Virus record (IMG/VR): IMGVR_UViG_3300049460_000121
Coordinates: 203,468 to 267,467 of that record
Strand: one strand, 5' to 3'
Length of the DNA stretch: 64,000 nt
Source of the DNA: a virus
Lineage: Duplodnaviria > Heunggongvirae > Uroviricota > Caudoviricetes
Part shown: one piece after another, positions 1 to 64,000 of the stretch
Layout: the number at the start of each line of letters is the position of its first letter
Position numbering within the stretch: the first letter of the stretch is position 1
Notes under the pieces: generated by a model
Told to the model about the DNA's origin: nothing
Database searches by the model: none
What the model saw: only the letters and a program-made list of their open reading frames with translations
Program-made: the position numbers and the translations under genes

Positions 1-346
1 CTTGGGCGGACGGCAGGCCATCGGTGTGAGCGGCGGATTCGGTCGAAACCATGCGCAGGTATTCCGGAGCAGCACGGCCCAGGGATGCGATCATGGAAGC
101 TACGGCCATGCCGTTTGCGTTGCGGTATTCGCCAGCAGCTTGACCTGGTTCCAGGGCAGCGTGCAGGCCTTCAGCAACCTGGCTCAGGTCGAACGATTCG
201 AAGCTGCCGTCTTTAAGGGCTTTGGCGACGTCCATCGACTCGGTGCTGTACATCGAGGTCGATTGTTGGGCCGCTTTCAGGTCGGCAATGTTTACACCAG
301 TAGCACCGGAAAACCGGTTCTTACGTTTCAGCGAGAGAACACTCAT
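1..346 (-). CDS. hypothetical protein, N-terminal 115 aa (gene continues beyond window start)
   Basis: Minus-strand ATG at about 346 preceded by GGAG at SD spacing. Reads MSVLSLKRKNRFSGATGVNIADLKAAQQ.... Codon usage fits the rest of the genome. Not in ORF track because it runs off the window edge. Confidence 0.45.
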   Translation of the reverse strand, partial: MSVLSLKRKNRFSGATGVNIADLKAAQQSTSMYSTESMDVAKALKDGSFESFDLSQVAEGLHAALEPGQAAGEYRNANGMAVASMIASLGRAAPEYLRMVSTESAAHTDGLPSAQ

Positions 347-529
347 GGAAAAACTCCAAACGTTTGATTTATAGCCTAGGCTCTTTTGGATCGACGCCGT
401 CTAATCCCAGTCGACTGGAAGAAGCGATCCTTGTCCCGCATGGCGTAAGTTCTTGTAACTCGGTTTTGGAAACACGCCCATTGCGGGGCGATATATTTCC
501 TACATAAGAATACGCAGTACGCCCATGTA

Positions 530-994
530 TTAAATTTTGACAGAGGACAGATATCGTCTGAACGAATCTGATCCATGCGCTACCTTTCTTCCACAGTATT
601 GGGAGACAGCGCACAACAGTTCTTTCACAAGATTACTATCATCACCATCCGACAGCTCGACCAAGAAGATCTCACCCTCTGCTTTGCCCGCACGAATGGC
701 GAACTTGGTGAGGTTGAAATCCGGGATGGTCTTGCCTGCGTGATTCTGGCCATACAATGCGAACAGCGCATCGTCCTGGCTGTAGACCTCTCCATCCATC
801 ACATCAGGGAACTCGAAATCTTTATGAATCCCCATTTGCTGCAACTTGGTCCTTAGCATCGTATTAGCAAGACCGTACAACACAAGATCGTGCTGAGATA
901 CTATGCATTCCAATTTGTCGATATCCGTCTTGTAGTAATCAGCCACGGCCGTTAGCCAAGCTGGGACATACCGGACTTTCAATTTATCGTACAT
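530..994 (-). CDS. hypothetical protein (154 aa)
   Basis: Tracked ORF; GGAG SD before ATG; no recognisable motif. Confidence 0.55.
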   Translation of the reverse strand: MYDKLKVRYVPAWLTAVADYYKTDIDKLECIVSQHDLVLYGLANTMLRTKLQQMGIHKDFEFPDVMDGEVYSQDDALFALYGQNHAGKTIPDFNLTKFAIRAGKAEGEIFLVELSDGDDSNLVKELLCAVSQYCGRKVAHGSDSFRRYLSSVKI

Positions 995-1061
995 TTATAC
1001 ACTCCGCCTTTGACAGTTGCCACACTCGGTCAGTGAGTGATAGCAAGCGAGCTAATAGCCA

Positions 1062-2603
1062 ATGGAAATCAAATTATTACTACTGAAGGCTATCGGAGCC
1101 TCGTACTACTCGAGTCATGCCGCCAGACCTGACGCAGAGCCTGTACATTCGCTTCACGAAAAGCTCATGGAGCATTTGAAGCTGCCTGAGGACCCTCTCG
1201 AAACGAATCGTGAGAAGTCAGGTCTCGTGAAGCTGCGCAATGTCTTGATGTGGATGCACTTCAAGGGTCATAACGCCAAGCTGGATCTGGAAGATCTCCT
1301 CTCCAGAATTCGCGTAGCCTGCGGTGATAACGACCGCATGTACGATCTATTCCCCAAATCATTACTACCGGTGATAGATCCACTGGTTGCTGGGGAGAAG
1401 TACGACGAGCTGTCAGCTGAGCTATATGAGTTCGTAGCCATCGAACAATTCGTGGCCATGATGCGCTCTGTATCGCGCACCTTGGGCTTTGATCGTGAGA
1501 AGATCAAGGACATCAAAACGTACCGCGACGAGTTGATGACCAAGCTGCAAGAGCTGCCATTGGGTGGCAAACGCCGTGCAGCGCATGTGGCACGTATCAT
1601 CGACATCAGTGACATGCAGTCGGTAGAAGACGTCTACCACATGGCGCAGACAGCGATCGATCCACGGGCTATCCTCCAGTACGGTTTCAAGGCAATGAAC
1701 CGGATGACGGGTGACCAGGGCGGCGCACGGCGTGGCGAATGGTTGAACGTCTCGGCACTGCCTGGTCAGAACAAGTCCGGTAACCTGCTCGACATCTTTA
1801 TCGCCATGTGTCTGTTCAACAGTCCGGTGCTGTTCGACGAGACCAAGCGCCCGCTGCACGTCTATACCACCATCGAAGACAAACTCGAACTGGTGTTCCA
1901 GAAGCTGTACGTCATCCTGATGCAACAGGAACACGGTCTCCCTGTGAAGATCCGTGGTCTGAAACCATCCGAGATGGCCGAGTACGTGAAACTGCGTCTC
2001 GAAGCCAATGGCTGGAACGTACGGTTCGTGGAATTCCCGAACGGCGCTGATTCCGAGATCTACCTCGATATCCTCAAAGGGTTCGAAGAAGAAGGTTTCG
2101 AAATCGTGTCGGCTGGTTGCGACTACGTGAACCTGATCGGCAAGATGGGCATCCCGCAGATGACAGCGGGCGATGAAGTACAAGGTCTGCACCGGAAGCT
2201 GCGTGGCTTTACATCCCCGCACAACATCTTCCACTACACCGCTCACCAACTTTCTACAGATGCCAAGACTCTTGCGCGTCAGTTCCCTGATGACTACGTG
2301 CGTAAGCTCCCAGGGAAAGGCTACTACGAAGGTTGTAAGAAGTTGGATACAGAGTTCGACTTCGAGTACATCGTTGCTAAAACGGTGTCTGGCGGCGCTA
2401 CATGGCAGGAGTTCCAATGGTCGAAGCATCGGAAGATGGGCGCAACCGATGAAGCGGCGAAATACTTCTGCTTGAAGTTCCTTGAACTGCCAATGATCGG
2501 GTTCAAGTACGATGTGAATTTGGACATCGACACCAGCTACCGCAAGGTTGGTGCTCGTACAGCCGGTCCTGATGCTGGGGCTGAGTGGTCAGACTTCGAA
2601 TAA
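1062..2603 (+). CDS. hypothetical protein (513 aa)
   Basis: Long plus-strand ORF with coherent codon usage. The antisense 335-aa ORF looks like a shadow. Followed immediately by a convergent terminator. Possible TTGACA -35 box in the upstream region. Confidence 0.6.
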   Translation: MEIKLLLLKAIGASYYSSHAARPDAEPVHSLHEKLMEHLKLPEDPLETNREKSGLVKLRNVLMWMHFKGHNAKLDLEDLLSRIRVACGDNDRMYDLFPKSLLPVIDPLVAGEKYDELSAELYEFVAIEQFVAMMRSVSRTLGFDREKIKDIKTYRDELMTKLQELPLGGKRRAAHVARIIDISDMQSVEDVYHMAQTAIDPRAILQYGFKAMNRMTGDQGGARRGEWLNVSALPGQNKSGNLLDIFIAMCLFNSPVLFDETKRPLHVYTTIEDKLELVFQKLYVILMQQEHGLPVKIRGLKPSEMAEYVKLRLEANGWNVRFVEFPNGADSEIYLDILKGFEEEGFEIVSAGCDYVNLIGKMGIPQMTAGDEVQGLHRKLRGFTSPHNIFHYTAHQLSTDAKTLARQFPDDYVRKLPGKGYYEGCKKLDTEFDFEYIVAKTVSGGATWQEFQWSKHRKMGATDEAAKYFCLKFLELPMIGFKYDVNLDIDTSYRKVGARTAGPDAGAEWSDFE

Positions 2604-2605
2604 AC

Positions 2606-2657
2606 ACAAAAAAAGAAAGGCACACTCGGAGGAGCCTGCGCTCCTCCGTTTATGCTG
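2606..2657. terminator. stereotyped convergent terminator T1: A-tract ACAAAAAAAGAAAGG, hairpin CGGAGGAGC-ctgc-GCTCCTCCG, then TTTATGCTG
   Basis: Read on the minus strand it is CAGCATAAA, then the hairpin, then CCTTTCTTTTTTTGT. Sits between the plus gene end (2603) and the minus gene end (2664). Confidence 0.65.
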
Positions 2658-2663
2658 CGAACC

Positions 2664-2813
2664 CTATTTGGATTCTGCTTCCTTTCCAGTACCACCGCAG
2701 TGGCTGCAAACTTTAGCTTCTTCAAGCTTCCGTGCAGTGGCGGCTTCTGACCGCGCTTTGCAGTACAGGTAGCCGATGCCGATACCAGTGAACAACAGGG
2801 CGATCTCTTTCAT
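2664..2813 (-). CDS. small membrane protein (49 aa; TM helix; CxxC)
   Basis: Hand-called (below track size cutoff). MKEIALLFTGIGIGYLYCKARSEAATARKLEEAKVCSHCGGTGKEAESK. The start overlaps the upstream stop as ATGA. Confidence 0.4.
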   Translation of the reverse strand: MKEIALLFTGIGIGYLYCKARSEAATARKLEEAKVCSHCGGTGKEAESK

Positions 2814-2974
2814 GCTGCTTCTCCTTTCGCGTTAACTTCTGCGCGTGCTTTCTCGGCTGCATCAGCAGCGGCTTGTACTGCTTTGGAACCCTGACGGCTA
2901 CCAACGAACCCGCCGATAGTACCAGCTGCCCAACCGGCTACCAGAACCAGACCTACCAATTTGAATGCATTCAT
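2810..2974 (-). CDS. small membrane protein (54 aa; one TM helix)
   Basis: Hand-called. MNAFKLVGLVLVAGWAAGTIGGFVGSRQGSKAVQAAADAAEKARAEVNAKGEAA. ATGA overlap at both ends. Confidence 0.4.
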   Translation of the reverse strand: MNAFKLVGLVLVAGWAAGTIGGFVGSRQGSKAVQAAADAAEKARAEVNAKGEAA

Positions 2975-3171
2975 TTTACTTCTCCCATCATTTTATCGAG
3001 TTCTGCTTCGGTTGCGAAGATGGTGCGTTCCAGCGGTTCACCACGAGCATCGAGGTAAACAAACTTAATGGCGCGGCGATTGTAGTCGCGGCAGGTCGTG
3101 TATGACCAGGCAGCCAGCTTAACAGCGGCGACGGCAGCGATGCCGACTTTAACGGCGTTAAGAATACTCAT
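2971..3171 (-). CDS. small membrane protein (66 aa; N-terminal TM/signal helix)
   Basis: Tracked ORF; GGAG SD 8 nt upstream; first gene of a three-gene overlapping operon. Confidence 0.55.
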   Translation of the reverse strand: MSILNAVKVGIAAVAAVKLAAWSYTTCRDYNRRAIKFVYLDARGEPLERTIFATEAELDKMMGEVK

Positions 3172-3190
3172 ATGTCATACTCCTGCAATA

Positions 3191-3232
3191 CTTCAGTGGG
3201 ATTGTTCATGCTGACTATGTATGACTGAAGGA
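3191..3232 (-). promoter_or_regulatory. conserved promoter-like motif, minus orientation (TTCAGTCATACATAGTCAGCATGAACAATCCCACTG)
   Basis: One of about 8 copies in the window. Lies about 55 nt upstream of the minus-strand ATG at 3171. Confidence 0.5.
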
Positions 3233-3247
3233 TTTTTGGATACGTTT

Positions 3248-3268
3248 TATATGAGTTAACTCACCACC
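3248..3268 (+). promoter_or_regulatory. conserved motif TATATGAGTTAACTCACCACC containing the perfect palindrome TGAGTTAACTCA; candidate operator/promoter for 3286..4470
   Basis: The same ATGAGTTAAC...CCACC motif with identical 35-nt spacing to the ATG is found upstream of the helicase gene at 27386. Confidence 0.45.
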
Positions 3269-3285
3269 GTATAAAGGATTGCGTC

Positions 3286-4470
3286 ATGAACGATCTGTTG
3301 CAACAACACATCAGCCAGCACTTCGCCCCTGTAGTCTCGCTGGAAGCCTTCGATCCGATGGAGATGGTTTCCTTCGAAGCAGCAATGCACGAAGACATCG
3401 GTAAGCTTGGTCGCTCCATGGCCATGGCTAGCGCCATCGAACAACTGGACGAGACCACTCTGTCCAACGAAGCCTACCAGGTAGCGATCGAGTCGATCTT
3501 TACCACCGCAGAAGTTGAGATCCCGGTTTCGGCCGTGGTTCCTTCTTTCGAATCCAGCCAGTCCCTGGTTGTGGCTACCGGTTCCGACGCCGAAGCCAAG
3601 ACCTCGAAGAAGAAAGGCATCCTGAAGCGCATCTGGGACTTCATCAAAGGCCTGTGGGCTAAACTGAAGGCCAAGCTCGCAAGCTGGTTCAGCCGGAAGA
3701 AGCAGGCGGTAACCGTTCTGCAACTTCAGCAGACCAAGATGGAACACGCCGCTCAAGCGATCGGTTACAAGTTCGGTGGTGAAGCTGTCGCCATCGGCGG
3801 TGAAGCCGGTGCTGGTGAGCCTGCCAAGCAAGGCGCTATCGGCTACCAGGCTGGTAAAGTGTTGCGTATCGGTATCCTTGGCAAGAACCCAGCCGACGTG
3901 GCCAAAGGTGCCGACCAAGTCGCTGGCGCTTCGCTGAAGCTGACCCACGCAGCAGAACAGGCCTTCGAGAAGTTGCTGACTCTCGATTACACCAAGTTCG
4001 TTTCGGACTACACCAACGAAATCAGCAAGCAGGTGTCCAACCACAAGGAAGTCGTTACCCTGCCATCCGGCGGTCACGCTGACTTCTGGATCGGTCGTAC
4101 CGGTGCTCAAGTGATCGTTCAAGGCGGCGGTCATGACAGCTACGATGTCAAAGACCCGTCCCAGATCCCAGTGCGTGAACTGCTGCATTCTCGTGCTGCA
4201 ATGGTAAACGCGTTGGACGTCAACGCCAAGACCATGGACAAACACCAGTCCAAACTGAAGATGCTCGACGACATCGCTAACGCGGAGTGGAAGAAGATCG
4301 ACAGCTACGGCATGGACGATCAAGAAGCTCTGGGTAAATCCAGCCGCTTTGCCAACTCGTTGCAGATCGGCATCAACCTGGCCACGCGCCTGCTGGCTTG
4401 CCCAGTAGAACGCATCCTGGATCCAGGTATCCACGAAGTGGACGTTTGCCTGGGCGCTCGCGGCGTTTAA
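3286..4470 (+). CDS. hypothetical protein (394 aa) with strongly cationic amphipathic helix (KKKGILKRIWDFIKGLWAKLKAKLASWFSRKKQ)
   Basis: Tracked ORF; AAGGA SD; high GC3. The antisense 392-aa ORF was rejected. A terminator follows directly. Confidence 0.6.
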   Translation: MNDLLQQHISQHFAPVVSLEAFDPMEMVSFEAAMHEDIGKLGRSMAMASAIEQLDETTLSNEAYQVAIESIFTTAEVEIPVSAVVPSFESSQSLVVATGSDAEAKTSKKKGILKRIWDFIKGLWAKLKAKLASWFSRKKQAVTVLQLQQTKMEHAAQAIGYKFGGEAVAIGGEAGAGEPAKQGAIGYQAGKVLRIGILGKNPADVAKGADQVAGASLKLTHAAEQAFEKLLTLDYTKFVSDYTNEISKQVSNHKEVVTLPSGGHADFWIGRTGAQVIVQGGGHDSYDVKDPSQIPVRELLHSRAAMVNALDVNAKTMDKHQSKLKMLDDIANAEWKKIDSYGMDDQEALGKSSRFANSLQIGINLATRLLACPVERILDPGIHEVDVCLGARGV

Positions 4471-4472
4471 GC

Positions 4473-4522
4473 AAAAAAAGAAAGGGCATAGAGCCGGGGC
4501 ACTACGCCCCGGCTCTATGCTG
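4473..4522. terminator. stereotyped convergent terminator T2 (GCAAAAAAAGAAAGGG, then hairpin ATAGAGCCGGGGC-acta-CGCCCCGGCTCTAT, then GCTG)
   Basis: Sits between the plus gene end at 4470 and the minus gene end at 4524. The minus-strand reading ends CCCTTTCTTTTTTTGC. Confidence 0.7.
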
Positions 4523-4523
4523 T

Positions 4524-5255
4524 CTATTCCCTGCTGCGTTGCAGGAACTTAGTGATATCCTGAATCATCATCTCGGCGAGGTTGAATATAGATTCGTGGA
4601 TGCGGATTTGTTTACCCGCCCCAGTCGCCATAGCCGCGTCACTCTCATCACGGGCTTGCATAACCTCAAGCCCTACAGAGCGTACGTACTCGAAGAATGG
4701 ACCAGGCTCACCCAACATGATGCCAGACAGATACTCTTTCTTCAGTATCTCATCCATGGTGGGTATCACGTACGGCTTGATGGCAGGCTCCTCCACCATG
4801 TGTTGCAACACTACCCCATGACCTACTTCCTCCAATATAGGAGGCATCGGACATTCCGAGGTTCTGTTGCGCACCATCTCCCAAGGACGATATTGAGGGA
4901 ATCTCTTATCGATGTCTTGGATGAATGGTGGGTAAGCGTCCAGCAACCACTTCAGGACCTCTTCCAGGCGACGATTACGGAAGTGGGTATAACCTTCCAC
5001 CCATTCCCGTGCTTCAGCGAACGTACAGCCCAACCGCGCCTTCTCAGCGTACATCAAGGTATGGCCGTAGTATTTCACTGCATGCCAGTAGGTTAGCTTG
5101 ATCACCCCATCCACCAGATGCCAGGCAGGGATGAGTGGACGGAGCCCAGGCATCATGCCAGTCTGGAGTTGTTCACGAGTGTAAAGCAAACCTTCCGGGA
5201 TTGGAGTGTCTGGATTACCACCCGGTGCTGCATTACTGTTATTACGCTTAGCCAT
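4524..5255 (-). CDS. hypothetical protein (243 aa)
   Basis: Tracked ORF. Start moved to the second Met, which has a GGAGGT SD 6 nt upstream. I considered ThyX similarity and rejected it because there is no RHR motif. Confidence 0.5.
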   Translation of the reverse strand: MAKRNNSNAAPGGNPDTPIPEGLLYTREQLQTGMMPGLRPLIPAWHLVDGVIKLTYWHAVKYYGHTLMYAEKARLGCTFAEAREWVEGYTHFRNRRLEEVLKWLLDAYPPFIQDIDKRFPQYRPWEMVRNRTSECPMPPILEEVGHGVVLQHMVEEPAIKPYVIPTMDEILKKEYLSGIMLGEPGPFFEYVRSVGLEVMQARDESDAAMATGAGKQIRIHESIFNLAEMMIQDITKFLQRSRE

Positions 5256-5279
5256 CGCGACCTCCACGGTCTCAGGGTG

Positions 5280-5660
5280 TTAGTGTTTGGTCTTACGGGA
5301 GATGTAACCCATCAGCAGATCCAGCGCTTGCCGCCCACCTGCGTAGCGAATTACGTCCCCGGAGAGATTCTTGTACTCCTCAACCGGTGTGGCTTCAGCC
5401 ACCGATGTGAAGTAACGACCCATGTCGGAGCGTTCATCTTCAGTGAAGTCACCCAGCAGGACCAGGTGAACGTCATCGCACTGGTTGACCGAATCATCCA
5501 TCTGGAAGATCCGACCGAAGCACAGCCCCACCTTGATCTCAGCACCGGTGATGGTGCCACCCAACTGCATGCCCTCGAAGGCCTTGATGCCGTCGATGAT
5601 CGGCTTGCCATCCGCCTGGACAACCTTGTGCCGCTTACTCATTGCAATTACATAAAGCAT
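5280..5660 (-). CDS. hypothetical protein (126 aa)
   Basis: Tracked ORF; GAGGAG SD upstream of ATG. Confidence 0.5.
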   Translation of the reverse strand: MLYVIAMSKRHKVVQADGKPIIDGIKAFEGMQLGGTITGAEIKVGLCFGRIFQMDDSVNQCDDVHLVLLGDFTEDERSDMGRYFTSVAEATPVEEYKNLSGDVIRYAGGRQALDLLMGYISRKTKH

Positions 5661-5676
5661 ATTTCGACTCCTCAGT

Positions 5677-5710
5677 CATAAAGCCTAGATGGGGGTATCC
5701 CATCTAGGCA
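5677..5710 (-). terminator. CATAAAG-hairpin variant of the stereotyped terminator (CCTAGATGGG-ggtat-CCCATCTAGG)
   Basis: Sits between minus genes 5715..5927 and 5280..5660. The same CATAAAG-plus-hairpin form recurs at about 23452, 24072 and 38371. Confidence 0.45.
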
Positions 5711-5714
5711 GTCA

Positions 5715-5927
5715 CTAGCCGCAACTATGACCCGACGATGCCGGATCAGGGTAACTCATCACACCGGCGCTGAGCGCCTGCTCGTACGACACGCACCCAG
5801 GTTCTGGTTTGCGATCCTCGTAGACCACACTAACCAGAACACCCACACTGAAAACCGCACCCAGTATCCAGAGGAGGGTGTTGGATTCAGCGACCATGAT
5901 GTCCATGTCCTTCTCACGCTTTACCAT
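5715..5927 (-). CDS. small membrane protein (70 aa; TM LLWILGAVFSVGVLVSVV)
   Basis: Tracked ORF. The start overlaps the upstream gene end (ATGGTAA). Confidence 0.4.
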   Translation of the reverse strand: MVKREKDMDIMVAESNTLLWILGAVFSVGVLVSVVYEDRKPEPGCVSYEQALSAGVMSYPDPASSGHSCG

Positions 5928-6100
5928 CCGAAGACCCTCGTAGCAATCAGATACCCGAGAGTACCGATGGTTGCGATGAAGATCACGATGGGACAGACGC
6001 GCTTGGCCAACTGTTCACGTTGATAAGCCTTGCGACGGCGATTCAGTTTGCCGTAGATGTAGGTGGTATCGATGTCGAGATGAGGGTAACGGTTCTGCAT
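5921..6100 (-). CDS. small membrane protein (59 aa; C-terminal TM)
   Basis: Hand-called. AGGAAG SD. MQNRYPHLDIDTTYIYGKLNRRRKAYQREQLAKRVCPIVIFIATIGTLGYLIATRVFGW. Confidence 0.4.
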   Translation of the reverse strand: MQNRYPHLDIDTTYIYGKLNRRRKAYQREQLAKRVCPIVIFIATIGTLGYLIATRVFGW

Positions 6101-6138
6101 GATGTTTCTTCCTTAGTAAGTTGGCGTCAGAGTTAGGG

Positions 6139-6684
6139 TCAGTGTTGCAGGCCTATTTCTGCTGCCGCATTACGGAACTGACGGGTGAATGAATCCACGG
6201 CGTTGGTTCGTTTGAAGGGTTCGCTGTCAATACGGATCATGGAGAGCTTGTCGAACTTGTACTCCAGCTTCCATTCTTCGGTCACGGCTGTGTTGAATGT
6301 CTGGGCGTCAAGCTTGTTGTCGAACTTGTGGTAGTTCTTACGCAGCGGATCACGCACCACGTAGAACCCACCCACTTCACGGACCACAGAACTGTGATCT
6401 GGTACCTTACGCATCAAGTGGCGGATGCGTGGCAGCATGCGGCGATTCAACAGGAAGGTTAATGAATCTTCCCGTGCTTCAACCGCCAACTCAAAGGCGT
6501 CAATGGCGCCGTGCTTCTTGCAGCTGAACGACTTGGACGACCAGTTGTCTTGGTCGTTGATCACCCATGCGTTCCAGCGTTCAGTTACTTCCGAGTAGCT
6601 CACACCGCACGGAGCGGTGAGTACTTTGGAAACGCCACCTTCAGATACAACTACTTTACGGTTGTCGAGTTTGAATACTGCCAT
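6139..6684 (-). CDS. hypothetical protein (181 aa)
   Basis: Tracked ORF. Start set to the ATG preceded by GGAGGA; the track begins at an upstream GTG. Confidence 0.55.
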   Translation of the reverse strand: MAVFKLDNRKVVVSEGGVSKVLTAPCGVSYSEVTERWNAWVINDQDNWSSKSFSCKKHGAIDAFELAVEAREDSLTFLLNRRMLPRIRHLMRKVPDHSSVVREVGGFYVVRDPLRKNYHKFDNKLDAQTFNTAVTEEWKLEYKFDKLSMIRIDSEPFKRTNAVDSFTRQFRNAAAEIGLQH

Positions 6685-6748
6685 GATGCTGTCCTCCACG
6701 GACGTCCTATTCGGACTAACTTTTCAGTTTGAGTTTATTGCGAGCTGG

Positions 6749-7090
6749 TCAAAGTTGACCGGCTGTAACCTGGGTGCCATGGCAGCGCCAACCTTTACTG
6801 ATCATGAACTCAGAAGGGTTGAAGCGGCGGACGTCGTCAAGCTCTTTACCAGGGAACAGTTCGTCGATGATGGCCTGGTCACCACAGATGGTGCGCAGGT
6901 CCTTCTCGAACGTGACGCGTTCTGGACGGGTCCAGATGTCTTCCAGTTTGCCATAGACGCGGATGTAATCACGGGATCCATCCTTGAAGCGGATGGTGCA
7001 ACTCCCTATGCGTCGATTCAGTTTGGTGGTTTCGCCAGCTGCTTCCAGCTGGAGTTTCACCCCGTGTAATTCCCGTGTTACGGAAGTCAT
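6749..7090 (-). CDS. hypothetical protein (113 aa)
   Basis: Tracked ORF. Start moved to MTSVTR, which has a GAGGAA SD. Confidence 0.5.
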   Translation of the reverse strand: MTSVTRELHGVKLQLEAAGETTKLNRRIGSCTIRFKDGSRDYIRVYGKLEDIWTRPERVTFEKDLRTICGDQAIIDELFPGKELDDVRRFNPSEFMISKGWRCHGTQVTAGQL

Positions 7091-7164
7091 GATTGATTCC
7101 TCAGATGGTGAAGTACGATACACACATTACATCAGTAGCCTGTGTATATTTTTATTGTCAACGT

Positions 7165-7196
7165 CAAGACCACAATGTACGACTCAAAGAAAGTTG
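7165..7196 (-). promoter_or_regulatory. promoter-like motif copy (minus reading TTTGAGTCGTACATTGTGGTCTTGACG)
   Basis: Variant of the conserved motif. Lies in the divergent region between the minus gene at 7090 and the plus array starting at 7232. Confidence 0.4.
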
Positions 7197-7208
7197 AATC
7201 GAAAACAT

Positions 7209-7235
7209 CCTATGACTCAGGTTAACTCCACATGG
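7209..7235. promoter_or_regulatory. GAGTTAAC-containing motif (CCTATGACTCAGGTTAACTCCACATGG) in the divergent region before the paralogue array
   Basis: Shares the GAGTTAAC core with the motifs at 3248 and 27349. Confidence 0.3.
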
Positions 7236-7756
7236 ACACACATATGGACGATAAACAGCAATTAATCGACATGATTGTGTCGAAGAACCTGGAGGTAATC
7301 GAAGCCAACAATGTCGTGCTAGATGCGAGTTCCCTGGTACTCACTCTCCCAAGTGCAGGCGACTATAATGGGGCCAACACAGTTGTAATGGCCTCAGCAG
7401 TGCACGAAAAGGTCGAAGGTGACCAGGTCTTCTATTACAACCGGTTAACGGAAGTGTTATTCCGGGAAGCGTTAGGCAATCCAACGATATTGATTCCCGT
7501 GGATTGTCAGACGCCGCAACAGTTAAAGACTTACTTCGCCACTGAGTTCGGCGTGTTTCTAGATCTTGAGCACGTTAAGTCAGCACAAAGGCAACAATCC
7601 CAGTGGGTATTGAAGTTCTGGGAGTGGTCCTATACGTGGTTGGGGACATTCTCCCTTGACGCTGAGGTAGATCCAGATAACCCAATCCTGACGGACCTGA
7701 AAGACGTTCTCACCAAAACCCGTCTGGATGGCCTCTACTATCCTGATAACGGGTGA
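7232..7756 (+). CDS. paralogue family A member (174 aa, N-domain type)
   Basis: Family-A N-terminal motif: L..LI...N, then a T-rich strand, then Y.NRL. First gene of the plus-strand array; no clear SD. Confidence 0.5.
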   Translation: MDTHMDDKQQLIDMIVSKNLEVIEANNVVLDASSLVLTLPSAGDYNGANTVVMASAVHEKVEGDQVFYYNRLTEVLFREALGNPTILIPVDCQTPQQLKTYFATEFGVFLDLEHVKSAQRQQSQWVLKFWEWSYTWLGTFSLDAEVDPDNPILTDLKDVLTKTRLDGLYYPDNG

Positions 7757-8247
7757 GTGCCGTGGATACAACGTACGATTACACCAAGCCTGAACTCGCT
7801 CTTATGTTTGACGTCCTCAGACATTCGAATGATAAGTTCCCGATAGATCCAACCGAGCTTTCGTGGAGCGAACCAACCGCAGTATACCCTCCGACCCACA
7901 AAGGACGTGATACGTCCATTGAGGCGACGATTGTGAACAGCGATCGTTACAGAGGGAAAGGGACCTACTACTACCTGCGTGTACCGCTGAGGCAGTTGAC
8001 CCCACGATGCGGCATGATTCCACGAATCGTGATCGGGAAGCGTCCGAGTCTCTATGAGAATTTGACGTACATCAACGCCGCCCTATCTCTCAACCTTGAG
8101 CAGGTATCGGTGGACGACATCGACCTTAATTCGTTGTCGGTGAACGCATCGGACTGGACCCTGGTTCGGATCTTTGCAAAGGCTACTTCGCGGGTCTATT
8201 CGGACTCTGTACGACTCTACCTTAAACGGGACAATAGCCTCGTTTAA
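7753..8247 (+). CDS. paralogue family A member (164 aa)
   Basis: GTG start overlapping the upstream stop (GTGA). Weak family-A pattern. Confidence 0.45.
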   Translation: MSAVDTTYDYTKPELALMFDVLRHSNDKFPIDPTELSWSEPTAVYPPTHKGRDTSIEATIVNSDRYRGKGTYYYLRVPLRQLTPRCGMIPRIVIGKRPSLYENLTYINAALSLNLEQVSVDDIDLNSLSVNASDWTLVRIFAKATSRVYSDSVRLYLKRDNSLV

Positions 8248-8291
8248 GCTCGATCCTATGTAGAACACCCGCCCTACTGAAGGAACCCGCG

Positions 8292-8819
8292 ATGGCGAAG
8301 CACATCAGCGACTTTAGCAAGTTGCCGTTGGAGATCGTTTTCGATCTTATCAATGAGCAAAACGGTTCGGCGCTCAACAACACAGAGGTGGTGTTGGGTC
8401 AACCGACCGTAGCCACCGGCAGCGGTGGTTATAACACTGACATTTTAGTCACTGCCCGGCCGAATGGTCGTTATGAAGGTTCTGTTAGCCTCGGCTATAA
8501 CCGTCTGGATGTGGTAGGTTTCCTGTTTGGCGATACCATCACCCTTACCCTGGGTGATGCAACGAACGTTTCGGACCTGATCCCTGAGATCAATACGAAG
8601 CTCAGAGCCAACCTCACTACGGATGACTTCGTAGACGCGCCTATCGGGACGTGGACGGGAACACCAGGCGAGACTAAGCAGCTCACCATCCAGATGAAGC
8701 CTACCAGCTTAGTCTTTATCGGCGAGTTGGCGCTGACAGTGCATGTCGACGATATCCCGTTGGGTGATGTCATTGTCATCAGCGCCCTGCCGGGTCTGAT
8801 TTACCAACCACCTGCCTGA
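8292..8819 (+). CDS. paralogue family A member (175 aa)
   Basis: GAAGGAAC SD. The N-domain LPLEIVFDLINEQN...NTDILVTA...GYNRLDV is clearly shared with its neighbours. Confidence 0.6.
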   Translation: MAKHISDFSKLPLEIVFDLINEQNGSALNNTEVVLGQPTVATGSGGYNTDILVTARPNGRYEGSVSLGYNRLDVVGFLFGDTITLTLGDATNVSDLIPEINTKLRANLTTDDFVDAPIGTWTGTPGETKQLTIQMKPTSLVFIGELALTVHVDDIPLGDVIVISALPGLIYQPPA

Positions 8820-8887
8820 ACAGCGGGATTCTATGAGTTCCCCCAAAGGTAACGCTCAGCAACCCTTTTATAGAAGAGAGACGCCCA

Positions 8888-9436
8888 ATGGCTGACAATC
8901 TTACACTGCCTCCCAAAGAGGTAATTTGTGCGCTGATCAACCGTACTAACACTGCGGTAGGTGCTGCACTGACTCCAGCTCTGGTAACGTTCGGTCTGCC
9001 GAGCCAATCCAGCGGTGGTACTTTCAACACCGACCTCACCGTGACCGCGATTGACGGTTCAGGCTATGTCGGGATTGTACCGATCAACTACAACCGTGTG
9101 CACCTGCAAACGGAAATTGCTGATCCGTACGCCGCCAGTGGCGTTGGTCGTAACCTCGACTTCAACATCGGCAGCGCGATCAAGATCGCTGACATGGTTC
9201 CGCAGATCAACGCACGGTTCGGTATCAACCTGACCTCTGCCGACTTCATCGACGGCGACCTGCCTACCTTCGTTGGTGGGGCGAACGAGACTCATCCCGT
9301 CCAGGTCATCGCCAACGCCGACTCCCTCTGCTACCGCGGCAGCTTCACCTTCACCCTGATGGCTGAAGACATCGAGCTGAGCACCGTGATTGTCGAGACG
9401 GTCATGAACGGCCTGACCTACGCTCCACCGGTCTAA
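8888..9436 (+). CDS. paralogue family A member (182 aa)
   Basis: N-domain PPKEVICALINRTN...NTDLTVTA...GYVG...NYNRVHL. Confidence 0.6.
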   Translation: MADNLTLPPKEVICALINRTNTAVGAALTPALVTFGLPSQSSGGTFNTDLTVTAIDGSGYVGIVPINYNRVHLQTEIADPYAASGVGRNLDFNIGSAIKIADMVPQINARFGINLTSADFIDGDLPTFVGGANETHPVQVIANADSLCYRGSFTFTLMAEDIELSTVIVETVMNGLTYAPPV

Positions 9437-9453
9437 TCATTCAGTACTGCACA

Positions 9454-9484
9454 GATGAGGGGTGGGTTCGCCCCACCCCTCATC
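9454..9484 (+). other. intergenic stem-loop within the plus-strand array (GATGAGGGGTGGG-ttcg-CCCACCCCTCATC)
   Basis: Perfect 13-bp stem with no U-tract. Possibly an RNA processing or stability element. Confidence 0.4.
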
Positions 9485-9511
9485 TAGTCTGTCCGGCCCA
9501 GGAGACTCCCT

Positions 9512-10300
9512 ATGTTCCTTTTACCAGACGGGTCGAAGCAGTCACTGATCGACGCCGTGAACGATGTCAATACGTTCCCAGTTGCATTCACCGCAGCCGA
9601 CCTTTATTTCGGCAAAGTCAAGATCGAAAGCAACGGCCACGTCAGTGTGCCTGCTGTCACTATGTACAACAGCGAGTTCGAGGGTTACATCCGCCTGAAC
9701 TATCAGCGGCTTGACCTCGGCAAAGTGTACGGGACCATCAAGCCCAAGATTCGCCGGGTAGGTTATCCTACGTTGTACCGTCTACTGCCAATCATCAACG
9801 AAACTCTCGGTCTCAGTTTGACTGAAGAGGACGTGGTGGACATTTCCATCACATGGCTGAACGATAACGAGCAGATCAACATCCCGGTTATCGCCAAAGC
9901 GAACTCCCTCGGTTTCGAAGGACAGTTCATGCTGGAGTACACTCGAGTTCGTCCTGAGTTGGCAACACTGGCCATCAAGACCCTCAACGTACTGAAGCAT
10001 CCTATCGAGCCAGCGCTGGGTAAGAAATCCCTAGCGATGATGACGTGGGGTATCGACTTCACCGATGACATGGGTGACTTTGCGCTCAACGCAGGTAGCT
10101 GGCGGTTCCAAGATCGGGTTGAGGCTCGTATGGCGGAGTTGGGATTCCCTAACTGGCCACGGCCACCGTACTGGACGCTGACGGCCGTCCCCACATCGCA
10201 AGTCCCATTGGCCAACCAAGAGTTTGAGTATGTGATCGTCCAAAAGGACATCGTTCTCGCAGACCACATTGGCGATGGCTACATCCACTTCAATCGTTAG
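9512..10300 (+). CDS. paralogue family A member (262 aa; C-terminal YIHFNR)
   Basis: AGGAG SD. N-domain plus the C-terminal HYN-type motif. Confidence 0.6.
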   Translation: MFLLPDGSKQSLIDAVNDVNTFPVAFTAADLYFGKVKIESNGHVSVPAVTMYNSEFEGYIRLNYQRLDLGKVYGTIKPKIRRVGYPTLYRLLPIINETLGLSLTEEDVVDISITWLNDNEQINIPVIAKANSLGFEGQFMLEYTRVRPELATLAIKTLNVLKHPIEPALGKKSLAMMTWGIDFTDDMGDFALNAGSWRFQDRVEARMAELGFPNWPRPPYWTLTAVPTSQVPLANQEFEYVIVQKDIVLADHIGDGYIHFNR

Positions 10301-10315
10301 TGAGAGGCTCCATCC

Positions 10316-11143
10316 ATGGCCTTGTATCCAGATCCGCTCGATTCCATCTTGGCGTCGATCAAATCGCTTAATAGCGGGACAGAGCTTGGGCGGGACGAAT
10401 ACATCTTCGACGCGCCTGTAGCCATCCCTCCAGAAGCCGGTGGTATCAACACCAGCCTGAGGATCTCGCAGAACGGCCCTACAAGCCCGTATGCGGGCGA
10501 AGTGACTGTAAAGCATATCCGACTCAACCTCGATGACTTGCGCATCCTGGTGCCTTCCGACATCCGCGTCAGTGGCGTCACCACCACGCTCGAGTTTGCC
10601 ACCCAGTTGAACCGTATCTACGGGACCAACATCGGCGCGTCTGACATCGAGACCACTGGGATGGCTCTGACGGATGGTGTCGGCACCATCACCCTGACGG
10701 CTAAGCCAGCGTCACGGGCATGGATTGGCACTGTAACCTTCAACGTTACTCCCGGCCGTTTCCAGTTGGCCGATTACCTGACCGATACTACCCTCGACGG
10801 TCTGCAATATCCAGACCCGTATGAAGGTAAAGCGTTCGGTAACGCTTATGCTTACTGGCGCAACTTCTCCGATCAATTCACCGCCCTCGAAACGATCACT
10901 GTCGAGTCTCCGGACTGGACTGCCATCAAAGATGTACTGGTTGCGGTCACTACCGACGCCTGGGTACTCACTGGCAGCTCACGGTTCTCGCTGGAAGGCG
11001 CTGAGGTGCTGTATGTAGGCGCGGTAGCCGGTTACCCTGAGCTGAACCAGACTTACGACAAAGCGGTGGTCCTGAAGCTCGGTGCAGCCTGCCTGGGTTA
11101 CTCGGGTCGGATGTTCCTGCACTATAACGAACCGGACGAGTGA
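10316..11143 (+). CDS. paralogue family A member (275 aa; C-terminal FLHYNEPDE)
   Basis: Family motifs at both termini. Confidence 0.6.
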   Translation: MALYPDPLDSILASIKSLNSGTELGRDEYIFDAPVAIPPEAGGINTSLRISQNGPTSPYAGEVTVKHIRLNLDDLRILVPSDIRVSGVTTTLEFATQLNRIYGTNIGASDIETTGMALTDGVGTITLTAKPASRAWIGTVTFNVTPGRFQLADYLTDTTLDGLQYPDPYEGKAFGNAYAYWRNFSDQFTALETITVESPDWTAIKDVLVAVTTDAWVLTGSSRFSLEGAEVLYVGAVAGYPELNQTYDKAVVLKLGAACLGYSGRMFLHYNEPDE

Positions 11144-11151
11144 GGTGACCG

Positions 11152-11934
11152 ATGAACAGCGCAGATAAGATTCGTCAGCTGCTCAACGATTCGAACCTAC
11201 CGCCGAAAGAGTTCACCTCCGTCAACTTGCGGATGGATCTACCGATCCTTGAGCTTGGCGAAGGCTACAACACCAAGCTAGGCCTTGAAGGTATCCCAGG
11301 TCGTGGCTATTACGGCCCGGCTGAAGTCTTCTATCGCCGTATCGACCTCAGTACGATCAATCGCCAGACGCCGGTGCGGACGACCATCCCTCTGACGGCT
11401 CAGGTGGTGTTGGACCTCTTCAATGCGGTCACAGCGCTGTTCCTGACGCTGGAAGACGTTGAACCTTTTACCCCACCGGTGTTGAATGATGGGGATAGTG
11501 GTGAAGTCACCATTGTCGCGGTAGAGAACTCGTTGGGCTTTACTGGTTCGGCTGTCATTCCGTTGGAGTTTGGACGGTCGTGGTTGGATTCGGTGGTGGG
11601 GAGTCGTATCCTCCCTGTCCTCAAGCATCCGATCGTGAAACTCGACTATCGGCAATCGGCTCGCATGCTGACGTGGTCCAAGGACTTCACCTGCTTGCGC
11701 GACAGCCTCTTGCCGAACACGATCAGTCAGTACTCTGATTGGTCAACGTTAAATGCCGCATGTTTGGAGATGGGAATCCCGCCTTGGGTTCAGGCTGGCA
11801 TTAGCGATAACGCCACCAGCGATATTCTGGATAGTAACCCACTGTTTGATCGGGTGGTCATCCAACGTAACGTGCTGAGCGCCTCGATGCTGGGTGATCT
11901 TTATTTCCATTACAATATCCTCGAAGAGGTTTAA
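11152..11934 (+). CDS. paralogue family A member (260 aa; C-terminal YFHYNILEEV)
   Basis: GAGGTGA SD; the N-domain includes LPPKEF as in 8888. Confidence 0.6.
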   Translation: MNSADKIRQLLNDSNLPPKEFTSVNLRMDLPILELGEGYNTKLGLEGIPGRGYYGPAEVFYRRIDLSTINRQTPVRTTIPLTAQVVLDLFNAVTALFLTLEDVEPFTPPVLNDGDSGEVTIVAVENSLGFTGSAVIPLEFGRSWLDSVVGSRILPVLKHPIVKLDYRQSARMLTWSKDFTCLRDSLLPNTISQYSDWSTLNAACLEMGIPPWVQAGISDNATSDILDSNPLFDRVVIQRNVLSASMLGDLYFHYNILEEV

Positions 11935-11936
11935 CC

Positions 11937-12878
11937 ATGCCACTTTACAACAAGCCGTCCAAGGCGTTGGTCTATGACCTCATCAACGAGGCTAACCCAA
12001 CGCTGCCGATTCCGCTTACGGTTGCGAACACCAAGCTGAGTGATCCAGCACCGGCAACGGTTCCTGGTAACGCGGCAATGAATACGGTGATCACGGTCAG
12101 TGCAGCCTCAGCCGATTACATCGGTCGTAAGCCACTGAACTACCGTCGTCTGTCGTTCAACAACCTGTTCCGCGGTATCACGGTACAGATCAACAAGTAC
12201 TCGGCGAACCAGACCGCATCCAACTCCGTGGTATTCACCCTGTACAACCTGTTGCCAATCATCAACACGATCTACGGCCTCAATCTGAGCGAAGACGACG
12301 TCACCAACGTCAACATTCTTCGAGGCACCGTCCAGGAGAATGGGTTCTACACCTCCACGGTGACAGTGACTGCCAAGGCTACCAGTCTCGGTTACATCGG
12401 CTCGTTCTCACTCAAATGGCGCAGTGCTCCACAAGAGCTCGAGTCCATGATTACCGTAACCGACCTGGCTGCTCGTTCGTTCCCAGGCGGCAACACCTTC
12501 GATGGCGGTCACCCAGTTGTCGTCGACAACATGGCGTACGGTATCGACTGGACCGCGTTCATCGCCACCGCGCCGTGGGGTAACTTCCCAGGTAACCTGA
12601 TCGCGGGTGGTGAGACCCCAGCGTTCGGTAACCGGTTCATCGCTGAACTCAACCGGCTGTATGGCAAGAACCTGGTGGGTTCGTACAACAACGCTCCAGC
12701 ATACGCCTACTTGGATTGGGGCACTGCGGTGTACGACCTCTCCACTCAAGCCGGCCGCGATGCCGCTCCGTTGGCCAACTCTACGTACTACAACCGCGTG
12801 CTTATCTGGACCATTCCAACGTATGACACCGCGCGTGGTGCTGGTATCGGCCAACACTACATCCACTTCAACGTCTGA
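11937..12878 (+). CDS. paralogue family A member (313 aa; C-terminal YIHFNV)
   Basis: Family motifs present. Confidence 0.6.
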   Translation: MPLYNKPSKALVYDLINEANPTLPIPLTVANTKLSDPAPATVPGNAAMNTVITVSAASADYIGRKPLNYRRLSFNNLFRGITVQINKYSANQTASNSVVFTLYNLLPIINTIYGLNLSEDDVTNVNILRGTVQENGFYTSTVTVTAKATSLGYIGSFSLKWRSAPQELESMITVTDLAARSFPGGNTFDGGHPVVVDNMAYGIDWTAFIATAPWGNFPGNLIAGGETPAFGNRFIAELNRLYGKNLVGSYNNAPAYAYLDWGTAVYDLSTQAGRDAAPLANSTYYNRVLIWTIPTYDTARGAGIGQHYIHFNV

Positions 12879-12889
12879 GGATAGATCTA

Positions 12890-13762
12890 ATGTCTTACAT
12901 GACTCCGTCACTCACCGACTTCTTGAAGGCGCTCAACACCGCCAACTCGACGGCGTACACGGTCAACGACATCACCTTCGGCGTGCCTCAAGCGCTCTCC
13001 GGGACCTGGCAAGGTCAGGTGACCACCCGCAACACCGGCGTTCGCGTCACTGCCAAAGCCGGTGGTCCGTATCAGGGCAAGCGTGACCTCACCTACGATC
13101 GCCTGAACTTGGCGTCGTTGACGGCTACTAACCTCGCCGGCTTCCAATGCTCGGCGTACAACATCACCACAGTACACACCCTGTTGCCGATGCTGAAGTA
13201 TTGGACAGGCATTCAGTTCACCACCGATGACCTGGAGAACAATCCCCTGGTCGACAACGGTGACAACACCAGCACCACCACCTTGACTGCAAAGGCTGGC
13301 AGTTTGGGCTGGATTGGTAGTGCGACTCTGATCGTCACCCGTGGTGCGGCTCCGATCGATCAGTTGGTTACGGTTACCTCGTTGAACGGTCTGAACTACC
13401 CGACTGCCAACGATCAGGACACCTTCGGTGCCCTGTACCTGTACCCGTACGATTACACCAGCTACTTCAGCACGATGTCGGCAATTGCTCCAGGTGTCAT
13501 CGCCGGTACTCAAGCAGACGCTCTCGTAGCCATGCTGCTGGCGACCGACCTTGGCGCAGGCAAAGCGTTGTGGGTAAACAACCCTGGCGTGACGGCATGG
13601 AACCTGGCTGGCGCAACAGTGGTTAGCAACGGCCTGAACACCCCAGCCCTACCAACCAACTCCACGTACAAGTACGTGATGGGTCTGCAACTGGATCCGG
13701 CTGTGTTGACTCCTGCTGGTCTGATGTACCTCCACTACAACGATCCGTTCGACGCGGCGTAA
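12890..13762 (+). CDS. paralogue family A member (290 aa; C-terminal STYKY...YLHYNDPFDAA)
   Basis: GAGGA SD; full two-domain architecture. Confidence 0.6.
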   Translation: MSYMTPSLTDFLKALNTANSTAYTVNDITFGVPQALSGTWQGQVTTRNTGVRVTAKAGGPYQGKRDLTYDRLNLASLTATNLAGFQCSAYNITTVHTLLPMLKYWTGIQFTTDDLENNPLVDNGDNTSTTTLTAKAGSLGWIGSATLIVTRGAAPIDQLVTVTSLNGLNYPTANDQDTFGALYLYPYDYTSYFSTMSAIAPGVIAGTQADALVAMLLATDLGAGKALWVNNPGVTAWNLAGATVVSNGLNTPALPTNSTYKYVMGLQLDPAVLTPAGLMYLHYNDPFDAA

Positions 13763-13764
13763 GT

Positions 13765-13796
13765 GGGCATAGACGAGTACCAAGCGGTACTCGTCT
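13765..13796 (+). other. plus-oriented GCATAGA-plus-hairpin module (AGACGAGTAC-caagcg-GTACTCGTCT) without U-tract
   Basis: Carries the same GCATAGA-hairpin signature as the minus-strand terminators, but on the plus strand inside the array. Confidence 0.4.
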
Positions 13797-13819
13797 ACTT
13801 ATCCATTGGGAGACTAATC

Positions 13820-14842
13820 ATGCTTCGTGCAATTATTGGATTCGATCACATCGGCAAGAACTTGGCCGAAGCCGCATGGCTACCGAACTGCGGGTATGCC
13901 ATCACTCACAGTGCCGGTAATAAACAATTCCTCATCTCGTCAGACGCTAGCCTCAGTGTGGCGGCTGGTGTTTCGTCCGGGTACGCTCAGTCGGTCTTTG
14001 ACCTCAGTCCATTTTTGGTTCCCGGCATCTCCACCCTGTCAGTCGGCATTCGGTTCAAGACCCTCGTTGCTGGTAATTCTGGCCAGATGTTTTTTATCGG
14101 GACGACCGTAGCCGTCTCCGACCCCCAGTTCATCGCCAACTACGCCGATATGCCAGCCGCCGCTCAACTAGCCGGCGGTGAAACGTATCTGGAGGTGGTT
14201 TACAACCTGACGGCTGGGACGTACAGTGTTTACTGGGACGATGTCCTAAAGGGTACGTATACAACCGCCACCATCAACCAAACCAGTCTAAAAGCTGGTA
14301 AGTTGGTACTAATCATGGAACACACCGGCCCTAGCCAGAGCGGTGTGACGGCTTATCGCGACATCGTGATCGTTGACGATCTCCCAGGCGATGGCTACGT
14401 CACTCGCCTGGGTCCTCGGGTCATTTATCCAGTGACGTTGGATTCGGCATCCGGAACAGACTGGACCAGCAGTGATGGGTCTGGGTTCCTGACAGCCCTT
14501 AATGTACCGATTGAGACTGCTGGTGCTGCAACCCTGACATCGGGTCCAAGTAAAGTGCCATTGGTCACCAGCCTCAAGGCAGCTACCTTGCCGACACAAA
14601 ACACGATCGTCGACGGTGTCTTCATCATGGCTGCCGGTAAGACCGACATCTCGTCAGCGTTGGTGGGTAGTACATTGACCAACGGCGCTAAGTCCATCAA
14701 GGGACAGTCGAAGACATTCACCACAACGCTGAAATACGGTAACCCATTAGGGATGTTTGCTCGAGCTCCAGATGGTAGTCGTTGGACTGCCGCTTCCATC
14801 GACGCGACATCACTCAGTCTGACTCCTGACGTAGCGAGTTAA
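13820..14842 (+). CDS. paralogue family B member (340 aa; N-terminus MLRAIIGFDHIG, C-terminus W.AASIDATSLSLTPD)
   Basis: Start placed at the Met that has a GGGAGA SD, which matches the N-termini of the other family-B genes. Confidence 0.6.
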   Translation: MLRAIIGFDHIGKNLAEAAWLPNCGYAITHSAGNKQFLISSDASLSVAAGVSSGYAQSVFDLSPFLVPGISTLSVGIRFKTLVAGNSGQMFFIGTTVAVSDPQFIANYADMPAAAQLAGGETYLEVVYNLTAGTYSVYWDDVLKGTYTTATINQTSLKAGKLVLIMEHTGPSQSGVTAYRDIVIVDDLPGDGYVTRLGPRVIYPVTLDSASGTDWTSSDGSGFLTALNVPIETAGAATLTSGPSKVPLVTSLKAATLPTQNTIVDGVFIMAAGKTDISSALVGSTLTNGAKSIKGQSKTFTTTLKYGNPLGMFARAPDGSRWTAASIDATSLSLTPDVAS

Positions 14843-14845
14843 ACC

Positions 14846-15859
14846 ATGACTCTAACTGTAAGGGCAGTGACAGGGTATGCGGTAGCCCGACCGGCGTCAA
14901 GTGTGACGGTACGTTCGATCAATGCTTACGCCTTGGTCAACCCCGCCCCACTTGTGCCAGGTCCGCCAGCGCCAACCGATTATCACGCCGATCAGATCGA
15001 TATTCTGTATGACCTGATCGAGAAGAGCAACCCAGGGTTTAAAGCCCAGTATCCGAAAGGGAAACTTCTATTCGGTGTTCCGTCTACGGTTGCATTGGTT
15101 CCAAGCGATCCTTATAAGACAGATACGTCGATATTGATCTCCCCTGCTCCTGGCAGCGGTGTTGTAGGTAGCCAGACTGTACGCTACCGACGGATTGACG
15201 TTGGTGTCATCTTCAAACACATGACGCTGAAGATGAGCGACTATTCGGTCACCACGACGTTGGCGGTAGCCACTTGGAAGGCTTCTTTCATTAAGAAGTT
15301 CGGCGTCAGCATTCCTGCGGCCGATATCACCAATAGCGCTGTCTTGACCTCGGGTGTGTTGACTAACATCAACATCGCCACTACCAGCCTTTGCTATAAA
15401 GGTACGGTACAGCTGACGTGGACTGTGGGCGCTCGACCGTTCCCTAGCTTCATCACGGATGCGAACCGGGCATTGGTCGGTCGACTCTACCCAGGCGGTA
15501 ACGACTTCAGTGGCGCGCGAAAGCCACAAGGTGAGTTTCAGGCGTACTGTCAAGATGCCTCAGCCATTGGCGCAACGATCGAAGCGTACGCTGCGGTGTT
15601 CAACGTAGGGGCGGGTGATAACACCGCCGCCACCAAGTCGCTGATCGATTGGCTGAACTCGACTACTGGACGTACGAACTGGTCTACAGCAGCATCGACT
15701 ACCGATGGCGGGATTGGCGGGATTACGTGGTACAGGTACACGATACCGTCAGCGCCCGTCCCTGAGGCCAACTCGGCTAAGTATAACCGTTGCTTGGTTA
15801 TCCAGGGTGTCGCGGGTAGTTGGTTCGGCGGCAAGATCATCATCCACTACAACGTGTAG
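14846..15859 (+). CDS. paralogue family A member with N-terminal GYAL-type peptide repeats (337 aa; C-terminal IIIHYNV)
   Basis: N-terminal repeats VTGYAVARP and INAYALVNP are followed by the family-A N-domain (LYDLIEKSN...). Confidence 0.55.
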   Translation: MTLTVRAVTGYAVARPASSVTVRSINAYALVNPAPLVPGPPAPTDYHADQIDILYDLIEKSNPGFKAQYPKGKLLFGVPSTVALVPSDPYKTDTSILISPAPGSGVVGSQTVRYRRIDVGVIFKHMTLKMSDYSVTTTLAVATWKASFIKKFGVSIPAADITNSAVLTSGVLTNINIATTSLCYKGTVQLTWTVGARPFPSFITDANRALVGRLYPGGNDFSGARKPQGEFQAYCQDASAIGATIEAYAAVFNVGAGDNTAATKSLIDWLNSTTGRTNWSTAASTTDGGIGGITWYRYTIPSAPVPEANSAKYNRCLVIQGVAGSWFGGKIIIHYNV

Positions 15860-15867
15860 GGTCCGTC

Positions 15868-16362
15868 ATGGGTATTTTCGTATCAAGCCAGGCGGACTTG
15901 ATTGCGATGATCAACATTGCGAGCGGTGTTACATTCACCGCTTCCGACTTGGTCTTCGGAACACCAAGAGCCGCTACCTCTGCTGAGATCACTCAGTACG
16001 GTAAAAACACCGCTATCCCTGTCCGTGGTTCCGACACTTCAACGTTGGTGTCAGGTTCCACGCTGTTCTTCTACGACCGCCTGAACTTACAGCCACTCGA
16101 GAAATTCGACCTGACTACGTGCTACTGTAGCGACGGTTTGGCGATGGCTGCATGGGTACCTATCGTTACCAACTATCTGAACGTTCCTCTCACGGTTGGT
16201 AATTTGGTCGAACACGCATCGTCAACGGTCAACGGTAAAGTGACGGTACAGCTGGAAGCGACCGCAGCTAGTTTGGGATGGTTCGGAACAGCCACGTTGA
16301 AGTTCGGTGGATATCCTGACATCGCGACAGCCTTCTCCGATAATAAATTGACTGGCTTCTAA
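15868..16362 (+). CDS. family A N-domain-only ORF (164 aa) - 5' half of a split member
   Basis: Contains the N-domain motif and ends without the C-domain. The next ORF supplies the C-domain. Confidence 0.5.
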   Translation: MGIFVSSQADLIAMINIASGVTFTASDLVFGTPRAATSAEITQYGKNTAIPVRGSDTSTLVSGSTLFFYDRLNLQPLEKFDLTTCYCSDGLAMAAWVPIVTNYLNVPLTVGNLVEHASSTVNGKVTVQLEATAASLGWFGTATLKFGGYPDIATAFSDNKLTGF

Positions 16363-16377
16363 GCCGAGGGTATCACC

Positions 16378-16767
16378 ATGCAAGATTGGCCGAATTACCT
16401 GATCCGTCAGGACTTCACCGAACTGGGTATCATGCTGCGCGATATCCCATTGGGTCCGCTGAATGAAGCCGACCAACGACTGGTAGCTCAGATCTTGTCC
16501 GAATCCGGTCCTACGACCGACGCGGGTAAGTGGAACATGGACGAGCACGCCACGGAGTACAGCCTGAACGGTGCTGAGGTCGTGTACAACGAACTCAACC
16601 ACCGTGACCTCCCTACCTTCAGCACTTACAAGTACGCCCTCGGGTTGCGCTTCCCAGAACGTTCTACCGGCCCTGTTGGTACACTCTACTTCTGCTGGCA
16701 TGATCCAGTAGTAGAGGCGCCTGCCGAAGAACCTCCTGTCGAAACCGAACCTGTGGCTGAGGAGTAA
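16378..16767 (+). CDS. family A C-domain-only ORF (129 aa; STYKYALGL...YFCWHDP) - 3' half of a split member
   Basis: Aligns with the C-terminal domain of 12890..13762 (STYKYVMGL...YLHYNDP). Has a Pro/Glu-rich tail. Confidence 0.5.
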   Translation: MQDWPNYLIRQDFTELGIMLRDIPLGPLNEADQRLVAQILSESGPTTDAGKWNMDEHATEYSLNGAEVVYNELNHRDLPTFSTYKYALGLRFPERSTGPVGTLYFCWHDPVVEAPAEEPPVETEPVAEE

Positions 16768-16771
16768 CGAC

Positions 16772-17806
16772 ATGCTTCGTGGAATTTATGGTTTCGACCA
16801 TCTACCAAGAACCCCTGCACCGGTATTGAACGGAGCGATGACGGCGTTCGCTACCTACCTCGGGTATCAGTCGACTGTAGTCAACCCAACCGGACTCGGT
16901 GTGGATCCGGATGGGTTCATTGGCTCGTACGTGGTGGCCGCCACCAACGTCGGGTTCGACATGACTGGTGTGATCCCACCCAACCCAACCAAGGTGACCT
17001 TCGGCTTCCGAATGAAGGTGCTGGCAATTTACGCCAGCGCTCACGGCATTTTATTTATGTCGGACGCACCCACCCCCAACAGTGTCGCATACTACCCACT
17101 CATCCTGACCGCAGCTAACGCTCCGTGGAGTCAGGTCATCGGTAAAGAAACGTACGTCGAGATTACCTACGATTTCGTAGCTTTTACCGCCACCATGGTG
17201 GCTGATGGAGTTACACAGACAGTTACTCAAGGGAACGTCTTCAGTGCTGCGGTTAAAGCTGCAATTGTCGCCGGTACCTTCGCCATCAACTTTGGGTTGA
17301 GTTCAGGTCTTAACAACCGTTACGCTATCCGCGACTTCTACATCGTCGACGCGGTAGCGGGTGATGGCATGACAGGCCCCTTGGGTTCGCAGCGGATGTA
17401 TCCAATCACCCTGGACGCAGCTGCCGGCGCTGGCTGGACTCCGTCGGCTGGCGGTACCGCCCTGGATACGATTAACGCCGCGTTACCAGCCGCACCGTAC
17501 GTGACGTCCCCTGCCGACAAGACTCCGTTGGTCACTAGCCTTAAAACCACAGCACCGGATGGCACCCATGTGAACGGCGTGAGTCTGTTGCTCTCAGGTA
17601 CCAGTACGGGTGACGCAGCTTCGGTCAGTAAGATCGAAATCTCCCAAGGCGGTTCCAACGCTCCTGTTAAATTCATTCCTGTTGCTCGCACGGTTACCTA
17701 CGGTGCTCAAATCGGAATCTATCCTAAAGCCCCGGACGGGACAGTGTGGGATATCGCGAAAATTGATGCGACCACTCTCAAACTGACACCCGACACCAGT
17801 GTCTAA
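16772..17806 (+). CDS. paralogue family B member (344 aa)
   Basis: GGAG SD; N-terminus MLRGIYGFDHLP; C-terminus WDIAKIDATTLKLTPDTSV. Confidence 0.6.
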   Translation: MLRGIYGFDHLPRTPAPVLNGAMTAFATYLGYQSTVVNPTGLGVDPDGFIGSYVVAATNVGFDMTGVIPPNPTKVTFGFRMKVLAIYASAHGILFMSDAPTPNSVAYYPLILTAANAPWSQVIGKETYVEITYDFVAFTATMVADGVTQTVTQGNVFSAAVKAAIVAGTFAINFGLSSGLNNRYAIRDFYIVDAVAGDGMTGPLGSQRMYPITLDAAAGAGWTPSAGGTALDTINAALPAAPYVTSPADKTPLVTSLKTTAPDGTHVNGVSLLLSGTSTGDAASVSKIEISQGGSNAPVKFIPVARTVTYGAQIGIYPKAPDGTVWDIAKIDATTLKLTPDTSV

Positions 17807-17823
17807 TACGAGGTTGTATAATC

Positions 17824-18792
17824 ATGGCAGTTAAAGCAGTTATCGGCTTCGAGCATTTGCCGCAGGGTGACACGTCGTGGATCAACTACGCCACTCACGG
17901 CATGACGCGTAACGCCGACTTGTCGGCACAGACCACCATCGTCAACGGATGGCTTGTGAGTAACGCCACCTCCAGCGGTGCTGAGCGCGTAAGTATCCCA
18001 CTGGACTCGTACCTTCTTACCCCTGTCGCGAAGATCTGGTTCGGGTATCGTTGCCGGATCACCAAGAATGCCAAAGGTGGGGCGGGTCTCGTTTACCTGA
18101 ACGGCACCTACGTCCTCCTCGACACGCTACTTCCAGTAACCGGCAACACCTGCTACATCGAGATGTCGTTCGACCCAAACACCGGTACTGTAGAACGTTG
18201 GATCGATGGCGTTAAAATCGCCAACTCAGCGGCCGGCGCCACACGCACCATGACCCTTGGGCTGGAAGCCAAAGGTAGTTTGAACGGGCAGTACGACTAT
18301 CGCGACTTCTACATCTGCGATGACCAAGGCGCCGGTCAGGGATTTCCTATCGGACCATTGGGTCCACAGATAACCGTCCCTATCACCTGCGACTCAGCAT
18401 CGGGCAGTGATTGGACGACCACCCCTGGCGGTACGGCGTTGGTAGATGCGATCAGCGAACCAGGCGCCATTCCAACGACCAAGATCGCCACGTCCAACGT
18501 CACCACCAAAGGTCCGCTTACGGCCAGCCTGAAAGCCACGATCCCAGGCGGTACCGTCATCACTGCGCTTGAGTTGGTCGCCGGCATCTCTTCCGCAGGT
18601 GCGGCATCTGTTCTCTGTGCGTCTAAAATAAAGTCTGGCGCCAATGAAGTTGCTGGGCGGTCGATTCAAGGTAATGTTGGGTCGTACAACTACAACGGTA
18701 GCGTTGGCGTATTCCACAAAAACCCCGCTGGGGCAACATGGGATGCTGCAAGTATTGACGCCACGGATTTCATCTTATCGCCAGATGCGTAA
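17824..18792 (+). CDS. paralogue family B member (322 aa)
   Basis: N-terminus AVIGFEHLP; C-terminus WDAASIDATDFILSPDA. Confidence 0.6.
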   Translation: MAVKAVIGFEHLPQGDTSWINYATHGMTRNADLSAQTTIVNGWLVSNATSSGAERVSIPLDSYLLTPVAKIWFGYRCRITKNAKGGAGLVYLNGTYVLLDTLLPVTGNTCYIEMSFDPNTGTVERWIDGVKIANSAAGATRTMTLGLEAKGSLNGQYDYRDFYICDDQGAGQGFPIGPLGPQITVPITCDSASGSDWTTTPGGTALVDAISEPGAIPTTKIATSNVTTKGPLTASLKATIPGGTVITALELVAGISSAGAASVLCASKIKSGANEVAGRSIQGNVGSYNYNGSVGVFHKNPAGATWDAASIDATDFILSPDA

Positions 18793-18803
18793 GGGAGTAG
18801 TCC

Positions 18804-19478
18804 ATGACTGTTAATATTGCCAACGTTCAGGGCTATGCTCTGACACGCCCTGCGATGGGGGCGAAAGTCTCCAACGTTCAGGGTTATGTGTTGATGATCC
18901 CGCCAGCCCCTGTACGACTGCGTGAGGTACGCGGCTACGTGATGGGTGCTCCCCCACTATCGATCAATTTAAGATCGGTTGCTGGTTACGCGATGGCGAC
19001 GTATATCCCGTTACCAAAAGGACAGACCTTTGCGACTGCCCTGATGACTATGATCCTGGCGAGAGCGAAATCGGTCCGTCCAGCCACGCACTTCAACCTC
19101 GGCGCTGTTGAGGTTGGTGATGTAGTCGGGTACAACTCCAAAGTCAAGTTGACGCCAACGGCATTGGCTCAGTTGTCCGGGGAGATGTATTTCCACTACA
19201 ACCGAGTTTACATGAACCGGATGCCTGACCTCAGTTCTGTTGTTGTCGGTTCTGAAGCCACTACACAGGCATTGATCTCTAAGATCAATACCGTGACCGG
19301 CATGCAGTTGACGGCGGCTGATATCGTAGACGAACCGATCGATTCAGAGGCGACCGTGGTCAGCATTAAAGCAGCCACCACCAGTTACCTGTTCGTCCCC
19401 GGCACTTCCGTGTCAGTAGGGTCGATCTTACCGCCACTCTCGTTGGCATTTACTGATCCAATCATTCGTTGGAGCTGA
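18804..19478 (+). CDS. paralogue family A member with GYAL repeats (224 aa; YFHYN near the C-terminus)
   Basis: N-terminus carries four GYAL-type repeats (NVQGYALTRP, NVQGYVLMIP, VRGYVMGAP, VAGYAMATY). Confidence 0.55.
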   Translation: MTVNIANVQGYALTRPAMGAKVSNVQGYVLMIPPAPVRLREVRGYVMGAPPLSINLRSVAGYAMATYIPLPKGQTFATALMTMILARAKSVRPATHFNLGAVEVGDVVGYNSKVKLTPTALAQLSGEMYFHYNRVYMNRMPDLSSVVVGSEATTQALISKINTVTGMQLTAADIVDEPIDSEATVVSIKAATTSYLFVPGTSVSVGSILPPLSLAFTDPIIRWS

Positions 19479-19488
19479 GGTATTAAAC

Positions 19489-20592
19489 ATGGCTATTCGT
19501 AGTTTCTTTGGTTACGACGATGTGGTAATGCCTATTGGTGAGCAGATCCCAGCCGGCTTTACTACGCTCCCACCGTTACCATTTAGCTTTAAGGCCGGCG
19601 CGGCAGCCCTTCGTGGCGCGACCTACACGAAAGACTCTGGCTGGCTGAAATGTACGGCAAGTACTGGTTACAGCGGCAGTACCCAAAAAGTCAACTATCT
19701 CCAGGCATCGCTTGCCGGTCTTGGCCTCACTGCGTCGGCTACGGCCGTCGTTACGGTTGGGTTGCGTTGGATAGCACCAGCTGCTAACGCAGGGGGTTCG
19801 CAAGCGGCGAACTGGGTCCACCCGATGGCGTTTATGGGTTCGACCACGGTCGATGGGACTACCTTGCCCGCTGCCTCAGTGTTCCCCATCGGTAGTATCC
19901 CAGGCTTTGTGTATGGTCAAGAGTATTACCTCGAGGCCCAATGGGATATCGCCGCTAACATCGTGCGCCGCCGGGTCGATGGTAAAGCCATTGCCGACAT
20001 TGCGTTGGCGGCTGGTGTTGCCTCACTCTTTGCGGCGGGGACTACCTTGTTTGTCAGCGGTACTACAGCGGTATCCATCTCAGCCAACACTATCGATGTG
20101 ACGTTCTGGCTGAAGGACATGTACGTCATCGAGAAGACCAATGATGGTACGGCAGACTCCTTCTTGGGTCCGCAGCGGGTATTCCCGATCACCACCGCTA
20201 GCCTTGACCAAGCTACCTGGGCTGCCACCGGCGCAGCTGATTCTGTAACAGCGTTGAACATGGCTGTTACGGATTCTGCTAGTTTGACAACCCCGGTGGT
20301 GACGACGGATGTGGCCAACCCCACCGCCAATGTCGGTCTATCTATACCTACCTTCGCCGGACCGGTGAACGGTGTAGTCCTCTTCGCCACCGCCCGTAGA
20401 AAGGATGGTGCATCTGGTACCCTCGCTGCCCAAGTAACCTCGGGTACTGACAATTCATCTCAGACGAATAACGTCTTGAGTAGCACTATTGTCCCAGGAT
20501 ACAAGCTGTACCTTGCCGAGAAGTCTCCTTCGGGCGTTCGTTGGACCCGTGCAGCAATTCAGGCCGCGAAACTTAAACTCACTGCCTCGTAG
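19489..20592 (+). CDS. paralogue family B member (367 aa)
   Basis: N-terminus SFFGYDDV; LGPQRVFPIT hinge; C-terminus WTRAAIQAAKLKLTAS. Confidence 0.6.
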   Translation: MAIRSFFGYDDVVMPIGEQIPAGFTTLPPLPFSFKAGAAALRGATYTKDSGWLKCTASTGYSGSTQKVNYLQASLAGLGLTASATAVVTVGLRWIAPAANAGGSQAANWVHPMAFMGSTTVDGTTLPAASVFPIGSIPGFVYGQEYYLEAQWDIAANIVRRRVDGKAIADIALAAGVASLFAAGTTLFVSGTTAVSISANTIDVTFWLKDMYVIEKTNDGTADSFLGPQRVFPITTASLDQATWAATGAADSVTALNMAVTDSASLTTPVVTTDVANPTANVGLSIPTFAGPVNGVVLFATARRKDGASGTLAAQVTSGTDNSSQTNNVLSSTIVPGYKLYLAEKSPSGVRWTRAAIQAAKLKLTAS

Positions 20593-20603
20593 TCGGAGTC
20601 ACC

Positions 20604-21680
20604 ATGGTTACAACAAACTTCTTTGGCTTGGAGCACTTACCTATTGAGTTCGCGGCTGGAGCCGCACTCACTGGGTGGGGGTTGGCTTATTCAGAGTTAG
20701 CCCCTACAATCTACAGTGGTGGTGATCTCCATTACGCTGTCCCTAGAATCAAAAACAACAAGATCGTTTTCGGTCCAGACATCAGTGGAGGGTCGTATGG
20801 TGTCGGCGCGACTTACATACTGCTCAGCAAACTCATTGGGAACGTCACGCCTCGTAAAGTAATCATTGGCTTTCGTCATGAAACTATCGGTGCTGTCTCT
20901 GGAGCACCTCCGGTGTTCGGCACAAGTCCTGCGAACAACACGACTACTAGCGCCGGGTTTTTACCACTGAAGACAACGGCGGCTACACCACTGCCCGATG
21001 GTTATTACGAGATCATCTTTGACTTCGTAGCTTCCACGTACACCGTTATGTTCAATGGCGGTGTGTATACGGCAGCTACGTCGTTGGGCAGCTCCGGTCT
21101 GACTGCGGCTAACTTCAAGACCAACTTCTGGACAATCGGACATCCGTACACCGTGTGGTTCACGCCAGCGGTTGACGTATTCGCAATATCGGATATCTAT
21201 TCGATGGTGTCTATCGATCCTGCCGACGATGCGCTGATCAAACCACTCGGTCCGATCACCCTTAAACGACTACCTGTGTTGTCGACCACTGGGGCCGGCT
21301 ACACGCCTCCTGGCGGCTCTAACATAGTCGACGCCTTGAACACTCGCCGCGCAGCTACAGCGAGCCTCTCAGCGCCTAAGGTGGGCGTTGCAGCAGACAA
21401 CACCCCGTTACGGGTAAAGGTTGATGCGTCGTCGTTATCGTTTGTTACTGTGAGGGGTATCAGTGTCAAGGTAGCTGCGGTAAAAGACGTGGCCGGCGAT
21501 AAAACCCTCTCCGTGGCGCTGGCTTCCAATGGCACTACTAACGCATCGGTACCCGTAACAATGACTGCTGCGGCGGCGCCTCTCGATGCTTCACCGGGCG
21601 GGCTGCTTACCATGCCCGATGGTTCGGGCCTTACGATAGCTTCCTTGAGTAATTTGGAAGTGGTCCTTACCCCCGCTTAA
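20604..21680 (+). CDS. paralogue family B member (358 aa)
   Basis: N-terminus NFFGLEHLP; C-terminus LTIASLSNLEVVLTPA. Confidence 0.6.
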   Translation: MVTTNFFGLEHLPIEFAAGAALTGWGLAYSELAPTIYSGGDLHYAVPRIKNNKIVFGPDISGGSYGVGATYILLSKLIGNVTPRKVIIGFRHETIGAVSGAPPVFGTSPANNTTTSAGFLPLKTTAATPLPDGYYEIIFDFVASTYTVMFNGGVYTAATSLGSSGLTAANFKTNFWTIGHPYTVWFTPAVDVFAISDIYSMVSIDPADDALIKPLGPITLKRLPVLSTTGAGYTPPGGSNIVDALNTRRAATASLSAPKVGVAADNTPLRVKVDASSLSFVTVRGISVKVAAVKDVAGDKTLSVALASNGTTNASVPVTMTAAAAPLDASPGGLLTMPDGSGLTIASLSNLEVVLTPA

Positions 21681-21697
21681 AGAATTGAGGCGCATGT

Positions 21698-22420
21698 ATG
21701 TCCACAAGTTTAAGGAGTGTCGACGTTTACGTAGCGGTCAGTCAGATACCGACGGTTGAGTTGCGTAAGGTCAACGGTTACGCTCTAGCTACTACAGTAG
21801 AGCCCATCACACTGCGGGGCATCAACGGTTACGCTCTGGTAGATCAGGTTAAACGACCCGACCTGAACATCTCAGGTAAAGTTGGGATACTGGCCGCGAT
21901 CAACAAAGAGCAAGGCACCTCGTTTATTGCTAGCCAATTGACGTTCGATATCCCCCAACCCACCGCCGATCAAACACAGGCGTACAACACGACCATCAGG
22001 GTAACAGCGAAAAAGAGTTCAGGGTATTCCGGCTACTACACGTTCCAGTACGCCAGATACGCTCTCTCTGAAGCGTTCGATGGTCAGGCGTTGGATCTGC
22101 CGGGCGTTGTAGGTACAACTATCTGGGGAACGTTGGATGCTATCAATACCAAGTTTTTCATCAAGCTTGAGCAGTACGACGTAGCCGACGGACCTATTAC
22201 TCCAGGCGCTACTTCTATCCTACTCACGGTTCTGGATAGTAGCATTTACTACAAGTCTGGAACGACGATCCGGTTAGGCAGTACTGATATCGATATTCCA
22301 TTCGCAACGATCGCTCCTGTGACCAATGCGTTGGGCTTCGATCCAGTTGGGATTGTCGATGTTCCATTTGCGAGCATCGCACCCGTAACAGATGTACTGG
22401 GTTTCGATCCAGAAGCATAA
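21698..22420 (+). CDS. paralogue family A member with GYAL repeats and a tandem C-terminal repeat (IPFATIAPVTNALGFDP / VPFASIAPVTDVLGFDPEA)
   Basis: N-terminus has VNGYALATT and INGYALVDQ. The family-A N-domain is LAAINKEQG...NTTIRVTA...GYYTFQYARY. Confidence 0.55.
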   Translation: MSTSLRSVDVYVAVSQIPTVELRKVNGYALATTVEPITLRGINGYALVDQVKRPDLNISGKVGILAAINKEQGTSFIASQLTFDIPQPTADQTQAYNTTIRVTAKKSSGYSGYYTFQYARYALSEAFDGQALDLPGVVGTTIWGTLDAINTKFFIKLEQYDVADGPITPGATSILLTVLDSSIYYKSGTTIRLGSTDIDIPFATIAPVTNALGFDPVGIVDVPFASIAPVTDVLGFDPEA

Positions 22421-22425
22421 GCGAC

Positions 22426-22470
22426 ACAAGGCCGCCTACTCCTTACGGGGTAGGTGGCTTTATGCTGTTC
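22426..22470. terminator. convergent terminator hairpin (GCCGCCTAC...GTAGGTGGC) followed by TTTATGCTG
   Basis: Sits between the plus gene end at 22420 and the minus gene end at 22475. Carries the TATGCTG signature of the stereotyped terminators. Confidence 0.5.
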
Positions 22471-22474
22471 GGTA

Positions 22475-23422
22475 TTAGAGGACCAACACGATCGGGTAAG
22501 TCGTGTCGAGATACAGCTGCGATGTCGAGGCGCCTTTGATATCGCAAGAACCAGGAACGCCGGACGTAGGACGAACAACGTTGGACATTTGAATCGCTGC
22601 GTTCAACAGGCCGTACGCTACGGAGATCTTGGCCTTAACTTGAGCATCGGTATCGGCCTCCAGAATAGTTACTTCGGAAGGCGGTACAGCGACCTGAGAC
22701 ATGATGTCAAGTCTGTGGTAATGGATGTCCACCGTACCAGAGAAACCCTGCCCACCAACCGCTGTCAGCGTGATAGAGGTATTGGCAGTCGATGGCGCTT
22801 CTGGAGTGAATGGGGTCAGACCAGCCAATGTAGCCGTAGTTCCCGAGAAACCCCACGGATAAACCGCGTTGATCATCGCGTACAGATTCTGACTGCCGGT
22901 CTTGGTAAGATCGACGCCCAGGTTAGCCAAACCGGCGAACTCAGGGTCTGGGATCGCCGTGGTCAACGGGATGACCGCACCGTCCAAGGTGATGTGGATA
23001 TCCAACGGATCGCCGTTATACAGCAGCGAATCGTCGATAGGCATCATGGTGGCTACAGTGTAGTCATCAGTCCCAGGAATAGTGACGGTACTGACTTCCA
23101 CCTCGGAAGCTTTCAATCCGAAGGTCGTGCAAACCTTGGCATGGATCTCTGGCTGAGTATCGGTACCCAGGATAGACACACGGTTCGGGTCTACGGCCTT
23201 AGCCCCCAACAGATCGTAGCGGCCGTAGAAGAAAGACCGCGATCCTTCGATACCTTCACCATCAATACCCGTCAAGGTAATCTTGGTGTTGTCACCTGGG
23301 TTCTCAGTACTCGCGATGATTGCATCGACGGTCACTTGAGTCTCAACGATGGACGAGCCATTCTTCGCATTGATCAGACCCAAGACGTTCGTCAGTGGAC
23401 TCAGACTTACATTTATTTGCAT
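22475..23422 (-). CDS. paralogue family A member on the minus strand (315 aa)
   Basis: Start set at MQINVSLSPLTNVLGLINAKN, which has a GGAG SD. The N-domain matches family A. Confidence 0.55.
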   Translation of the reverse strand: MQINVSLSPLTNVLGLINAKNGSSIVETQVTVDAIIASTENPGDNTKITLTGIDGEGIEGSRSFFYGRYDLLGAKAVDPNRVSILGTDTQPEIHAKVCTTFGLKASEVEVSTVTIPGTDDYTVATMMPIDDSLLYNGDPLDIHITLDGAVIPLTTAIPDPEFAGLANLGVDLTKTGSQNLYAMINAVYPWGFSGTTATLAGLTPFTPEAPSTANTSITLTAVGGQGFSGTVDIHYHRLDIMSQVAVPPSEVTILEADTDAQVKAKISVAYGLLNAAIQMSNVVRPTSGVPGSCDIKGASTSQLYLDTTYPIVLVL

Positions 23423-23451
23423 ATCGTCTACTCCATTAAATGGCGGTGACA

Positions 23452-23484
23452 ACATAAAGCCCGGCTTGCGCCGGGCCGTATGCT
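23452..23484 (-). terminator. CATAAAG-hairpin (CCCGGC-ttgc-GCCGGG)-CCGTATGCT terminator variant
   Basis: Between the two inverted family-A genes. Confidence 0.45.
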
Positions 23485-23491
23485 AAATCAC

Positions 23492-24016
23492 TTACGCTTC
23501 AGCTTCGAAAGCATCCAGGTCAGTGATAGGTGCTACGGTAGCGAACGCTACGTCTTCATCTGCGAAGCGCAGTTCAACGTCACGAACACCAACGTACAGC
23601 AGGCCTGGATCGATCGCAGAGATCTGGATGGTACCAGGGGTGCCGACGGCGACTGGAGCTGTGTACGACACGTCGCCGATCTCGGAGGCTTTCAGGCCCA
23701 GAGCGGTGCAGACCTTGACGCGCGACTGATCGCGAGTATCGGCCTCGAGTACGGTGACGAACGTAGGGGCGTTGGTTGCCACAGCGCCAGTGGCCAGAGA
23801 TTGACGGGTGTAGGCGAAGGTACGAGAACCTTCGATACCCTGACCATCAACGCCGGTCAGTTGTACAGTGGTGTTACGACCACCGGTACCGGCGGCGACT
23901 ACTGGCGCAGCAGCAGTAACTTGGGCTTCGGTGATGTTGGTGCTCGACGCAGTGTTAGCCGCGTTGATTGCCGCCAGGATGTTGGCCAGCGGCGAGAGTG
24001 CGATGTTAACTTTCAT
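23492..24016 (-). CDS. paralogue family A member on the minus strand (174 aa; C-terminus AFATVAPITDLDAFEAEA)
   Basis: Start at MKVNIALSPLANILAAINAAN with a GAGGA SD. The C-terminal motif mirrors the C-terminus of 21698..22420. Confidence 0.55.
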   Translation of the reverse strand: MKVNIALSPLANILAAINAANTASSTNITEAQVTAAAPVVAAGTGGRNTTVQLTGVDGQGIEGSRTFAYTRQSLATGAVATNAPTFVTVLEADTRDQSRVKVCTALGLKASEIGDVSYTAPVAVGTPGTIQISAIDPGLLYVGVRDVELRFADEDVAFATVAPITDLDAFEAEA

Positions 24017-24064
24017 GTCGTATATCCTCGGCGAGTGAAGAGGTCCCGATCCTAGGTTCTTCAT

Positions 24065-24805
24065 ACTATTACGACATAAAGGTCCAGCCGGCGGTCATTA
24101 TTACCGTTTGCAGCATAAAGGGGATAAAAATGATCACCAACGACGAGGAGTGGGGAGGGACGTCGTTGGTGACCGAGCGCAGTGCTGAGAGACTCCGGGA
24201 CCTGAAGGGGAAGTCCGACCCGGAGCCAATGATCAAAGGTCGATGGGATAACCTTTGTTCAAATGATAATGCGGTTCTGTAAATATTTACACTAACCGAA
24301 AGTTCGCAGCATAAACACGCCGAGTATGACCGACCCTCTCCGGGACGGCCAGGGACTCGGCGTGTTTAATGATCCAAGGCCTGCTTCAAAACCATTGCAT
24401 GCCTCGCTGGAGTACCAGGTCTGGGTGCGCTAGAGTTGAAAGCGTGTGTGGCAGAGGATTGATCGCGTAACCCGCCGGTGCCGACTATAACAGTGCCTGG
24501 CAAGAGGCCTACAGGGAGTCAGAGTTCAAGTTGTGTGGATGCGTACATCCTGATTGTACATATAATGTCAATCCCCAGAAGCTATCCGTGTCCTCACGCT
24601 AGATAGGTTCTGAGGCTTAGCACTAAAGGCTACAGCTACACCAGCCACCCGCATGGGCTGGTGTCAGTGCTAGGGAGGACATCCCAGCGTTGGTACCCCG
24701 GTCGACGGAGCGAGTGCCGACCATTGGGGTAGAAACTGCACTGTTATTACATAGTATACATAAATGCAAACGATATGAAGGAAACACCTAAATAGGGGGC
24801 TCTTA
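24065..24805. other. 740-bp non-coding, highly structured divergent region
   Basis: Contains several stem-loops: CAACGACG...CGTCGTTG; AAACACGCCGAGT...ACTCGGCGTGTTT enclosing an inner hairpin; TAGCACT...CACCAGCC-acccgcatg-GGCTGGTG...AGTGCTA. Also contains CATAAAG motifs. I found no tRNA-like T-loop. Confidence 0.5.
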
Positions 24806-25420
24806 ATGCAGCACTACGTCACTGACATCAGAATCCTACAACTGATCAACGCGAAGGCACTGAACCGTATAGATGAGGACGAAGTTGAAATCTCTTTGCC
24901 GCTCGCCATCCCTCCAAGGATCGAAGTGAATGGCCTGGAGACAAACACTCAGATCACCATCACTGCCCGCCCAGAGGGGAAGTACAAGAACTCCAAGACA
25001 GTACGCTATCGCCGCAACACCATCCAGGCCGAGTTCGATGGTTACCCTGACATCGAATCTCCTACGGCGACAAACCCGGTGTGGGAAGGCATCATCTATA
25101 GTGAGATGATTGGATTGGTGACTGATGTACTGCAACTGTTCTGTATCGACCCAAATGATATAGACATGGAGTCATTTGGCCACATGTTTCCAGCGGACAG
25201 TCGGGGTAGGCGTGAGTTAGACCCTACCTTCTTGAACGAAGATGGTTTACTCACGGTTGTTTTACAGCCTACTCAAAACAACTACTATTACAACGGACCA
25301 GCCACCATTACCTTTGGTGGACATAATGCTACCGATCCTACGTTGCGATTGGAAGAGAATCTGGCTGTCCGTTATTTGGAAAGTGGCGATACTCGCCTAC
25401 AGGATGGGGTTAACGCGTAA
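24806..25420 (+). CDS. paralogue family A member (204 aa)
   Basis: AGGGGG SD; N-domain ILQLINAKALN...NTQITITARPEGKY...RYRRNTI. Confidence 0.55.
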   Translation: MQHYVTDIRILQLINAKALNRIDEDEVEISLPLAIPPRIEVNGLETNTQITITARPEGKYKNSKTVRYRRNTIQAEFDGYPDIESPTATNPVWEGIIYSEMIGLVTDVLQLFCIDPNDIDMESFGHMFPADSRGRRELDPTFLNEDGLLTVVLQPTQNNYYYNGPATITFGGHNATDPTLRLEENLAVRYLESGDTRLQDGVNA

Positions 25421-25441
25421 GTAGAAAAGAAGGGGAGCAAC

Positions 25442-26548
25442 ATGGGTACTATTTCAAGTATGACGCTGGCTGGTGAACTGACCGGTGATGAGCTGATTGA
25501 AGTCGTACAGGGAGGGGAGAGTCGTAAAGCCGTACTATCCGACGTAATGGCCGGTGGCAAGAGTACCTACGACATAGCTGTGGATAATGGCTACGTCGGT
25601 ACCGAGGCGGAATGGCTCGTAACACAGAAAGGGGATAAAGGCGATGACGGTGATCCAGGCGCACCAGGGGCCGCGGGGGCGGCTGGCGAACGAGGTGCGC
25701 AAGGCGATCCAGGTACTCCCGGCAGCACAGGTGCTCCTGGTGCGAAGGGAGATAAAGGTGACAAGGGTGACGTAGGTGCTACTGGTGCACCAGGTTCCAC
25801 TGGCGCCACAGGCGCACCTGGTACGCCCGGTGCCGCAGGCCCAGCAGGTGCCAAAGGTGATAAAGGAGACACTGGCGATCAGGGTTCCGTAGGCGTTACT
25901 GGTGCTAAGGGCGATCCTGGTATTCCAGGCACTCCTGGCGTCAAAGGCGATAAAGGTGATCCTGGTAACACCGGTGATCAGGGCATTCCTGGTACACCTG
26001 GCGCAGCTGGCGCTAAAGGCGACAAAGGTGATACTGGCGATGTGGGGGCAGCTGGTACTCCTGGTACAGCAGGTACGCCTGGTGTGTCGTGGTTCCTTCT
26101 GGCACGCCAGCCGGCGAGTGGTGACGGGATCTTGAACGACCTGTTCCTCAACACACTCACCAGCGAGTACTTCCGGAAAACAAGCGCTACCGTCTGGACC
26201 AGTCAGGGGATCTTCCCCATGAAGCAACTGGACCGTTACGACCTGAAGCGGCTTGACCTGCCAGTTATCACAGTGGCTACCACCACCACGCTCGACACCT
26301 CCGTAGCTCAGAACTACACCATCGACAACAGCAACGCTGCGGTACGCACCATGGTGTTCACAGCACCTCCGGCTGGCCGAGGCATGACATTGGTGTTGGT
26401 GATGTTGGGCAATGCCGGTACGCCGGTGTGGCCCGCTACAGTGAAGTGGAACAAAGGGGTTGTGCCTGTGTACGGTGCGACCAAAACCGTCTTGGCATTC
26501 TTGTGGGACGGTACAGACTGGATCGGTAGTATTGGTTCTACGATCTAA
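25442..26548 (+). CDS. collagen-like tail fibre protein (368 aa; about 50 Gly-X-Y triplets; tail-fibre-type N-terminus LTGDELIEVVQGG.SRKAVL)
   Basis: AAGGGGAG SD. Uninterrupted GXY repeats from about residue 66 to 215 (GDKGD, GAPG, GTPG), followed by a non-collagen C-terminal domain. Confidence 0.7.
   Translation: MGTISSMTLAGELTGDELIEVVQGGESRKAVLSDVMAGGKSTYDIAVDNGYVGTEAEWLVTQKGDKGDDGDPGAPGAAGAAGERGAQGDPGTPGSTGAPGAKGDKGDKGDVGATGAPGSTGATGAPGTPGAAGPAGAKGDKGDTGDQGSVGVTGAKGDPGIPGTPGVKGDKGDPGNTGDQGIPGTPGAAGAKGDKGDTGDVGAAGTPGTAGTPGVSWFLLARQPASGDGILNDLFLNTLTSEYFRKTSATVWTSQGIFPMKQLDRYDLKRLDLPVITVATTTTLDTSVAQNYTIDNSNAAVRTMVFTAPPAGRGMTLVLVMLGNAGTPVWPATVKWNKGVVPVYGATKTVLAFLWDGTDWIGSIGSTI
25637..26102 (+). 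repeat. collagen Gly-X-Y triplet repeat region inside the tail-fibre gene
   Basis: Periodic ggN ccN ggN / gat aaa ggt triplets. They create spurious ORFs in all frames, for example 25535..26650 on the minus strand. Confidence 0.7.
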
Positions 26549-26561
26549 CAAGGAGACTGGC

Positions 26562-27275
26562 ATGTTTGAAGTCTGCTTATACACCGACACCGTGGCTCCT
26601 GCCAATCCATTTGGACCAGGACCCACCACGCTGCTGCAAGGCAATACCACATTGGGGTATTACGGTGAAATGGCCGGCAGTGATTTTTTCACCACTGCTG
26701 AAGTGTCTGCTGGGGTTGGTTACGCAGGCGGGACCGTGTGGACCGCTGTTCCGACATGGATTAAGATGATCATCGATGGGGTGGTCATTTACATCCCTAA
26801 GACGCCATTGAAATCGGCTGTCATCTGGAACGACCTGTACAATGCCAAATCGGTATACGGCATCAAAGGGAATGGTCAATACCCCGTCGGTGCCGGCACG
26901 AAGCAAAACGCACAACTCGTCAAAGGCGGGTATCGGTTTAAAGTGCGGTTAGGTTCAGCGGGTGCCGATCCTCTGGCATTGCCATCGCCTAACGTCCCCA
27001 CAAACGCAGCTTACGCTGCCAGTGAATGGGGGCGCATTATCAACGCCCTTGCACTGCCGAAACGCGTAGGCTCTGCGTGGGGCTTGTACGACGTTGGCCC
27101 GATGTTGTCAGGGCATGTGGCGACTAAAAACACATACTCCGCCGGCACGACCAACGCCATTATTGTCGAGTCCCTTACTAACCCCGTCCTCAACGCCTAC
27201 GGTAAGTCCACGAACGCATTCACTTGGGTGCCGATTCTGGAGTTGACTGAAGACGCAACATGGGGTGATCCATAA
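26562..27275 (+). CDS. hypothetical protein downstream of the fibre gene (237 aa), possible fibre-associated or distal fibre protein
   Basis: AAGGAG SD at internal Met 35 of the tracked ORF, immediately after the fibre gene. Confidence 0.5.
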   Translation: MFEVCLYTDTVAPANPFGPGPTTLLQGNTTLGYYGEMAGSDFFTTAEVSAGVGYAGGTVWTAVPTWIKMIIDGVVIYIPKTPLKSAVIWNDLYNAKSVYGIKGNGQYPVGAGTKQNAQLVKGGYRFKVRLGSAGADPLALPSPNVPTNAAYAASEWGRIINALALPKRVGSAWGLYDVGPMLSGHVATKNTYSAGTTNAIIVESLTNPVLNAYGKSTNAFTWVPILELTEDATWGDP

Positions 27276-27282
27276 TACAGTA

Positions 27283-27327
27283 AAGAACCTAGAGCCCCTC
27301 CGTTCAAGGAGGGGCTCTATGCTATAC
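27283..27327. terminator. hairpin TAGAGCCCCTCC-gttcaa-GGAGGGGCTCTA followed by TGCTATAC (stereotyped type, AAAGAACC instead of the A-tract)
   Basis: Lies between the fibre module and the helicase gene. Confidence 0.5.
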
Positions 27328-27348
27328 GGAACGACGCTCCTGCGTAAA

Positions 27349-27368
27349 ATATGAGTTAACCGCCACCC
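27349..27368 (+). promoter_or_regulatory. ATATGAGTTAACCGCCACCC motif, second copy of the 3248 motif, 35 nt upstream of the helicase ATG
   Basis: Same ATGAGTTAAC...CCACC sequence and identical spacing to the start codon as at 3251. Confidence 0.45.
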
Positions 27369-27385
27369 ATTCGAAGGACTACCAG

Positions 27386-29929
27386 ATGTTCGCCGCGCTC
27401 AAGCAACGACTCGGGATTATCTCCGTGTCGACCACCCCGACCTACATTGTAGTGCAGGGTATTGACACGATGAAGCTGTTCAAAGACATCTATGCCTGCT
27501 GGGGCAGCACTGTCATCCAGAAAAACATGTTTTCCATTGCCCGAAGTTCTGAGCTGCGCATGCGTCACTTCTTCGGCCTGGACTTCCTTTATATCCTTGA
27601 GACACTCTACAACGCTCCGCAAACACGGTTGCCTCGCCGCGTCATCAGGAAGATCATCGACGAGCTCAAGCTGCAAACCTGGCTGGGGCAGATCGATCGT
27701 GGCGTGCAGTCCATCACTGACATGTCGGTGGTTGACAAGCAGATCCCTTACCCCCTCAAGCCGTTCCAGAAAGGCTTTGTGGAACACTTCGGGATCATGG
27801 TACCGGCTTACCGTCTGAAGGGCTACATGCTCGATGCAGGACCTGGTACGGGCAAGACCCTGACCAACCTGATCTTGGGTGCAGCGCTGCATGCCGAGAA
27901 GGTGATCATCCTCACACCGAAGAACGCGGTCAACCGTGTGTGGGAAGATTCGATCAAGGATCTGTTGCTCAACAAGAAGTCGTATTGGGTATCCACGTCC
28001 GGTGAAATGCCGACCATGGATCACCACTACTACATCTGCCACTACGAGTCGCTGGAGATTCTCCTCAACTTCATCAAGATGCATTCTCCGCAGCTGAAGA
28101 ACATCTTCGTGGCGTTGGACGAATCCCACAACTTCAACCGCATCGATGCACAGCGGACGCAGATGTTCATTGAACTCTGCCAGATGAAGTGCGTGTCCTG
28201 GGCGAACTGGGCCTCGGGTACTCCGATCCTGGCTCTGGGCGTGGAATGCATTCCGTTCCTCAAGTGTATCGACCCACTCTTCGACCAAGAGTCTGAAGAC
28301 CGTTTCCGCAAGATCTGGGGTCGTGACGCCAAGCGTGCCAACGACATCCTGCGTAACCGGATCGGTCACTTGAAGTATCACGTTCCTAAACAGGACGTGG
28401 TCGACATCGTGGTCACCACCACACAGCACCTGGTCAAGATCCCTAACGGGATGGAGTTCACGCTCAACGCCATCGGCGAACGGATGAAGAAATTCATCGA
28501 AGAGCGGCGCAAGTACTACAAGGAGAACTTCGGCAAGTACCGGATGGATTACAACCGGGCACTGGAAGACTTCAAGCTCACCCTCAAATCACCTCAGGAA
28601 CGTTTGGCGTTTGCCAAGTACCAGGAGTGCTTCAAGACGGTGTCCTCGGGGTTTGATGCCAAGCTCATGAAGGAAGAGGCGGCGTACTGCAACAGTTACG
28701 AGTTGCGGACCATCATGCCGACCCTCCACCCGACTGAGAAGCCGTTGTTCAAATCGGCTCGTTCGGTATTGAAGTACGTTGACCTCAAGATCATGGGTGA
28801 AGCGTTGGGCGGTATCCTCGGTCGTGAGCGGACACGTTGCCACGTTGAGATGTTGCCTCACATCGACTTCAGTCGTTTCATTGACGATGCGAAGAAGAAG
28901 ACGCTGATCTTCACGAGCTTCGTCGAAGTGGTCGAGAAGTCCAACACGATCCTGGCTGAGTTGGGTTACGATCCAGCGCTGGTCTACGGAGCAACCAACA
29001 AGGACCTGGCTTCTATTGTAGCCAAGTTCTACAAGCTCCCTGACCTCAACCCTCTGGTAGCAACGTATCAGTCGTTGTCGACTGCTGTGCCTCTTACAGC
29101 GGCCAACCAACTGCTGTTGCTCAACCAACCGTTCCGTTCGGGTATCCGGGAACAGACCGTAGCGCGTGCTGCTCGTCTGGGTCAGGATGAACCGGTGGGC
29201 GTGGTGGATGTCTTGCTCGACACTGGGGATCTGCCAAACATCTCCACTCGCAGCAACGACATCATGGAATGGTCGCAACAACAGGTGGCTTCCATCATCG
29301 GCGTGCAGAACGTCGACTTGGACAGCTTGGCATTGGAAGCTCGTGAAGGTGAACTTGATGGCCATGACTTCATCACTGAACTTGCCCTTGAAGCGGCAGA
29401 CGTTACGCTCTCGTTGGAATCAGCTGCTCCTGTTAGTAGCAACCAATCCACCCTTACCACCGCAACCTCCGATCGCCTGCCTGCTTTTCTGTATCACGGT
29501 AGCATGTATCAACAAGATGAGTTGATGCCGGGTTTCAAGCGTTCGGGTGAGTTGGTCAAGTGGGATGGGTGTGAAGACAACACCTGGCTGTATTCCACTG
29601 CGGATCGTGAAGAAGCGGTCCTGCTCGGCATCTCCTCGGCAATCGAGAAGCAGGCTGGGCTCAAGCGCTACAGTCACGTTGCGGGTAGCAAGGTTATCAA
29701 CGTCGAGTTCTACGAGAATCCGATGCAGATGGATCAGATCTACCGCTTGCCGATCTACCTGTACTCGTTGCAGGGCGATAAGCACGACGGCTGGATGCCT
29801 AACTACAATGCCAGCAATGGAATGGTGAGTGAATACAAAACTCAACAGACCATCAGCGGTGGCGTAGCGCGGTGTGAAGCGATTGATGTTCGTAGTTTCC
29901 TCCACGGATGGCGGATCAACATCAAGTAA
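27386..29929 (+). CDS. SNF2/DEAD-like superfamily-2 helicase (847 aa) with an about 250-aa C-terminal extension of unknown function
   Basis: Walker A GPGTGKT, motif II DESHN, and helicase C-terminal motif VI QTVARAARLGQ. The antisense 357-aa ORF was rejected. Confidence 0.7.
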   Translation: MFAALKQRLGIISVSTTPTYIVVQGIDTMKLFKDIYACWGSTVIQKNMFSIARSSELRMRHFFGLDFLYILETLYNAPQTRLPRRVIRKIIDELKLQTWLGQIDRGVQSITDMSVVDKQIPYPLKPFQKGFVEHFGIMVPAYRLKGYMLDAGPGTGKTLTNLILGAALHAEKVIILTPKNAVNRVWEDSIKDLLLNKKSYWVSTSGEMPTMDHHYYICHYESLEILLNFIKMHSPQLKNIFVALDESHNFNRIDAQRTQMFIELCQMKCVSWANWASGTPILALGVECIPFLKCIDPLFDQESEDRFRKIWGRDAKRANDILRNRIGHLKYHVPKQDVVDIVVTTTQHLVKIPNGMEFTLNAIGERMKKFIEERRKYYKENFGKYRMDYNRALEDFKLTLKSPQERLAFAKYQECFKTVSSGFDAKLMKEEAAYCNSYELRTIMPTLHPTEKPLFKSARSVLKYVDLKIMGEALGGILGRERTRCHVEMLPHIDFSRFIDDAKKKTLIFTSFVEVVEKSNTILAELGYDPALVYGATNKDLASIVAKFYKLPDLNPLVATYQSLSTAVPLTAANQLLLLNQPFRSGIREQTVARAARLGQDEPVGVVDVLLDTGDLPNISTRSNDIMEWSQQQVASIIGVQNVDLDSLALEAREGELDGHDFITELALEAADVTLSLESAAPVSSNQSTLTTATSDRLPAFLYHGSMYQQDELMPGFKRSGELVKWDGCEDNTWLYSTADREEAVLLGISSAIEKQAGLKRYSHVAGSKVINVEFYENPMQMDQIYRLPIYLYSLQGDKHDGWMPNYNASNGMVSEYKTQQTISGGVARCEAIDVRSFLHGWRINIK

Positions 29930-29933
29930 GCAA

Positions 29934-29983
29934 CAAAAAAAGAAAGTCTAGATGCAGGAGCTCACGCTCCTGCATCTATGCTG
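29934..29983. terminator. stereotyped terminator T7 (ACAAAAAAAGAAAG, hairpin TCTAGATGCAGGAGC-tcac-GCTCCTGCATCTA, then TGCTG)
   Basis: Lies between the helicase end and the end of minus gene 29988. Confidence 0.7.
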
Positions 29984-29987
29984 TTTA

Positions 29988-30257
29988 TTATCCCTTAGGC
30001 TTCAGGTTAAGTACGTTATTCACTGGGACCGGTTTGGTGAGTTGGTCGGCGTATGCCACACCAGCCTCATCAAGCACTGCCTGTACGAGTTTGATGAACT
30101 CCTCACTAGGCTTGTTCACCAGGCTGTCGTCGATCATTTTCCGAATCTCCTCAGGACTATGTCCCGTTTGGAACAGGACCTTCGACAGGTGCATTCGAAG
30201 CATCTGTACGGCGAACACCCACGGGATGGTCAACTCTCGTTTCGTATTGTCCCACAT
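29988..30257 (-). CDS. hypothetical protein (89 aa)
   Basis: Tracked ORF; the stop abuts the terminator (TAAACAGCATAGAT). Confidence 0.45.
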   Translation of the reverse strand: MWDNTKRELTIPWVFAVQMLRMHLSKVLFQTGHSPEEIRKMIDDSLVNKPSEEFIKLVQAVLDEAGVAYADQLTKPVPVNNVLNLKPKG

Positions 30258-30258
30258 C

Positions 30259-30681
30259 TTACTTCCCCTTCTTCATGATCGTGTTGAACCAAGCCATGTT
30301 GGACTTGATCTCAGAGCGGGCAACCGACGCCATGGCCGACATCATCAGGTCGCAGTCAGGCATGCTCCAAGTCGCTGGAACTTCAATGCCGTGAGTCTCG
30401 CAGTGATGACGATAGTGCATCAGGATCATGGCTTGATCCGCGAGCATGCCAGGATAGAAGTAACCTTCTTCGAAGATGGCTTTCAGATAGTCCTGTACTG
30501 GCACGTAGCTGGTGATGTTGCCCTTCTCGTCGTGCAGGCGGGCATAGATGTCGTCTACATCCACGTTGCCTTCCAGCACATTCCAGAGGCCTTCGTCACG
30601 GGCACGTTGGAAAGTGAACAGTGCGCCTTCACGATCGTGAAAGTGTTCTTCGTTGTACTTAACTGCGTTTGGGAAACTCAT
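30259..30681 (-). CDS. hypothetical protein (140 aa)
   Basis: Tracked ORF; GGAGG-type SD. Confidence 0.5.
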   Translation of the reverse strand: MSFPNAVKYNEEHFHDREGALFTFQRARDEGLWNVLEGNVDVDDIYARLHDEKGNITSYVPVQDYLKAIFEEGYFYPGMLADQAMILMHYRHHCETHGIEVPATWSMPDCDLMMSAMASVARSEIKSNMAWFNTIMKKGK

Positions 30682-30729
30682 GCCGACCTCCTCGGTCTTA
30701 GGTTGGGGAGGTTGCCCTCCCCGGTTAAA

Positions 30730-31326
30730 TTACTGGTTGGAGTACCAGTCGAAGATAACCTTGGCGTTACCACCAAGTTCATCCCTGGTCTTTACCAGCG
30801 CAGCGTAGGCCGCGTCACCACGACGTTGTACCGAGTAGTCATCCGAATACCCAGTGTGCCAGTCGTTGGCCTCGCACGCCGCCTTGAAAGCTTCCTCAGC
30901 TTCCGTCAATACCCAGTCCGCCATCCGTTTCTCAAACGGCTTGTCGCCCATCAGCTTCGCCCAGCTTTCATAGCCGTGGGTGTTAAGCCAATGCTTGAGA
31001 GGAAGTGGGTCGATGGCCTGGTAGCCAGACTCGTTAGTCCAACTGGCAGGCACGCCTCGATGGAACGTGATGCGCATATACCGCTCAGCGATCACGATCT
31101 TATCCTTCTCCACCTCGATCCGAGTCAAAGGACTCTTCGGAGTGTAGCCTTTCAACACCTCGAAGTTGCTCGACGAGATGTGCAGTTCGATAACCGCGCC
31201 ACCAGCGCCCATCGATTTCGCCAGACGGGGTTCGCAAAGACCAGCAGCGAAAGTGCCACCGATAACGAACATCTCCTTAGTCAGGCCGATGGTGTAGATG
31301 ACGTAGTTGATTGATGAATAATCCAT
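30730..31326 (-). CDS. hypothetical protein (198 aa)
   Basis: Tracked ORF. Confidence 0.5.
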   Translation of the reverse strand: MDYSSINYVIYTIGLTKEMFVIGGTFAAGLCEPRLAKSMGAGGAVIELHISSSNFEVLKGYTPKSPLTRIEVEKDKIVIAERYMRITFHRGVPASWTNESGYQAIDPLPLKHWLNTHGYESWAKLMGDKPFEKRMADWVLTEAEEAFKAACEANDWHTGYSDDYSVQRRGDAAYAALVKTRDELGGNAKVIFDWYSNQ

Positions 31327-31388
31327 GATGCTGACCTCCTCGGTCTCAATAGAACTGGGAGAGGTTATCCCCTCCCAGGTATAGCTAA

Positions 31389-31682
31389 TTACAGGTGGTT
31401 AAATTCCACCCCACGATTGGTGTAAACCAATCCGTCAAGCTCGACCTGTTGGACATCCTCCAACCAAGCCCGCTCAGAACTCCACCCTTCCAGGCGGCCA
31501 ATGAGTTTACCCTCAACATCGAACACAACTGGCAAGCAGTCATCTTCGATCTTCCCGTCATTACTGAAGAACTTAATAGTCCCAGCTTTGACGTAGAATG
31601 ACCCATCCTTTCCAGCGTACTGGATAGGGTTCAAGAAAACCTTGTTTACAGCTTGTTGCAGTTTCATTTCGCCAGCGTTCAT
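31389..31682 (-). CDS. hypothetical protein (97 aa)
   Basis: Start set at MNAGEMK, preceded by GAGGAGG. Confidence 0.5.
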   Translation of the reverse strand: MNAGEMKLQQAVNKVFLNPIQYAGKDGSFYVKAGTIKFFSNDGKIEDDCLPVVFDVEGKLIGRLEGWSSERAWLEDVQQVELDGLVYTNRGVEFNHL

Positions 31683-31711
31683 ACATGTCCTCCTCGGACT
31701 CATTATGGATG

Positions 31712-31748
31712 TTGCATGACCATTATGTATGACTGAAATAAAGTTAAC
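31712..31748 (-). promoter_or_regulatory. promoter-like motif copy (minus reading TTTCAGTCATACATAATGGTCATGCAACATCC)
   Basis: Immediately downstream, in the minus transcription sense, of terminator 31750..31799, and about 50 nt upstream of the ATG at 31682. Confidence 0.5.
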
Positions 31749-31749
31749 T

Positions 31750-31799
31750 GAAAAAAGAAAGGGACATAGGCTAGCGGGAATCCCGCTAGCCGTATGCTG
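31750..31799 (-). terminator. stereotyped terminator T8 (GAAAAAAGAAAGGG, hairpin GGCTAGCGGG-aat-CCCGCTAGCC, then GTATGCTG)
   Basis: The stop codon of 31801..32100 directly abuts it. Confidence 0.7.
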
Positions 31800-31800
31800 T

Positions 31801-32100
31801 TTACGCTTCCTGCTTTTCGTTGAACTTCAGGAAGTCGTTGCCGTTTGACACGTCGAAGGAACGCCAGCCGTTACGAGTGACATAATCCCACACGTTAACT
31901 CGCATCAACCCCCAGGCCACAATCCCGACAAGTTGACGGGGAGTGGTGATATGGTTTGAGTTGTTGTGTACAGGCTCGGCCTCGCGAACGGTGAGATCGA
32001 TACCATCCTTCTTGAGCCATTCGGCAATCTCGACCTCGTTAGTCCCGTCCCACTGGATGGCCTGGAAGACTACCCGACTACGATAGTGAGCGACTGGCAT
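31801..32100 (-). CDS. hypothetical protein (99 aa), tandem paralogue of 32100..32369
   Basis: Shared N-terminal motif YRS....A.QW.G.N.E..E.L. Confidence 0.5.
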   Translation of the reverse strand: MPVAHYRSRVVFQAIQWDGTNEVEIAEWLKKDGIDLTVREAEPVHNNSNHITTPRQLVGIVAWGLMRVNVWDYVTRNGWRSFDVSNGNDFLKFNEKQEA

Positions 32101-32369
32101 TACGCCACCTCTTCGATGCGTTCGTAGTACGTAGCGAACGTCTCGGCCGAGTTGTGGCTGACATGACCTTCATCATCGAGCGTAATGAAGTCGCCTTTCT
32201 TGACGCGGATAGTGCCCCAGTCGGTTGCGATGTGCATACCCATGCCGGTAGGAGACACGTCGTAAACACGACCTTTGTCACCGAGGAACTCTTTCACTTC
32301 GCCGGTGTTGGAACCCACCCATTGAACTGCGTCGATGGTCTTGTTACTGCGGTAACGAGTTTTGCTCAC
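32100..32369 (-). CDS. hypothetical protein (89 aa), tandem paralogue of 31801..32100
   Basis: N-terminus MSKTRYRSNKTIDAVQWVGSNTGEVKEFL. Confidence 0.5.
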   Translation of the reverse strand: MSKTRYRSNKTIDAVQWVGSNTGEVKEFLGDKGRVYDVSPTGMGMHIATDWGTIRVKKGDFITLDDEGHVSHNSAETFATYYERIEEVA

Positions 32370-32958
32370 TCTCAGCCTCCTTCTCTACATTGTAGCCATC
32401 AGTGGTCGACAGTAACGGCTCCAGATGTTCGGAACCGTACGCACGACGCGTATAGAAGACCACCCGGATGCGTTGCTTGATGCTACGCATGTTCTCCAGG
32501 AGTTGCTCCTGTGTCCACTCGAAATCCTCACCGATCAGCTGCTTCGTGATCAGTTCGTCTGCCATCCCCTCAGATTTCAAGAAGTCGGCGAACAGGTCAA
32601 TCAATGTCGACTTACCGCAATTAGGACCGCCGATCACAGCGAAGCCCGTGTGGCGAGGTTCGAAGAGGTGTTGTACTGCCGGACGGACAAGAGGTTTTGG
32701 TGCTGGACGACCCTGGTCCAATACGAACGGAGTGCCCAGGCGGTGTTCGCTGAGGAGGAAGCGTGTACCCACACCCGCTGCAACATCCTCCTCCTTTTCT
32801 CCCGGTAGGTAAGGCTCATTATCGCTGGCCGGCACGTTCGACAGGTCGACGTCGAAGTTGATCTCGCTGAGTATCATGCCAAACTTGCGGGCGATGTAAG
32901 AACGGTTAGTGTGGACGCCTGCGGTGATGATGATGCGTACGATTGTTTTATCAGCCAT
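32344..32958 (-). CDS. P-loop NTPase-like protein (204 aa; Walker A GGPNCGKST in mid-protein)
   Basis: Tracked ORF. The Walker A motif sits near residue 118 and the family is unclear. Confidence 0.45.
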   Translation of the reverse strand: MADKTIVRIIITAGVHTNRSYIARKFGMILSEINFDVDLSNVPASDNEPYLPGEKEEDVAAGVGTRFLLSEHRLGTPFVLDQGRPAPKPLVRPAVQHLFEPRHTGFAVIGGPNCGKSTLIDLFADFLKSEGMADELITKQLIGEDFEWTQEQLLENMRSIKQRIRVVFYTRRAYGSEHLEPLLSTTDGYNVEKEAESEQNSLPQ

Positions 32959-32960
32959 GA

Positions 32961-33146
32961 TTATTCCATCGGAGCCAAACGGTTGCGTTCATAGACGACA
33001 AAGTCACCTACACTGTATTTCCAAAGACGCGCAGTTGGTATCTCGTTCTCAGGAACGTTGAGGTGTTTGGCAAGAGCTGCCACCCCTCCGATCTCATCTT
33101 GGGACTCCGCGTCTTTGTTGTAAACCAGGAACTTGCGTTCAGTCAT
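32961..33146 (-). CDS. small hypothetical protein (61 aa)
   Basis: Tracked ORF in the operon frame. Confidence 0.35.
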   Translation of the reverse strand: MTERKFLVYNKDAESQDEIGGVAALAKHLNVPENEIPTARLWKYSVGDFVVYERNRLAPME

Positions 33147-33765
33147 CCAGGTTACCCGTCCCCATCATCTGGGAACCAAGACCTGGTTCGAGGTAACCGA
33201 TGGTGCGGATAGGCTCTATGCCCGACGTCTGGGAACCCATGATGCGGCTTACAACACCGCGTTCTTGCAGATCAACCGGTTCGCGATCCAACGCCTTCAT
33301 GCGATCCAGCTGCTCCTTGACGTCTGGCGTCAGTGGAAGCATTCGACCCAGGACTTGCTGGTTAGGAGTATCGAGCGCAGCCAGGGTATCGTTATACGCC
33401 TGGTCGTCGATGCGCGGTGGCAACAGTATCGAATCAGGTTGATGATCCGCATTGAAGCCGTGCATTACCACCAACTCCACTTCCTCGCCAGACGACTTAC
33501 GAAAGGCACGACCGATCACCTGAGGGTCGAAACCACCAGCCGAGTTACGACAGCTGGCATGGTGACGCTCTTTCAACTGTTCAGCAAACTCAGCCGTCAC
33601 GAAAGCGTACTGCTTGCTACCGCCACGGTCACTGAAACCGTAGACGTCGTAGCCTTTCAGCTTCATGGCTTCGAGGAGGATCTTAGCGAACTCCTCGTCT
33701 TGACTGTGAAGCTCTACGACGTGGTAGCCGTCCTCAGCCTTGAAATCATCTTGCAGTTTGAACAT
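33139..33765 (-). CDS. hypothetical protein (208 aa)
   Basis: Tracked ORF. Confidence 0.5.
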   Translation of the reverse strand: MFKLQDDFKAEDGYHVVELHSQDEEFAKILLEAMKLKGYDVYGFSDRGGSKQYAFVTAEFAEQLKERHHASCRNSAGGFDPQVIGRAFRKSSGEEVELVVMHGFNADHQPDSILLPPRIDDQAYNDTLAALDTPNQQVLGRMLPLTPDVKEQLDRMKALDREPVDLQERGVVSRIMGSQTSGIEPIRTIGYLEPGLGSQMMGTGNLDD

Positions 33766-34063
33766 GGTCTACTCCGAATCGGTGAATATGTGGGGTTGGT
33801 TTCCAGCCATCCAGGGACAGCGACATCATTTGTTTCAGAATCGGTAACATGGCGATGTGTGCTGCGCGCGGCTGGACGACGTCGGTAAAACCTTTGGGTG
33901 CTGAAACGAACCCTGCCGTGACACGTCGAATGACAGGTGGTTCGCTGAAGTAGCCATCGAAATCCAGGTAGACTCTGGGGGCTTCTAAGCAGCGATAGTT
34001 CACCTTGATGACATTGACGTCCCAAGGAAGGGCTAGCGGTATATGGAACCGCCAGCCACTCAC
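33746..34063 (-). CDS. hypothetical protein (105 aa)
   Basis: Tracked ORF filling the gap between neighbours. Confidence 0.35.
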   Translation of the reverse strand: MSGWRFHIPLALPWDVNVIKVNYRCLEAPRVYLDFDGYFSEPPVIRRVTAGFVSAPKGFTDVVQPRAAHIAMLPILKQMMSLSLDGWKPTPHIHRFGVDHVQTAR

Positions 34064-34065
34064 GA

Positions 34066-34635
34066 CTAGGCGTCCTCGCTGAGCGGTTGGTAATGGGTGA
34101 CGGAGAGCTTGCCGCAGCGCAGGTGGAAGGTGTTGCCGCTGTCACCACGGCGACTGATCGTCATGACGGTGGTCCAACCCAACTTGACTTCTTTCACCAT
34201 GGACATCATCAGGTCGACTTCCACCGAACCATTGCCCAACATCTTGAGTGCATTGAGGACTTCATCACGTCCCTCGATGTTGTAGTTCTTCATGCCTGGA
34301 ATGGCAACGTCCACCACGGGGAGTTCGTTCCACTTACGCAGATACTCCAGCGCCGTTGGATAACTCCAGGCATGTACCATGGTGTCGTCTTTGGTGACGT
34401 CATCTTCGGTCACCAGGCCGCGGCGGTTAGTCGAAGACCAGTCGATGTAGATGACGCGCTTGCGCCAGCCAATGGTGATGGTCCCACTTGGAACTTGAAC
34501 AGCCCACCACGGGGATTCAGCACGGGCGCTGTCGTAGTTCGGATGATCAGGCCAATATTGGTTACGGACCTGATTGATGCCGGTGTGTTCAATCTTGCCG
34601 AGGAACAGCAGGGATTTGACTTCATCGTATTTCAT
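34066..34635 (-). CDS. hypothetical protein (189 aa)
   Basis: Tracked ORF. Confidence 0.5.
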   Translation of the reverse strand: MKYDEVKSLLFLGKIEHTGINQVRNQYWPDHPNYDSARAESPWWAVQVPSGTITIGWRKRVIYIDWSSTNRRGLVTEDDVTKDDTMVHAWSYPTALEYLRKWNELPVVDVAIPGMKNYNIEGRDEVLNALKMLGNGSVEVDLMMSMVKEVKLGWTTVMTISRRGDSGNTFHLRCGKLSVTHYQPLSEDA

Positions 34636-34649
34636 ATTCGAATTCCTTA

Positions 34650-34928
34650 TTACTCGAGGTTCTTGAGGCGTTCTTTGGCGAGCTCGGTGATGTGTTGGAA
34701 GAACACCTCACGAAACTCATCCCTGACGCGACTATGTACGAACTTGTAGATGTCGTTGAGCATCATGTTGTACCGAAGGACATCATCGACCATAGCGGAC
34801 ACTACCGCTTCCGAGAAGTCTTTGGCGTAAGGGGCACCGAGAAGTTTGTCGATACCCTGAAGCTTGAGTTTGAGGTCACCAACCGCAGCGTCGAGAAGAT
34901 CGAGCTGTTCTTTCAGTTCGTTATCCAT
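34650..34928 (-). CDS. hypothetical protein (92 aa)
   Basis: Tracked ORF. Confidence 0.45.
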   Translation of the reverse strand: MDNELKEQLDLLDAAVGDLKLKLQGIDKLLGAPYAKDFSEAVVSAMVDDVLRYNMMLNDIYKFVHSRVRDEFREVFFQHITELAKERLKNLE

Positions 34929-34937
34929 GATGATGTC

Positions 34938-35267
34938 CTATTTAGAGAGCCTACGAGTATCTCCTCTACCCCATCGGTGTGGTTTATGTCCGCGCCGATG
35001 TTCCAGATACGGAATGTGAGTATACTTGTGGGCTGGGTTAGGTTTGACTCCTCGGATGTCGTACAGCCTCCCACCGACTTCCGTGTAAACGTGTCCCTCC
35101 ACGTACGCATAGCGGATTTCCGCTTCAGGTCGGATGCTCCGAATAATCAGCGCGAAGTTGTAGCACTGACCTTCGGAGTAGAGTCGGACCATGTCGGGAT
35201 GACTGTTACGGATAGCGCTGATGAACCTGAGGAGTTCTTGATCCACTGGGTAATAGCACTTACCCAT
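34938..35267 (-). CDS. hypothetical protein (109 aa, His/Arg-rich)
   Basis: Tracked ORF. Confidence 0.45.
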   Translation of the reverse strand: MGKCYYPVDQELLRFISAIRNSHPDMVRLYSEGQCYNFALIIRSIRPEAEIRYAYVEGHVYTEVGGRLYDIRGVKPNPAHKYTHIPYLEHRRGHKPHRWGRGDTRRLSK

Positions 35268-35269
35268 GT

Positions 35270-35932
35270 TTACAGCTTACCTTGCCCAGTCGCTGGCAAC
35301 GTGTCCTGACCGATGGCCGGTTGGACCACTTGTACGACTTCGGAGTCGCCTTCCAGGAATGTGCCACCGTTGGTGATCTCTGGGAAGATGTGGAGCATCG
35401 CCTCTTCCACGGCATTGCAGTCGTCGCCTTCACCGCGGAGCATGCTGCGCTCGTAACCGAACTTCTCTTCGATCTCGGCATAGGTCAGCGAGCGTACCCA
35501 CTCGAAGCAACCGTGTGGATCTGGATCACCGTCTTCAGCCACCAATAACACCTTGAACCAGTTGGTCGGACAGGTGCCGCTGTTGACCCAGTATTCCTGG
35601 TCCAGGCTGATGACGCCACTGCGCACGTAGTACGCCTGCTCGACCACCATGTAGAGTTCTTCGTCAGGACGCTTGACCAGCATCAGACCGTAGTACTGTT
35701 TAGGGTCGATGACCTTGAAGTCGATGTCAGTTGGCGAATGCACGAAGAACTCGTACGAGACGTCGCAGCCTTTGCAGGTCTGTTCGAAGGTTGGCGGTTT
35801 GCCTTCAGCCTTCTTACGGTCGCTGAGAACATAGTTCACGTACCAGCCGACATTGATGTCTTCTTTACATTTCGGGCAGACGCACACGGTCAACTGTTTG
35901 GTTTGCATCTTGTTGGTGGTTTGCAGTTCCAT
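35270..35932 (-). CDS. zinc-ribbon-containing hypothetical protein (220 aa; CPKC...CKGC)
   Basis: Tracked ORF with two CxxC pairs near the N-terminus. Confidence 0.5.
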   Translation of the reverse strand: MELQTTNKMQTKQLTVCVCPKCKEDINVGWYVNYVLSDRKKAEGKPPTFEQTCKGCDVSYEFFVHSPTDIDFKVIDPKQYYGLMLVKRPDEELYMVVEQAYYVRSGVISLDQEYWVNSGTCPTNWFKVLLVAEDGDPDPHGCFEWVRSLTYAEIEEKFGYERSMLRGEGDDCNAVEEAMLHIFPEITNGGTFLEGDSEVVQVVQPAIGQDTLPATGQGKL

Positions 35933-35951
35933 GATGTTCCTTATGTCTTGT

Positions 35952-36278
35952 TCAGACTAGATTGACGGTTGGCCAGTCACAGTGGCCAATGGTACCGACG
36001 TTGACGTAGCCAGCGCCGCGGGTGGTAGTGACCTCTAACGTGCGAATCACCTTCACGCCATCGATCACTAGGTTGGGGAAACCGACCTTCTTCGGGAAGA
36101 TCGGATAGATCGGCTCATTCACTTTCATGAAGGAGTAACGTTCCCAGCGCTGCTGCACTAGCGCTCTGTTCGTCTTGCCGGTTTGCCTACCCCAGGCTAC
36201 TGCGAGACCTAGTCTATTTAGGTACACGGCGGCGCTGCTCCCACAGATTGACGGCCATTTCGAGTACTGCACAGACAA
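35952..36278 (-). CDS. hypothetical protein (at most 108 aa; start uncertain)
   Basis: Overlaps 36214..36489 in another frame, so the real start is probably further downstream. Confidence 0.3.
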   Translation of the reverse strand: MSVQYSKWPSICGSSAAVYLNRLGLAVAWGRQTGKTNRALVQQRWERYSFMKVNEPIYPIFPKKVGFPNLVIDGVKVIRTLEVTTTRGAGYVNVGTIGHCDWPTVNLV

Positions 36279-36489
36279 CGAGGACGATGCAGTAAAGCAT
36301 GCCCGTCACAATGGCCAGCGGCCACAGTGTCATCATCCACCAGTACTGACGTTCGCTGAAAGCAATCAAGCCTTCGCCACGCCGGTTGTTCAAGTGGGGA
36401 CGTTTCTTGTAGAACTGATGCCGGTGGATGTGGAGACCAACCGCTACGAAGGCCCAGATGTCGAACATGATAAACAGGGTAATAAGCAT
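36214..36489 (-). CDS. small membrane protein (91 aa, multiple TM)
   Basis: Tracked ORF; its start and the upstream stop overlap as TAATG. Confidence 0.45.
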   Translation of the reverse strand: MLITLFIMFDIWAFVAVGLHIHRHQFYKKRPHLNNRRGEGLIAFSERQYWWMMTLWPLAIVTGMLYCIVLVVCAVLEMAVNLWEQRRRVPK

Positions 36490-36728
36490 TAGTCTTCATC
36501 CTTTTCGAATTGATCAAGCATGTCAGAGCATCGCCCTGGCAAGTCTTCAGGCGTGATGCCACCTTCGTCATACAGCGCGAAGATTGCAGCGATGGCCTTA
36601 CGTTGTGCGATAGATTTGTACCACGCGATCCTAAACCGCGCGATCCGTTCCTCGTGTTGCCTTCCCGACTCCTGACGGTAAGCCAGTTCTTCCATCCAAG
36701 GAGTCGGGTTGTGGGTAAGGAGTAACAT
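36489..36728 (-). CDS. hypothetical protein (79 aa)
   Basis: Tracked ORF. Confidence 0.45.
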   Translation of the reverse strand: MLLLTHNPTPWMEELAYRQESGRQHEERIARFRIAWYKSIAQRKAIAAIFALYDEGGITPEDLPGRCSDMLDQFEKDED

Positions 36729-37462
36729 CAGCCGCCCGCGTTGACTACGGCTTCAACAGCCTGCAAGGTCTCTGGACCACTAACCACAGTAGGCTCTACT
36801 GTCGCCATATCGGCAATCGTGACAGGTGGTGTGGGTGGAGTGATCACCATGGACAAATGGACGTTGCCGTCCCAACCATGATTGCTGATGTGGGCAATAC
36901 GCATGTCGATGGCAGAACGACAGATCTCACGACGGATCTGTTCATCGGTGACGAACTTATTACCTTCGCCATGACGACCACGGAAGTACGCATTACCTGT
37001 ACGGTCTTCGTAACGCAGTTCGACTTTGAACCGCTGCAAGATCACCATGCAGAGTTCGAGGTCATTGACCGGATCGAATTTCTTATACGAGGCATTCAGA
37101 TTGAGGATGTCGATAGGACCCTTGAGGTAAAGACCTTCATCAGCCTGATGTATGATCGGATGGTTGTTGCGAGGATCTTTCCACTCGAAGATCGATGCCA
37201 GGGCGTATGCAATACCTTCGTCGGTGAAGAAGTCGGTTGGCGTACTGACCTTGTAGTCGCCTTCAAGAGGAAACTCTTCCATCTTGATATCGACAACAAC
37301 TGCATCGCGAGCCAGGCCCATGGTGACGAAGTTCAGCATAGAGGCAGCGGAACTCTGCTGTAACTCACCTTTGTGGTTTACGCTAGGGACGTTCTGTCCG
37401 ACGGCGATCACGCCTTCTGGACCAATTACGGAAACGCGATGATAGGTCTTGAATGGTTGCAT
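36728..37462 (-). CDS. hypothetical protein (244 aa)
   Basis: Tracked ORF. Confidence 0.5.
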   Translation of the reverse strand: MQPFKTYHRVSVIGPEGVIAVGQNVPSVNHKGELQQSSAASMLNFVTMGLARDAVVVDIKMEEFPLEGDYKVSTPTDFFTDEGIAYALASIFEWKDPRNNHPIIHQADEGLYLKGPIDILNLNASYKKFDPVNDLELCMVILQRFKVELRYEDRTGNAYFRGRHGEGNKFVTDEQIRREICRSAIDMRIAHISNHGWDGNVHLSMVITPPTPPVTIADMATVEPTVVSGPETLQAVEAVVNAGG

Positions 37463-37489
37463 GGTGAAACTCCTTGTTAAATAGGGGGA

Positions 37490-38302
37490 TTAGAAGGGGT
37501 GGTCAAGATCGTCGCTGTCAACAGGTGCGTAGTACAACACCAAGCCCTGTGGATCACGAGCGACAAAGATGTCGTCGATGTTACGGAGGTTGTCGATGAT
37601 GGCGGTAATGGCCTCATCGCTAAGGTTCAGGGTAGAGAGGTCAAAGAGAAACTTCTCCGGCTGGACTTCAGAACAATAAGTACTCATGCCGATGAGTACC
37701 GCGTTTTCGCCGAACGGTTTCCAGCCCAGCTGGTCGCAGATCCCATCCTCGCAATCGATGTTCGAGAAGTCGTACGGTTCAGGAAGATCGAGCCCTCCGT
37801 ACTCTTTGATCAGACGAGTCTCAAGAGCCTCCGCCAAGAGCTCAGTCAACTCACCCACTGAATCCACCACGTACTGAGGATTCTTACTGTGCTGGACGAT
37901 CATGCTGACCACAGACCGACGGAGCTGTTTCATCATGTCGTGGTAGCTGGAGATCTGATTGCGCTCAACCCGTGTAGCGAGAGGTTGTGGTTGATCCCGA
38001 CTGATGGTGAAGGCGTAGTGCATGATGCGTGGGATTTTCTTCAGCAGCACATCCACGTCATCGAGCAGTTGGTCGTGTTCCGACTCGACGCGAGTGAGTT
38101 CGATCGCTTCCATCACGTAGCTGAAGTCTGGACTGATGAACTTCTCACGGCTCATGTCGAGGACCTTCTCTTTGGTCTCTTTTACGAGCTCTTCGATAGA
38201 GCCGCAGTGACCAAGGAACCGACTGTCCATGATCTTGTAGTCACCATCGAAAGGGACCTTGCCAGTCCAACGGGTTAGCGAATTCAGTGCGTAGATTGCC
38301 AT
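37490..38302 (-). CDS. hypothetical protein (270 aa)
   Basis: Tracked ORF, first gene after promoter copy 38321..38360. Confidence 0.5.
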   Translation of the reverse strand: MAIYALNSLTRWTGKVPFDGDYKIMDSRFLGHCGSIEELVKETKEKVLDMSREKFISPDFSYVMEAIELTRVESEHDQLLDDVDVLLKKIPRIMHYAFTISRDQPQPLATRVERNQISSYHDMMKQLRRSVVSMIVQHSKNPQYVVDSVGELTELLAEALETRLIKEYGGLDLPEPYDFSNIDCEDGICDQLGWKPFGENAVLIGMSTYCSEVQPEKFLFDLSTLNLSDEAITAIIDNLRNIDDIFVARDPQGLVLYYAPVDSDDLDHPF

Positions 38303-38320
38303 GTCTTGATTTCCTGTACG

Positions 38321-38360
38321 GAATGAGGGTGTTCATGCTTACAATGTACGACTACAGATC
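38321..38360 (-). promoter_or_regulatory. promoter-like motif copy (minus reading TGTAGTCGTACATTGTAAGCATGAACACCCTCATTC)
   Basis: Directly downstream of the terminator at 38371 and about 50 nt upstream of the ATG at 38302. Confidence 0.5.
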
Positions 38361-38370
38361 TTTACAGTAA

Positions 38371-38417
38371 GGGACATAAAGGCTAGGCGGAAATCCCACC
38401 TAGCTGTGTCTTTACGC
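38371..38417 (-). terminator. GGGACATAAAGG-hairpin (GCTAGGCGG-aaat-CCCACCTAGC)-TGTGTCTTTACGCTG terminator variant
   Basis: Abuts the stop of 38412..38831. Confidence 0.5.
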
Positions 38418-38831
38418 TGCCTTGGCAGTTACCAGTTTGTAGCTCGTGTGTCCACCAACACGCACCCCGGCATAGAAGAGGATACAGCGCCACTTAGCCA
38501 CACCCTCAGCTCGCAATGCGCGGTAGAAGATCTGGTCACATTCCTTTCGGGTTGGGTAGTAGACACTCCCATCCGTCCTAGCAATCCCGTAGCCACGATA
38601 GATCCAGTCGTGGATCGTCGCAGCCTTGTCCCCGTACCCAACCAGCAGGGCGTAGAACAGGAACAGGAGCAGTTTCTTCAGCACGTCGAGACTGGCGTAG
38701 TCGGTAATGAACCCGTTCTTCGCCGTGACCACACCGAACCCCAGAACGTCATCGAAGGCAAAGTCAGAGAGAAGCTGATACTTTCTCCGTCCCAGTTCCC
38801 GTGTGTCGAGATAGGTAAAAGCTTTTGACAT
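38412..38831 (-). CDS. hypothetical protein (139 aa, hydrophobic central segment)
   Basis: Tracked ORF. Confidence 0.45.
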   Translation of the reverse strand: MSKAFTYLDTRELGRRKYQLLSDFAFDDVLGFGVVTAKNGFITDYASLDVLKKLLLFLFYALLVGYGDKAATIHDWIYRGYGIARTDGSVYYPTRKECDQIFYRALRAEGVAKWRCILFYAGVRVGGHTSYKLVTAKAA

Positions 38832-38878
38832 GGTGAAACTCCAGAACGTATACCCTACTCAGGGCATAACATTTCCGG

Positions 38879-39076
38879 TTAGCCGTTGTGTTTCAAACAC
38901 AGCTCCGTGTAGTCGGCAACAAACGACTTGGAGTGAACAACTTTACCATCGCCCCGCGTGTAGTACCGTCCAGTAGATTCGGCTACCTGTATCGCCTCCC
39001 GCTCTGCCCGTTCTACCTGCGACAGGCGTTCTGGATTACGGCGGAGCATTTCACGGAAATAACCCATATCGGCCAT
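38879..39076 (-). CDS. small hypothetical protein (65 aa)
   Basis: Tracked ORF. Confidence 0.35.
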   Translation of the reverse strand: MADMGYFREMLRRNPERLSQVERAEREAIQVAESTGRYYTRGDGKVVHSKSFVADYTELCLKHNG

Positions 39077-39086
39077 GGAGTAGTCC

Positions 39087-39374
39087 TCAGTTTATCAATA
39101 CGTAAGGTTGACGTTTGGAGCGGAATTCTTTCTCAAGCGCCCTGGCCTCGCCTATGCTCCCGCATTCCACAACCTTAGCCTTGACCTTGCTATCGAGCTT
39201 GCACAGCTTGGTGAGGCGCTTGATGGGGCACGATGCGGTGGTAAGACTGGCCACTAGATCATCGGCCTCTTTCTGGGCGTCAGACGACGATCCGGTGTAG
39301 ACTTGTCCGGTGGCTTGGTGTTCGATGTAATAGAAACCTTTGACTTTCACAGTCGTAACTCCCCAATTGTTCAT
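39087..39374 (-). CDS. GIY-YIG family nuclease-like protein (about 95 aa)
   Basis: KGFYYIEHQATGQVYTGSS matches the GIY-(10)-YIG spacing, with a downstream conserved R...E. Start set at MNNWG. Confidence 0.5.
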   Translation of the reverse strand: MNNWGVTTVKVKGFYYIEHQATGQVYTGSSSDAQKEADDLVASLTTASCPIKRLTKLCKLDSKVKAKVVECGSIGEARALEKEFRSKRQPYVLIN

Positions 39375-39402
39375 CCGATATGCAGCCGCTGTAATAAATA
39401 AC

Positions 39403-39458
39403 AACAAAAAAAGAAAGGTAACTGGAGGGATGGCCCTCCAGTGTTAATCAATATTGCA
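39403..39458 (-). terminator. stereotyped terminator (CAACAAAAAAAGAAAGG, hairpin CTGGAGGG-atgg-CCCTCCAG)
   Basis: Lies between 39462..39773 and the GIY-YIG gene. Confidence 0.65.
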
Positions 39459-39461
39459 GCA

Positions 39462-39773
39462 TCACAGTACCAGTACGTCAATTATCTGACCCCGCTTCGC
39501 TTCGTTATATTTATCAACAGCGGCCATCAAGTGACCGCGTTCAACCCGCATTTCCCCCAGCACCTCCTGGCGTAGAAATATATTGCCATCACGATCCATG
39601 AACAACTCACGCACTTCGAAATGTGGTGCGTTCAGTAGCAGTACCAGCTTAGCCGCCATGCCCTCCAAGAGGAGGGTAGCGACGTACTTCGCATTACCAC
39701 GACGTTTTGTTACTTCATCGATATACAGTCCTTCTTTCTTAATCAATCGGTTCAGCCTATCTTCGACATTCAT
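39462..39773 (-). CDS. hypothetical protein (103 aa), tandem paralogue of 39826..40134
   Basis: Start moved to MNVEDRL, preceded by AAGGAGA. Shared pattern: DRL....G.Y.DE...KLVL..NA...RELT...DG. Confidence 0.5.
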   Translation of the reverse strand: MNVEDRLNRLIKKEGLYIDEVTKRRGNAKYVATLLLEGMAAKLVLLLNAPHFEVRELFMDRDGNIFLRQEVLGEMRVERGHLMAAVDKYNEAKRGQIIDVLVL

Positions 39774-39825
39774 CACTACTCTCCTTAGTGTGGGTTTGTT
39801 ACCTCCATCCAACAGTCAACGCACC

Positions 39826-40134
39826 TCACAGTGCGAAGACGTCGGACAATTTACCTTGACCAGATTCGTTGTAGACGTGGATAGCGTATTGCATCTTGCC
39901 ACGACGTACTTCCAGACGACCGATGACTTTAGGATGTGCGACCACCTGACCATCAGGCATCAGGGTCAGTTCGCGCATCTTGCCAGTTTCGGCGTTGTCG
40001 ATCAGAACCAGCTTCTCACCTTCCCGACAGCTGTGAACGGCGAACCATTGGGCGATCTTGAGATCACGACCAGCTTCATCGACGTAGCGACCACGGTTTG
40101 CTACCAGACGATCCATTACAATTTTAACGCTCAT
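39826..40134 (-). CDS. hypothetical protein (102 aa), tandem paralogue of 39462..39773
   Basis: Tracked ORF. Confidence 0.5.
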   Translation of the reverse strand: MSVKIVMDRLVANRGRYVDEAGRDLKIAQWFAVHSCREGEKLVLIDNAETGKMRELTLMPDGQVVAHPKVIGRLEVRRGKMQYAIHVYNESGQGKLSDVFAL

Positions 40135-40150
40135 GGTGTTACCCCAATAG

Positions 40151-40190
40151 TGATAAGAATGTTGTTACTCCATGTGAATTATGTATGACC
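40151..40190 (-). promoter_or_regulatory. promoter-like motif copy (minus reading TTATGGTCATACATAATTCACATGGAGTAACAACA)
   Basis: Between the terminator hairpin at 40205 and the ATG at 40134. Confidence 0.45.
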
Positions 40191-40204
40191 ATAAAACTTT
40201 TAAC

Positions 40205-40245
40205 AGCATAGACGATGCGGTGGTAAGCCGCATCGTCTATGTATG
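40205..40245 (-). terminator. hairpin ATAGACGATGCGG-tggtaa-GCCGCATCGTCTAT flanked by CAGCATAGA on the plus strand and TATGTATGCT after it
   Basis: Symmetric version of the stereotyped element. Abuts the stop of the HNH gene. Confidence 0.5.
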
Positions 40246-40575
40246 CTACTTCTTCTTGATCAAACCGTTATCGTAAGCGTCCTGAGTGTTCTTGGAGATG
40301 GATCCCCACTTCAGGTTGGCCGGCTTGTTGTTCTTCTTGTCGTCATCGCCGTGCAAGACGATCTGGTTGCCAGTGGGTGGACCTTTGAACGCACGACACA
40401 CCAGGTCATGCACGTAGCACAGGGTAGGCTTCTTATCGCCCTTCTTGTACACGGAGACTTTGAGATAGTGACCGGCGTTACCGCCCTTGGTGACGTACTT
40501 GGTATCGTCGTTACGAATCTCACCTTCAGAGGAGGCAGAGTAACCTGGATAGCCTGGAATCTTTTTCCAAGTCAT
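40246..40575 (-). CDS. HNH homing endonuclease-like protein (109 aa)
   Basis: N-terminus WKKIPGYPGYSASSEGEIRN is the typical phage HNH endonuclease N-terminal box. HNH core LHGDDDKKNNKPANLKWGS. Confidence 0.6.
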   Translation of the reverse strand: MTWKKIPGYPGYSASSEGEIRNDDTKYVTKGGNAGHYLKVSVYKKGDKKPTLCYVHDLVCRAFKGPPTGNQIVLHGDDDKKNNKPANLKWGSISKNTQDAYDNGLIKKK

Positions 40576-40616
40576 GGGGATGTCTCACAAAAGAAATGGG
40601 GGAGTCACATAATCAG

Positions 40617-40675
40617 ACAAAAAAAAGAAAGGCGTAGACGCCGGGACTCGACGTCCCGGCTATTTGTTACGCTGC
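40617..40675 (-). terminator. stereotyped terminator (ACAAAAAAAAGAAAGG, hairpin GCCGGGAC-tcgac-GTCCCGGC, then TATTTGTTACGCTG)
   Basis: Lies between the HNH gene and 40667..40858. Confidence 0.65.
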
Positions 40676-40858
40676 ATAACGTACATCCAGGTTGGTCAGC
40701 TCAGCTTCGATAGCCATGGCTTCGTCGGAACGAACACCGTGAGCTTTCATAGCACGATCCAGACGGCGGATCAGAGCAGCTTCTTCACACTTGCGAGCGT
40801 ATTCCAGATCAGCAGCAGAAGTCAGAGCGGATTTGAACAGAGCGATGATATTCGACAT
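40667..40858 (-). CDS. small hypothetical protein (63 aa)
   Basis: Start at MSNIIALF, preceded by GGAG. The track low coordinate is offset 1 nt from the displayed sequence here. Confidence 0.4.
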   Translation of the reverse strand: MSNIIALFKSALTSAADLEYARKCEEAALIRRLDRAMKAHGVRSDEAMAIEAELTNLDVRYAA

Positions 40859-40930
40859 GGTATTTCTCCTCAGGGTCATAATCCACACCCAGCCGAAATG
40901 GCCAGGTGTGGTTATGTAATAGTTGGTTGC

Positions 40931-40976
40931 GAGCAATCAGTGGGATTGTTCATGCTAACTATGTATGACTGAAAAG
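40931..40976 (-). promoter_or_regulatory. promoter-like motif copy, near-identical to 3191..3232 (TTTTCAGTCATACATAGTTAGCATGAACAATCCCACTG)
   Basis: 38-nt near-identity to the copy at 3191. Confidence 0.5.
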
Positions 40977-40990
40977 AATTTGGATCGAAT

Positions 40991-41431
40991 TCACCAGCGC
41001 ATTGTCTTCGAGAACTTGATCGGACTACGTTTGCAAGCGGCTTCAACTGCATGGCGGACTGCCTCGCGTTGTTCTTTGAAGAAGACGAAGTGCTCAGCCG
41101 GTGGTGTAATGCCGGCACCAGGCGTGAACTTGAATACCTCTTTGTGCCACTTCAGATCCGCGGGATGGATAACCCCTTCTGGATCGCCCAACTTGACAAA
41201 CGGGATCTTCTGATCCTTCATGCAGCGTTCACGATCGCAACCACGCGAGTGTGCGATGTAGAGGTCAGCGTCCATGCGAGGACAGGTCATTGGTTCGCCC
41301 GCATCGTAGGTGATCTCATTCACGCCGAGTTGCTTGAGATACGCTTCGATTTCAGCGTAGTACTGCGCAGCGATGGGAGTGTTCAGGTACTTGGGATTCC
41401 CCTTGATGATTACAACAGAAAGTCGTGCCAT
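40991..41431 (-). CDS. hypothetical protein (146 aa)
   Basis: Start at MARLSVVIIKG with a GAGG SD. Confidence 0.5.
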   Translation of the reverse strand: MARLSVVIIKGNPKYLNTPIAAQYYAEIEAYLKQLGVNEITYDAGEPMTCPRMDADLYIAHSRGCDRERCMKDQKIPFVKLGDPEGVIHPADLKWHKEVFKFTPGAGITPPAEHFVFFKEQREAVRHAVEAACKRSPIKFSKTMRW

Positions 41432-41495
41432 ATGTAGCCTCAAAATAAAAGAGTCTGTCAGAGGGAGTATCCCCTCTGACATATAGTAACGAGGA

Positions 41496-41891
41496 TTAGT
41501 CGTGGAAGAACTTCATAGCCCGATCCACGTCTGCCGCCGATTCTTCAATCGTGGCTTTCAGTGGGTCAGTGAAGTTATCGTTGATAGAATCGCTGTGCGA
41601 CATAATCACGGCGATGTACTTGTTGATGTCCTCGCAACGGACCGAACGGACCTTGCCTTCCAGTTCAGCCAAAGCCTCTTCCGGAGTATCAGCGAACGTC
41701 AGCGGGAACCAGGTCGAATCGAAGTACTGCGAGAACCCTTCTTCTGGGCAGCCGAGGAAGAGGTCATGCAGACGATCTTCGCTCAGGCCAGGACCGCCGA
41801 GGAACGCGTAGTGGGACTTGTCGGCTTCGAGCTGGTACAGGGTCAGGTCAGGTACTTGTTGCTTGAGAGCTTCGATAGTGAGCTTAGACAT
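41496..41891 (-). CDS. hypothetical protein (131 aa)
   Basis: Start at MSKLTIEAL, overlapping the upstream stop as TAATG. Confidence 0.5.
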   Translation of the reverse strand: MSKLTIEALKQQVPDLTLYQLEADKSHYAFLGGPGLSEDRLHDLFLGCPEEGFSQYFDSTWFPLTFADTPEEALAELEGKVRSVRCEDINKYIAVIMSHSDSINDNFTDPLKATIEESAADVDRAMKFFHD

Positions 41892-42313
41892 TAGTTTGTC
41901 CCCACGATAATAGCGTACAGGTCGTTGTGAGGGTGTTCGAACATGTTGTTGGTGTGCGTAACCCTCCACGTACCGTCTGGGAGTTCGTCCAGGTGATAGA
42001 GTTCATCGGACTGGAGGTTTAGGGTGGTGTAGATCTGAATCTTCACGCCCGTCTCACCGATGGTGAAACCCACGTTGTGTGGAATGGCTGCGCCTGTGTC
42101 CTTGATGAACGGGATGCAGAAGCGTTGGCAGCCTTCTTCCACGAACTCGAGCGCATCCAGAACGAGCCAGGTGTTGCCCTTGCGTTCGATGTGAAAGAAA
42201 CGCAGACTTCCTTGCTTGAGAGTAATCTGTTTGTAGATCGCATCTTCAAGGATCCGCTTCCCTTCAGAGAAGTTGAAGGTAACGCTGACGTGCTGCTGCT
42301 GTTTCTTGGCCAC
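41891..42313 (-). CDS. hypothetical protein (140 aa, GTG start)
   Basis: AAGGAGG, then a 5-nt spacer, then GTG (VAKKQQQH). The longer tracked ORF would overlap 42333..42647. Confidence 0.5.
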   Translation of the reverse strand: MAKKQQQHVSVTFNFSEGKRILEDAIYKQITLKQGSLRFFHIERKGNTWLVLDALEFVEEGCQRFCIPFIKDTGAAIPHNVGFTIGETGVKIQIYTTLNLQSDELYHLDELPDGTWRVTHTNNMFEHPHNDLYAIIVGTN

Positions 42314-42332
42314 GTTGGCCTCCTTGGTGTTA

Positions 42333-42647
42333 TTAGTTTGCGCAGGGTGCGCTGTGTACGAGCTCGTACGATTCGTACATGAGTTTGTTGCTGTGTCCAC
42401 GAGAAGACTGTTTAACCAGGTAGGCGGTGAACGTCGCCTGTCCGATGTTTTCGCGATTGGTCAAGTGGCAGTTTGGCAAGACTGCCTCGACCTTCTCAAC
42501 CAATTCTTTGGTATCCATCAGCGGGAAGAACAACGACGGATCGTACACGGTGTTCTGGAAGAAGTAATGATCCCCAAAGTCCACCAGATCCATGACCGTG
42601 TTGGTCTCATTGTTCTTCACCTGGATGAAGTAACGCTCACCTACCAT
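42333..42647 (-). CDS. hypothetical protein (104 aa)
   Basis: GAGGAA SD. Confidence 0.45.
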   Translation of the reverse strand: MVGERYFIQVKNNETNTVMDLVDFGDHYFFQNTVYDPSLFFPLMDTKELVEKVEAVLPNCHLTNRENIGQATFTAYLVKQSSRGHSNKLMYESYELVHSAPCAN

Positions 42648-42662
42648 GATCGGTTCCTCGGT

Positions 42663-42986
42663 CTATTCTGCGTTGGATTTCAGATATTCCAGCAAGCGCT
42701 GAGCGCCTTCCTGATTAGTGACTTGACCAAGCAGGAGGTCTTTACCATTACAGTCCCAGAGCAGCACCCAGAAGTCGCTGGTGGGGTTAGAACGCCGGAT
42801 CGAGTAATCCGCGACGGTACGCGGTTCAGTGGTGTGGTCCAAGGTGCTAGCCAGGAACATGCTGATCCACTGACGTTCTTTATCAACGATCGTTGCCAGG
42901 TAACCAGACGTCTGGCTTGTGAGAGCCTTCGTGATGTAACCTTCGATCACTTCGCCGTCAGTCACTTCGATATCGTTAATGTCCAC
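42663..42986 (-). CDS. hypothetical protein (107 aa, GTG start)
   Basis: AGGAG SD 6 nt before GTG. Confidence 0.45.
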   Translation of the reverse strand: MDINDIEVTDGEVIEGYITKALTSQTSGYLATIVDKERQWISMFLASTLDHTTEPRTVADYSIRRSNPTSDFWVLLWDCNGKDLLLGQVTNQEGAQRLLEYLKSNAE

Positions 42987-42995
42987 ACTAAACTC

Positions 42996-43295
42996 CTACT
43001 TAAACAGGTTGCGATACTTCTGGATGGCTTGCTGCATGTACAACTGCACCAAGGTACCCGAAACGTGGGGAGGGATCTTCACACAGTCATTCACGTAGCG
43101 CGGCAGAGCCGTCCAGAAACTGGAGGTCTCAGGCGCCAAGTTGAAGTTTTCACGGAACCAGCTACCGCGAGTGATGGCATTCTCCACCAACTCATCCATC
43201 TGGATCCCGAGCAGTTCCGACTCGAGCTGTTGTTTGCGATGATCGCGGTTAACGTTCATCGTAGCGATGACATCTTGAGGAGTTTTGTTATTCAC
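42996..43295 (-). CDS. hypothetical protein (99 aa)
   Basis: Tracked ORF. Confidence 0.45.
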   Translation of the reverse strand: MNNKTPQDVIATMNVNRDHRKQQLESELLGIQMDELVENAITRGSWFRENFNLAPETSSFWTALPRYVNDCVKIPPHVSGTLVQLYMQQAIQKYRNLFK

Positions 43296-43530
43296 TGGGA
43301 ACCTTCTTTGCCTTTACGGCACGGGTAGGTTTTGTGATCAGCTGGAATTGAGGACCAGTGTCAGTAAACACCAAGGCTACAGTTCCACCACAGCTGACGG
43401 TTTCATTGATTCCAATACGCAGAGCATGGAGCTGAGGCGCACTCAGCCCTTTGTTCAAACGCCGGTACTGATTCAGCAACTGCAACGCATTACGCAATGC
43501 TGGAGGGACGGTGGATTCGAATTCAGTCAC
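43288..43530 (-). CDS. hypothetical protein (80 aa)
   Basis: Tracked ORF. Confidence 0.4.
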   Translation of the reverse strand: MTEFESTVPPALRNALQLLNQYRRLNKGLSAPQLHALRIGINETVSCGGTVALVFTDTGPQFQLITKPTRAVKAKKVPSE

Positions 43531-43538
43531 ACCAGACC

Positions 43539-43805
43539 TCAGTAGTGGATGTAGATGATGATGCCCAGTTTCGCGCCAGCTACGCCGGTACGGTTCCAGT
43601 AGACAACTTCGTTACCGAACTCCATTTCTACCTTGGCTTCGTACTCATCGTTGTCTTCACACAGACGCTTGCGGTCGATCTCGAACTTGGCGCCTTCTTC
43701 AAGCACAACACCAGCCTGGTTCAAAGCACGTTCAGCGGTGATCTTACCACTAGTGCCATCGAATGCCAGGGATACACAGATTTCAGTTGGAAACGAGCGA
43801 GCCAT
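43539..43805 (-). CDS. hypothetical protein (88 aa)
   Basis: Tracked ORF. Confidence 0.4.
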   Translation of the reverse strand: MARSFPTEICVSLAFDGTSGKITAERALNQAGVVLEEGAKFEIDRKRLCEDNDEYEAKVEMEFGNEVVYWNRTGVAGAKLGIIIYIHY

Positions 43806-43817
43806 AGGGTTCTTCCT

Positions 43818-44237
43818 TTATACCTGTTCGATATATTTGTACATAAGGGCCTTGATGTCAGCTTGGTCCTTAGGTCGATTGAGTTGAAGCTTCTGAATCA
43901 ACAGGGAGCGTGCGTCGTACACGAAGACCCCGTCAATCTCCGTTGTAGTGAAGGCATGATCAATTGGCGCGATGCTCAGCCACTCGTAATACTGAATCAT
44001 CTCAGTCGGTTGACCAGGACGGACAGGATGGCGGATAGCTTTACCTTGCAATCTAGCGCGGGTACGAATCCCGGTGTACAGTGATCCACGAGGAATATGG
44101 ACATCCAGATCGGACGTCTCATTTCGGAGGCCATGCATAATGCATGCCCCGCCAGCGGATAACACCACTTGACTTGGGTGGAGTTCCAAAGTCTTGCACA
44201 CCAACTTATACCGTTCGATCAGTTCACTGCGGTTCAT
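43818..44237 (-). CDS. minimal nucleotidyltransferase-fold protein (139 aa), paralogue of 44811..45239
   Basis: Pol-beta-type NTase signature SAGGACIMHGLRNETSDLDVHIP (G[GS] followed by D.D). Confidence 0.5.
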   Translation of the reverse strand: MNRSELIERYKLVCKTLELHPSQVVLSAGGACIMHGLRNETSDLDVHIPRGSLYTGIRTRARLQGKAIRHPVRPGQPTEMIQYYEWLSIAPIDHAFTTTEIDGVFVYDARSLLIQKLQLNRPKDQADIKALMYKYIEQV

Positions 44238-44271
44238 GACTAAGGGTCCTCCTAGGACTTCATCGTTCCGT

Positions 44272-44802
44272 TTATATCGACGTCATGTCCACAGGGAACA
44301 CTTCAGCCACCTTATCGAAGAAAGCACTGTCGTTCTGTTTGCGGACGCCACTTGTTTTATTCTGTCTGATGATGCAGACCGTGTCAGCCATGAAGTGAAA
44401 CGCTTCAGGTACACGACCCACATAACCGAAGGCCGCGTCTGTGACACTGGTGACCAACAGATTAGGATAGCCAGGCCACATTGCCGGCCAATGACTAATC
44501 AAGCGGGGTATGTCGAGAACCAACGTACGGCGTTTACGCATCTGAGTGAGGGAATTACGGACATGGGACGGTACTTCTACATCGTCATCGTCCCAATCCT
44601 TCGACTTTTCAGTCTCCTTGAACGGAGGAGGATTGGGATTAGGGAACTCGCGAGCGAGGTTCTCCAAACCATCGAAGAACGTATCGACCGTCATGTGGTG
44701 TTCGATACCTTGCAGTTTTTTGACTGTGTCGATATGTCCTTCTTTATCCACCACCAGCCAGTGGACCTTCGCCACTGGCATTGCATCTACCATGCGTTCC
44801 AT
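44272..44802 (-). CDS. hypothetical protein (176 aa) flanked by the two NTase-fold paralogues
   Basis: Tracked ORF; acidic patch DWDDDDVE. Confidence 0.5.
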   Translation of the reverse strand: MERMVDAMPVAKVHWLVVDKEGHIDTVKKLQGIEHHMTVDTFFDGLENLAREFPNPNPPPFKETEKSKDWDDDDVEVPSHVRNSLTQMRKRRTLVLDIPRLISHWPAMWPGYPNLLVTSVTDAAFGYVGRVPEAFHFMADTVCIIRQNKTSGVRKQNDSAFFDKVAEVFPVDMTSI

Positions 44803-44810
44803 AGTTACTC

Positions 44811-45239
44811 CTAGCGACCATTCGCTTTCAGTAGTTTCAGACTTCCTACGTCGTGGATATCTTGCGTCACTTTATGCGGCTTCCGACGTGGGTGGGTGGA
44901 CATACGCTCTTTCTGCTCAATCAACGCATCTAGCGTGTACAGACCAACCCCTTCGACATTCATCCAGTCCAGCGGTTTGGACATGCGATGAAGGTCGACG
45001 AAATCATCCCAGACGATCAACCGATCATTAGGGTCCAACGCGCCACGGACTTCAAACTCACCTGTTTTGGCCAGGCAGTCGAAGACCTCAGCGGGAATAT
45101 CCAAATCGATGTCAGATGACTTATCACGCAAGCCCAACATCAAACAAGCACCACCGGCACTTACCAAAGCTTGACCAGCAGTCAAACCGAGTGTGTTAAT
45201 CGTTTCATGGTACTTCTTGATGAATTCGAACTTGTCCAT
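44811..45239 (-). CDS. minimal nucleotidyltransferase-fold protein (142 aa), paralogue of 43818..44237
   Basis: SAGGACLMLGLRDKSSDIDLDIP signature. Confidence 0.5.
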   Translation of the reverse strand: MDKFEFIKKYHETINTLGLTAGQALVSAGGACLMLGLRDKSSDIDLDIPAEVFDCLAKTGEFEVRGALDPNDRLIVWDDFVDLHRMSKPLDWMNVEGVGLYTLDALIEQKERMSTHPRRKPHKVTQDIHDVGSLKLLKANGR

Positions 45240-45250
45240 TGCACAATACC

Positions 45251-45310
45251 TCTAGTGGGTGGATTCAAGTGTGTAATGTGTGATTGTAAAAGGTATGACT
45301 GCAAAATAAA
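45251..45310 (-). promoter_or_regulatory. promoter-like motif copy (minus reading TTGCAGTCATACCTTTTACAATCACACATTACACACTTGAATCCACCCACTAG)
   Basis: More divergent copy. Overlaps the T-tract of the upstream terminator. Confidence 0.4.
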
Positions 45311-45345
45311 AAGTGTCGAGGTGGGTTTCCCCACCTCTATGCCGC
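45303..45345 (-). terminator. stereotyped terminator (AAAATAAAAAG, hairpin GAGGTGGG-tttc-CCCACCTC, then TATGCCG)
   Basis: Abuts the stop of 45346. Confidence 0.6.
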
Positions 45346-45663
45346 TTACAGTTTCCTGGCTCTGCGATTGGTGTTGGTGATGCGCGCTTCGAGGTTGTAC
45401 CCGACCAGCTTGAACCCACGGCCTTTCAGGTAACCCTTCAGAACCAAGGGGGTGGTTTCATTCAATGCCACCGACCCCTGACTCAGGTTCGTCTGTCCGT
45501 TCAACTGACCTTCTGCCCAACGGTGATCAACATCGACGGTGATGACACCCTTCTCATCGATCGTGGTCTTTGGGTTATAGATGGTCTTGAGGTGACGGGT
45601 AGCAAACTTACCTGACCGGAGCTTCTTGCTTCTGACTAGATGAATTTCCGAAACTCGGAGCAT
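45346..45663 (-). CDS. hypothetical protein (about 105 aa; start uncertain)
   Basis: Overlaps 45608..45928 out of frame. Basic protein. Confidence 0.4.
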   Translation of the reverse strand: MLRVSEIHLVRSKKLRSGKFATRHLKTIYNPKTTIDEKGVITVDVDHRWAEGQLNGQTNLSQGSVALNETTPLVLKGYLKGRGFKLVGYNLEARITNTNRRARKL

Positions 45664-45928
45664 GGGGGCTAGATCCTTTCTTACTGAAGAAGCGGTTGAA
45701 TAGATAGACGAACGCCATAACGCCCAACCCTGCGCCAACAGCGCCTGGGATGACGTGAAAGATCGTACCGCCTTTCATGATCATGAGGACAGAAGAACCT
45801 TCACCCATGTAGATGCAGAATCCAACGACACCCATTCCAGGATAGTTGTTAGCAGCCACGACCTTCTGTTGGAACGCACGCGAACCAATGACGAAGAACA
45901 CGGTGAAGAAGATGATGACGTATTCCAA
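45608..45928 (-). CDS. integral membrane protein (106 aa, 3 predicted TM)
   Basis: Strongly hydrophobic tracked ORF. Confidence 0.45.
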   Translation of the reverse strand: MEYVIIFFTVFFVIGSRAFQQKVVAANNYPGMGVVGFCIYMGEGSSVLMIMKGGTIFHVIPGAVGAGLGVMAFVYLFNRFFSKKGSSPHAPSFGNSSSQKQEAPVR

Positions 45929-45936
45929 TAGAACTC

Positions 45937-46410
45937 CTAGTCGTGAACCGTTTTACTGTTGTGGACGAACCGACCTTTCCAACTACCCCATTCGTGAGGA
46001 CGGTAGTCAGCAGGGACTTCAGTGTGGACGCGTTCGATATCAACCTCTTCCCTATAAAGGTGGGTCATTTGGTTGTACGTACGTACCGCACCTTTGTTAC
46101 CCTTGCTGACCGAGAGGAGCTTCACCGGAGTGAGAACCTTTGCGTGCTCGACACAGATGTACACCGTTTCACCAGCGTGGGTACGCAGGAGGTCTTTCAC
46201 GCGTTGTTGCTTCTGCCGGAACTCTTCACGCGCCTGGTCTTGTTGTTGCTGATAGTCAGCAGCGACCGGGGCGTTGAACCGACGAACATGACGCTCGAGG
46301 TTACTGATGTCATCACCGGCCTCATAAGCGCCGATCTTGGCGAAGTGCATCAATTGCTCAGCAACGCGCCGATCCATCACGACGATATTGGGATCTTCGT
46401 TCCGTTTCAT
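45937..46410 (-). CDS. hypothetical protein (157 aa)
   Basis: Tracked ORF. Confidence 0.5.
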   Translation of the reverse strand: MKRNEDPNIVVMDRRVAEQLMHFAKIGAYEAGDDISNLERHVRRFNAPVAADYQQQQDQAREEFRQKQQRVKDLLRTHAGETVYICVEHAKVLTPVKLLSVSKGNKGAVRTYNQMTHLYREEVDIERVHTEVPADYRPHEWGSWKGRFVHNSKTVHD

Positions 46411-46772
46411 TCTCTACGCCCCGACTGGATCGGATGACCGCGCAATAGATAATCCAACAACGCCTTGGCGCCCACTGCGTGTTGGTCGAATTCAAACGCC
46501 ACACGAGTAGCCGTGTCATTGGCATTGTTGTTCGGTTGGAAGTCAGGGTATTCGCCGTAAACGATGATGAACCCATCGGTGACCGGGTGATTCAGGACGC
46601 TAGCCTTCTTCGTCGGGAATCCGCAGTCCATGGTGAAATGAAGGCCAGTAGTTTTGTTAGCGCTTACGCCAGCGACCCTGATGTCCATGTCATCATCGTC
46701 CATCATCAACTGCGCAAGATGTAGCACAGCTTCGGCATGGTTCAGACCATCCTCTTTGATCATACGTCCCAT
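46407..46772 (-). CDS. hypothetical protein (121 aa)
   Basis: Start at MGRMIKEDG, 4 nt after GGAGGT. Confidence 0.5.
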   Translation of the reverse strand: MGRMIKEDGLNHAEAVLHLAQLMMDDDDMDIRVAGVSANKTTGLHFTMDCGFPTKKASVLNHPVTDGFIIVYGEYPDFQPNNNANDTATRVAFEFDQHAVGAKALLDYLLRGHPIQSGRRE

Positions 46773-46782
46773 CTGTACCTCC

Positions 46783-46827
46783 AAAAGAATAAAGTGCGAT
46801 GCGGGACAATGTCCCGCATCTATGCCG
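46783..46827 (-). terminator. stereotyped terminator (CAAAAGAATAAAG, hairpin GATGCGGGAC-aat-GTCCCGCATC, then TATGCCG)
   Basis: Abuts the stop of 46828. Confidence 0.65.
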
Positions 46828-47838
46828 TTAGTTGACCGTGGCGTCGCCAGCAGTGAGCGGAACCATCAGCTGAGGATAGATCTCATGCTGATAGCCTTCT
46901 TCGTCCGGCAGCACGTTGTTGGCATCTGGCACCAGGACCTGGATAACGCGCAGACCTTCGGTGATTTCGATACCAGGCAGGAAACCATGCGCCGACAGCG
47001 CCTTTGGATCAGCCTCGATTGCACGCATGCGCAGTGCCTGACCGTTAGACAGTTTACCGCAGCGCTCATTGAGTACCGTGAAGTCGAACTCATCATCCTC
47101 GGAAGCCATGGTGATGTAGTTGTCCACGAACACGCCCAGCGTACGAGCACTGATGCCGTGTACCAGACTGATCACTTCGTAACCAATCTTGGATGTGGCG
47201 CCTTTGCTGAACGCACGATCATAGCCACCTTCTTCAGTAGCAAAGATGGTCGTGACCGCATAGCCCTGCGCGGCGAACAATGCTTCATCTTCAGCCTGAG
47301 CGGCTGCGAAGTTGATGGCACGGACGCAGTTGATCAGGAAGTCTTTGTCCTGCTTGGTGGCTTCGGTAGCAGCCATGAGGTATTCGCGAATGGTGACGCC
47401 CTTAATCACGTATTCCAGGTTAGAGGCGATGTCGTAGATCTGGTGGTTGTTGAGTAGCGTACCAGCCACCGGCACCAGTGTAGCCAGGTCACGCAAGTCC
47501 TGTACGGACACGAGGTTGGTGAAGTCGCCGAAGCTTAGGGTGTATTGCTTATCCTGAGGATAGCTCAACCACAGCGCTTCAGCGGCCTTGAGTTCTTCTG
47601 CCAGGCCAGGGTGCGTCTCCACATCTTGCGGGAAACACTTGGCCAGCGAGTGGTCGATGAGGTAGTCCGAGAAGTCCTTTTGGGTCTCTTCGGTGTAACC
47701 GTCGTCGAGGTTGTAAGCGTTAAACACCACCCAGAAGTTGAAGTCAATCAGGGCAATGAAACCTATCTGGAAGCATACGAATACTTCTGTGCCTTTGATG
47801 TTGCCGATAAGTAGTTGTTCGTTGATGTTGTCGCTCAT
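46828..47838 (-). CDS. hypothetical protein (336 aa)
   Basis: Tracked ORF. Confidence 0.55.
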   Translation of the reverse strand: MSDNINEQLLIGNIKGTEVFVCFQIGFIALIDFNFWVVFNAYNLDDGYTEETQKDFSDYLIDHSLAKCFPQDVETHPGLAEELKAAEALWLSYPQDKQYTLSFGDFTNLVSVQDLRDLATLVPVAGTLLNNHQIYDIASNLEYVIKGVTIREYLMAATEATKQDKDFLINCVRAINFAAAQAEDEALFAAQGYAVTTIFATEEGGYDRAFSKGATSKIGYEVISLVHGISARTLGVFVDNYITMASEDDEFDFTVLNERCGKLSNGQALRMRAIEADPKALSAHGFLPGIEITEGLRVIQVLVPDANNVLPDEEGYQHEIYPQLMVPLTAGDATVN

Positions 47839-47853
47839 GTCCCACTCCAGCTA

Positions 47854-47915
47854 AGACAGCTCCCATCGCTGTCTATTAATAGTGACTGGGGAGGCTAGCC
47901 TCCCCAGCGGTATAA
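47854..47915 (-). terminator. two adjacent hairpins (AGACAGC-tcccatc-GCTGTCT and CTGGGGAGGC-tag-GCCTCCCCAG) followed by CGGTATAACGG
   Basis: Lies between 47921..49537 and 46828..47838. Confidence 0.45.
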
Positions 47916-47920
47916 CGGTA

Positions 47921-49537
47921 TTACTCGAGGCGGTCGATGACGTAGTCAGTCAAACCGAACTCAGTGCGCACTTGCACACGACGCGCAACGCTGGTGTCCA
48001 GACCCACAGCCTGGTTAGGCGTGGACGTGTCCATGACGCCTTTCAGCGAGTACGCTTGGATCACACGTTCGGCTTCAGTCAACTCTGGACGGAGCAGTTC
48101 TGCGAACAGTGCCAACGAACCGTCATCACGGGGATCGCGAAGACCTTCCACCAGCAAGATGTCCAGCATGTACTTGTTGGCACGTTCGCCACCAGTCCAG
48201 CACGCAGGCGGTACAGCGATACCCACGATCTTCAGCAGCTGGCCTGGGACGATACCCATGAAGCGTGCTGGCTGAGGTTCGTTGGTGGTGTGCCATGCGA
48301 ACGGGTTACGCTCTTCTTCTTTGTCGTAGAACCACAGACGACCAGCATCAGGATTCTTCGGAGCAGAGAAGTAGATGTACTTGTCCACGTTACCGGCGTA
48401 GGCGCTGAACTCCAACGCAGTCGGCAGAACCTTCTCCTTGAACTTCTCCCAGGAGATCTTGCCACCGTCAGCCGGCTTCTGAGACACCTCAACCTTGGCT
48501 TCCGCTTGCTTGGTAACCAGGTCACCGAACAGTGGAACTTCCTTTGCAGCCGCTTCTGGAGCAACTGGTGGTACCCAGGTCTTGCGCACCTCATCGAGGG
48601 ATGCCAGACGGCGACCCAAGTCAACATCGCTCAGACCCAGTTCTTTGAAGATCCGCTGTGCCACCGTCACGTTACCTTCGGTAGGTGCAGCCGACTTCTG
48701 ACGGTAGAACTCTGGATCGACCTTCATGACGAAAGTACGCAGAGCGGCTTCTGGCAGACGACCGTTGGCAATACCACCCAACAGCAGTTCGCCTTCCACG
48801 TTGTTGGCAATGGCCGCGAACGATGGAGCGACGGTAGCCGATTCACGGTAGACCAGGTTACGGACTTGGCCATCGTTCTTGCCATCCAACGATTTCAAGA
48901 AACCGTGGAACCATTCCAGCTGAGGCAACCAACGCTCCAGTGCTTTACCGGCAGCCTGTACCTGGTTCACTGCCGAAGCTGCAACCTGTACGGTGAAGGC
49001 CTTGACGGCTTTCTCGAGTAGCTCGAAGCTGGTTTGGGAAGCACCAACCTTGGTGACTACCTGGTGTGGCAGGACCACGGAGTTCACAACCGGTGCGATC
49101 AGGTAGTGAGTCCAGCCAGCAGTCTCTCCAGTGCCCCAGACTTCGTGTTCGGTGTAGAAGCGGGCGCTGATACCGGAACGCAGGACAAGCTTCTCCAGCG
49201 CTTCGATAGAGGCCTTGTACTCTTCCGGCGCGATGCTGGAATCCCACAGAGCGGAAACCAGTTCGCCTTCAGGAGTAACGAAGACCATGTGGCCGAAACG
49301 CTCGAAGAACGTACGGCAGCTGGAGCAGTTGTGGTGTTGTTGCGCTTCTTCCGGGAACGCTTTACGGTAAACCGTAGACAGACCCTTCGACTTGGTTTCA
49401 AACAACGCAGGACCGTACTTCTCCATGCGCTCATTGAAGGTGGCTTGCACTTGAACAACCAGTGCGTCGAATACTGAACCCGAACCGATTTCGGCTACGG
49501 TTGCTTGGGATACTTGGGTCAATTGCTCTTCGCTCAT
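47921..49537 (-). CDS. hypothetical protein (538 aa)
   Basis: Longest gene of the minus array. The plus-strand shadow ORF 47882..49021 was rejected. Confidence 0.55.
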   Translation of the reverse strand: MSEEQLTQVSQATVAEIGSGSVFDALVVQVQATFNERMEKYGPALFETKSKGLSTVYRKAFPEEAQQHHNCSSCRTFFERFGHMVFVTPEGELVSALWDSSIAPEEYKASIEALEKLVLRSGISARFYTEHEVWGTGETAGWTHYLIAPVVNSVVLPHQVVTKVGASQTSFELLEKAVKAFTVQVAASAVNQVQAAGKALERWLPQLEWFHGFLKSLDGKNDGQVRNLVYRESATVAPSFAAIANNVEGELLLGGIANGRLPEAALRTFVMKVDPEFYRQKSAAPTEGNVTVAQRIFKELGLSDVDLGRRLASLDEVRKTWVPPVAPEAAAKEVPLFGDLVTKQAEAKVEVSQKPADGGKISWEKFKEKVLPTALEFSAYAGNVDKYIYFSAPKNPDAGRLWFYDKEEERNPFAWHTTNEPQPARFMGIVPGQLLKIVGIAVPPACWTGGERANKYMLDILLVEGLRDPRDDGSLALFAELLRPELTEAERVIQAYSLKGVMDTSTPNQAVGLDTSVARRVQVRTEFGLTDYVIDRLE

Positions 49538-49564
49538 CTTTCTTCCTTATTACAGACAGAACCA

Positions 49565-49801
49565 TTATTTTGGTTGGGTGGGAGCTTTATCCGGGATATC
49601 AATGAACGTCACGTAGTACGCCTTGCAATCCCGGTAGTAGTTGATTTCGATCGGAGGAACTTCCATCCGCCAGCCTTCTTCTTCGAACTTGTTAAAGAAC
49701 GAAGCAATAGGGATACCTTTGGTGATAACGGTAATCCGCTGGCGGTTGGTAAGGTCACTCCAGACATGCTCTTTTACTTCGAGACCGAGTAGTTGTAACA
49801 A
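49565..49801 (-). CDS. hypothetical protein (78 aa)
   Basis: Tracked ORF. Confidence 0.4.
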   Translation of the reverse strand: MLQLLGLEVKEHVWSDLTNRQRITVITKGIPIASFFNKFEEEGWRMEVPPIEINYYRDCKAYYVTFIDIPDKAPTQPK

Positions 49802-50273
49802 CTGGCACCTCCACCATCATTGAGTTGTAGCAATGGGCACACGGTTGGTCATACCCCATCGCTGTGAAGGCTTTGCGCAGCGTTTGGACCAGTGAATGGT
49901 GATGAGGACTCAACAACACCTCAGCGCGCTGACGACTGATCCCCATCGGTTTCATCAACCGAGCCCAGGGCACCATGCCACCGTCGAAGCTATCGTGCAG
50001 CTGTTGCCACAGCGCCCATTTGTGGAACGTCACGTTATCGATCTCGAACAGTTTCTCATCGGCACGCATGGACAACGCCGGATAGCGCTTACCCGAACTG
50101 AACCGATTGAACATGGCACAGAGAAACCAGTACTCCAGGAAGGGTTGGAGGTTTTCACGAGAGAACGTAGTACCACGAGCTTCCGGAAACATTGAGCTCG
50201 TTATACGCCACTTGTTAAACCCCTTGACCTTCCGGAGACGGTAGGGGAGTTGCATCCCCGTTGGCTCGGTCAT
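49755..50273 (-). CDS. hypothetical protein (172 aa, Trp-rich)
   Basis: Tracked ORF overlapping its neighbours at both ends. Confidence 0.4.
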   Translation of the reverse strand: MTEPTGMQLPYRLRKVKGFNKWRITSSMFPEARGTTFSRENLQPFLEYWFLCAMFNRFSSGKRYPALSMRADEKLFEIDNVTFHKWALWQQLHDSFDGGMVPWARLMKPMGISRQRAEVLLSPHHHSLVQTLRKAFTAMGYDQPCAHCYNSMMVEVPVVTTTRSRSKRACLE

Positions 50274-51211
50274 TGCTGCACCTTGATCGGTTCCTTGTTA
50301 AAGGTACGGCGATAAGCAATCCGCCACGATTCCGCCTCCACCATACCGAGCAACAGTCGCCATGGACCCACATTAGGCACTTCGATGTGGAGTAGCACGG
50401 CGTTAGTCCCATCAGGATGTGGAGTCACTTCGAATTTATTCTCCGGAGTAACCTCACCGATAACGACGTTCACGCCAGCTTGGTAATGCTCGTTCATCTC
50501 AGCGAGCATTTCCTCTTTGGAGAGCCAGTACCCAGGACGCTCGTAGGGGATCTGTTCTTCGTGGAGGATGTCCATCAAGTCGTTGGCATCCGAAGCGCTA
50601 GCAACCTCCTTGTAGGAGGGTACATAGCCGTTCTTGACTGCCATCAGTTCACGACGTTCCTTGAACGTGTAGAACCCAACCGGATCAAGGTCGTGGATGG
50701 CAATCACAGCCAAAGCTTCGGCCTTATCAGTCTCTACCTTGGTGGCCTGCTCAGGCGTCAGTGTTGCAGGGTCAACCGGCGGAGTCATCTTGTACTTCGC
50801 CTGAGGATCGAACGCTGGTTGACTTGCTGCCATCTCGATCAGCGTACCACGCAGTTCCATGATGAACTGAGTAGCCTCATCGTCAGTGAGTGTACGACTG
50901 ACGTAAGTACCACGACCAAAGCGCTTGTAGTAGGTAAAGGCGACGTCGCGCCAGACCAACACAAACTCTTCGTCACCCATGTGGCGGGATTCGAACAGTT
51001 CGGTGTCCAGCACCTTGTCGAACTTCGGCCAGAGGGGATCTTTGTCGGCATCGAAGTTGAGCGGAATCCAACGACGGATCTCTTCCATACGTTGGTCGAT
51101 ACCTTTGCCGGTATCTGTTTCGATCAGGTAGACCGAGAGACCTTTCTCCGAGGCCTCATCAGGATCTTTGAACGTCTCGAACAGCGAAACATCTTTCTGA
51201 CTATTATTCAT
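50270..51211 (-). CDS. hypothetical protein (313 aa)
   Basis: Tracked ORF. Confidence 0.55.
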   Translation of the reverse strand: MNNSQKDVSLFETFKDPDEASEKGLSVYLIETDTGKGIDQRMEEIRRWIPLNFDADKDPLWPKFDKVLDTELFESRHMGDEEFVLVWRDVAFTYYKRFGRGTYVSRTLTDDEATQFIMELRGTLIEMAASQPAFDPQAKYKMTPPVDPATLTPEQATKVETDKAEALAVIAIHDLDPVGFYTFKERRELMAVKNGYVPSYKEVASASDANDLMDILHEEQIPYERPGYWLSKEEMLAEMNEHYQAGVNVVIGEVTPENKFEVTPHPDGTNAVLLHIEVPNVGPWRLLLGMVEAESWRIAYRRTFNKEPIKVQQ

Positions 51212-51263
51212 GAGGGCATATTCCGTCTACGTTAGACATGTGATAACGACGTTCTGTGAGATT

Positions 51264-51860
51264 TTACATCAAACGGAAAATCGACCGGATTTGGGTGGTG
51301 TTGAACACGCAGTATTCAGGGAATCCCTCAGACCCGCATCCATTACCGGCGTGCACTGCGCCGTCGTAATTGCGTTCGATCAACTTGCCCACTTCCTCGG
51401 TATCCGCAAAGAACGGATAGGCTTGGAAGTAAAGAGCGCTGAGTTCGCCGTCTGTTCTGAGGTAGTGATCAACCGACTGATAACGGCCATCTGCATTGAT
51501 GCGTTCTTGCCATTGGTCCGTGGCTACGATCCATTGCTCGAACTTCAGCGCGATGCGCATAGCTTCCAACAACCCCAATCGAGCCGCCACGTCGGACAGC
51601 TCGAGATAGGCACCGTTGGGTTGGTTAACGAAAGGTTTCCGCATGCTGAGACGTACAGGGTAGATCCGAGCGGTATCCTCAGAGCCAGCCTTGGGATTCA
51701 ATGCGGGATCCGCATAACGGTTTGCGACGTCCACTACTGAGAAGTAGAAGGCGCGTGTCCTCGACCGCAGATGGTTAGTATCGGGGTGCGAAATCTCACC
51801 CCGATAGAACACACCGGACAGGTCAGGAGGAGATTGTCGAACGACATTCCCTCTAGCCAT
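51264..51860 (-). CDS. hypothetical protein (198 aa)
   Basis: Start at MARGNVV, preceded by AAGGGGAAG. Confidence 0.5.
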   Translation of the reverse strand: MARGNVVRQSPPDLSGVFYRGEISHPDTNHLRSRTRAFYFSVVDVANRYADPALNPKAGSEDTARIYPVRLSMRKPFVNQPNGAYLELSDVAARLGLLEAMRIALKFEQWIVATDQWQERINADGRYQSVDHYLRTDGELSALYFQAYPFFADTEEVGKLIERNYDGAVHAGNGCGSEGFPEYCVFNTTQIRSIFRLM

Positions 51861-51862
51861 GT

Positions 51863-52132
51863 TTACTTCCCCTTGTGAGTCTTGCCGATAAGTTCGGCTC
51901 GGTTCCAGCACAGGCGGTATGCCTGATCAATGCCTGCATTGGTCAACCCTTGAGTGGACACTGTTACGATGCAGCTACGCATCCCCTCAACGATTGCTGT
52001 ATCAGTCCCTTTATCGATAGTGGGTACCGGTACTGCATGGCTGGCTCGGGCGAGTTTAATAATCCCACCCAGACCCAGACCAGTTGCAACCACTATAACT
52101 GCCAACACTGCAACGAAGGACTTCTTGTTCAC
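51863..52132 (-). CDS. secreted/membrane-anchored small protein (89 aa; N-terminal signal-like helix)
   Basis: N-terminus MNKKSFVAVLAVIVVATGLGLGGII. Confidence 0.45.
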   Translation of the reverse strand: MNKKSFVAVLAVIVVATGLGLGGIIKLARASHAVPVPTIDKGTDTAIVEGMRSCIVTVSTQGLTNAGIDQAYRLCWNRAELIGKTHKGK

Positions 52133-52148
52133 TTTCTTCTACTCTGAT

Positions 52149-53042
52149 TTACGGTTTGGTTTTTGACAGAATTGCTGTATAGGACACGTTGGTGCCGATG
52201 TACTTCTTCTCGATCTCCCACTCAATCGTGAGATGGCCGAAGTCGAACTGCACCATGCCTACATCTTTACCTTCGAATTTCAAACGATACTGAAGTTGAT
52301 CGATGTCAGCTTCAACATGGACCAATTCAAAGGTGATTGGCTTCTCCTCACGCCAGCCGCTATCCCGATGACCGAAGCTGATGTCCTTGATACCCACCAC
52401 GTAATGGCGGGTACGCAGGTTCTGCCCAGCCGTCAGGTTAACCCGACCACCGCCGTAACCCATGACGAAGTTGGCCTTCTCGGTCACCTCGTCTTTACTG
52501 ACCGTGCCTTGGTCTGTCATGCCCCGTTCCCGCAGCAGGTAGTTCTTGCTGATCTTGAACAGGTGCTCGAGGACACATTCACAGGCCAATGACAACGAAC
52601 GTGTCTTGCCGCTGAACTCCTCCTGTTTGGAGGCTGAATGGATGTCCCAACTCCAGTTGTGGTCACACTCGCTGTAATTGAGGGTGTGACTGACCTGGGT
52701 CATCCCACAGAGCCAGTGGATCTCAAGGTAAGCGGCGAGAAAGGATGGGTCAGCAGGATGGTTAAAGGAAGCGAGTTTCACCTCACCGTTCTTTAACCAA
52801 TCCGGGAAGTGATCCCCGCCCAACGGCTGCCAACGAATGACGTCGGCGATCAAACGCTGATTATATTCGTTGACGTCAGCGAAGTCCCATTTATCCAGTC
52901 CGGGGATATAGTAGTTGACGTTGAGAGTGCGTCCATTCGAACGCCCACCAGGTCCGTTGGACTTGATGATCAGGTTGATTTTGTCCCAGGCTTCAACCGC
53001 AGTTTCTGGAAGGCGCAACAAACGACTTGCAAAATCACTCAT
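52149..53042 (-). CDS. hypothetical protein (297 aa)
   Basis: Tracked ORF. Confidence 0.55.
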   Translation of the reverse strand: MSDFASRLLRLPETAVEAWDKINLIIKSNGPGGRSNGRTLNVNYYIPGLDKWDFADVNEYNQRLIADVIRWQPLGGDHFPDWLKNGEVKLASFNHPADPSFLAAYLEIHWLCGMTQVSHTLNYSECDHNWSWDIHSASKQEEFSGKTRSLSLACECVLEHLFKISKNYLLRERGMTDQGTVSKDEVTEKANFVMGYGGGRVNLTAGQNLRTRHYVVGIKDISFGHRDSGWREEKPITFELVHVEADIDQLQYRLKFEGKDVGMVQFDFGHLTIEWEIEKKYIGTNVSYTAILSKTKP

Positions 53043-53044
53043 GG

Positions 53045-53794
53045 TTAATAGTTCCCGAATTCGTAGGAGGCGTTGGTGATGACATTGCGATCAAACGACA
53101 ACACGCCACGACACTTACCGATGATGACATTTTGGTAGACCTCGAGGGTCTCTTTGTCATACCCGACAGGTGCGGTGATCAGGGCGATGTCGTACTCCAT
53201 GTCGATACCACGAGGACGCTCGTAGCCGCGACCATTGACGTGCTGGAGGAAATCCTCGCTGTCGTGGTGGAGAGTTTTGAGTGCAGAGGCATCCTTGGCC
53301 AGGAACCCACTCGCCACAAAGACGAAGTTGTTCAAAGCCGCCGATCGCATCTTGCGTGCCCGCATGCGAGACTCGATAGGTGCCATCATGCTGTACCCAT
53401 CGATATCCTCGATGATAACCAACCGCACATCACGCGAACCGTCTTCCAGATCCGCCAGGAGGGTCATCACTTCGTCAGTGTCGAAGACGCTGAACGTTTC
53501 GATGACGACATCCACTGCCGGTGCCTTGTGATGCTCCGCATAATCGCGCAGACGCGCCGCAGTGGCAGGGGAGTGAGTCATGTAGAGGATGGCGGTGTTC
53601 GCCTCCCAATCCTCATTAGGAGGTGTGCTGACGGCGCAGCGGAACAGATTCTGCAACAACAGGTTGTAGTCGCTACCCAGCAGGCCGCTGACGTGGATCG
53701 TTTCGCCCAGGAAGAGCTGAGGGCGATGGCGCAGCGACTTGGCCAGCATGCAGCTGGTAGGCAACAACAGTTCTTCTCGATCTAAGCGTTCCAT
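53045..53794 (-). CDS. hypothetical protein (249 aa)
   Basis: Start at MERLDREE with a GAGG SD; TGACATG junction with the upstream gene. Confidence 0.5.
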   Translation of the reverse strand: MERLDREELLLPTSCMLAKSLRHRPQLFLGETIHVSGLLGSDYNLLLQNLFRCAVSTPPNEDWEANTAILYMTHSPATAARLRDYAEHHKAPAVDVVIETFSVFDTDEVMTLLADLEDGSRDVRLVIIEDIDGYSMMAPIESRMRARKMRSAALNNFVFVASGFLAKDASALKTLHHDSEDFLQHVNGRGYERPRGIDMEYDIALITAPVGYDKETLEVYQNVIIGKCRGVLSFDRNVITNASYEFGNY

Positions 53795-53795
53795 G

Positions 53796-54008
53796 TCAAC
53801 CTCGTTTACTGAATCTTGCACGGATGAGTTCAACGCCCACGAGCAGCGCAAGGGCGACCGTGATAGGCCAGGCCACTACGAGTTCGTAGGGCTTCTTGAG
53901 TACGCGGTCATTGTCCTCGATGTGTTGGGTGAGGATAAAGGTCCACAGGCCGAATACAACGACGCCTGCGAGGTACAGCTTGATCATGAGCCAGATGAAT
54001 GCGAGCAT
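53796..54008 (-). CDS. small membrane protein (70 aa, 2 TM)
   Basis: Start at MLAFIWLMIK, preceded by AAAGGGGAAC. Overlaps the 3' end of 53984..54373 out of frame. Confidence 0.45.
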   Translation of the reverse strand: MLAFIWLMIKLYLAGVVVFGLWTFILTQHIEDNDRVLKKPYELVVAWPITVALALLVGVELIRARFSKRG

Positions 54009-54373
54009 TGTTGTTCCCCTTTGGATAACGAGATGGCGAGTTGGAGGAGGTCGCGGAGTTCTTTGAACTCTTTGTGGCGGTTCAGCTTGTAGTCCATCAG
54101 CTCCGCGTAGTGGAACAGGAAGCGATTCACTTCCAGATCGTACTGTTCGTTGTAGCGAGCAATGTTCCAGGCCCAGAACTGACGACACCATTGACTGACG
54201 TACCAGGCGCCAATAATACCTGGGATCATGTAGTAGAAGAACGCCGTGCTGACGTTATCGGGTAGGGCATCGTGACAGATTACTGCCCACCGACCAGCGA
54301 ACTGGAAGTAAATGGCGCAGAGGACGATGGTGAACCACAGGTTGGTCCAGAGAAACTTCTTTTTACCTAACAT
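53984..54373 (-). CDS. membrane protein (129 aa, 2-3 TM)
   Basis: Tracked ORF. Confidence 0.45.
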   Translation of the reverse strand: MLGKKKFLWTNLWFTIVLCAIYFQFAGRWAVICHDALPDNVSTAFFYYMIPGIIGAWYVSQWCRQFWAWNIARYNEQYDLEVNRFLFHYAELMDYKLNRHKEFKELRDLLQLAISLSKGEQQCSHSSGS

Positions 54374-54385
54374 GGAGATCTTCCT

Positions 54386-54754
54386 TTATATACCGCCGAG
54401 CGGATCAGGGACGGATGACTTATGACCTACGCGCAATGCAACGCGCGCATATTGCACTTCACCGTGCTTGGTGAAAGTGTACGTTTTATCTACGGCGTTT
54501 ACGACAAGGGTCATAAGCAGCCGATTACCCGACTTATAGCCAGGCAAGTTCGGCACGTAGATTTCCAGGTGGAGCGGATTACCGTTAACGCGATGCATGA
54601 AGGCGTGGCCGGAGAACAGATCCCGAGGGGTAAGCCCGCCGAGAGTGATGTCCCCAATCTCACCATCGAAAGGGAACGGTCCGGTGCCTTCTTTGATTTC
54701 CATGCAGATCCATTCTGCACAGACTACATTCTTTTTGGCGTTATTGTTGTTCAC
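54386..54754 (-). CDS. hypothetical protein (122 aa)
   Basis: Tracked ORF. Confidence 0.45.
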   Translation of the reverse strand: MNNNNAKKNVVCAEWICMEIKEGTGPFPFDGEIGDITLGGLTPRDLFSGHAFMHRVNGNPLHLEIYVPNLPGYKSGNRLLMTLVVNAVDKTYTFTKHGEVQYARVALRVGHKSSVPDPLGGI

Positions 54755-54761
54755 ATTGATC

Positions 54762-55172
54762 TCACTGATCGCAAGAGAATTGTAGGATGAGTTCGGGTTC
54801 TTTCTGGAGCAGCATATAGACGCCTGCCACGAAGTCAGGGCCGAGGACTTCCTCAGCTGTTACGGTAGTCTGGATCAACTCATGCAGTTCTTGCACGGTG
54901 TACCAGGTACAGTTCTTCTGACCCCATTGGGTAGTCTTGACTTCGAAACCGGCTTCGCTGAAAGCCATGTTGTCGATGGCTTGTTTGAAGGTACCTGGAT
55001 AACGTCCGTTACACTCTTTGAAGTTCACGCCCACGTAGCGATCGCAGAGCATAGCTGCTTTCTCGCTGGTCGGGGCATAAGTGAAAGGTTGTTGACCAAC
55101 GCCATAATCCTCGATGATCTCGATCCCATCATCTTTCTTGCGGATTACGGTACAGCTCAGATAAGTGCCCAT
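54762..55172 (-). CDS. hypothetical protein (136 aa)
   Basis: Tracked ORF. Confidence 0.5.
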   Translation of the reverse strand: MGTYLSCTVIRKKDDGIEIIEDYGVGQQPFTYAPTSEKAAMLCDRYVGVNFKECNGRYPGTFKQAIDNMAFSEAGFEVKTTQWGQKNCTWYTVQELHELIQTTVTAEEVLGPDFVAGVYMLLQKEPELILQFSCDQ

Positions 55173-55189
55173 TACTTACTTCCTCAGTA

Positions 55190-55215
55190 TAGTGCGAGGC
55201 CCGAAGGCCCCGCGG
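55190..55215 (-). terminator. hairpin GCGAGGCC-cgaa-GGCCCCGC
   Basis: Lies between 55220..56518 and 54762..55172. Short GC stem with a GNRA-like loop. Confidence 0.4.
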
Positions 55216-55219
55216 GTAA

Positions 55220-56518
55220 TCAATCAATCACAACGTGTGGCATGAACTGTTCATCGCCCAGGTCATTCACCGCACCACCAAACTCACGGATAGCGATGCC
55301 GGCCATGGTTGCACGTTTACCGTCTTTGAATGGCTGTGGTGCCATCCAGGCGCCGACGATGAAGTTACGGTCACCGTTGACGCGGCCAGGGGCTTGATAC
55401 TCCTGGAAGATCACAGCTTCGTCACCGTAAGGACCGTCGGTACTTTCCAGAGCAACATCGATGCTGTTCAGGATAGCCACGTTGGCCGACATACGACCGA
55501 CCTTTGGCTTACGGACAACTTTGCCATTACCGCCGACCAGACTGTTGCGGTGAAGAGACGACTTCAGGAATGGCAGGCCATCGAGGCTGATGTGACCCAT
55601 GCTTTCCATCTGGGTCAGCAGAGCAAAGATACCCTTGTTCGACAGAAACCAAGTCCAGGCCGGGTTCAGCATCGCAACGTCATTACACCAGTTCTGCCAA
55701 TGCAGGATCGACTTCGAATGCGTCACCACCATCTCTTCCCACGGCACTAGCGCAAACGCACCATCCAGTACGATGTTGTATGCTTCGAACGGTTTGTCCT
55801 TACGCAGGTCTTCGTACTGCATGGCTTTCATGTCGACCATGAAGGCATTGCAATGATCGGCCAGCAACTGAGTGATGATTTCGCAGGTAGCCGAGTCGTC
55901 AATCGCATTGCTGTCGAACACCACGCCGAACGCATGATTCGTACGCAGATACATCGTCGACAGAGTTTCGGTCATCTTGGCGAACCAGTCGTTACACTGC
56001 TGATCTTCGTGCCAGTGTTGTCTGATCAGGTAATCATTCAGCGCAGTGGATTCGAAGAGCATTGTCGGCGTGTCGGCATTGAGCTCGTAGATACCAGTAA
56101 CCTTTTCAGCTACTGGATCAATTGCCAAGTCAAACCGCGAATAAAGCGGCTGGCCCAACATGTTGCGTTGCTCAAAGGTCCAGGCTGCGTAATCGATGAA
56201 AGATTCACCTGCCGGACTGCGCAGCATGTTGCAATCAAAGACCTGCTTGAGGACATCACGGTTGGCGAAAGCGAAGGTCAGCGCTTCCACCATCTTGGCG
56301 TAGGCCGCCTCACTGACCCGAGCGATTTCGTCACGCAACTTCTGACTCAACACGTAGAACGGCAGGTTACCTGCGTTCGTGATGTGGTAGTCAAACAGAT
56401 ACTTGGCGTCTTCGCTGAGTTCGCCCTTGTCGGTGTAGAACTCGTGCAGGTGGGGGAGGCTTTCAGACAACAGTTGCGGGATGTTGACTTGTACAGCTTT
56501 GCGTTCAATACGGACCAC
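55220..56518 (-). CDS. hypothetical protein (432 aa); weak, unverified resemblance to ATP-grasp/glutathionylspermidine-synthase-like enzymes
   Basis: Large tracked ORF. I could not confirm the domain call from the sequence alone. Confidence 0.5.
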   Translation of the reverse strand: MVRIERKAVQVNIPQLLSESLPHLHEFYTDKGELSEDAKYLFDYHITNAGNLPFYVLSQKLRDEIARVSEAAYAKMVEALTFAFANRDVLKQVFDCNMLRSPAGESFIDYAAWTFEQRNMLGQPLYSRFDLAIDPVAEKVTGIYELNADTPTMLFESTALNDYLIRQHWHEDQQCNDWFAKMTETLSTMYLRTNHAFGVVFDSNAIDDSATCEIITQLLADHCNAFMVDMKAMQYEDLRKDKPFEAYNIVLDGAFALVPWEEMVVTHSKSILHWQNWCNDVAMLNPAWTWFLSNKGIFALLTQMESMGHISLDGLPFLKSSLHRNSLVGGNGKVVRKPKVGRMSANVAILNSIDVALESTDGPYGDEAVIFQEYQAPGRVNGDRNFIVGAWMAPQPFKDGKRATMAGIAIREFGGAVNDLGDEQFMPHVVID

Positions 56519-56520
56519 GA

Positions 56521-57153
56521 TTAACCCCCAGACGACGAAGAGTGTGAAGCACCACGGGCGCTGGAACTACCGCTAGAGCTACCGCCCCAAATACCTGTGG
56601 ACTTGGTACTCAGTGTGGCAGCACGTAGCGCCGGAGAGCCTGGAGGCGTCGCGCTGTAGATGTTGTTGCGGTTACTGCTCATGACTGAACCAACGTAGCC
56701 GCTCGAATACGTGTTGCGGTTCTTCTTCTCGTCTTCACGGGCATAGTAGCCACTCGCCGCAGGCGGATTCTGCCGGGTATAGTTACTTGCACCACCGCTG
56801 GACAGCATATTGCCCAAGATAGCACCACCCGCCATGGCACCGACGATAGGCCAGACACTGTTCTGTACCGAATCAGGCTTCTCTGCATCCTCACGGACAA
56901 CATGTAGTTGTTTCTGACCGTTATCGTCGACGGAGTAGTACGCGTCTTTTACAGACGGGTCTTTCTCTTGTAGTTTGGCGAGGTTGTCTTTGAGGTCGGT
57001 ATCCTCTTTGGCTACCTGTGCCATGGTTTCAGCCTTCGCCGTATCTTCGACGTAAGCATCCATGTCTTTACCGCTAACCTCCTGCTCGCAGCCAGTGAGG
57101 CTCAACACCGATGTAGCGATCACCGCAGCTGCGGTAAGGTCACGCATGTTCAT
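56521..57153 (-). CDS. lipoprotein (210 aa; signal peptide with lipobox LTGC; Ser/Gly-rich C-terminal tail)
   Basis: MNMRDLTAAAVIATSVLSLTGCEQ...; low-complexity C-terminus GGSSSGSSSARGASHSSSSGG. Confidence 0.55.
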   Translation of the reverse strand: MNMRDLTAAAVIATSVLSLTGCEQEVSGKDMDAYVEDTAKAETMAQVAKEDTDLKDNLAKLQEKDPSVKDAYYSVDDNGQKQLHVVREDAEKPDSVQNSVWPIVGAMAGGAILGNMLSSGGASNYTRQNPPAASGYYAREDEKKNRNTYSSGYVGSVMSSNRNNIYSATPPGSPALRAATLSTKSTGIWGGSSSGSSSARGASHSSSSGG

Positions 57154-57159
57154 CTATCA

Positions 57160-57627
57160 TTACTCTTTGGGTGGGGTATCAAGTAAGGCGAAAGTCTCAC
57201 GGTTGCCTTTCGCGAGGATCTCATCCAGTTTAGGAGCAGCATCTTTAAACACCAACGCGGCCATGTCGTCCATGCCGTATTGTTCAAAGGTGTATTCAGG
57301 GGTGAGGAACAACCGCTCCACAAACTCAGCCGTGAAATCCTTTACCTGTTGTACACGCTTTCGGGTGAACAACTCGTCTTTCAGACGGTCGTCAGGGATG
57401 GCGTTCTTGAAGATCAGGGTGAGGTAATCCGAATGGATGTTCTCATCGAGAAACTTCACCACGATCGGATGACAACCCTTGACCTTGGTGTTCACGGTAT
57501 ACAGGGTGGTTTTACCCCAGAGGTTCTTACCCGCGCTGTTCGGGTCGAAAGCCGCATAACCGAGAACAGCATCGATATCTACGGGAGGTTCTTCATCAAA
57601 CCCCACCACCAGCATTAGAATGGCCAT
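57160..57627 (-). CDS. hypothetical protein (155 aa)
   Basis: Start at MAILMLVVGF with a perfect AGGAGG SD. Confidence 0.5.
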   Translation of the reverse strand: MAILMLVVGFDEEPPVDIDAVLGYAAFDPNSAGKNLWGKTTLYTVNTKVKGCHPIVVKFLDENIHSDYLTLIFKNAIPDDRLKDELFTRKRVQQVKDFTAEFVERLFLTPEYTFEQYGMDDMAALVFKDAAPKLDEILAKGNRETFALLDTPPKE

Positions 57628-58369
57628 GTTGCCTCCTGACACGATAAGGTTGCCATTGAGGGTTGATCATGTACCGACGTTGCATCAGGTTGGGCTCCAT
57701 CTTGATCATGGCTGGATCCAAGGAACCTTCAGGGAATCGGGTCTTCACAGAACCGCCCCACACCTCTAACGGAATAGGGGTCGACTTAGCCCGACGGAAG
57801 AACCAGATGATCATCCGACCACCAGTCCACTCGGGAGGGAAGATCAAGTGACACACCACCATCCCGCCGAAGATACCGCGGTAGGCGGTGAAGGTACTCG
57901 CCGTCCCATCAGGATCGAGGTCGATATCAAAGTCCCGATCTGTGGCACCTTTATAGCTGCTGCGGAACATGTCCTGCATCTTGCGGGTGATGTCGTTACC
58001 TGGACCGACTTCTATTTCCATCAAGACGTGTTTACCGATGAACGACCCCATCTCGGCAACCATGTCATGGCCACCGACCTTGAAGTCCTCATCAGTCCAC
58101 AAATACCCGGTTCTATCCGAATGATGGATGTGGAAATCACAGTCACCGAAACCCATGGCCTGTTCGACGGTGGTTTCGATGGCCTTGTTCAGATCGATCG
58201 GCTCATCGGTGATCCAGTAACGGACCGTCAAGAACTTTTCAGTGAGATCCTCGACCAGTTCAGCGAGAGGGTCACCATCGATCGTGATGTGTTCACTTTC
58301 ACCACACGACCTATCGATCATGCCCGACAAGAGGTAGAACCGCTCGTCGTCTTGTTGTTCTAACGCCAC
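57596..58369 (-). CDS. hypothetical protein (257 aa)
   Basis: Tracked ORF; its 3' end overlaps the next gene by about 30 nt. Confidence 0.5.
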   Translation of the reverse strand: MALEQQDDERFYLLSGMIDRSCGESEHITIDGDPLAELVEDLTEKFLTVRYWITDEPIDLNKAIETTVEQAMGFGDCDFHIHHSDRTGYLWTDEDFKVGGHDMVAEMGSFIGKHVLMEIEVGPGNDITRKMQDMFRSSYKGATDRDFDIDLDPDGTASTFTAYRGIFGGMVVCHLIFPPEWTGGRMIIWFFRRAKSTPIPLEVWGGSVKTRFPEGSLDPAMIKMEPNLMQRRYMINPQWQPYRVRRQHGHSNAGGGV

Positions 58370-58385
58370 GTTGACCTCCTCGGTC

Positions 58386-59198
58386 TTAATTGAATTTGAA
58401 GCTCTGTGCTTCGAGCTTGATCAACACCCGTTGTCCGGACTCACGGTTCCACAGCACGAACTCTTCCAGTACAGGTTTGGAGGATTCGTACATGATCTCC
58501 CAATGGGCGGTGAGGCCCAGACCGCTGCGCACCGTGTCGAGGCTGTAGGCACTTACGCCAGTCGGCACGTCTGGCATGTTGATAGCAGAGACCTTGACTT
58601 TATCCCCAGCTTCCAGTTCCTTCTCGTAGAGGCAAGGGACGCAGGAGTGTGGGATGTCATCAGGGACACTGTCTATAAATGCAAGGATGTTGCTGGGGAT
58701 ACCGGCGTCGATGACTTCGACTGCCCAGTTCTCAGACCAGCCGATGCGACGGTCTTGTTTGCGACGATGTAGGCGGATGTGATCAGCCAGCAATTGCCGA
58801 CCCCACATCAGGCCAAGGTGTTCCAGTAACGCTTCGGTTGTAGACGGTAGTGTGGCGATGTTCGCGATGGAGTTCGCGAAGTTGCTGATGTTCTTGCGGA
58901 TCTTCAGTCGATTCGCTTCGGGTGCCTTCGGTTGATCGAAAGCCGTAGACGGTGCATCATCAGGCACGCAGTCGGACATGCCGATCACGCCAAACCCTTC
59001 GAAGTACACGTACCAGGATTCCTTCCAGCCAATGCGACTGTCAGGACCGGTGTATTTAAGGCGTAGGTCTTCAGCCTTGAATTCGAACACACTGGTTGCG
59101 TTGTTGAGATGACTAACCAGTGCCGAAACGGTGGGGTCTAATTCCACCAGGGTTTCCATTGCTGCGTCTAGGCTACCGCGATGTTCACGGAATTTCAT
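58386..59198 (-). CDS. hypothetical protein (270 aa)
   Basis: Tracked ORF. Confidence 0.5.
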   Translation of the reverse strand: MKFREHRGSLDAAMETLVELDPTVSALVSHLNNATSVFEFKAEDLRLKYTGPDSRIGWKESWYVYFEGFGVIGMSDCVPDDAPSTAFDQPKAPEANRLKIRKNISNFANSIANIATLPSTTEALLEHLGLMWGRQLLADHIRLHRRKQDRRIGWSENWAVEVIDAGIPSNILAFIDSVPDDIPHSCVPCLYEKELEAGDKVKVSAINMPDVPTGVSAYSLDTVRSGLGLTAHWEIMYESSKPVLEEFVLWNRESGQRVLIKLEAQSFKFN

Positions 59199-59261
59199 GG
59201 GCGTATCCCTCTGTATAGGTGACGTGAGTGTCCAGACGATAATGTATTGCCCATTTCGGTT

Positions 59262-59310
59262 TAAAAGAAAACGGAGGAGCTGGCGCCCGAAGGCGCCGTT
59301 CCGTGTTACT
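59262..59310 (-). terminator. stereotyped terminator (TTAAAAGAAAACGG, hairpin GGCGCC-cgaa-GGCGCC with extended stem, then GTTCCGTGTTACTTG)
   Basis: Abuts the stop of 59306..60742. Confidence 0.55.
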
Positions 59311-60742
59311 TGGTGTCAGTACTGACCAACGGCGTAGCAGCGCCGAAGATAGTAGTGGCACGCGAACCGTTCCAACGCTCAGCTTCGATCAGTTGGATCA
59401 GCTGAGGGTTGTTCTTCAGAGCGTTTGCCTTGGCAACGATGGCAGAGGCTTCAGCAATACCTTTGGCGGTAATACCTTCGGATTCAGCCAGCATCTGGTT
59501 CTTCTTGGCGTCGGCTTCACCTTGCATCTTCGCGACGTAGGCCTTGGCATCAGCCAGCGCCTGTTGCTCACGATTCTTCGCTGTATCCACCGCTACGAGT
59601 GAACGCACCTTCTCTTCAATGGTCGCTTCGTACGCATCGGAGAAGTTGATGTCTTCCACCTGGACAGAAGTCACATTGACGAATGCTGGTACGCCGGCAC
59701 GGATTCGCTTGGTGAGCGCCATGACGAACGACGTACGGTCACTGGCCAATGTGGCCGCCTCGAATTGACCGAAGGCATTCTCGACTTCACTTGGGGTGAT
59801 CTTGCGGATGAACCGATCAGTCACGCCCTCAAGAGACAGTGCCGTACGGTACATATCGCCCACCAACCCAGGTTGGACAGTCCAGGTCACCGATACCCGC
59901 ATGGTAGCCGGTTGGGTATCCTTGGAATACGCCGAGAGGCTCTGGAAGCTATCCGTCCAGGTCTGGAGGCTGACGCGCTTCACTACGTGGAAGACAGGCA
60001 GCTTGATGTGGATGCCAGGCTCTTCCACCCCCACCATCTTACCGCCGGCGAGCACTATCCCGCGCTCGGTTTCGTTGATGGTGTAAATCGAGGACGCGAC
60101 CGTGCAAAGCAGGATGATCGCAATGATGGCAGCCACGACCGACTTGATCGGGTTACGCTTGATCTTCTCGAGGAAGGAGTACTTGTAGCCGGGTGTTGGT
60201 TCGAAGTTCATTGTGTCGCTTTCCTTACTGTTTGGGGTTACCACCTCGGGTTCCTCCGAGATGGGTGCTTCTTCCACCACCGCTTGTTCCGTCAGTGGGT
60301 ACTGGGGTTCAGGCGGAGGCGGAGGAGGTGCTGGCGGTATTGCGGCTACTGAAACTGGCCGCAATGGCCGTGGATCTGGTTCTGCCGGAATTTCGATCGG
60401 CTTTAGGTAGGCTGAAGTAGCCCTGCCTGGTAACCCATGAATGTGGTGTAGATCACCGAACATCATGAGTACACCACCAGACTGCATGAAGTCTGAGTAG
60501 TCCAGGTCAGGGTCCAGCCGGTTGAAGTGCTGGCTGATAGGTGGTGCTACCCACAACCGTGCACCTGATGAACGTCCGATACGGTTGTTGAACGATCTGG
60601 ACAGGTATTCTGGCCAGTTGCTCTTTTCACCGAAGTCGCTGGGGTATGTGCTCAGGACAGCATCTTCTTCTACCGTCGTCCACCATACGACCAGGGTGTT
60701 TTGTTTATCCCGCCAGCGTTGCAGCTGTTGCGAATACTCCAT
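59306..60742 (-). CDS. SPFH/band-7 (HflK/HflC-like) domain membrane protein with an about 190-aa N-terminal domain and a Pro-rich linker (478 aa)
   Basis: TM helix, then INETERGIVLAGGKMVGVEEPGIHIKLPVFHVVKRV, which matches the HflK/C core (ERGVV.RFGK...PGLHF..PF). The N-terminal half is unrelated, and the linker is PPAPPPPPPEP. Confidence 0.6.
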   Translation of the reverse strand: MEYSQQLQRWRDKQNTLVVWWTTVEEDAVLSTYPSDFGEKSNWPEYLSRSFNNRIGRSSGARLWVAPPISQHFNRLDPDLDYSDFMQSGGVLMMFGDLHHIHGLPGRATSAYLKPIEIPAEPDPRPLRPVSVAAIPPAPPPPPPEPQYPLTEQAVVEEAPISEEPEVVTPNSKESDTMNFEPTPGYKYSFLEKIKRNPIKSVVAAIIAIILLCTVASSIYTINETERGIVLAGGKMVGVEEPGIHIKLPVFHVVKRVSLQTWTDSFQSLSAYSKDTQPATMRVSVTWTVQPGLVGDMYRTALSLEGVTDRFIRKITPSEVENAFGQFEAATLASDRTSFVMALTKRIRAGVPAFVNVTSVQVEDINFSDAYEATIEEKVRSLVAVDTAKNREQQALADAKAYVAKMQGEADAKKNQMLAESEGITAKGIAEASAIVAKANALKNNPQLIQLIEAERWNGSRATTIFGAATPLVSTDTK

Positions 60743-60743
60743 C

Positions 60744-61199
60744 TCAGGACTTCTTCTCGAAGATGCGTTTGATGTGGTCGGTTTTGGTACCGACCATGTT
60801 GGCGCACAGCTTCGGCATCTGCCGTCCGACTGACTGCGGGTAAGTGTAACTATACCCGATGTCCTTCTTCACCGAATCCTCGGCCAGGATGTCGACGATG
60901 TTGGTATTGAAGCGCACAGCCAGAGCGTTACCGGCATACTTATCGTCGTTGGTGATGTCCTTCGCGATCTCGCTGGCGATGGCCGACAGGCGCGACATCT
61001 CGTCAACGCCATCCATGTACATGGTGGTGATTTTAACTGCCTGGGCGACAAAGTACTTGCAGGACAGTGGGGTGATACGGAGGCTTTCGTTAGGCAGATC
61101 GGAATCGACCTTGACGAACTTACCGCGCGGGTCTTCAGCCGCTACAGCCAGACTCGAAGCCAAACAGCTACCGAGGATAATAGCTTTAATGATGTTCAT
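60744..61199 (-). CDS. secreted/periplasmic protein (151 aa; cleavable signal peptide)
   Basis: N-terminus MNIIKAIILGSCLASSLAVAAED. Translationally coupled to the SPFH gene. Confidence 0.5.
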   Translation of the reverse strand: MNIIKAIILGSCLASSLAVAAEDPRGKFVKVDSDLPNESLRITPLSCKYFVAQAVKITTMYMDGVDEMSRLSAIASEIAKDITNDDKYAGNALAVRFNTNIVDILAEDSVKKDIGYSYTYPQSVGRQMPKLCANMVGTKTDHIKRIFEKKS

Positions 61200-61238
61200 A
61201 CTTGCGCTCTCGCATAGAGTTTAAGATTTACCACCGCA

Positions 61239-61715
61239 TCAGCAATTGCCGATACGTCCCAAAGCTTTGTGGACAGGGTCAGCAGATGCTTCGATGACTT
61301 CGAAGATGTCAACAGGTTCCAGAAGACCCACCGCTTGCGTTGACTTACGCAAACCGCTTTCGTCTTCGAGTTCTGTGTTGGCCATCAAACCCATCTTCGA
61401 CATCTTGAAGCTCATGATCGGACCGAGCATTTCTTTACTGTCGCGACGACGAACGCATTGACCGAGCTGAGGAATCCAAGGTTGGACATCCAAGCGCTCG
61501 ATCACCTTCTGGATATCGCTGACGTACTGGTTCTCATCACCCAGTACAGCGTCCTCGTTGATACTGCGCTCAAGACGAGCGATGATCTCGGAGTTCATAC
61601 TGCGGTGATGGGTACGAGCTACTTGAGCGATAAGCTCACGCATGCCGTCTGGGAGACGGACTACGAACTTGTCGGCGGTACGGCTGGAATAGACAGCTTG
61701 TTTGATCGGGCGCAT
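61239..61715 (-). CDS. Arc/MetJ-type ribbon-helix-helix DNA-binding regulator with C-terminal extension (158 aa)
   Basis: [35 protein letters not shown] matches the Arc-family RHH signature (RS.NSEI). Confidence 0.6.
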
Positions 61716-61732
61716 TGGTTGTCCTCCACGGA

Positions 61733-62077
61733 CTAGATATAAAGTTCGGTGTATTCTTCGGTGGTGCAGACCGGAATGGTCCAGGTGAAGTCTTTAAGGG
61801 TAACGGAGATCGTCGCTGCTCTGAGGCCGATTAACGCTTGCGGCATTTGTTTCTTCAGTGCATCGACAGCATGCTGGCTCAACTTCGGGTCAATGAAGAA
61901 GCCATGACTGCGATTGAGGTGCGGTTGCTTACGAATGGTTTCGGCCACGTAGGTAGCCCAATCGCGAGCACGGCGTTTCTGGTTGAAGTCTGTGACTGCG
62001 TTGTAACGCAGTACGAAGGCGGCTACGAGACCAACCAGCACCAGAACCAATATTGCGGAGATGACTGGATCAGACAT
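61733..62077 (-). CDS. small membrane protein (114 aa; N-terminal TM)
   Basis: Start at [23 protein letters not shown], preceded by AAGGAG. Confidence 0.45.
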
Positions 62078-62471
62078 CAGCTTTCTCCTTACGGTAGACG
62101 TTGTGCCACTGGTGCAAGGACTTGTAGTTGTTGTCCCGCATCTCTGTGCCGTTCCAGTCCTTGCCTTCGTGCTCGAAGTCACGATAGTGGCGCCAGATGA
62201 AGTTGGCAATGGCACGACTGCGGAAGCGACCTTCGGTGCAGTGAACCACGATGTTGTCGCCCGCTTCGTGAGCACGTTCCACGAACTCGCAGATACGCTG
62301 GCAAACGATATCAGGGATACGAGCATCGGGTTCCACGGTTACGTCGTAGACTTCCTTATGGTCAATACCCAGACGAGCGTAGTTGCTGTGACCAAAGCCC
62401 ACTCGCAAAACGCGAGCAGGTTCTGTCAACGCGACGGCGGCTTCCACCGACATGAATTGTACTGTTGGCAT
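62070..62471 (-). CDS. protein-tyrosine/dual-specificity phosphatase-like protein (133 aa; CX5R motif VHCTEGRFRS)
   Basis: PTP signature HC.{5}R(S/T). Confidence 0.55.
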   Translation of the reverse strand: MPTVQFMSVEAAVALTEPARVLRVGFGHSNYARLGIDHKEVYDVTVEPDARIPDIVCQRICEFVERAHEAGDNIVVHCTEGRFRSRAIANFIWRHYRDFEHEGKDWNGTEMRDNNYKSLHQWHNVYRKEKADV

Positions 62472-62480
62472 ATTGCTTCC

Positions 62481-63458
62481 TTAGTAATGAACGTCTACTA
62501 CAGAGACGATGGTGTCTTCACTCAGCGCTTCCAAAGCGTCCAAGCCTTTGTGAAGATGTTCTTCAGTGGCCATGAGGTCATCGGTGTCGTACACCACACC
62601 ACCCACGATCCAGGCGGACAGGGTTTTAGCCTTCAATGGACCGAGTCGTTCCAGCAACGCGTCACTGAACCGGTGTTCTTCCATGGAGAAGACGCCTAAG
62701 TCAGGAAACCCGTGGTCAGCCCGCAGCGAATCGATGAACTTGCGGAAACTCAGGTACACGTCAAGCCAGCGACCTTTAATGTACCCGTCGATAGCCTCGG
62801 GCCCAACCTGATCCATTAACCCTGGGTACATCTGGTGGAAGTATTCACGGAAGGTAGGAACAACGATACCCTTCTCAGCCAATGCTTTACGCATGTTGAT
62901 CGCAGCTTCCTCAACCGCAGGAATCTCAGCACCCATCCGCTCCCAATCCACTTCACGAACCGGTAGGGACGACCAAGTACCAGGCTCGTTATCGGAACAT
63001 GGAATACCCGCAGCCAGAGCAGCCAGTGTCAGCTTGGGCATACCGCCGACATGGGCATCCAAGGTATCGGGTTCCTTGGCCTTCAGGTAAGTGTTCCAGC
63101 GACCACCAGGTACCCACCAGTCCCACAGCCCTTTACGATGAACCGTATACAGGCAGTAGTCATGATCCTTCTTGTAGGTCAGGACATAACTGGCTGGACC
63201 AAAGTCAACGTGCCAGGGTGGAGTGGCATCAGCTTCCGGCATGACGATGAACGAATCGAGGAAGTCTTTACCGACCCGACTCTCCACGCTCTGGATCATG
63301 TCCATGATTTGGTGGAGCATGATGCCAGCCGCGGTACTGGCTGGGAACCGATGACAAAGGATCAGGTCGCATGGACCATCTTCTTCGCCGTATTTACCGA
63401 GTAACATCATCAGTGACGGACGGTCTTCTGGACCGTAGACCATAATTCCCCTATGCAT
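62481..63458 (-). CDS. hypothetical protein (325 aa)
   Basis: Start at MHRGIMVYG, preceded by AGGAG. Confidence 0.5.
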   Translation of the reverse strand: MHRGIMVYGPEDRPSLMMLLGKYGEEDGPCDLILCHRFPASTAAGIMLHQIMDMIQSVESRVGKDFLDSFIVMPEADATPPWHVDFGPASYVLTYKKDHDYCLYTVHRKGLWDWWVPGGRWNTYLKAKEPDTLDAHVGGMPKLTLAALAAGIPCSDNEPGTWSSLPVREVDWERMGAEIPAVEEAAINMRKALAEKGIVVPTFREYFHQMYPGLMDQVGPEAIDGYIKGRWLDVYLSFRKFIDSLRADHGFPDLGVFSMEEHRFSDALLERLGPLKAKTLSAWIVGGVVYDTDDLMATEEHLHKGLDALEALSEDTIVSVVDVHY

Positions 63459-63460
63459 AG

Positions 63461-63525
63461 AGGTGCTCCTGGGTGAGGGTGTTGTCTGTATAATAATGTA
63501 GCATTGTAAAGTTTTACTCGACGAA
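63461..63525 (-). promoter_or_regulatory. degenerate copy of the promoter-like motif (minus reading ...GCTACATTATTATACAGACAACACCCTCACCCAGGAG)
   Basis: Shares the ACACCCTCA C-rich tail with the copy at 38321. Immediately downstream of the terminator at 63532. Confidence 0.35.
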
Positions 63526-63531
63526 AATGGC

Positions 63532-63580
63532 ACAAAAAAAGAATAGCAGTGAGTGGGTTTCCCCACTCACTGCGTTATCG
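63532..63580 (-). terminator. stereotyped terminator (CACAAAAAAAGAATAG, hairpin CAGTGAGTGGG-tttc-CCCACTCACTG, then CGTTATCGCTT)
   Basis: Lies between the small gene at 63584 and 62481..63458. Confidence 0.65.
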
Positions 63581-63583
63581 CTT

Positions 63584-63731
63584 AACCGCGCAGGTAGTGA
63601 CCAGGCATGCGGTAGCCTGTCAGCATCTCAACCACGCACTGGGTGTTGCTACGGTCTGCTTGTGAAGCGAACTTCTTGTACCAGACAGTAGCACCTACCG
63701 CAACTACGCCAACTACGATCCAACCTTTCAT
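63584..63731 (-). CDS. small membrane protein (about 49 aa)
   Basis: Hand-called. GGAG SD. MKGWIVVGVVAVGATVWYKKFASQADRSNTQCVVEMLTGYRMPGHYLRG. Confidence 0.35.
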
Positions 63732-63734
63732 GAC

Positions 63735-63935
63735 TTACTCCATATTTGCAAAGTGGGTCATGTAGAACTCACTGGTTTCGCATTCCCGAACCTGGGACAA
63801 CCAGTCAGCCAACTCGACCATGGTGGCACGGTGACTAACTTCACGCAGCCATGGACCTTTGAAGAAGTTGATGGTGCCTTCGTAGGCACGCTTATCAACC
63901 ACAGCCTTCAGCGGGATGTACTGGAACTCTTCCAC
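63735..63935 (-). CDS. hypothetical protein (66 aa)
   Basis: Tracked ORF. Confidence 0.4.
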   Translation of the reverse strand: MEEFQYIPLKAVVDKRAYEGTINFFKGPWLREVSHRATMVELADWLSQVRECETSEFYMTHFANME

Positions 63936-64000
63936 CGAATCGCCGCGGCGCAGGTAGGCCTGTTCGATGTTGTCGGCGTTACGGCAGATCTCGAAAGAGA

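Follow-up and report, generated by a model that had tools for sequence, protein, structure and literature searches.

A 35-45-nt motif that recurs along one strand of the window, the whole 64-kb stretch of viral DNA analyzed here, is a genuine repeated element, and we propose that it is probably an early promoter of a phiKZ-like jumbo phage with two RNA polymerases, read by the virion RNA polymerase (vRNAP). Its activity, its start at a conserved G, the enzyme that reads it and its timing are inferred by analogy with characterized phages. Signals of this type are already known and their mechanism is not new; because the motif is most likely a jumbo-phage early promoter, it would add a further example.

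Motif copies and their positions

The motif is present at all eight sites, all on the minus strand, from which an earlier note had claimed at least eight copies. Searching with AGTCATACATAGTNNNCATGAACA and up to three mismatches returned 3 sites, where 0.00 would be expected. When the window was scanned with a 48-nt matrix derived solely from copies in other genomes, seven matches scored 21-62 bits, each of them on the minus strand, intergenic and co-directional with the next gene; the top score across 100 Markov-2 shuffles was 18.5 bits, and shuffles held a mean of 0.03 matches above 12 bits each. Aligning 19 distinct copies, taken from the window and from its relatives, gives the consensus A.T.AAA..t.tT.CAGTCaTACAT.gT-N3-CaTGAa, in which TACAT and the final G are invariant (19/19 each). 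Between the conserved element and this invariant G, which stands in a CATG or CTTG context, lie 6 bases, and many copies have a downstream block, AACAATCCCACTGA, in common. A sub-class with a TACATTATC core (class B) occupies two window sites, 59224-59260 and 63482-63521. The latter, which the earlier note had called degenerate, is not matched by the 48-nt matrix built from other genomes; the ATG behind it (63458) is the same start as in the public gene call. The copies and the terminators next to them are as follows.

3195-3242, minus strand: class A copy, TATCCAAAAATCC-TTCAGTCATACATAGT-CAG-CATGAACAATCCCACT; 62.0 bits; predicted +1 G 3207, 5'UTR 36 nt; heads three small ORFs (2971-3171, 2810-2974, 2664-2813) ending at a terminator near 2627-2660
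7153-7200, minus strand: class A copy, TTGAGTCGTACATTGT-GGT-CTTGACG; 28.6 bits; predicted +1 G 7165; divergent intergenic region; heads the minus-strand operon 7090 to 4524 (5'UTR 75 nt, SD-preceded ATG 7090)
31703-31750, minus strand: class A copy, CAGTTAACTTTAT-TTCAGTCATACATAAT-GGT-CATGCAAC; 40.9 bits; predicted +1 G 31715; heads genes 31682 to 29988 (5'UTR 33 nt, SD GAGGAGG)
31769-31791, minus strand: terminator hairpin, GGCTAGCGGGATTCCCGCTAGCC then TATGTCCCTTTCTTTTTT, directly upstream of copy 31703-31750
38322-38369, minus strand: class A copy, TGTAGTCGTACATTGT-AAG-CATGAACACCCTCA; 26.2 bits; predicted +1 G 38334; heads a ~6.5-kb operon, 38302 to 31801 (5'UTR 32 nt)
38382-38404, minus strand: terminator hairpin, then CTTTATGTCCCTT, upstream of copy 38322-38369
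40159-40206, minus strand: diverged class A copy, TATGGTCATACATAAT-TCA-CATGGAG; 21.3 bits; predicted +1 G 40171; heads genes 40134 to 38412 (5'UTR 37 nt)
40207-40241, minus strand: palindromic, apparently bidirectional terminator hairpin, CATAGACGATGCGG...CCGCATCGTCTATG, upstream of copy 40159-40206
40939-40986, minus strand: class A copy, near-identical to 3195-3242; 56.9 bits; predicted +1 G 40951; long 5'UTR (94 nt), with a conserved hairpin (40877-40916) before ATG 40857
45254-45301, minus strand: diverged copy, TACAATCACACATTAC-ACA-CTTGAATCCACCCACT; 32.8 bits; predicted +1 G 45266; heads genes 45239 to 40991 (5'UTR 27 nt)
45318-45337, minus strand: terminator hairpin, GAGGTGGGGAAACCCACCTC with T-rich tail, upstream of copy 45254-45301
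59224-59260, minus strand: class B variant, GGGCAATACATTATCGTCTGG; predicted +1 G 59232 or 59233; precedes gene 58386-59198
59282-59297, minus strand: terminator hairpin, GGCGCCTTCGGGCGCC then ...CCGTTTTCTTTT, upstream of copy 59224-59260
63482-63521, minus strand: class B variant, TTTACAATGCTACATTAT-TATAC-AG; predicted +1 G 63486, 5'UTR 28 nt; precedes gene 62481-63458
63546-63573, minus strand: terminator hairpin, GCAGTGAGTGGGGAAACCCACTCACTGC then TATTCTTTTT, upstream of copy 63482

Nine copies per 64 kb extrapolate to ~35 per genome; the early promoters published for phiKZ number 28-32, and those for AR9 number 41. The 10-kb flanks in the same genome hold four more copies (L087 4018, 4590 and 8552; L054 7009). 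The motif copies had no Rfam match, and no RNA structure shared among them was found.

Placement right after terminators, which had been noted in five cases, applies to those at 31711, 38330, 40167, 45262 and 63482, and also to the class B copy at 59224, which had been missed, but not to the copies at 3203 and 7161, which lie in divergent intergenic regions, or to the copy at 40947, which directly follows a stop codon. A distance of 50-60 nt to the ATG, likewise put forward earlier, is correct for the majority of copies. In 7/9 an SD-preceded start codon follows the invariant G after 27-37 nt, the length of the predicted 5'UTR, and in the other two after 75 and 94 nt. Small genes of unknown function predominate in the operons behind the terminator-promoter cassettes.

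Relatives L029, L031 and L003 keep the copy 3195-3242 at the orthologous site and also have orthologs of the copy 7153-7200. Comparison with relative L004 revealed a footprint-like pattern at 40159-40206, where the alignment retains GTC.TACAT.AT...C.TG between diverged flanks, and at 40939-40986, where the core is conserved and the flanks have diverged; conservation is uninformative where some relatives match nearly across whole intergenic regions. The terminator-promoter cassette of 38322-38369 is almost identical in L004, with different genes downstream.

Source genome and RNA polymerase genes

The window comes from an uncultivated phiKZ-like jumbo phage of 267 kb and is identical to part of the metagenomic Logan contig SRR26075508_1575 (267,330 bp). 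Immediately to the left of the window, this contig has a gene for a capsid protein of the PhiKZ_MCP family and, 3.2-4.9 kb past the window's left edge, one for a 547-aa homolog of the beta-N subunit of the non-virion RNA polymerase (nvRNAP). This protein is 38% identical (E = 2.6e-121) to gp025 of the cultured phage pPa_SNUABM_DT01 (DT01), an nvRNAP beta-N subunit that resembles phiKZ gp123. The close relatives L039 (a 264-kb UViG) and L001 encode a homolog of vRNAP beta with 48% identity to DT01 gp093; a protein search returned no obvious ortholog from the 267-kb source contig, which counts against the vRNAP reading. Within the window itself no RNA polymerase was found, in agreement with the earlier note. 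The genomic context indicates a multisubunit phiKZ-type polymerase.

The motif family extends to the complete DT01 genome, in which a matrix from the window lineage found 21 sites above 10 bits against 0.07 expected, all 21 on the plus strand. Sites lie 25-90 nt upstream of annotated genes. The operons headed by the motif include gp024-gp025, gp147-gp148 and gp160-gp161, within which all four annotated nvRNAP subunits of DT01 fall, and PhuZ (gp128) is headed by it as well; none of the vRNAP genes of DT01 (gp082, gp092-093, gp168) has the motif upstream. The class B variant CAATACATTATC, the form at 59224-59260, stands before the nvRNAP beta-N operon in L053, L054, L029, L031 and DT01, and the TACATTAT-N5-AG form, as in the 63482 copy, recurs at DT01 position 23166.

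Proposed vRNAP early promoter

Published vRNAP promoters are built around a strongly conserved stretch of ~10-13 nt whose centre lies near -10, and transcription starts 6 nt beyond it, as in the AR9 early promoter, AAATATATATTAT-6N-G+1 (PMC5312081, PMC7598289), and the phiKZ motif combines an extended -10 box with a T-rich tract upstream of -19 and 5'UTRs of 31-40 nt (PMC8244752). As predicted from the aligned copies, the geometry of the window motif matches that of these published jumbo-phage early promoters, including the AR9-type spacing of element and start. Like the early promoters of phiKZ, AR9 and phiR1-37, it is one highly conserved motif found bioinformatically, with tens of copies per genome, and it stands before operons that include nvRNAP genes, with an A/T-rich tract upstream; 5'UTRs are short, and an intrinsic terminator often accompanies the motif (PMC5312081, PMC7598289, PMC8244752, PMC10914365). 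The nvRNAP genes are early and vRNAP-transcribed in phiKZ and AR9 (PMC7598289). In sequence, by contrast, the window motif has no relation to the consensus elements published so far and is less AT-rich, with a TACAT core that contains an invariant C and is preceded by AGTCA and followed by AGT; it also differs in its conserved presumed start region (CATGAA), its shared downstream block and its two sub-classes.

We propose that the multisubunit vRNAP, packaged in the virion, would enter with the DNA and then bind the conserved element AGTCATACATAGT, which spans approximately -19 to -7 if the invariant G is +1, with an A/T tract at approximately -34 to -25 that probably increases affinity. Transcription would begin at the invariant G, 7 nt past the last conserved T, and yield leaders of 27-37 nt with a Shine-Dalgarno sequence, while a strong hairpin terminator would usually insulate each unit from the preceding one, giving rise to the terminator-promoter cassettes. 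The sub-class with the TACATTATC core would drive the nvRNAP operons, among others, and classes A and B could serve different enzymes or different times. The earlier proposal of phage-specific transcription, by a phage RNA polymerase or a phage sigma factor or activator, stands as to a promoter-like, phage-specific signal, but no phage sigma or MotA/AsiA-type factor was seen or is needed.

A further point against the vRNAP reading is base composition: the vRNAP elements published so far consist almost entirely of A and T, but the core here is only moderately AT-rich and includes an invariant C and, frequently, a G.

Alternative readings and related promoters

It is unlikely that the motif is instead a host promoter whose -10-like element is read by the sigma-70 holoenzyme, possibly with the aid of a phage factor, as in T4 early or middle transcription. 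Counted from the G as +1, the hexamer at -12 to -7 is CATAGT, CATAAT or CATTGT (C-A-T-W-R-T), so that A-11 and T-7 of the sigma-70 -10 hexamer are kept almost invariantly and recognition by the host enzyme is formally possible; the A/T tract could serve like an UP element. However, sigma-70 prefers T at -12, where the motif has its invariant C, neither a -35 box nor a TG extension is present, and a sigma-70 consensus scan calls none of the copies. Sigma-70-like sites are rarer than in shuffles in all three scanned regions of the window (5 versus 13.8, 5 versus 7.2 and 4 versus 9.2) and coincide with no copy, which bears out the earlier view that the core is not a sigma70 -35/-10 pair. Moreover, phiKZ-type RNA polymerases are encoded in the lineage, and phiKZ-type infection is independent of host RNA polymerase (PMC7598289).

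A middle-class promoter, read by the nvRNAP made after infection and not by the virion enzyme, is also improbable. The presumed start lies in a CATG or GTG, which does resemble the phiKZ late promoter, T-3 A T G+1, which the nvRNAP reads (PMC7598289), and some downstream genes are of replication type, among them the DNA ligase operon of L087. But the motif heads every nvRNAP subunit operon of DT01 and the nvRNAP beta-N operon of the source genome, and the nvRNAP therefore cannot be the first to express the subunits that it consists of; furthermore, conservation in the middle and late promoters published for these phages is too weak for bioinformatic detection (PMC7598289), whereas the window motif scores tens of bits.

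We consider it very unlikely that the motif is no core promoter but an operator bound by a regulatory phage protein, or a cassette for recombination or shuffling that travels with terminators. The cassettes do resemble the PeSL cassettes of T4-like phages, in which a terminator stem-loop followed by an early promoter is repeated among small genes of unknown function and gene content varies beside the conserved cassettes (PMC2839356, PMC4122927); the genes right behind the 38330 cassette are replaced in L004, and the copies at 3203 and 40947 have 38 near-identical bases in common. A shuffling role is only hinted at by this one gene replacement and, since PeSLs have working promoters of their own, would come on top of promoter function and not in its place. 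PeSL promoters are sigma-70 early promoters of T4-type genomes, whereas the window promoter is not sigma-70-like and belongs to a phiKZ-type jumbo phage. Strict co-orientation, the 27-37 nt to SD-preceded starts and the invariant G at promoter-like spacing also argue against an operator or shuffling element, and no inverted-repeat symmetry of the kind usual in operators was noticed by eye in the aligned copies.

A T7-type promoter, whose single-subunit RNA polymerase would be encoded in another part of the genome, is scarcely credible: the long uninterrupted conserved block that extends into the start, the G at +1 and the terminator-promoter-gene layout behind the earlier T7 analogy are superficially T7-like, but the source is a phiKZ-type phage with a different enzyme family, tblastn with T7 RNA polymerase gave nothing better than E = 1.9 over the window, the complete DT01 genome and 224 kb of relatives, no single-subunit polymerase gene was found, and there is no meaningful sequence similarity, the T7-core likeness noted at 7173 (ACGACTCA) being on the wrong strand and present once where chance predicts 3.0. 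For DT01, which has the same motif family and no T7 RNA polymerase homolog in its complete genome, a T7-type reading is effectively refuted.

The phiKZ late promoter shares a conserved (C/T)ATG, with G at the presumed start, but is without a conserved upstream element, whereas the window motif is dominated by its 13-nt upstream element; because the window motif heads nvRNAP genes, it cannot depend on the nvRNAP alone. Plus-strand genes of the window, too, have TATG-type motifs upstream (3250, 27350).

Motif copies in the window and in related genomes

Direct reading found the TACAT box, the repeated minus-strand signal under study, at each of the eight sites that the earlier note had named. 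The pattern AGTCATACATAGTNNNCATGAACA, with up to three mismatches, gave three matches in the window against 0.00 expected. We also made a 48-nt scoring matrix solely from copies of other genomes and ran it over the window, where it returned seven sites at 21-62 bits; none of 100 Markov-2 shuffles scored above 18.5. The seven sites are all minus-strand and all outside called genes. The eighth site, 63482-63508, had been described as degenerate: the motif is present there, but below the level of the 48-nt matrix, and we place it in a sub-class with a different core. Its TACATTAT core is shared with a ninth copy, 59224-59260, that had been overlooked. Both sites are treated here as one sub-class, class B, the main form being class A.

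Motif copies in the window, and class B sites in a source-genome locus (L054) and in the cultured Pseudomonas jumbo phage pPa_SNUABM_DT01 (DT01)
3195-3242, minus, matrix-scored copy
7153-7200, minus, matrix-scored copy
31703-31750, minus, matrix-scored copy
38322-38369, minus, matrix-scored copy
40159-40206, minus, matrix-scored copy
40939-40986, minus, matrix-scored copy
45254-45301, minus, matrix-scored copy
59224-59260, minus, class B
63482-63521, minus, class B
L054 ~6990-7020, minus, class B
DT01 23166, 124378 (PhuZ), 136838 and 150911 (nvRNAP, the non-virion RNA polymerase), class B

Nineteen distinct copies, taken from the window and from relatives, give the consensus A.T.AAA..t.tT.CAGTCaTACAT.gT-N3-CaTGAa, in which TACAT and the final G do not vary, and a C-rich block, frequently AACAATCCCACTGA, comes after the motif in many copies. 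Counted on the consensus, A+T makes up 69% of the AGTCATACATAGT core, against ~47% genome-wide (window GC ~53%). Class A, AGTCATACATAGT-N3-CATGAAC, stands before small-ORF operons, and class B, (A/C)(A/C)TACATTATC-N4-NG, before operons of the non-virion RNA polymerase (nvRNAP), of PhuZ and of larger genes. The 10-kb flanks of the source genome hold four further copies, each co-directional with genes; one stands before an operon with an NAD-dependent DNA ligase, and a class B copy lies between the terminator of the capsid gene and the operon containing nvRNAP beta-N. The total is thus nine copies in the window and four in the flanks, all intergenic and co-directional. In the matrix scan, the plus-strand helicase, tail-fibre and DUF7941 genes of the window were without the motif.

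Among the genes of operons that the motif would drive, those at 55220-56518, 59306-60742, 61239-61715 and 6139-6699 (all minus) encode a glutathionylspermidine-synthase-like protein (PHROG 6215, Pfam GSP_synth), a Band_7 (PF01145) domain protein that also matches PHROG 200 ('lipoprotein'), an Arc-family DNA-binding protein and a weak AP2-domain protein. A look-up with the 66-aa ORF at 63735-63935 returned nothing on record.

In relatives, the motif is present again at orthologous intergenic sites. Some of these alignments are too similar throughout to inform on motif conservation; in more diverged ones the flanks are altered and the core is kept, as in GTC.TACAT.AT...C.TG at copy 40167 (40159-40206) aligned with relative L004. 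Non-orthologous copies occur in the IMG/VR loci L037, L045 and L046 and in RCUJ01 and Ga0247818 contigs, both from a metagenome motif scan whose covered sequences do not include the source contig.

Conservation was tested most strongly in the cultured phage DT01: its genome is complete, and its proteins share only 35-48% identity with those of the window lineage. A matrix from the window lineage alone scored 21 DT01 sites at more than 10 bits, where 0.07 were expected, and TACAT[ATG][AG]T-N5-TG had 19 matches, compared with ~3 expected on both strands from base frequencies; every site of either search is on the plus strand. The DT01 consensus, gATTCGAAtaTTTTTCAgcaATACATrrTagcaGTGA, lines up column by column with the window's tATCCAAAaatccTTCAGTCATACATAGTcagCATGAA. 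The operons of all four annotated nvRNAP subunits (gp024-gp025, gp147-gp148 and gp160-gp161) have sites 25-90 nt upstream, and further sites precede PhuZ (gp128) and numerous small hypothetical genes. When the annotation was compared with the site list, none of the DT01 virion RNA polymerase (vRNAP) genes (gp082, gp092-093 and gp168) was preceded by the motif.

Relatives and polymerases of the source genome

No GenBank phage matched 20 kb of the window in a megablast search; relationship was read from protein-level matches instead. The DnaB-like helicase (1062-2603) is 35% identical to its DT01 homolog, and its weaker matches are other phiKZ-like jumbo phages. Only eight homologs of window proteins were found in DT01 by tblastn, which makes DT01 unfit to annotate the window and of use for RNAP markers and the motif only. 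IMG/VR holds close relatives, a 264-kb UViG and two contigs (112 and 74.7 kb), at 73-87% nucleotide and 94-95% DnaB identity. The window corresponds to Logan contig SRR26075508_1575 (267,330 bp), identical across the 12.6 kb compared, and JGI 3300047320 Ga0495672_0000042 (267,427 bp) differs from the window by 2 bases.

A PhiKZ_MCP-family capsid gene sits at the left edge of the window (7132-9285 of source-genome locus L053, in which window position 1 is 8940), and its 5' end forms the first ~346 nt of the window. In the Logan contig, the sequence to the left carries this capsid gene, a 406-aa gene and, 3.2-4.9 kb beyond the window edge, an nvRNAP beta-N gene whose 547-aa product is homologous to DT01 gp025 (38% identity, E = 2.6e-121); the DT01 annotation describes gp025 as an nvRNAP beta/beta' subunit resembling phiKZ gp123. 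The window itself, as the earlier note had said, encodes no polymerase that we could find. A vRNAP beta homolog, 48% identical to DT01 gp093, is present in the 264-kb relative (L039) and in L001, and both virion and non-virion RNAP sets have been reported in DT01 (PMC8541153). Used as a protein query, the L039 vRNAP fragment found many jumbo-phage homologs, none obviously from the 267-kb source contig, and a related-locus search from DT01 vRNAP beta recovered close DT01 relatives only and not the window lineage. The source genome is a member of the two-polymerase jumbo-phage group.

A tandem array at 7232-22420 (plus) consists of ~15 diverged paralogs with 23-37% mutual identity over ~15 kb, with two related genes at 22475-24064 (minus); Pfam DUF7941 is on record for the eight array members that L053 covers (window 7232-12603). 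Between divergent genes, 741 bp at 24065-24805 hold no convincing ORF and several hairpin-plus-TTATGCTGC units. Searches of this segment for tRNAs and Rfam families gave no match, and it may encode small RNAs or consist of stacked terminators.

Predicted start sites and the polymerase that may read them

An invariant G (19 of 19 copies) stands exactly 7 nt past the last conserved T, with six bases between them (NNN plus CA/T-T), and it is also kept in class B sites of the source genome (L053 and L054) and in relatives L029 and L031. With this G as the putative +1, the core would lie at -19 to -7 and the A/T tract at about -34 to -25. Predicted 5'UTRs counted from it are 27-37 nt in seven of the nine window copies and 75 and 94 nt in the other two; every predicted leader (9/9) ends at an SD-preceded ATG, and for the copy at 63482 the ATG of the public gene call is exactly the predicted one.

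Published work describes, for every jumbo phage that encodes RNAPs, a single motif that bioinformatic searches can detect ahead of the early operons, highly conserved, ~10 nt long and centred near -10, and confirmed as a vRNAP early promoter wherever tested; genes for nvRNAP subunits belong to the early class themselves (PMC7598289). In AR9 these promoters take the form AAATATATATTAT-6N-G+1, and in phiKZ and phiR1-37 the start is also 6 nt past the element (PMC5312081). The early motif of phiKZ combines an extended -10 box with T-rich sequence upstream of -19, and 5'UTRs there measure 31-40 nt (PMC8244752). If its G is the start, the window motif would share the layout of these early promoters (element, six bases, +1 G), and its density of ~9 copies per 64 kb extrapolates to counts like those of phiKZ (28-32) and AR9 (41). 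In DT01 it heads nvRNAP operons and not vRNAP genes, which fits the vRNAP early-promoter class, and both split beta/beta' multisubunit RNAP sets that this class requires are represented, nvRNAP in the source contig and vRNAP in relatives. Because geometry, UTR lengths and copy density agree, we assign the motif to this class; that it is a promoter, where transcription starts, which enzyme reads it and when are all argued by analogy, and we consider a vRNAP early promoter the probable reading. Functionally and architecturally, we take it by the same analogy to be a jumbo-phage early promoter with a new sequence. It is less AT-rich than published early promoters of jumbo phages and falls into two sub-classes, and its predicted start region, CATGAA, is conserved and recalls the phiKZ late T-3ATG+1.

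Recognition by host RNAP as a sigma-70 promoter seems unlikely. The -12 to -7 hexamer CATWRT does retain A-11 and T-7, but the C at -12 is invariant and a conserved -35 box or TG is absent. Consensus scans of 1-10 kb, 30-50 kb and 50-64 kb called none of the motif copies, in agreement with the earlier remark that the core does not resemble a sigma70 -35/-10 pair, and sigma-70-like sites were rarer than in dinucleotide shuffles (5 vs 7.2 in 1-10000, 5 vs 13.8 in 30000-49999 and 4 vs 9.2 in 50000-64000). Equally improbable is a middle promoter read by nvRNAP, since the motif stands before the very genes that encode nvRNAP; moreover, the nvRNAP promoters in the literature are conserved too weakly for detection by such scans. 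That the motif is an operator, or a recombination cassette alone, is very unlikely given its orientation, start-codon spacing and invariant G, which favour a core promoter. A T7-type promoter is the least credible reading: the claimed likeness to the T7 promoter core does not hold up, with a single ACGACTCA, on the wrong strand, where 3.0 were expected, and a tblastn search for T7 RNAP in the window, complete DT01 and 224 kb of relatives, with the remaining ~185 kb of the source genome left out, gave no homolog (best E 1.9).

Three further candidates were rejected. As an RNA element, the motif showed no consensus secondary structure in 16 copies, no Rfam match and no tRNA. An apparent TTCAGT...ACTGAA inverted repeat around some copies is absent from others. 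Read on the plus strand, where the reverse complement holds TATG twice, most copies would yield only antisense RNA, as they lie between co-directional minus-strand genes.

Read as a vRNAP early promoter, the motif reveals no new mechanism; it offers a usable promoter model for an environmental jumbo-phage clade with the barely annotated DT01 as its sole cultured relative. The model lets early operons be delimited and temporal classes be given to dozens of genes of unknown function, and it supplies defined templates for work on promoter recognition by virion RNAPs, for which we know of no sigma-like factor. DT01 can be grown on P. aeruginosa, which opens the predicted start sites to direct test; the word 'promoter' is absent from the DT01 genome paper (PMC8541153).

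Terminators, cassettes and leaders

A strong hairpin terminator lies directly 5' of six of the nine window copies; of the other three, two are in divergent intergenic regions and one comes right after a stop codon.

Terminators in the window
2627-2660, plus
22428-22470, plus
27290-27325, plus
38382-38404, minus
4486-4520, both strands
29943-29985, both strands
31769-31795, both strands
40207-40241, both strands
45318-45340, both strands

These terminators are strong GC-rich hairpins whose 3' side continues into (C)T(T)TATG(C/T)(C/T), and the palindrome CATAG...CTATG often renders them bidirectional. They look like the conserved phiKZ terminator motif ...YTTATKYYGT (PMC10914365).

Two minus-strand genes just 3' of copy 38330 (genes 36728-38302, copy 38322-38369) are replaced in L004 (1006-1866) and have no homolog in the 264-kb relative, while in L004 the terminator-promoter cassette and the opening few codons are nearly unchanged; gene 44272-44802 is likewise absent from the 264-kb relative. 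Gene replacement beside a conserved cassette suggests cassette-bounded gene exchange, a single hint of PeSL-like shuffling. The PeSL cassettes of T4-like phages are similar in combining a terminator stem-loop with a promoter and in being repeated among variable small genes (PMC2839356, PMC4122927), but their promoter half is a sigma-70 early promoter, whereas the promoter half here is not sigma-70-like. More speculatively, the TACAT box, CATGAA and AACAATCCCACTGA would form a clade-wide promoter code, common to cultured and uncultivated DT01-like jumbo phages with protein identities of only 35-48%, and read directly by a sigma-less vRNAP, and the cassettes would be portable recombination modules for swapping early genes, the jumbo-phage counterpart of T4 PeSLs; we think this extended reading doubtful.

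The predicted 94-nt leader 3' of copy 40947 (40939-40986) contains a stable hairpin, CCACACCTGGCC-ATTTC-GGCTGGGTGTGG, at 40877-40916 (minus), within a structure of -31.5 kcal/mol. It is kept in L004, with changes confined to the loop and adjacent bases (GGCTG/GGTCG), and may be a 5'UTR attenuator comparable to the premature terminators described for phiKZ leaders.

On the plus strand, TATGAGTTAAC occurs at 3250-3260 and 27350-27360, 26-36 nt upstream of the starts at 3286 and 27386 (helicase), and a variant, TATGACTCAGGTTAAC, at ~7203-7218 precedes the gene at 7232. The two exact copies of TATGAGTTAAC, against 0.45 expected, weakly support the idea that these elements could be TATG-type promoters, phiKZ-late-like and read by nvRNAP.

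Follow-up and report, generated by a model that had tools for sequence, protein, structure and literature searches.

What do the proteins of a long tandem array of paralogous genes do in a jumbo phage, and are they the alternative receptor-binding, decoration or adhesin proteins that an earlier note suspected? We analysed this array in a 64-kb window (the whole stretch of DNA studied) from a phiKZ-like jumbo phage that is known here only as a metagenomic contig of 267 kb.

Two interleaved families in one array

All-vs-all BLASTP and HMM comparison place 22 genes at positions 7232–25420, each belonging to family A or family B (Table 1), against an earlier count of about 24. Members are significantly similar and form two connected components at E<1e-3: family A with 17 ORFs, comprising 16 with the N-domain and one C-domain-only ORF, and family B with five. 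Together with an independent Pfam profile, these components bear out the proposed tandem array of two interleaved paralogous families. Most pairwise identities between array ORFs are only 20–35% by BLASTP, the two minus-strand genes being the closest pair, and no long DNA-level repeats occur across the array, indicating that the duplications behind the paralogues are ancient, not recent. A six-frame HMM scan of the whole window revealed no extra family A or B member outside the array. Two start codons were revised: the ORF opening at 13763 more likely starts at ATG 13820 (MLRAIIGFDH), giving the 340-aa call on the source contig, and 15868 is likelier than 15820. On the plus strand, 22454 and 23480 are shadow ORFs opposite real minus-strand genes.

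Table 1 Features of the array and its 3′ flank, as positions in the window
Coordinates	Strand	Feature	Evidence
7232..7756	+	A, short form, N-domain and linker LDGLYYP, 174 aa	PF25613 1.8e-10; PHROG_1037 1.8e-12; family A alignment
7753..8247	+	A, N-domain alone (linker motif absent), GTG start, 164 aa	PF25613 4.8e-13; same 164-aa gene in L004
8292..8819	+	A, N-domain and linker, 175 aa	PF25613 8.5e-29
8888..9436	+	A, N-domain and linker, 182 aa	PF25613 3.7e-27
9512..10300	+	A, full length with N-domain, linker and C-domain (terminal IHFN), 262 aa	PF25613 4.5e-33, profile positions 8–275 of 276
10316..11143	+	A, full length, 275 aa	PF25613 5.8e-49
11152..11934	+	A, full length, 260 aa	PF25613 1.5e-26
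11937..12878	+	A, full length, 313 aa	PF25613 9.5e-44
12890..13762	+	A, full length, 290 aa	PF25613 3.4e-55; used for structure model
13820..14842	+	B, 340 aa	BLASTP 2.9e-33 to 16772; PHROG_2448 8.9e-8
14846..15859	+	A, full length, 337 aa, two N-terminal 17-residue repeats (VRAVTGYAV, VRSINAYAL); directly after B gene	Pfam 1.4e-28
15868..16362	+	A, N-domain half of split member, TAA directly after ...KLTGF, 164 aa	Pfam 4e-14
16378..16767	+	A, C-domain-only half of split member, 129 aa	BLASTP to 12890; PHROG_1037
16772..17806	+	B, 344 aa	used for structure model
17824..18792	+	B, 322 aa	BLASTP 6e-32 to 16772; PHROG_2448 1.2e-8
18804..19478	+	A, four N-terminal 17-residue repeats (residues 5, 22, 39, 56) and N-domain, 224 aa	Pfam 2e-12
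19489..20592	+	B, 367 aa	BLASTP 8e-12 to 13763; PHROG_2448 5.3e-10
20604..21680	+	B, 358 aa	BLASTP 1.2e-13 to 16772
21698..22420	+	A, three N-terminal 17-residue repeats and N-domain, 240 aa; directly after two B genes	Pfam 1e-17
22475..23455	-	A, two tandem N-domains, 326 aa	Pfam 6.2e-22, 2 matched stretches; two HMM domains
23492..24064	-	A, N-domain and linker-like tail, 190 aa	Pfam 5.3e-12; 46% identical to 22475-
24065..24805		740 bp without ORF >55 codons, between divergent 23492- and 24806+	ORF list
24806..25420	+	A, divergent, 204 aa	Pfam 4.8e-10
25442..26548	+	Collagen-like fibre protein, 368 aa, adjoins array	Pfam Collagen 5e-26; PHROG_3904 'tail fiber protein' 1.4e-52
26562..27275	+	Family C, 237 aa	PHROG_1062 1.2e-34; PHROG_3589 positions 160–382, 2.2e-25

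The array lies between genes for a DnaB-like helicase and an SNF2-type helicase, outside any classical virion module, whereas the earlier note took it for most of a putative virion/adsorption module. The collagen-like tail fibre noticed at its end is confirmed, and the PHROG_3904 match takes in that profile's C-terminal end. The adjacent family C protein has homologues in the second domain family of the 17-gene array of phage SPN3US and in the C-terminal part of PHROG_3589; by BLASTP it matches the C-terminal part of a 470-aa SPN3US array protein (7e-26) and eight other array members. The 740-bp gap at 24065 has no Rfam or tRNA match, is 79–95% identical in nucleotide sequence to the relative L004 and is probably regulatory.

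Syntenic arrays are present in phage FLC9 and five metagenomic jumbo phages, and array ORFs have positional orthologues at 40–98% identity in five other phages, most also in FLC9. The array represents an already described protein family of phiKZ-like giant phages, proposed to join end to end into long host-sensing filaments on the tail baseplate; here it is unusually large and interleaved with separate sugar-binding-type proteins. To call it highly unusual for a phage, as the earlier note did, overstates the case, because such arrays, including the 17-member SPN3US array described in 2016 (PMC5105663), are a hallmark of the group. Gene-content comparison confirms that member content varies between relatives; the order of the five long members from 9512 to 12890 is unchanged in all of them; 12890 is the best-conserved array member (49% identical to an FLC9 protein). 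The 22475- gene is also on the minus strand in L004, L008 and L009, 23492- has an alternative start at an internal ATG (24016) that yields 174 aa as in relatives, and the 24806 orthologue is 99% identical in L004 and absent from L006–L009. Divergence is mosaic: nucleotide identity to L004 is 95–99% (about 97%) in the flanks versus 65–80% across 13250–24250. The middle of the array is a hot-spot of divergence in this pair of phages, which are otherwise ~97% identical, a point not made before.

Architecture of family A and its kinship with phiKZ gp127

All 16 N-domain ORFs match PF25613 (DUF7941) above its curated Pfam cut-off of 27 bits (39.8–187.9 bits; E 4.8e-10 to 3.4e-55). Searched against the PDB, the family A profile finds phiKZ gp127 (PDB 9XQD) at E=3.5e-9, with the terminal IHYN motif included. 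As proposed, we examined structure prediction: the AF2 model of 12890 (pLDDT 88.4) folds as two confident domains, an N-domain at residues 1–155 and a C-domain at 180–290, joined by a low-confidence linker at 160–180, and Foldseek matches it to gp127 (9xqd_0; E=1.1e-4, prob 1.0), the sole match of both profile and predicted fold. Ten of 16 SPN3US array genes tested match the window's family A HMM, and family A is the same paralogue family as the SPN3US array and gp22/gp23 of phage Goslar. The label 'virion structural protein' of PHROG_1037, PHROG_2935 and PHROG_3589 supports the idea that these are virion proteins.

The motifs quoted for the family are seen in its alignment (L..LIN..N, NT...VTA, Y.G....Y.RL and C-terminal NS.Y...G..Y.HYN), and the N-domain measures ~150 aa in the AF2 model rather than about 80. 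Within the supposedly highly variable middle lies a conserved linker motif, L.GL.YP, whose conservation among orthologues is at least that of the flanking domains though it is predicted to be flexible; from alignment and model, it has the look of an element that serves for binding. All three parts (N-domain, linker and C-domain) are conserved, which departs from the suggested conserved anchor with a variable distal part and fits subunits that bind head to tail (bioRxiv 10.64898/2026.04.21.720040). Some members depart from this plan: 18804 has no linker motif, 21698 ends in two tandem linker-like repeats in translation (PFATIAPVTNALGFDP / PFASIAPVTDVLGFDP), and the profile match of 24806 is confined to its first ~90 residues.

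Family B genes and the repeats of their neighbours

A Pfam search with family B returned no match. The structure model of 16772 is a confident two-domain prediction (pLDDT 92) whose N-domain adopts a concanavalin-A-like lectin fold. This lectin domain diverges more than the second domain in four of the five members, and of all genes compared with L004, 19489 has diverged furthest (59% aa identity).

Runs of family B always end in a DUF7941 gene with 17-residue N-terminal repeats, a second new point; 18804, like 21698, directly follows two B genes. Across six loci, the N-terminal pattern LR.v.(G/D)(Y/F) occurs in 16/16 A genes directly after B and in 0/79 other A genes, figures that overstate the number of independent events because the regex was written after the repeats had been seen and the loci are orthologous. 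The 14846 orthologues of L007 and L008 have neither of the two repeats, and these are precisely the relatives in which no B gene precedes them. Repeat number in 14846, 18804 and 21698 (2, 4 and 3) bears no simple relation to how many B genes lie upstream (1, 2 and 2). Also new is that the metagenomic relatives P0166 and P0211 are single polypeptides running from B through one repeat to DUF7941; their counterparts in the window are the neighbouring gene pairs 13820+14846 and 17824+18804, respectively. FLC9 gp314 likewise fuses B with family A segments, and in other relatives Laminin_G_3 or Kelch propeller domains are fused to B or DUF7941.

Proposed placement and role in the virion

Mass spectrometry places the family in virions of both SPN3US, where the 17-gene paralogue family was detected (PMC5105663), and Goslar, which has ten DUF7941 proteins, with gp22 at ~580 and gp23, an N-domain-only form and the most abundant family member, at ~2140 copies per virion (bioRxiv 10.64898/2026.04.21.720040). 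Goslar gp22 assembles into filaments when purified, dimers predicted by AlphaFold are arranged head to tail, and unexplained density of the phiKZ map is fitted by a gp126–gp127 model; the resulting filament proposal comes from a 2026 non-peer-reviewed preprint based on negative stain of one protein and AlphaFold (bioRxiv 10.64898/2026.04.21.720040). In phiKZ, gp127 belongs to the outer peripheral baseplate, where it caps the gp139 band of each star lobe (PMC13250141). We consider it reasonably likely that this uncultured jumbo phage, phiKZ-like and of chimallivirus type, carries a DUF7941 'fibre' locus in the window, with family A forming mixed filaments and family B their glycan-binding cargo. 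Each subunit would consist of an N-terminal globular domain, the flexible conserved linker L.GL.YP and, in long forms, a C-terminal globular domain. If they behave like their homologues Goslar gp22/gp23 and phiKZ gp126/gp127, the linker of one subunit, alone or together with the C-domain, would dock on the N-domain of the next, so that the 16 paralogues could co-assemble head to tail. The resulting mixed filaments would be long and flexible and would be seeded in the position of gp127, at the outer peripheral baseplate.

A different placement is suggested by SPN3US, whose paralogue family is present in purified tailless DNA-filled particles of a gp64 amber mutant and was assigned to head or neck, not tail, because it stayed with them (PMC5105663). 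The PHROG category of the families is 'head and packaging', and Goslar maps show no baseplate density for DUF7941 proteins (bioRxiv 10.64898/2026.04.21.720040). That these proteins sit on the capsid or collar as fibres or decoration, or travel with the head, nevertheless seems unlikely to us: gp127, the only solved relative, is modelled in the outer peripheral baseplate, self-assembling filaments could merely co-purify with heads, and PHROG's category merely follows from the generic label 'virion structural protein'. We also doubt the original proposal of a cassette of alternative receptor-binding or adhesin proteins that share an anchor and differ at the tip, read here as acting in parallel without polymerising. 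The common N-domain, the Kelch, Laminin_G_3 or other domains distal to it in some relatives, the variable gene content and the mosaic divergence all speak for such a cassette. However, nine window members, hardly more than an N-domain and at most the linker, lack any distal domain, and the C-domain of six long members is a conserved family domain ending HYN rather than a variable tip. The constant order of 9512–12890 is not cassette-like, and hundreds to thousands of copies per Goslar virion exceed plausible fixed anchoring sites (bioRxiv 10.64898/2026.04.21.720040).

The in-frame TAA that interrupts one member, and the several members cut down to the N-domain, could instead be signs of decay after gene amplification, with many copies no longer functional and the split gene a pseudogene. 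The C-half, 16378, matches the C-domain of 12890 (residues 183–286; BLASTP 9e-12) and PHROG_1037 positions 183–282 (E=2.9e-5). Yet this split into N-domain and C-domain genes, also newly observed, is common to every relative examined: the N-half is the same 164-aa gene in L004–L009 and FLC9, the C-half persists as a separate ~124-aa gene, each half has its own start codon, and in L008 and L009 the halves are out of frame with each other. None of the 22 ORFs is disrupted and they lie closely packed, with the positional orthologues described above and no DNA-level repeat similarity, and the N-domain-only gp23 predominates in Goslar (bioRxiv 10.64898/2026.04.21.720040); decay is accordingly very improbable.

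If family A forms mixed filaments, family B would be their glycan-binding cargo, carried by the DUF7941 proteins that follow it (14846, 18804 and 21698) through their 17-residue N-terminal repeats. The lectin-type fold of B and the mid-array hot-spot make a role in host interaction plausible, preserving that part of the adhesin reading, whereas alternative anchor-plus-tip proteins do not fit family A. We infer that the locus would let the virion capture hosts over a larger radius and would bind polysaccharide on the host surface, and that the B–B–A units and the 3′ end may be the parts exchanged when host specificity changes.

Two gene families in one contiguous array

We translated the ORFs of 1–31 kb and compared them all against all by BLASTP (E < 1e-3). 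Those between 7232 and 25420 fall into exactly two connected components, family A with 17 ORFs and family B with five (see table; genes are named by their start positions in the window, with a trailing minus sign for the minus strand), and each of the 22 contiguous genes in this interval was assigned to one of the two. The earlier note had proposed two interleaved families comprising almost every gene of the interval; the BLASTP components and curated Pfam and PHROG models bear this out, in fact for all of the genes, although these number 22 rather than about 24. All 16 family A ORFs with an N-domain exceed the curated gathering score of Pfam PF25613 (DUF7941; 39.8–187.9 bits against 27 bits) and also match PHROG_1037, PHROG_2935 and PHROG_3589, each annotated as 'virion structural protein'. 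The remaining ORF, 16378, lacks a Pfam match; its similarity is to the C-domain of 12890 and to the corresponding part of PHROG_1037. The sequence motifs that the note had listed for family A are all seen in the family alignment, and HMMs built from both families identified no further members in any frame of the 64-kb window.

Genes and features of the array and its 3′ flank
Feature	Coordinates	Strand	Content
Full-length family A (n = 6)	9512, 10316, 11152, 11937, 12890, 14846		N-domain, linker and C-domain
Family A with linker motif (n = 7)	7232, 8292, 8888, 15868 (ORF opens at 15820), 21698, 23492-, 24806		One N-domain, no C-domain, some version of L.GL.YP
Family A without linker motif (n = 2)	7753, 18804		One N-domain, no C-domain
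Doubled family A (n = 1)	22475-23455	-	Two tandem N-domains
C-domain-only family A (n = 1)	16378-16767		C-domain
N-terminal repeat regions	14846-14950, 18804-19010, 21698-21860	+	Two, four and three 17-residue repeats
Family B (n = 5)	13763 (ORF opening; likely start 13820), 16772, 17824, 19489, 20604		
Collagen-like gene	25442-26548		Gly-X-Y repeats, tail-fibre C-terminal domain
Family C gene	26562-27275		
SNF2-type helicase gene	27386-29929	+	847 aa

Paralogues share 20–35% identity, and no DNA-level repeats longer than 61 nt were found among them, those present being motif-coding stretches that are 70–83% identical; the array is therefore old rather than a recent amplification. Recent tandem duplication, gene conversion and a diversity-generating retroelement were rejected on the same DNA-repeat evidence. 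Two family A genes, 22475- and 23492-, lie on the strand opposite to the rest of the array, with a strong hairpin followed by a T-run between them (23458–23477, minus strand). Plus-strand ORFs at 22454–23449 and 23480–24055 were rejected as genes, because they are Arg-rich, have no family match and mirror these minus-strand DUF7941 genes.

The window represents a quarter of a jumbo-phage genome, the 12890 protein being encoded on a Logan contig of 267,330 bp (SRR26075508_1575). Megablast of positions 7000–26000 against 50,697 phage records returned no nucleotide match, and the phage thus has no close sequenced cultured relative. At the protein level the closest cultured relative is Burkholderia phage FLC9 (LC667451; 321 kb; host Burkholderia glumae), with 49% identity for 12890, followed by SPN3US-like and Erwinia jumbo phages at about 34%. 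In FLC9, gp307–gp326, every one annotated as a hypothetical protein, make up a syntenic array in which 14 members match family A and 6 match family B; unlike the window array, it includes several members that are large fusions (of 1084 and 1162 aa) or that combine DUF7941 and a LamG-like domain. Upstream of the array, a DnaB-like helicase (PHROG_3213, 2.5e-107) matches 290 records of phiKZ-like jumbo phages of Pseudomonas, Erwinia, Salmonella, Vibrio, Ralstonia and other hosts by tblastn. A sub-threshold match of 3286–4470 (plus strand) to the phiKZ-like internal head proteins of PF12699 (E = 1.6e-5, 24.7 bits, the cut-off being 27) likewise hints at phiKZ-like ancestry; neither chimallin nor the split RNA polymerases are encoded within the 64-kb window. 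Plus-strand ORFs at 4398–7265 are Arg/His-rich and look non-coding, and minus-strand ORFs at 4524–5267, 5280–5660, 6139–6699 and 6749–7123 (spanning 4524–7123) are more plausible genes; 6139–6699 has a sub-threshold AP2-domain match, and a minus-strand gene is called just upstream of the array in the metagenomic relative L004. Elsewhere in the window, the ORF at 55220–56518 (minus strand) represents an auxiliary metabolic gene, with a match to glutathionylspermidine synthase (PHROG_6215, 1.9e-77).

The array ends, as the earlier note had stated, in a collagen-like phage tail fibre: the gene matches Pfam Collagen in three stretches (5e-26) and PHROG_3904 'tail fiber protein' (1.4e-52), its residues 262–368 aligning with profile positions 986–1085 of 1086. 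The gene that follows shows homology to the SPN3US array's second domain family (family C; PHROG_1062 and the C-terminal part of PHROG_3589). Given these matches, the functional block probably extends to about 27.3 kb. Directly after it lies an SNF2-type helicase gene (PHROG_62) whose product has an extra C-terminal domain resembling PHROG_13483, a family of unknown function. Within the block, the 740 bp between divergent genes at 24065–24805 contain no ORF longer than 55 codons, are 79–95% identical to L004 and may be a regulatory region. Rfam and tRNA scans returned nothing in the whole window, this region included, and counts of sigma-70 promoters and intrinsic terminators did not exceed those in shuffled sequence and thus carry no information; phiKZ-like jumbo phages use their own RNA polymerases.

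Forms of the DUF7941 proteins

We modelled 12890 with AF2 from an alignment of 45 orthologues and paralogues (mean pLDDT 88, pTM 0.53). The N-domain (residues 1–155) and C-domain (180–290) have a pLDDT of about 90 or above, and the linker (160–180) has low confidence (57–65). Model and alignment together give family A the DUF7941 architecture of a globular domain at the N-terminus, a linker that is disordered and an optional C-terminal domain. A profile of the 17 window sequences matches one PDB sequence, phiKZ gp127 (E = 3.5e-9), with an alignment that reaches the common C-terminal '...G.L.IHYN'. Likewise, the only significant Foldseek match of the 12890 N-domain in the PDB is gp127 (9xqd_0, E = 1.1e-4, probability 1.00, target TM 0.61; next match E = 0.24), at about 14% sequence identity in the structural alignment with a deposit (PDB 9XQD) in which only the gp127 N-domain is modelled.

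The earlier note had described the middles of these proteins as highly variable, and this is contradicted by the linker, which among orthologues is at least as conserved as the flanking domains: between 12890 and its orthologues in L006 and L007 the linker is 83–86% identical and the N-domain 73–75%. Conservation combined with predicted flexibility is the profile expected of a segment that folds on a partner. The two-N-domain layout of 22475- is common to its orthologues in L004, L008 and L009. NCBI lists one 12890 orthologue, from a contig of 241,743 bp, under the name 'Ig-like domain-containing protein [Streptomyces sp. CHB9.2]', and a family B orthologue occurs in a eukaryotic transcriptome set (EukProt 'Spiro4'); both entries (P0105 and P0018) appear to be jumbo-phage sequences carrying a cellular label in error.

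One DUF7941 member is split at its linker into an N-domain gene (15868–16362) and the C-domain gene 16378. The former ends '...KLTGF' followed by TAA, and 15 bases on, past a GAGG, the latter begins in the same frame. The pair (164 aa and about 124 aa) is present in all five metagenomic relatives (L004, L006, L007, L008 and L009) and in FLC9 (gp318/gp317). In the window, L004, L006 and L007 the two starts lie 510 nt apart and the halves share a reading frame; in L008 and L009 the spacing is 509 and 515 nt, respectively, and the frames differ. Programmed readthrough of the in-frame TAA and sequencing error were both rejected, as the halves are out of frame in two relatives, each has its own ATG, and they are separately annotated genes in FLC9. 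Comparison of these loci thus identifies 15868/16378 as an ancient true split that has been maintained, kept as it is in all relatives and in either frame relationship.

Lectin-fold family B proteins and their link to family A

Four of the five family B proteins (13763, 17824, 19489 and 20604) match no Pfam family at E ≤ 0.01. The single Pfam match of 16772, one SBBP beta-propeller repeat of 38 residues (E = 1e-4, 22.6 bits where the cut-off is 20.5), was judged spurious because the confident model of this protein is a two-domain beta-sandwich rather than a propeller. Family B matches no curated lectin or LamG sequence model in Pfam and nothing in the PDB by sequence at E ≤ 1; PHROG_2448, of unknown function, matches it weakly (E 1e-8 to 1e-10). 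The AF2 model of 16772, built from 28 sequences (pLDDT 92.3, pTM 0.90), has two beta-sandwich domains, of which the N-domain is a jelly-roll beta-sandwich of the concanavalin-A-like lectin/glucanase superfamily. Of the two, the lectin domain is the faster to diverge in four of the five members. A profile search of a word-indexed database added just four proteins, and we therefore used an exhaustive HMM search, which recovered 657 cluster representatives at E ≤ 1e-3.

Many smaller phages have proteins, uncharacterised or labelled 'virion structural', with the full two-domain fold (TM 0.66–0.77). Whole-length fold matches of 16772 to these proteins (Foldseek E 1e-16 to 1e-9, TM 0.55–0.77) are accompanied by sequence identities of just 10–18%. 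Among them are the two-domain virion proteins of Serratia JS26, Achromobacter AchV4 ('virion structural protein'), Providencia Kokobel1 and Vibrio VpV262. Often, as in family B, several paralogues occur per phage, but DUF7941 is not reported in these small phages, unlike in the phage studied here.

The three family A genes situated immediately after B genes (14846, 18804 and 21698) begin with repeats of exactly 17 residues carrying the motif (L/V)R.(V/I).GYA(L/M), at residues 5, 22, 39 and 56, and all B proteins open with a similar motif, M(L/A)(R/V).(I/V).GF(D/E)H. Across the window and the five relatives, at least one repeat motif is present in 16 of 16 family A genes immediately after a B gene and in none of the 79 other family A genes, counts that are not independent because the six loci are orthologous. 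The orthologue of 14846 has 337–338 aa and two repeats where a B gene lies upstream (window, L004, L006 and L009), and 298–302 aa and no repeats where it does not (L007 and L008), giving at least one independent event of co-variation. Among ten long relatives of family B, three are fused to DUF7941 and eight have Laminin_G_3 lectin domains, with P0250 having both. P0166 joins a 13820-type B protein through 'LRNVQAYAI' to a 14846-type DUF7941 protein in one polypeptide, and P0211 joins a 17824-type B protein through 'VANIQGYAV' to an 18804-type one, each corresponding to two neighbouring window genes merged through one repeat. In FLC9, gp314 contains both families and gp310, a DUF7941 protein, has about eight analogous 17-residue repeats, with the motif LR.v.A(L/F).(W/L) as opposed to LR.v.GYA(L/M) in the window. 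From position and repeats, co-variation and fusions we infer that the two families are linked, a connection new to this work, with B proteins riding on the 14846, 18804 and 21698 DUF7941 proteins, and probably attaching through the 17-residue repeats.

Variation among relatives and a proposed fibre model

Orthologues occur on roughly 120 contigs. The five related contigs compared here, 243–290 kb where complete, share one gene order: one to four short genes, the five long genes 9512–12890, the split gene, a B-B-A unit with repeats and a variable 3′ end. Family A has 14–19 copies and family B 3–6 across the loci, and the second of the two B-B-A units (16772–19478 and 19489–22420 in the window) is present or absent as one block, confirming that member number and content vary between related phages as the earlier note had anticipated. 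L004 (15675–16991) and L008 (15116–16429) encode a 437–438-aa protein combining DUF7941 with a Kelch beta-propeller; the corresponding place in the window (22420–22475) holds just 54 bp of intergenic sequence. Beside the array of L008, 18758–19531 (minus strand) encodes an Acb2/Tad1 hairpin domain (PF24729) of the anti-CBASS/anti-Thoeris sponge family. Nucleotide identity between the window and L004 is 95–99% at 6750–9500, 11000–13250 and 24500–25750, patchy at 9500–11000 and 65–80% throughout 13250–24250. Some genes of the divergent part are nearer to L009 than to L004, including 23492- (84% to L009, 57% to L004). Such a patchwork suggests that recombination has exchanged the middle and 3′ part of the locus, as one would expect for genes of host interaction; the note's host-range idea accordingly gains support for those parts and not for the remainder of the array.

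Among the closest known systems are those of Goslar, phiKZ and SPN3US. Goslar encodes ten DUF7941 paralogues, of which gp22 and gp23 are present at about 580 and 2140 copies per virion; purified gp22 forms filaments, AlphaFold predicts head-to-tail docking of the linker and C-domain of one subunit on the N-domain of the next, and a 'fibre cloud' emanating from the peripheral baseplate has been proposed (bioRxiv 10.64898/2026.04.21.720040, a 2026 preprint). Goslar gp32 is the proposed anchor. The window shares with Goslar the Pfam family, multiple paralogues per genome, and both a full-length form (like gp22) and a short form of N-domain and linker (like gp23); some relatives have carbohydrate-binding domains in both cases. 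By contrast, the window has 16 N-domain genes in one contiguous block, its lectin-type modules are separate family B genes rather than C-terminal fusions, and three members bear the 17-residue N-terminal repeats, which are absent from the preprint's description. In phiKZ, for which at least three members including gp126 and gp127 are reported against sixteen here, each of the six lobes of the baseplate star has its gp139 band capped by a single gp127 (PMC13250141). SPN3US gp138–gp154 are a 17-member virion paralogue family assigned to the head or neck (PMC5105663), encoded by a tandem array of about 17 kb, comparable in size to that of the window. Ten of the 16 complete SPN3US array genes match the family A HMM (1e-17 to 1e-44), and the window array is of the same type, with more than ten contiguous paralogous virion-protein genes with DUF7941 N-domains. 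The second interleaved family differs, being family C (300–332-aa type) in SPN3US and family B in the window; identity of the two was rejected, as the family B HMM matches nothing in the SPN3US array and the hhalign probability is 0.1%. SPN3US also fuses family C domains behind DUF7941 N-domains in proteins of 470–498 aa, whereas the window has one stand-alone family C gene after the collagen-like gene.

We consider it reasonably probable that family A subunits form head-to-tail heteropolymer filaments, as predicted for Goslar, which would be anchored on the peripheral baseplate and carry lectin-type B proteins for the putative capture of host surface glycans. In such chains the members without a linker, 7753 and 18804, would be confined to an end, and the two linker-like repeats of 21698 might engage two partners. 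The main conflict with this model is that the SPN3US family co-purified with tailless heads (PMC5105663); self-assembling filaments could do so as well, and we regard a location on the head or neck as unlikely. We also give little credence to the earlier note's cassette of alternative adhesins acting in parallel, each with a common anchor and a variable distal part: it describes the fusion proteins of relatives well but misfits most window members. Within the filament model, one possibility that we advance tentatively is an adhesin system assembled in trans, with B proteins loaded on DUF7941 filaments by means of the 17-residue repeat as docking element. If so, B-B-A units would be exchangeable modules of host specificity, complete in themselves and open to gain, loss, splitting or fusion, and a second head-to-tail assembly code would exist atop the DUF7941 linker code. 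It would also account for the 20–35% by which 11 kb of the array differ from a phage whose flanks are 97% identical.

The array adds a large new case to a kind already known. Long arrays of virion paralogues have been known in this phage group since 2016 (PMC5105663), and the finding therefore extends rather than overturns what was established; the note's description of the array as highly unusual holds for phages in general and not for the phiKZ-like group, given the SPN3US array and the Goslar DUF7941 set. Its variant features, namely trans-encoded lectin-fold partners, the 17-residue repeat, the conserved split gene, the doubled N-domain and the sharply bounded divergent segment, extend the fibre model without introducing a new principle, and provide handles for testing an idea that is only months old. 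With its relatives, the locus has the largest complement in this work, 16–18 N-domain genes compared with 10 reported for Goslar. Its short, long, split, doubled and repeat-bearing forms constitute a natural series that bears on the idea of head-to-tail assembly, and fusions and co-variation hint at the binding partners. The segment with sharp limits in which two otherwise near-identical phages diverge marks candidate determinants of host range; such determinants are required if jumbo phages able to withstand many bacterial defences are to be engineered.
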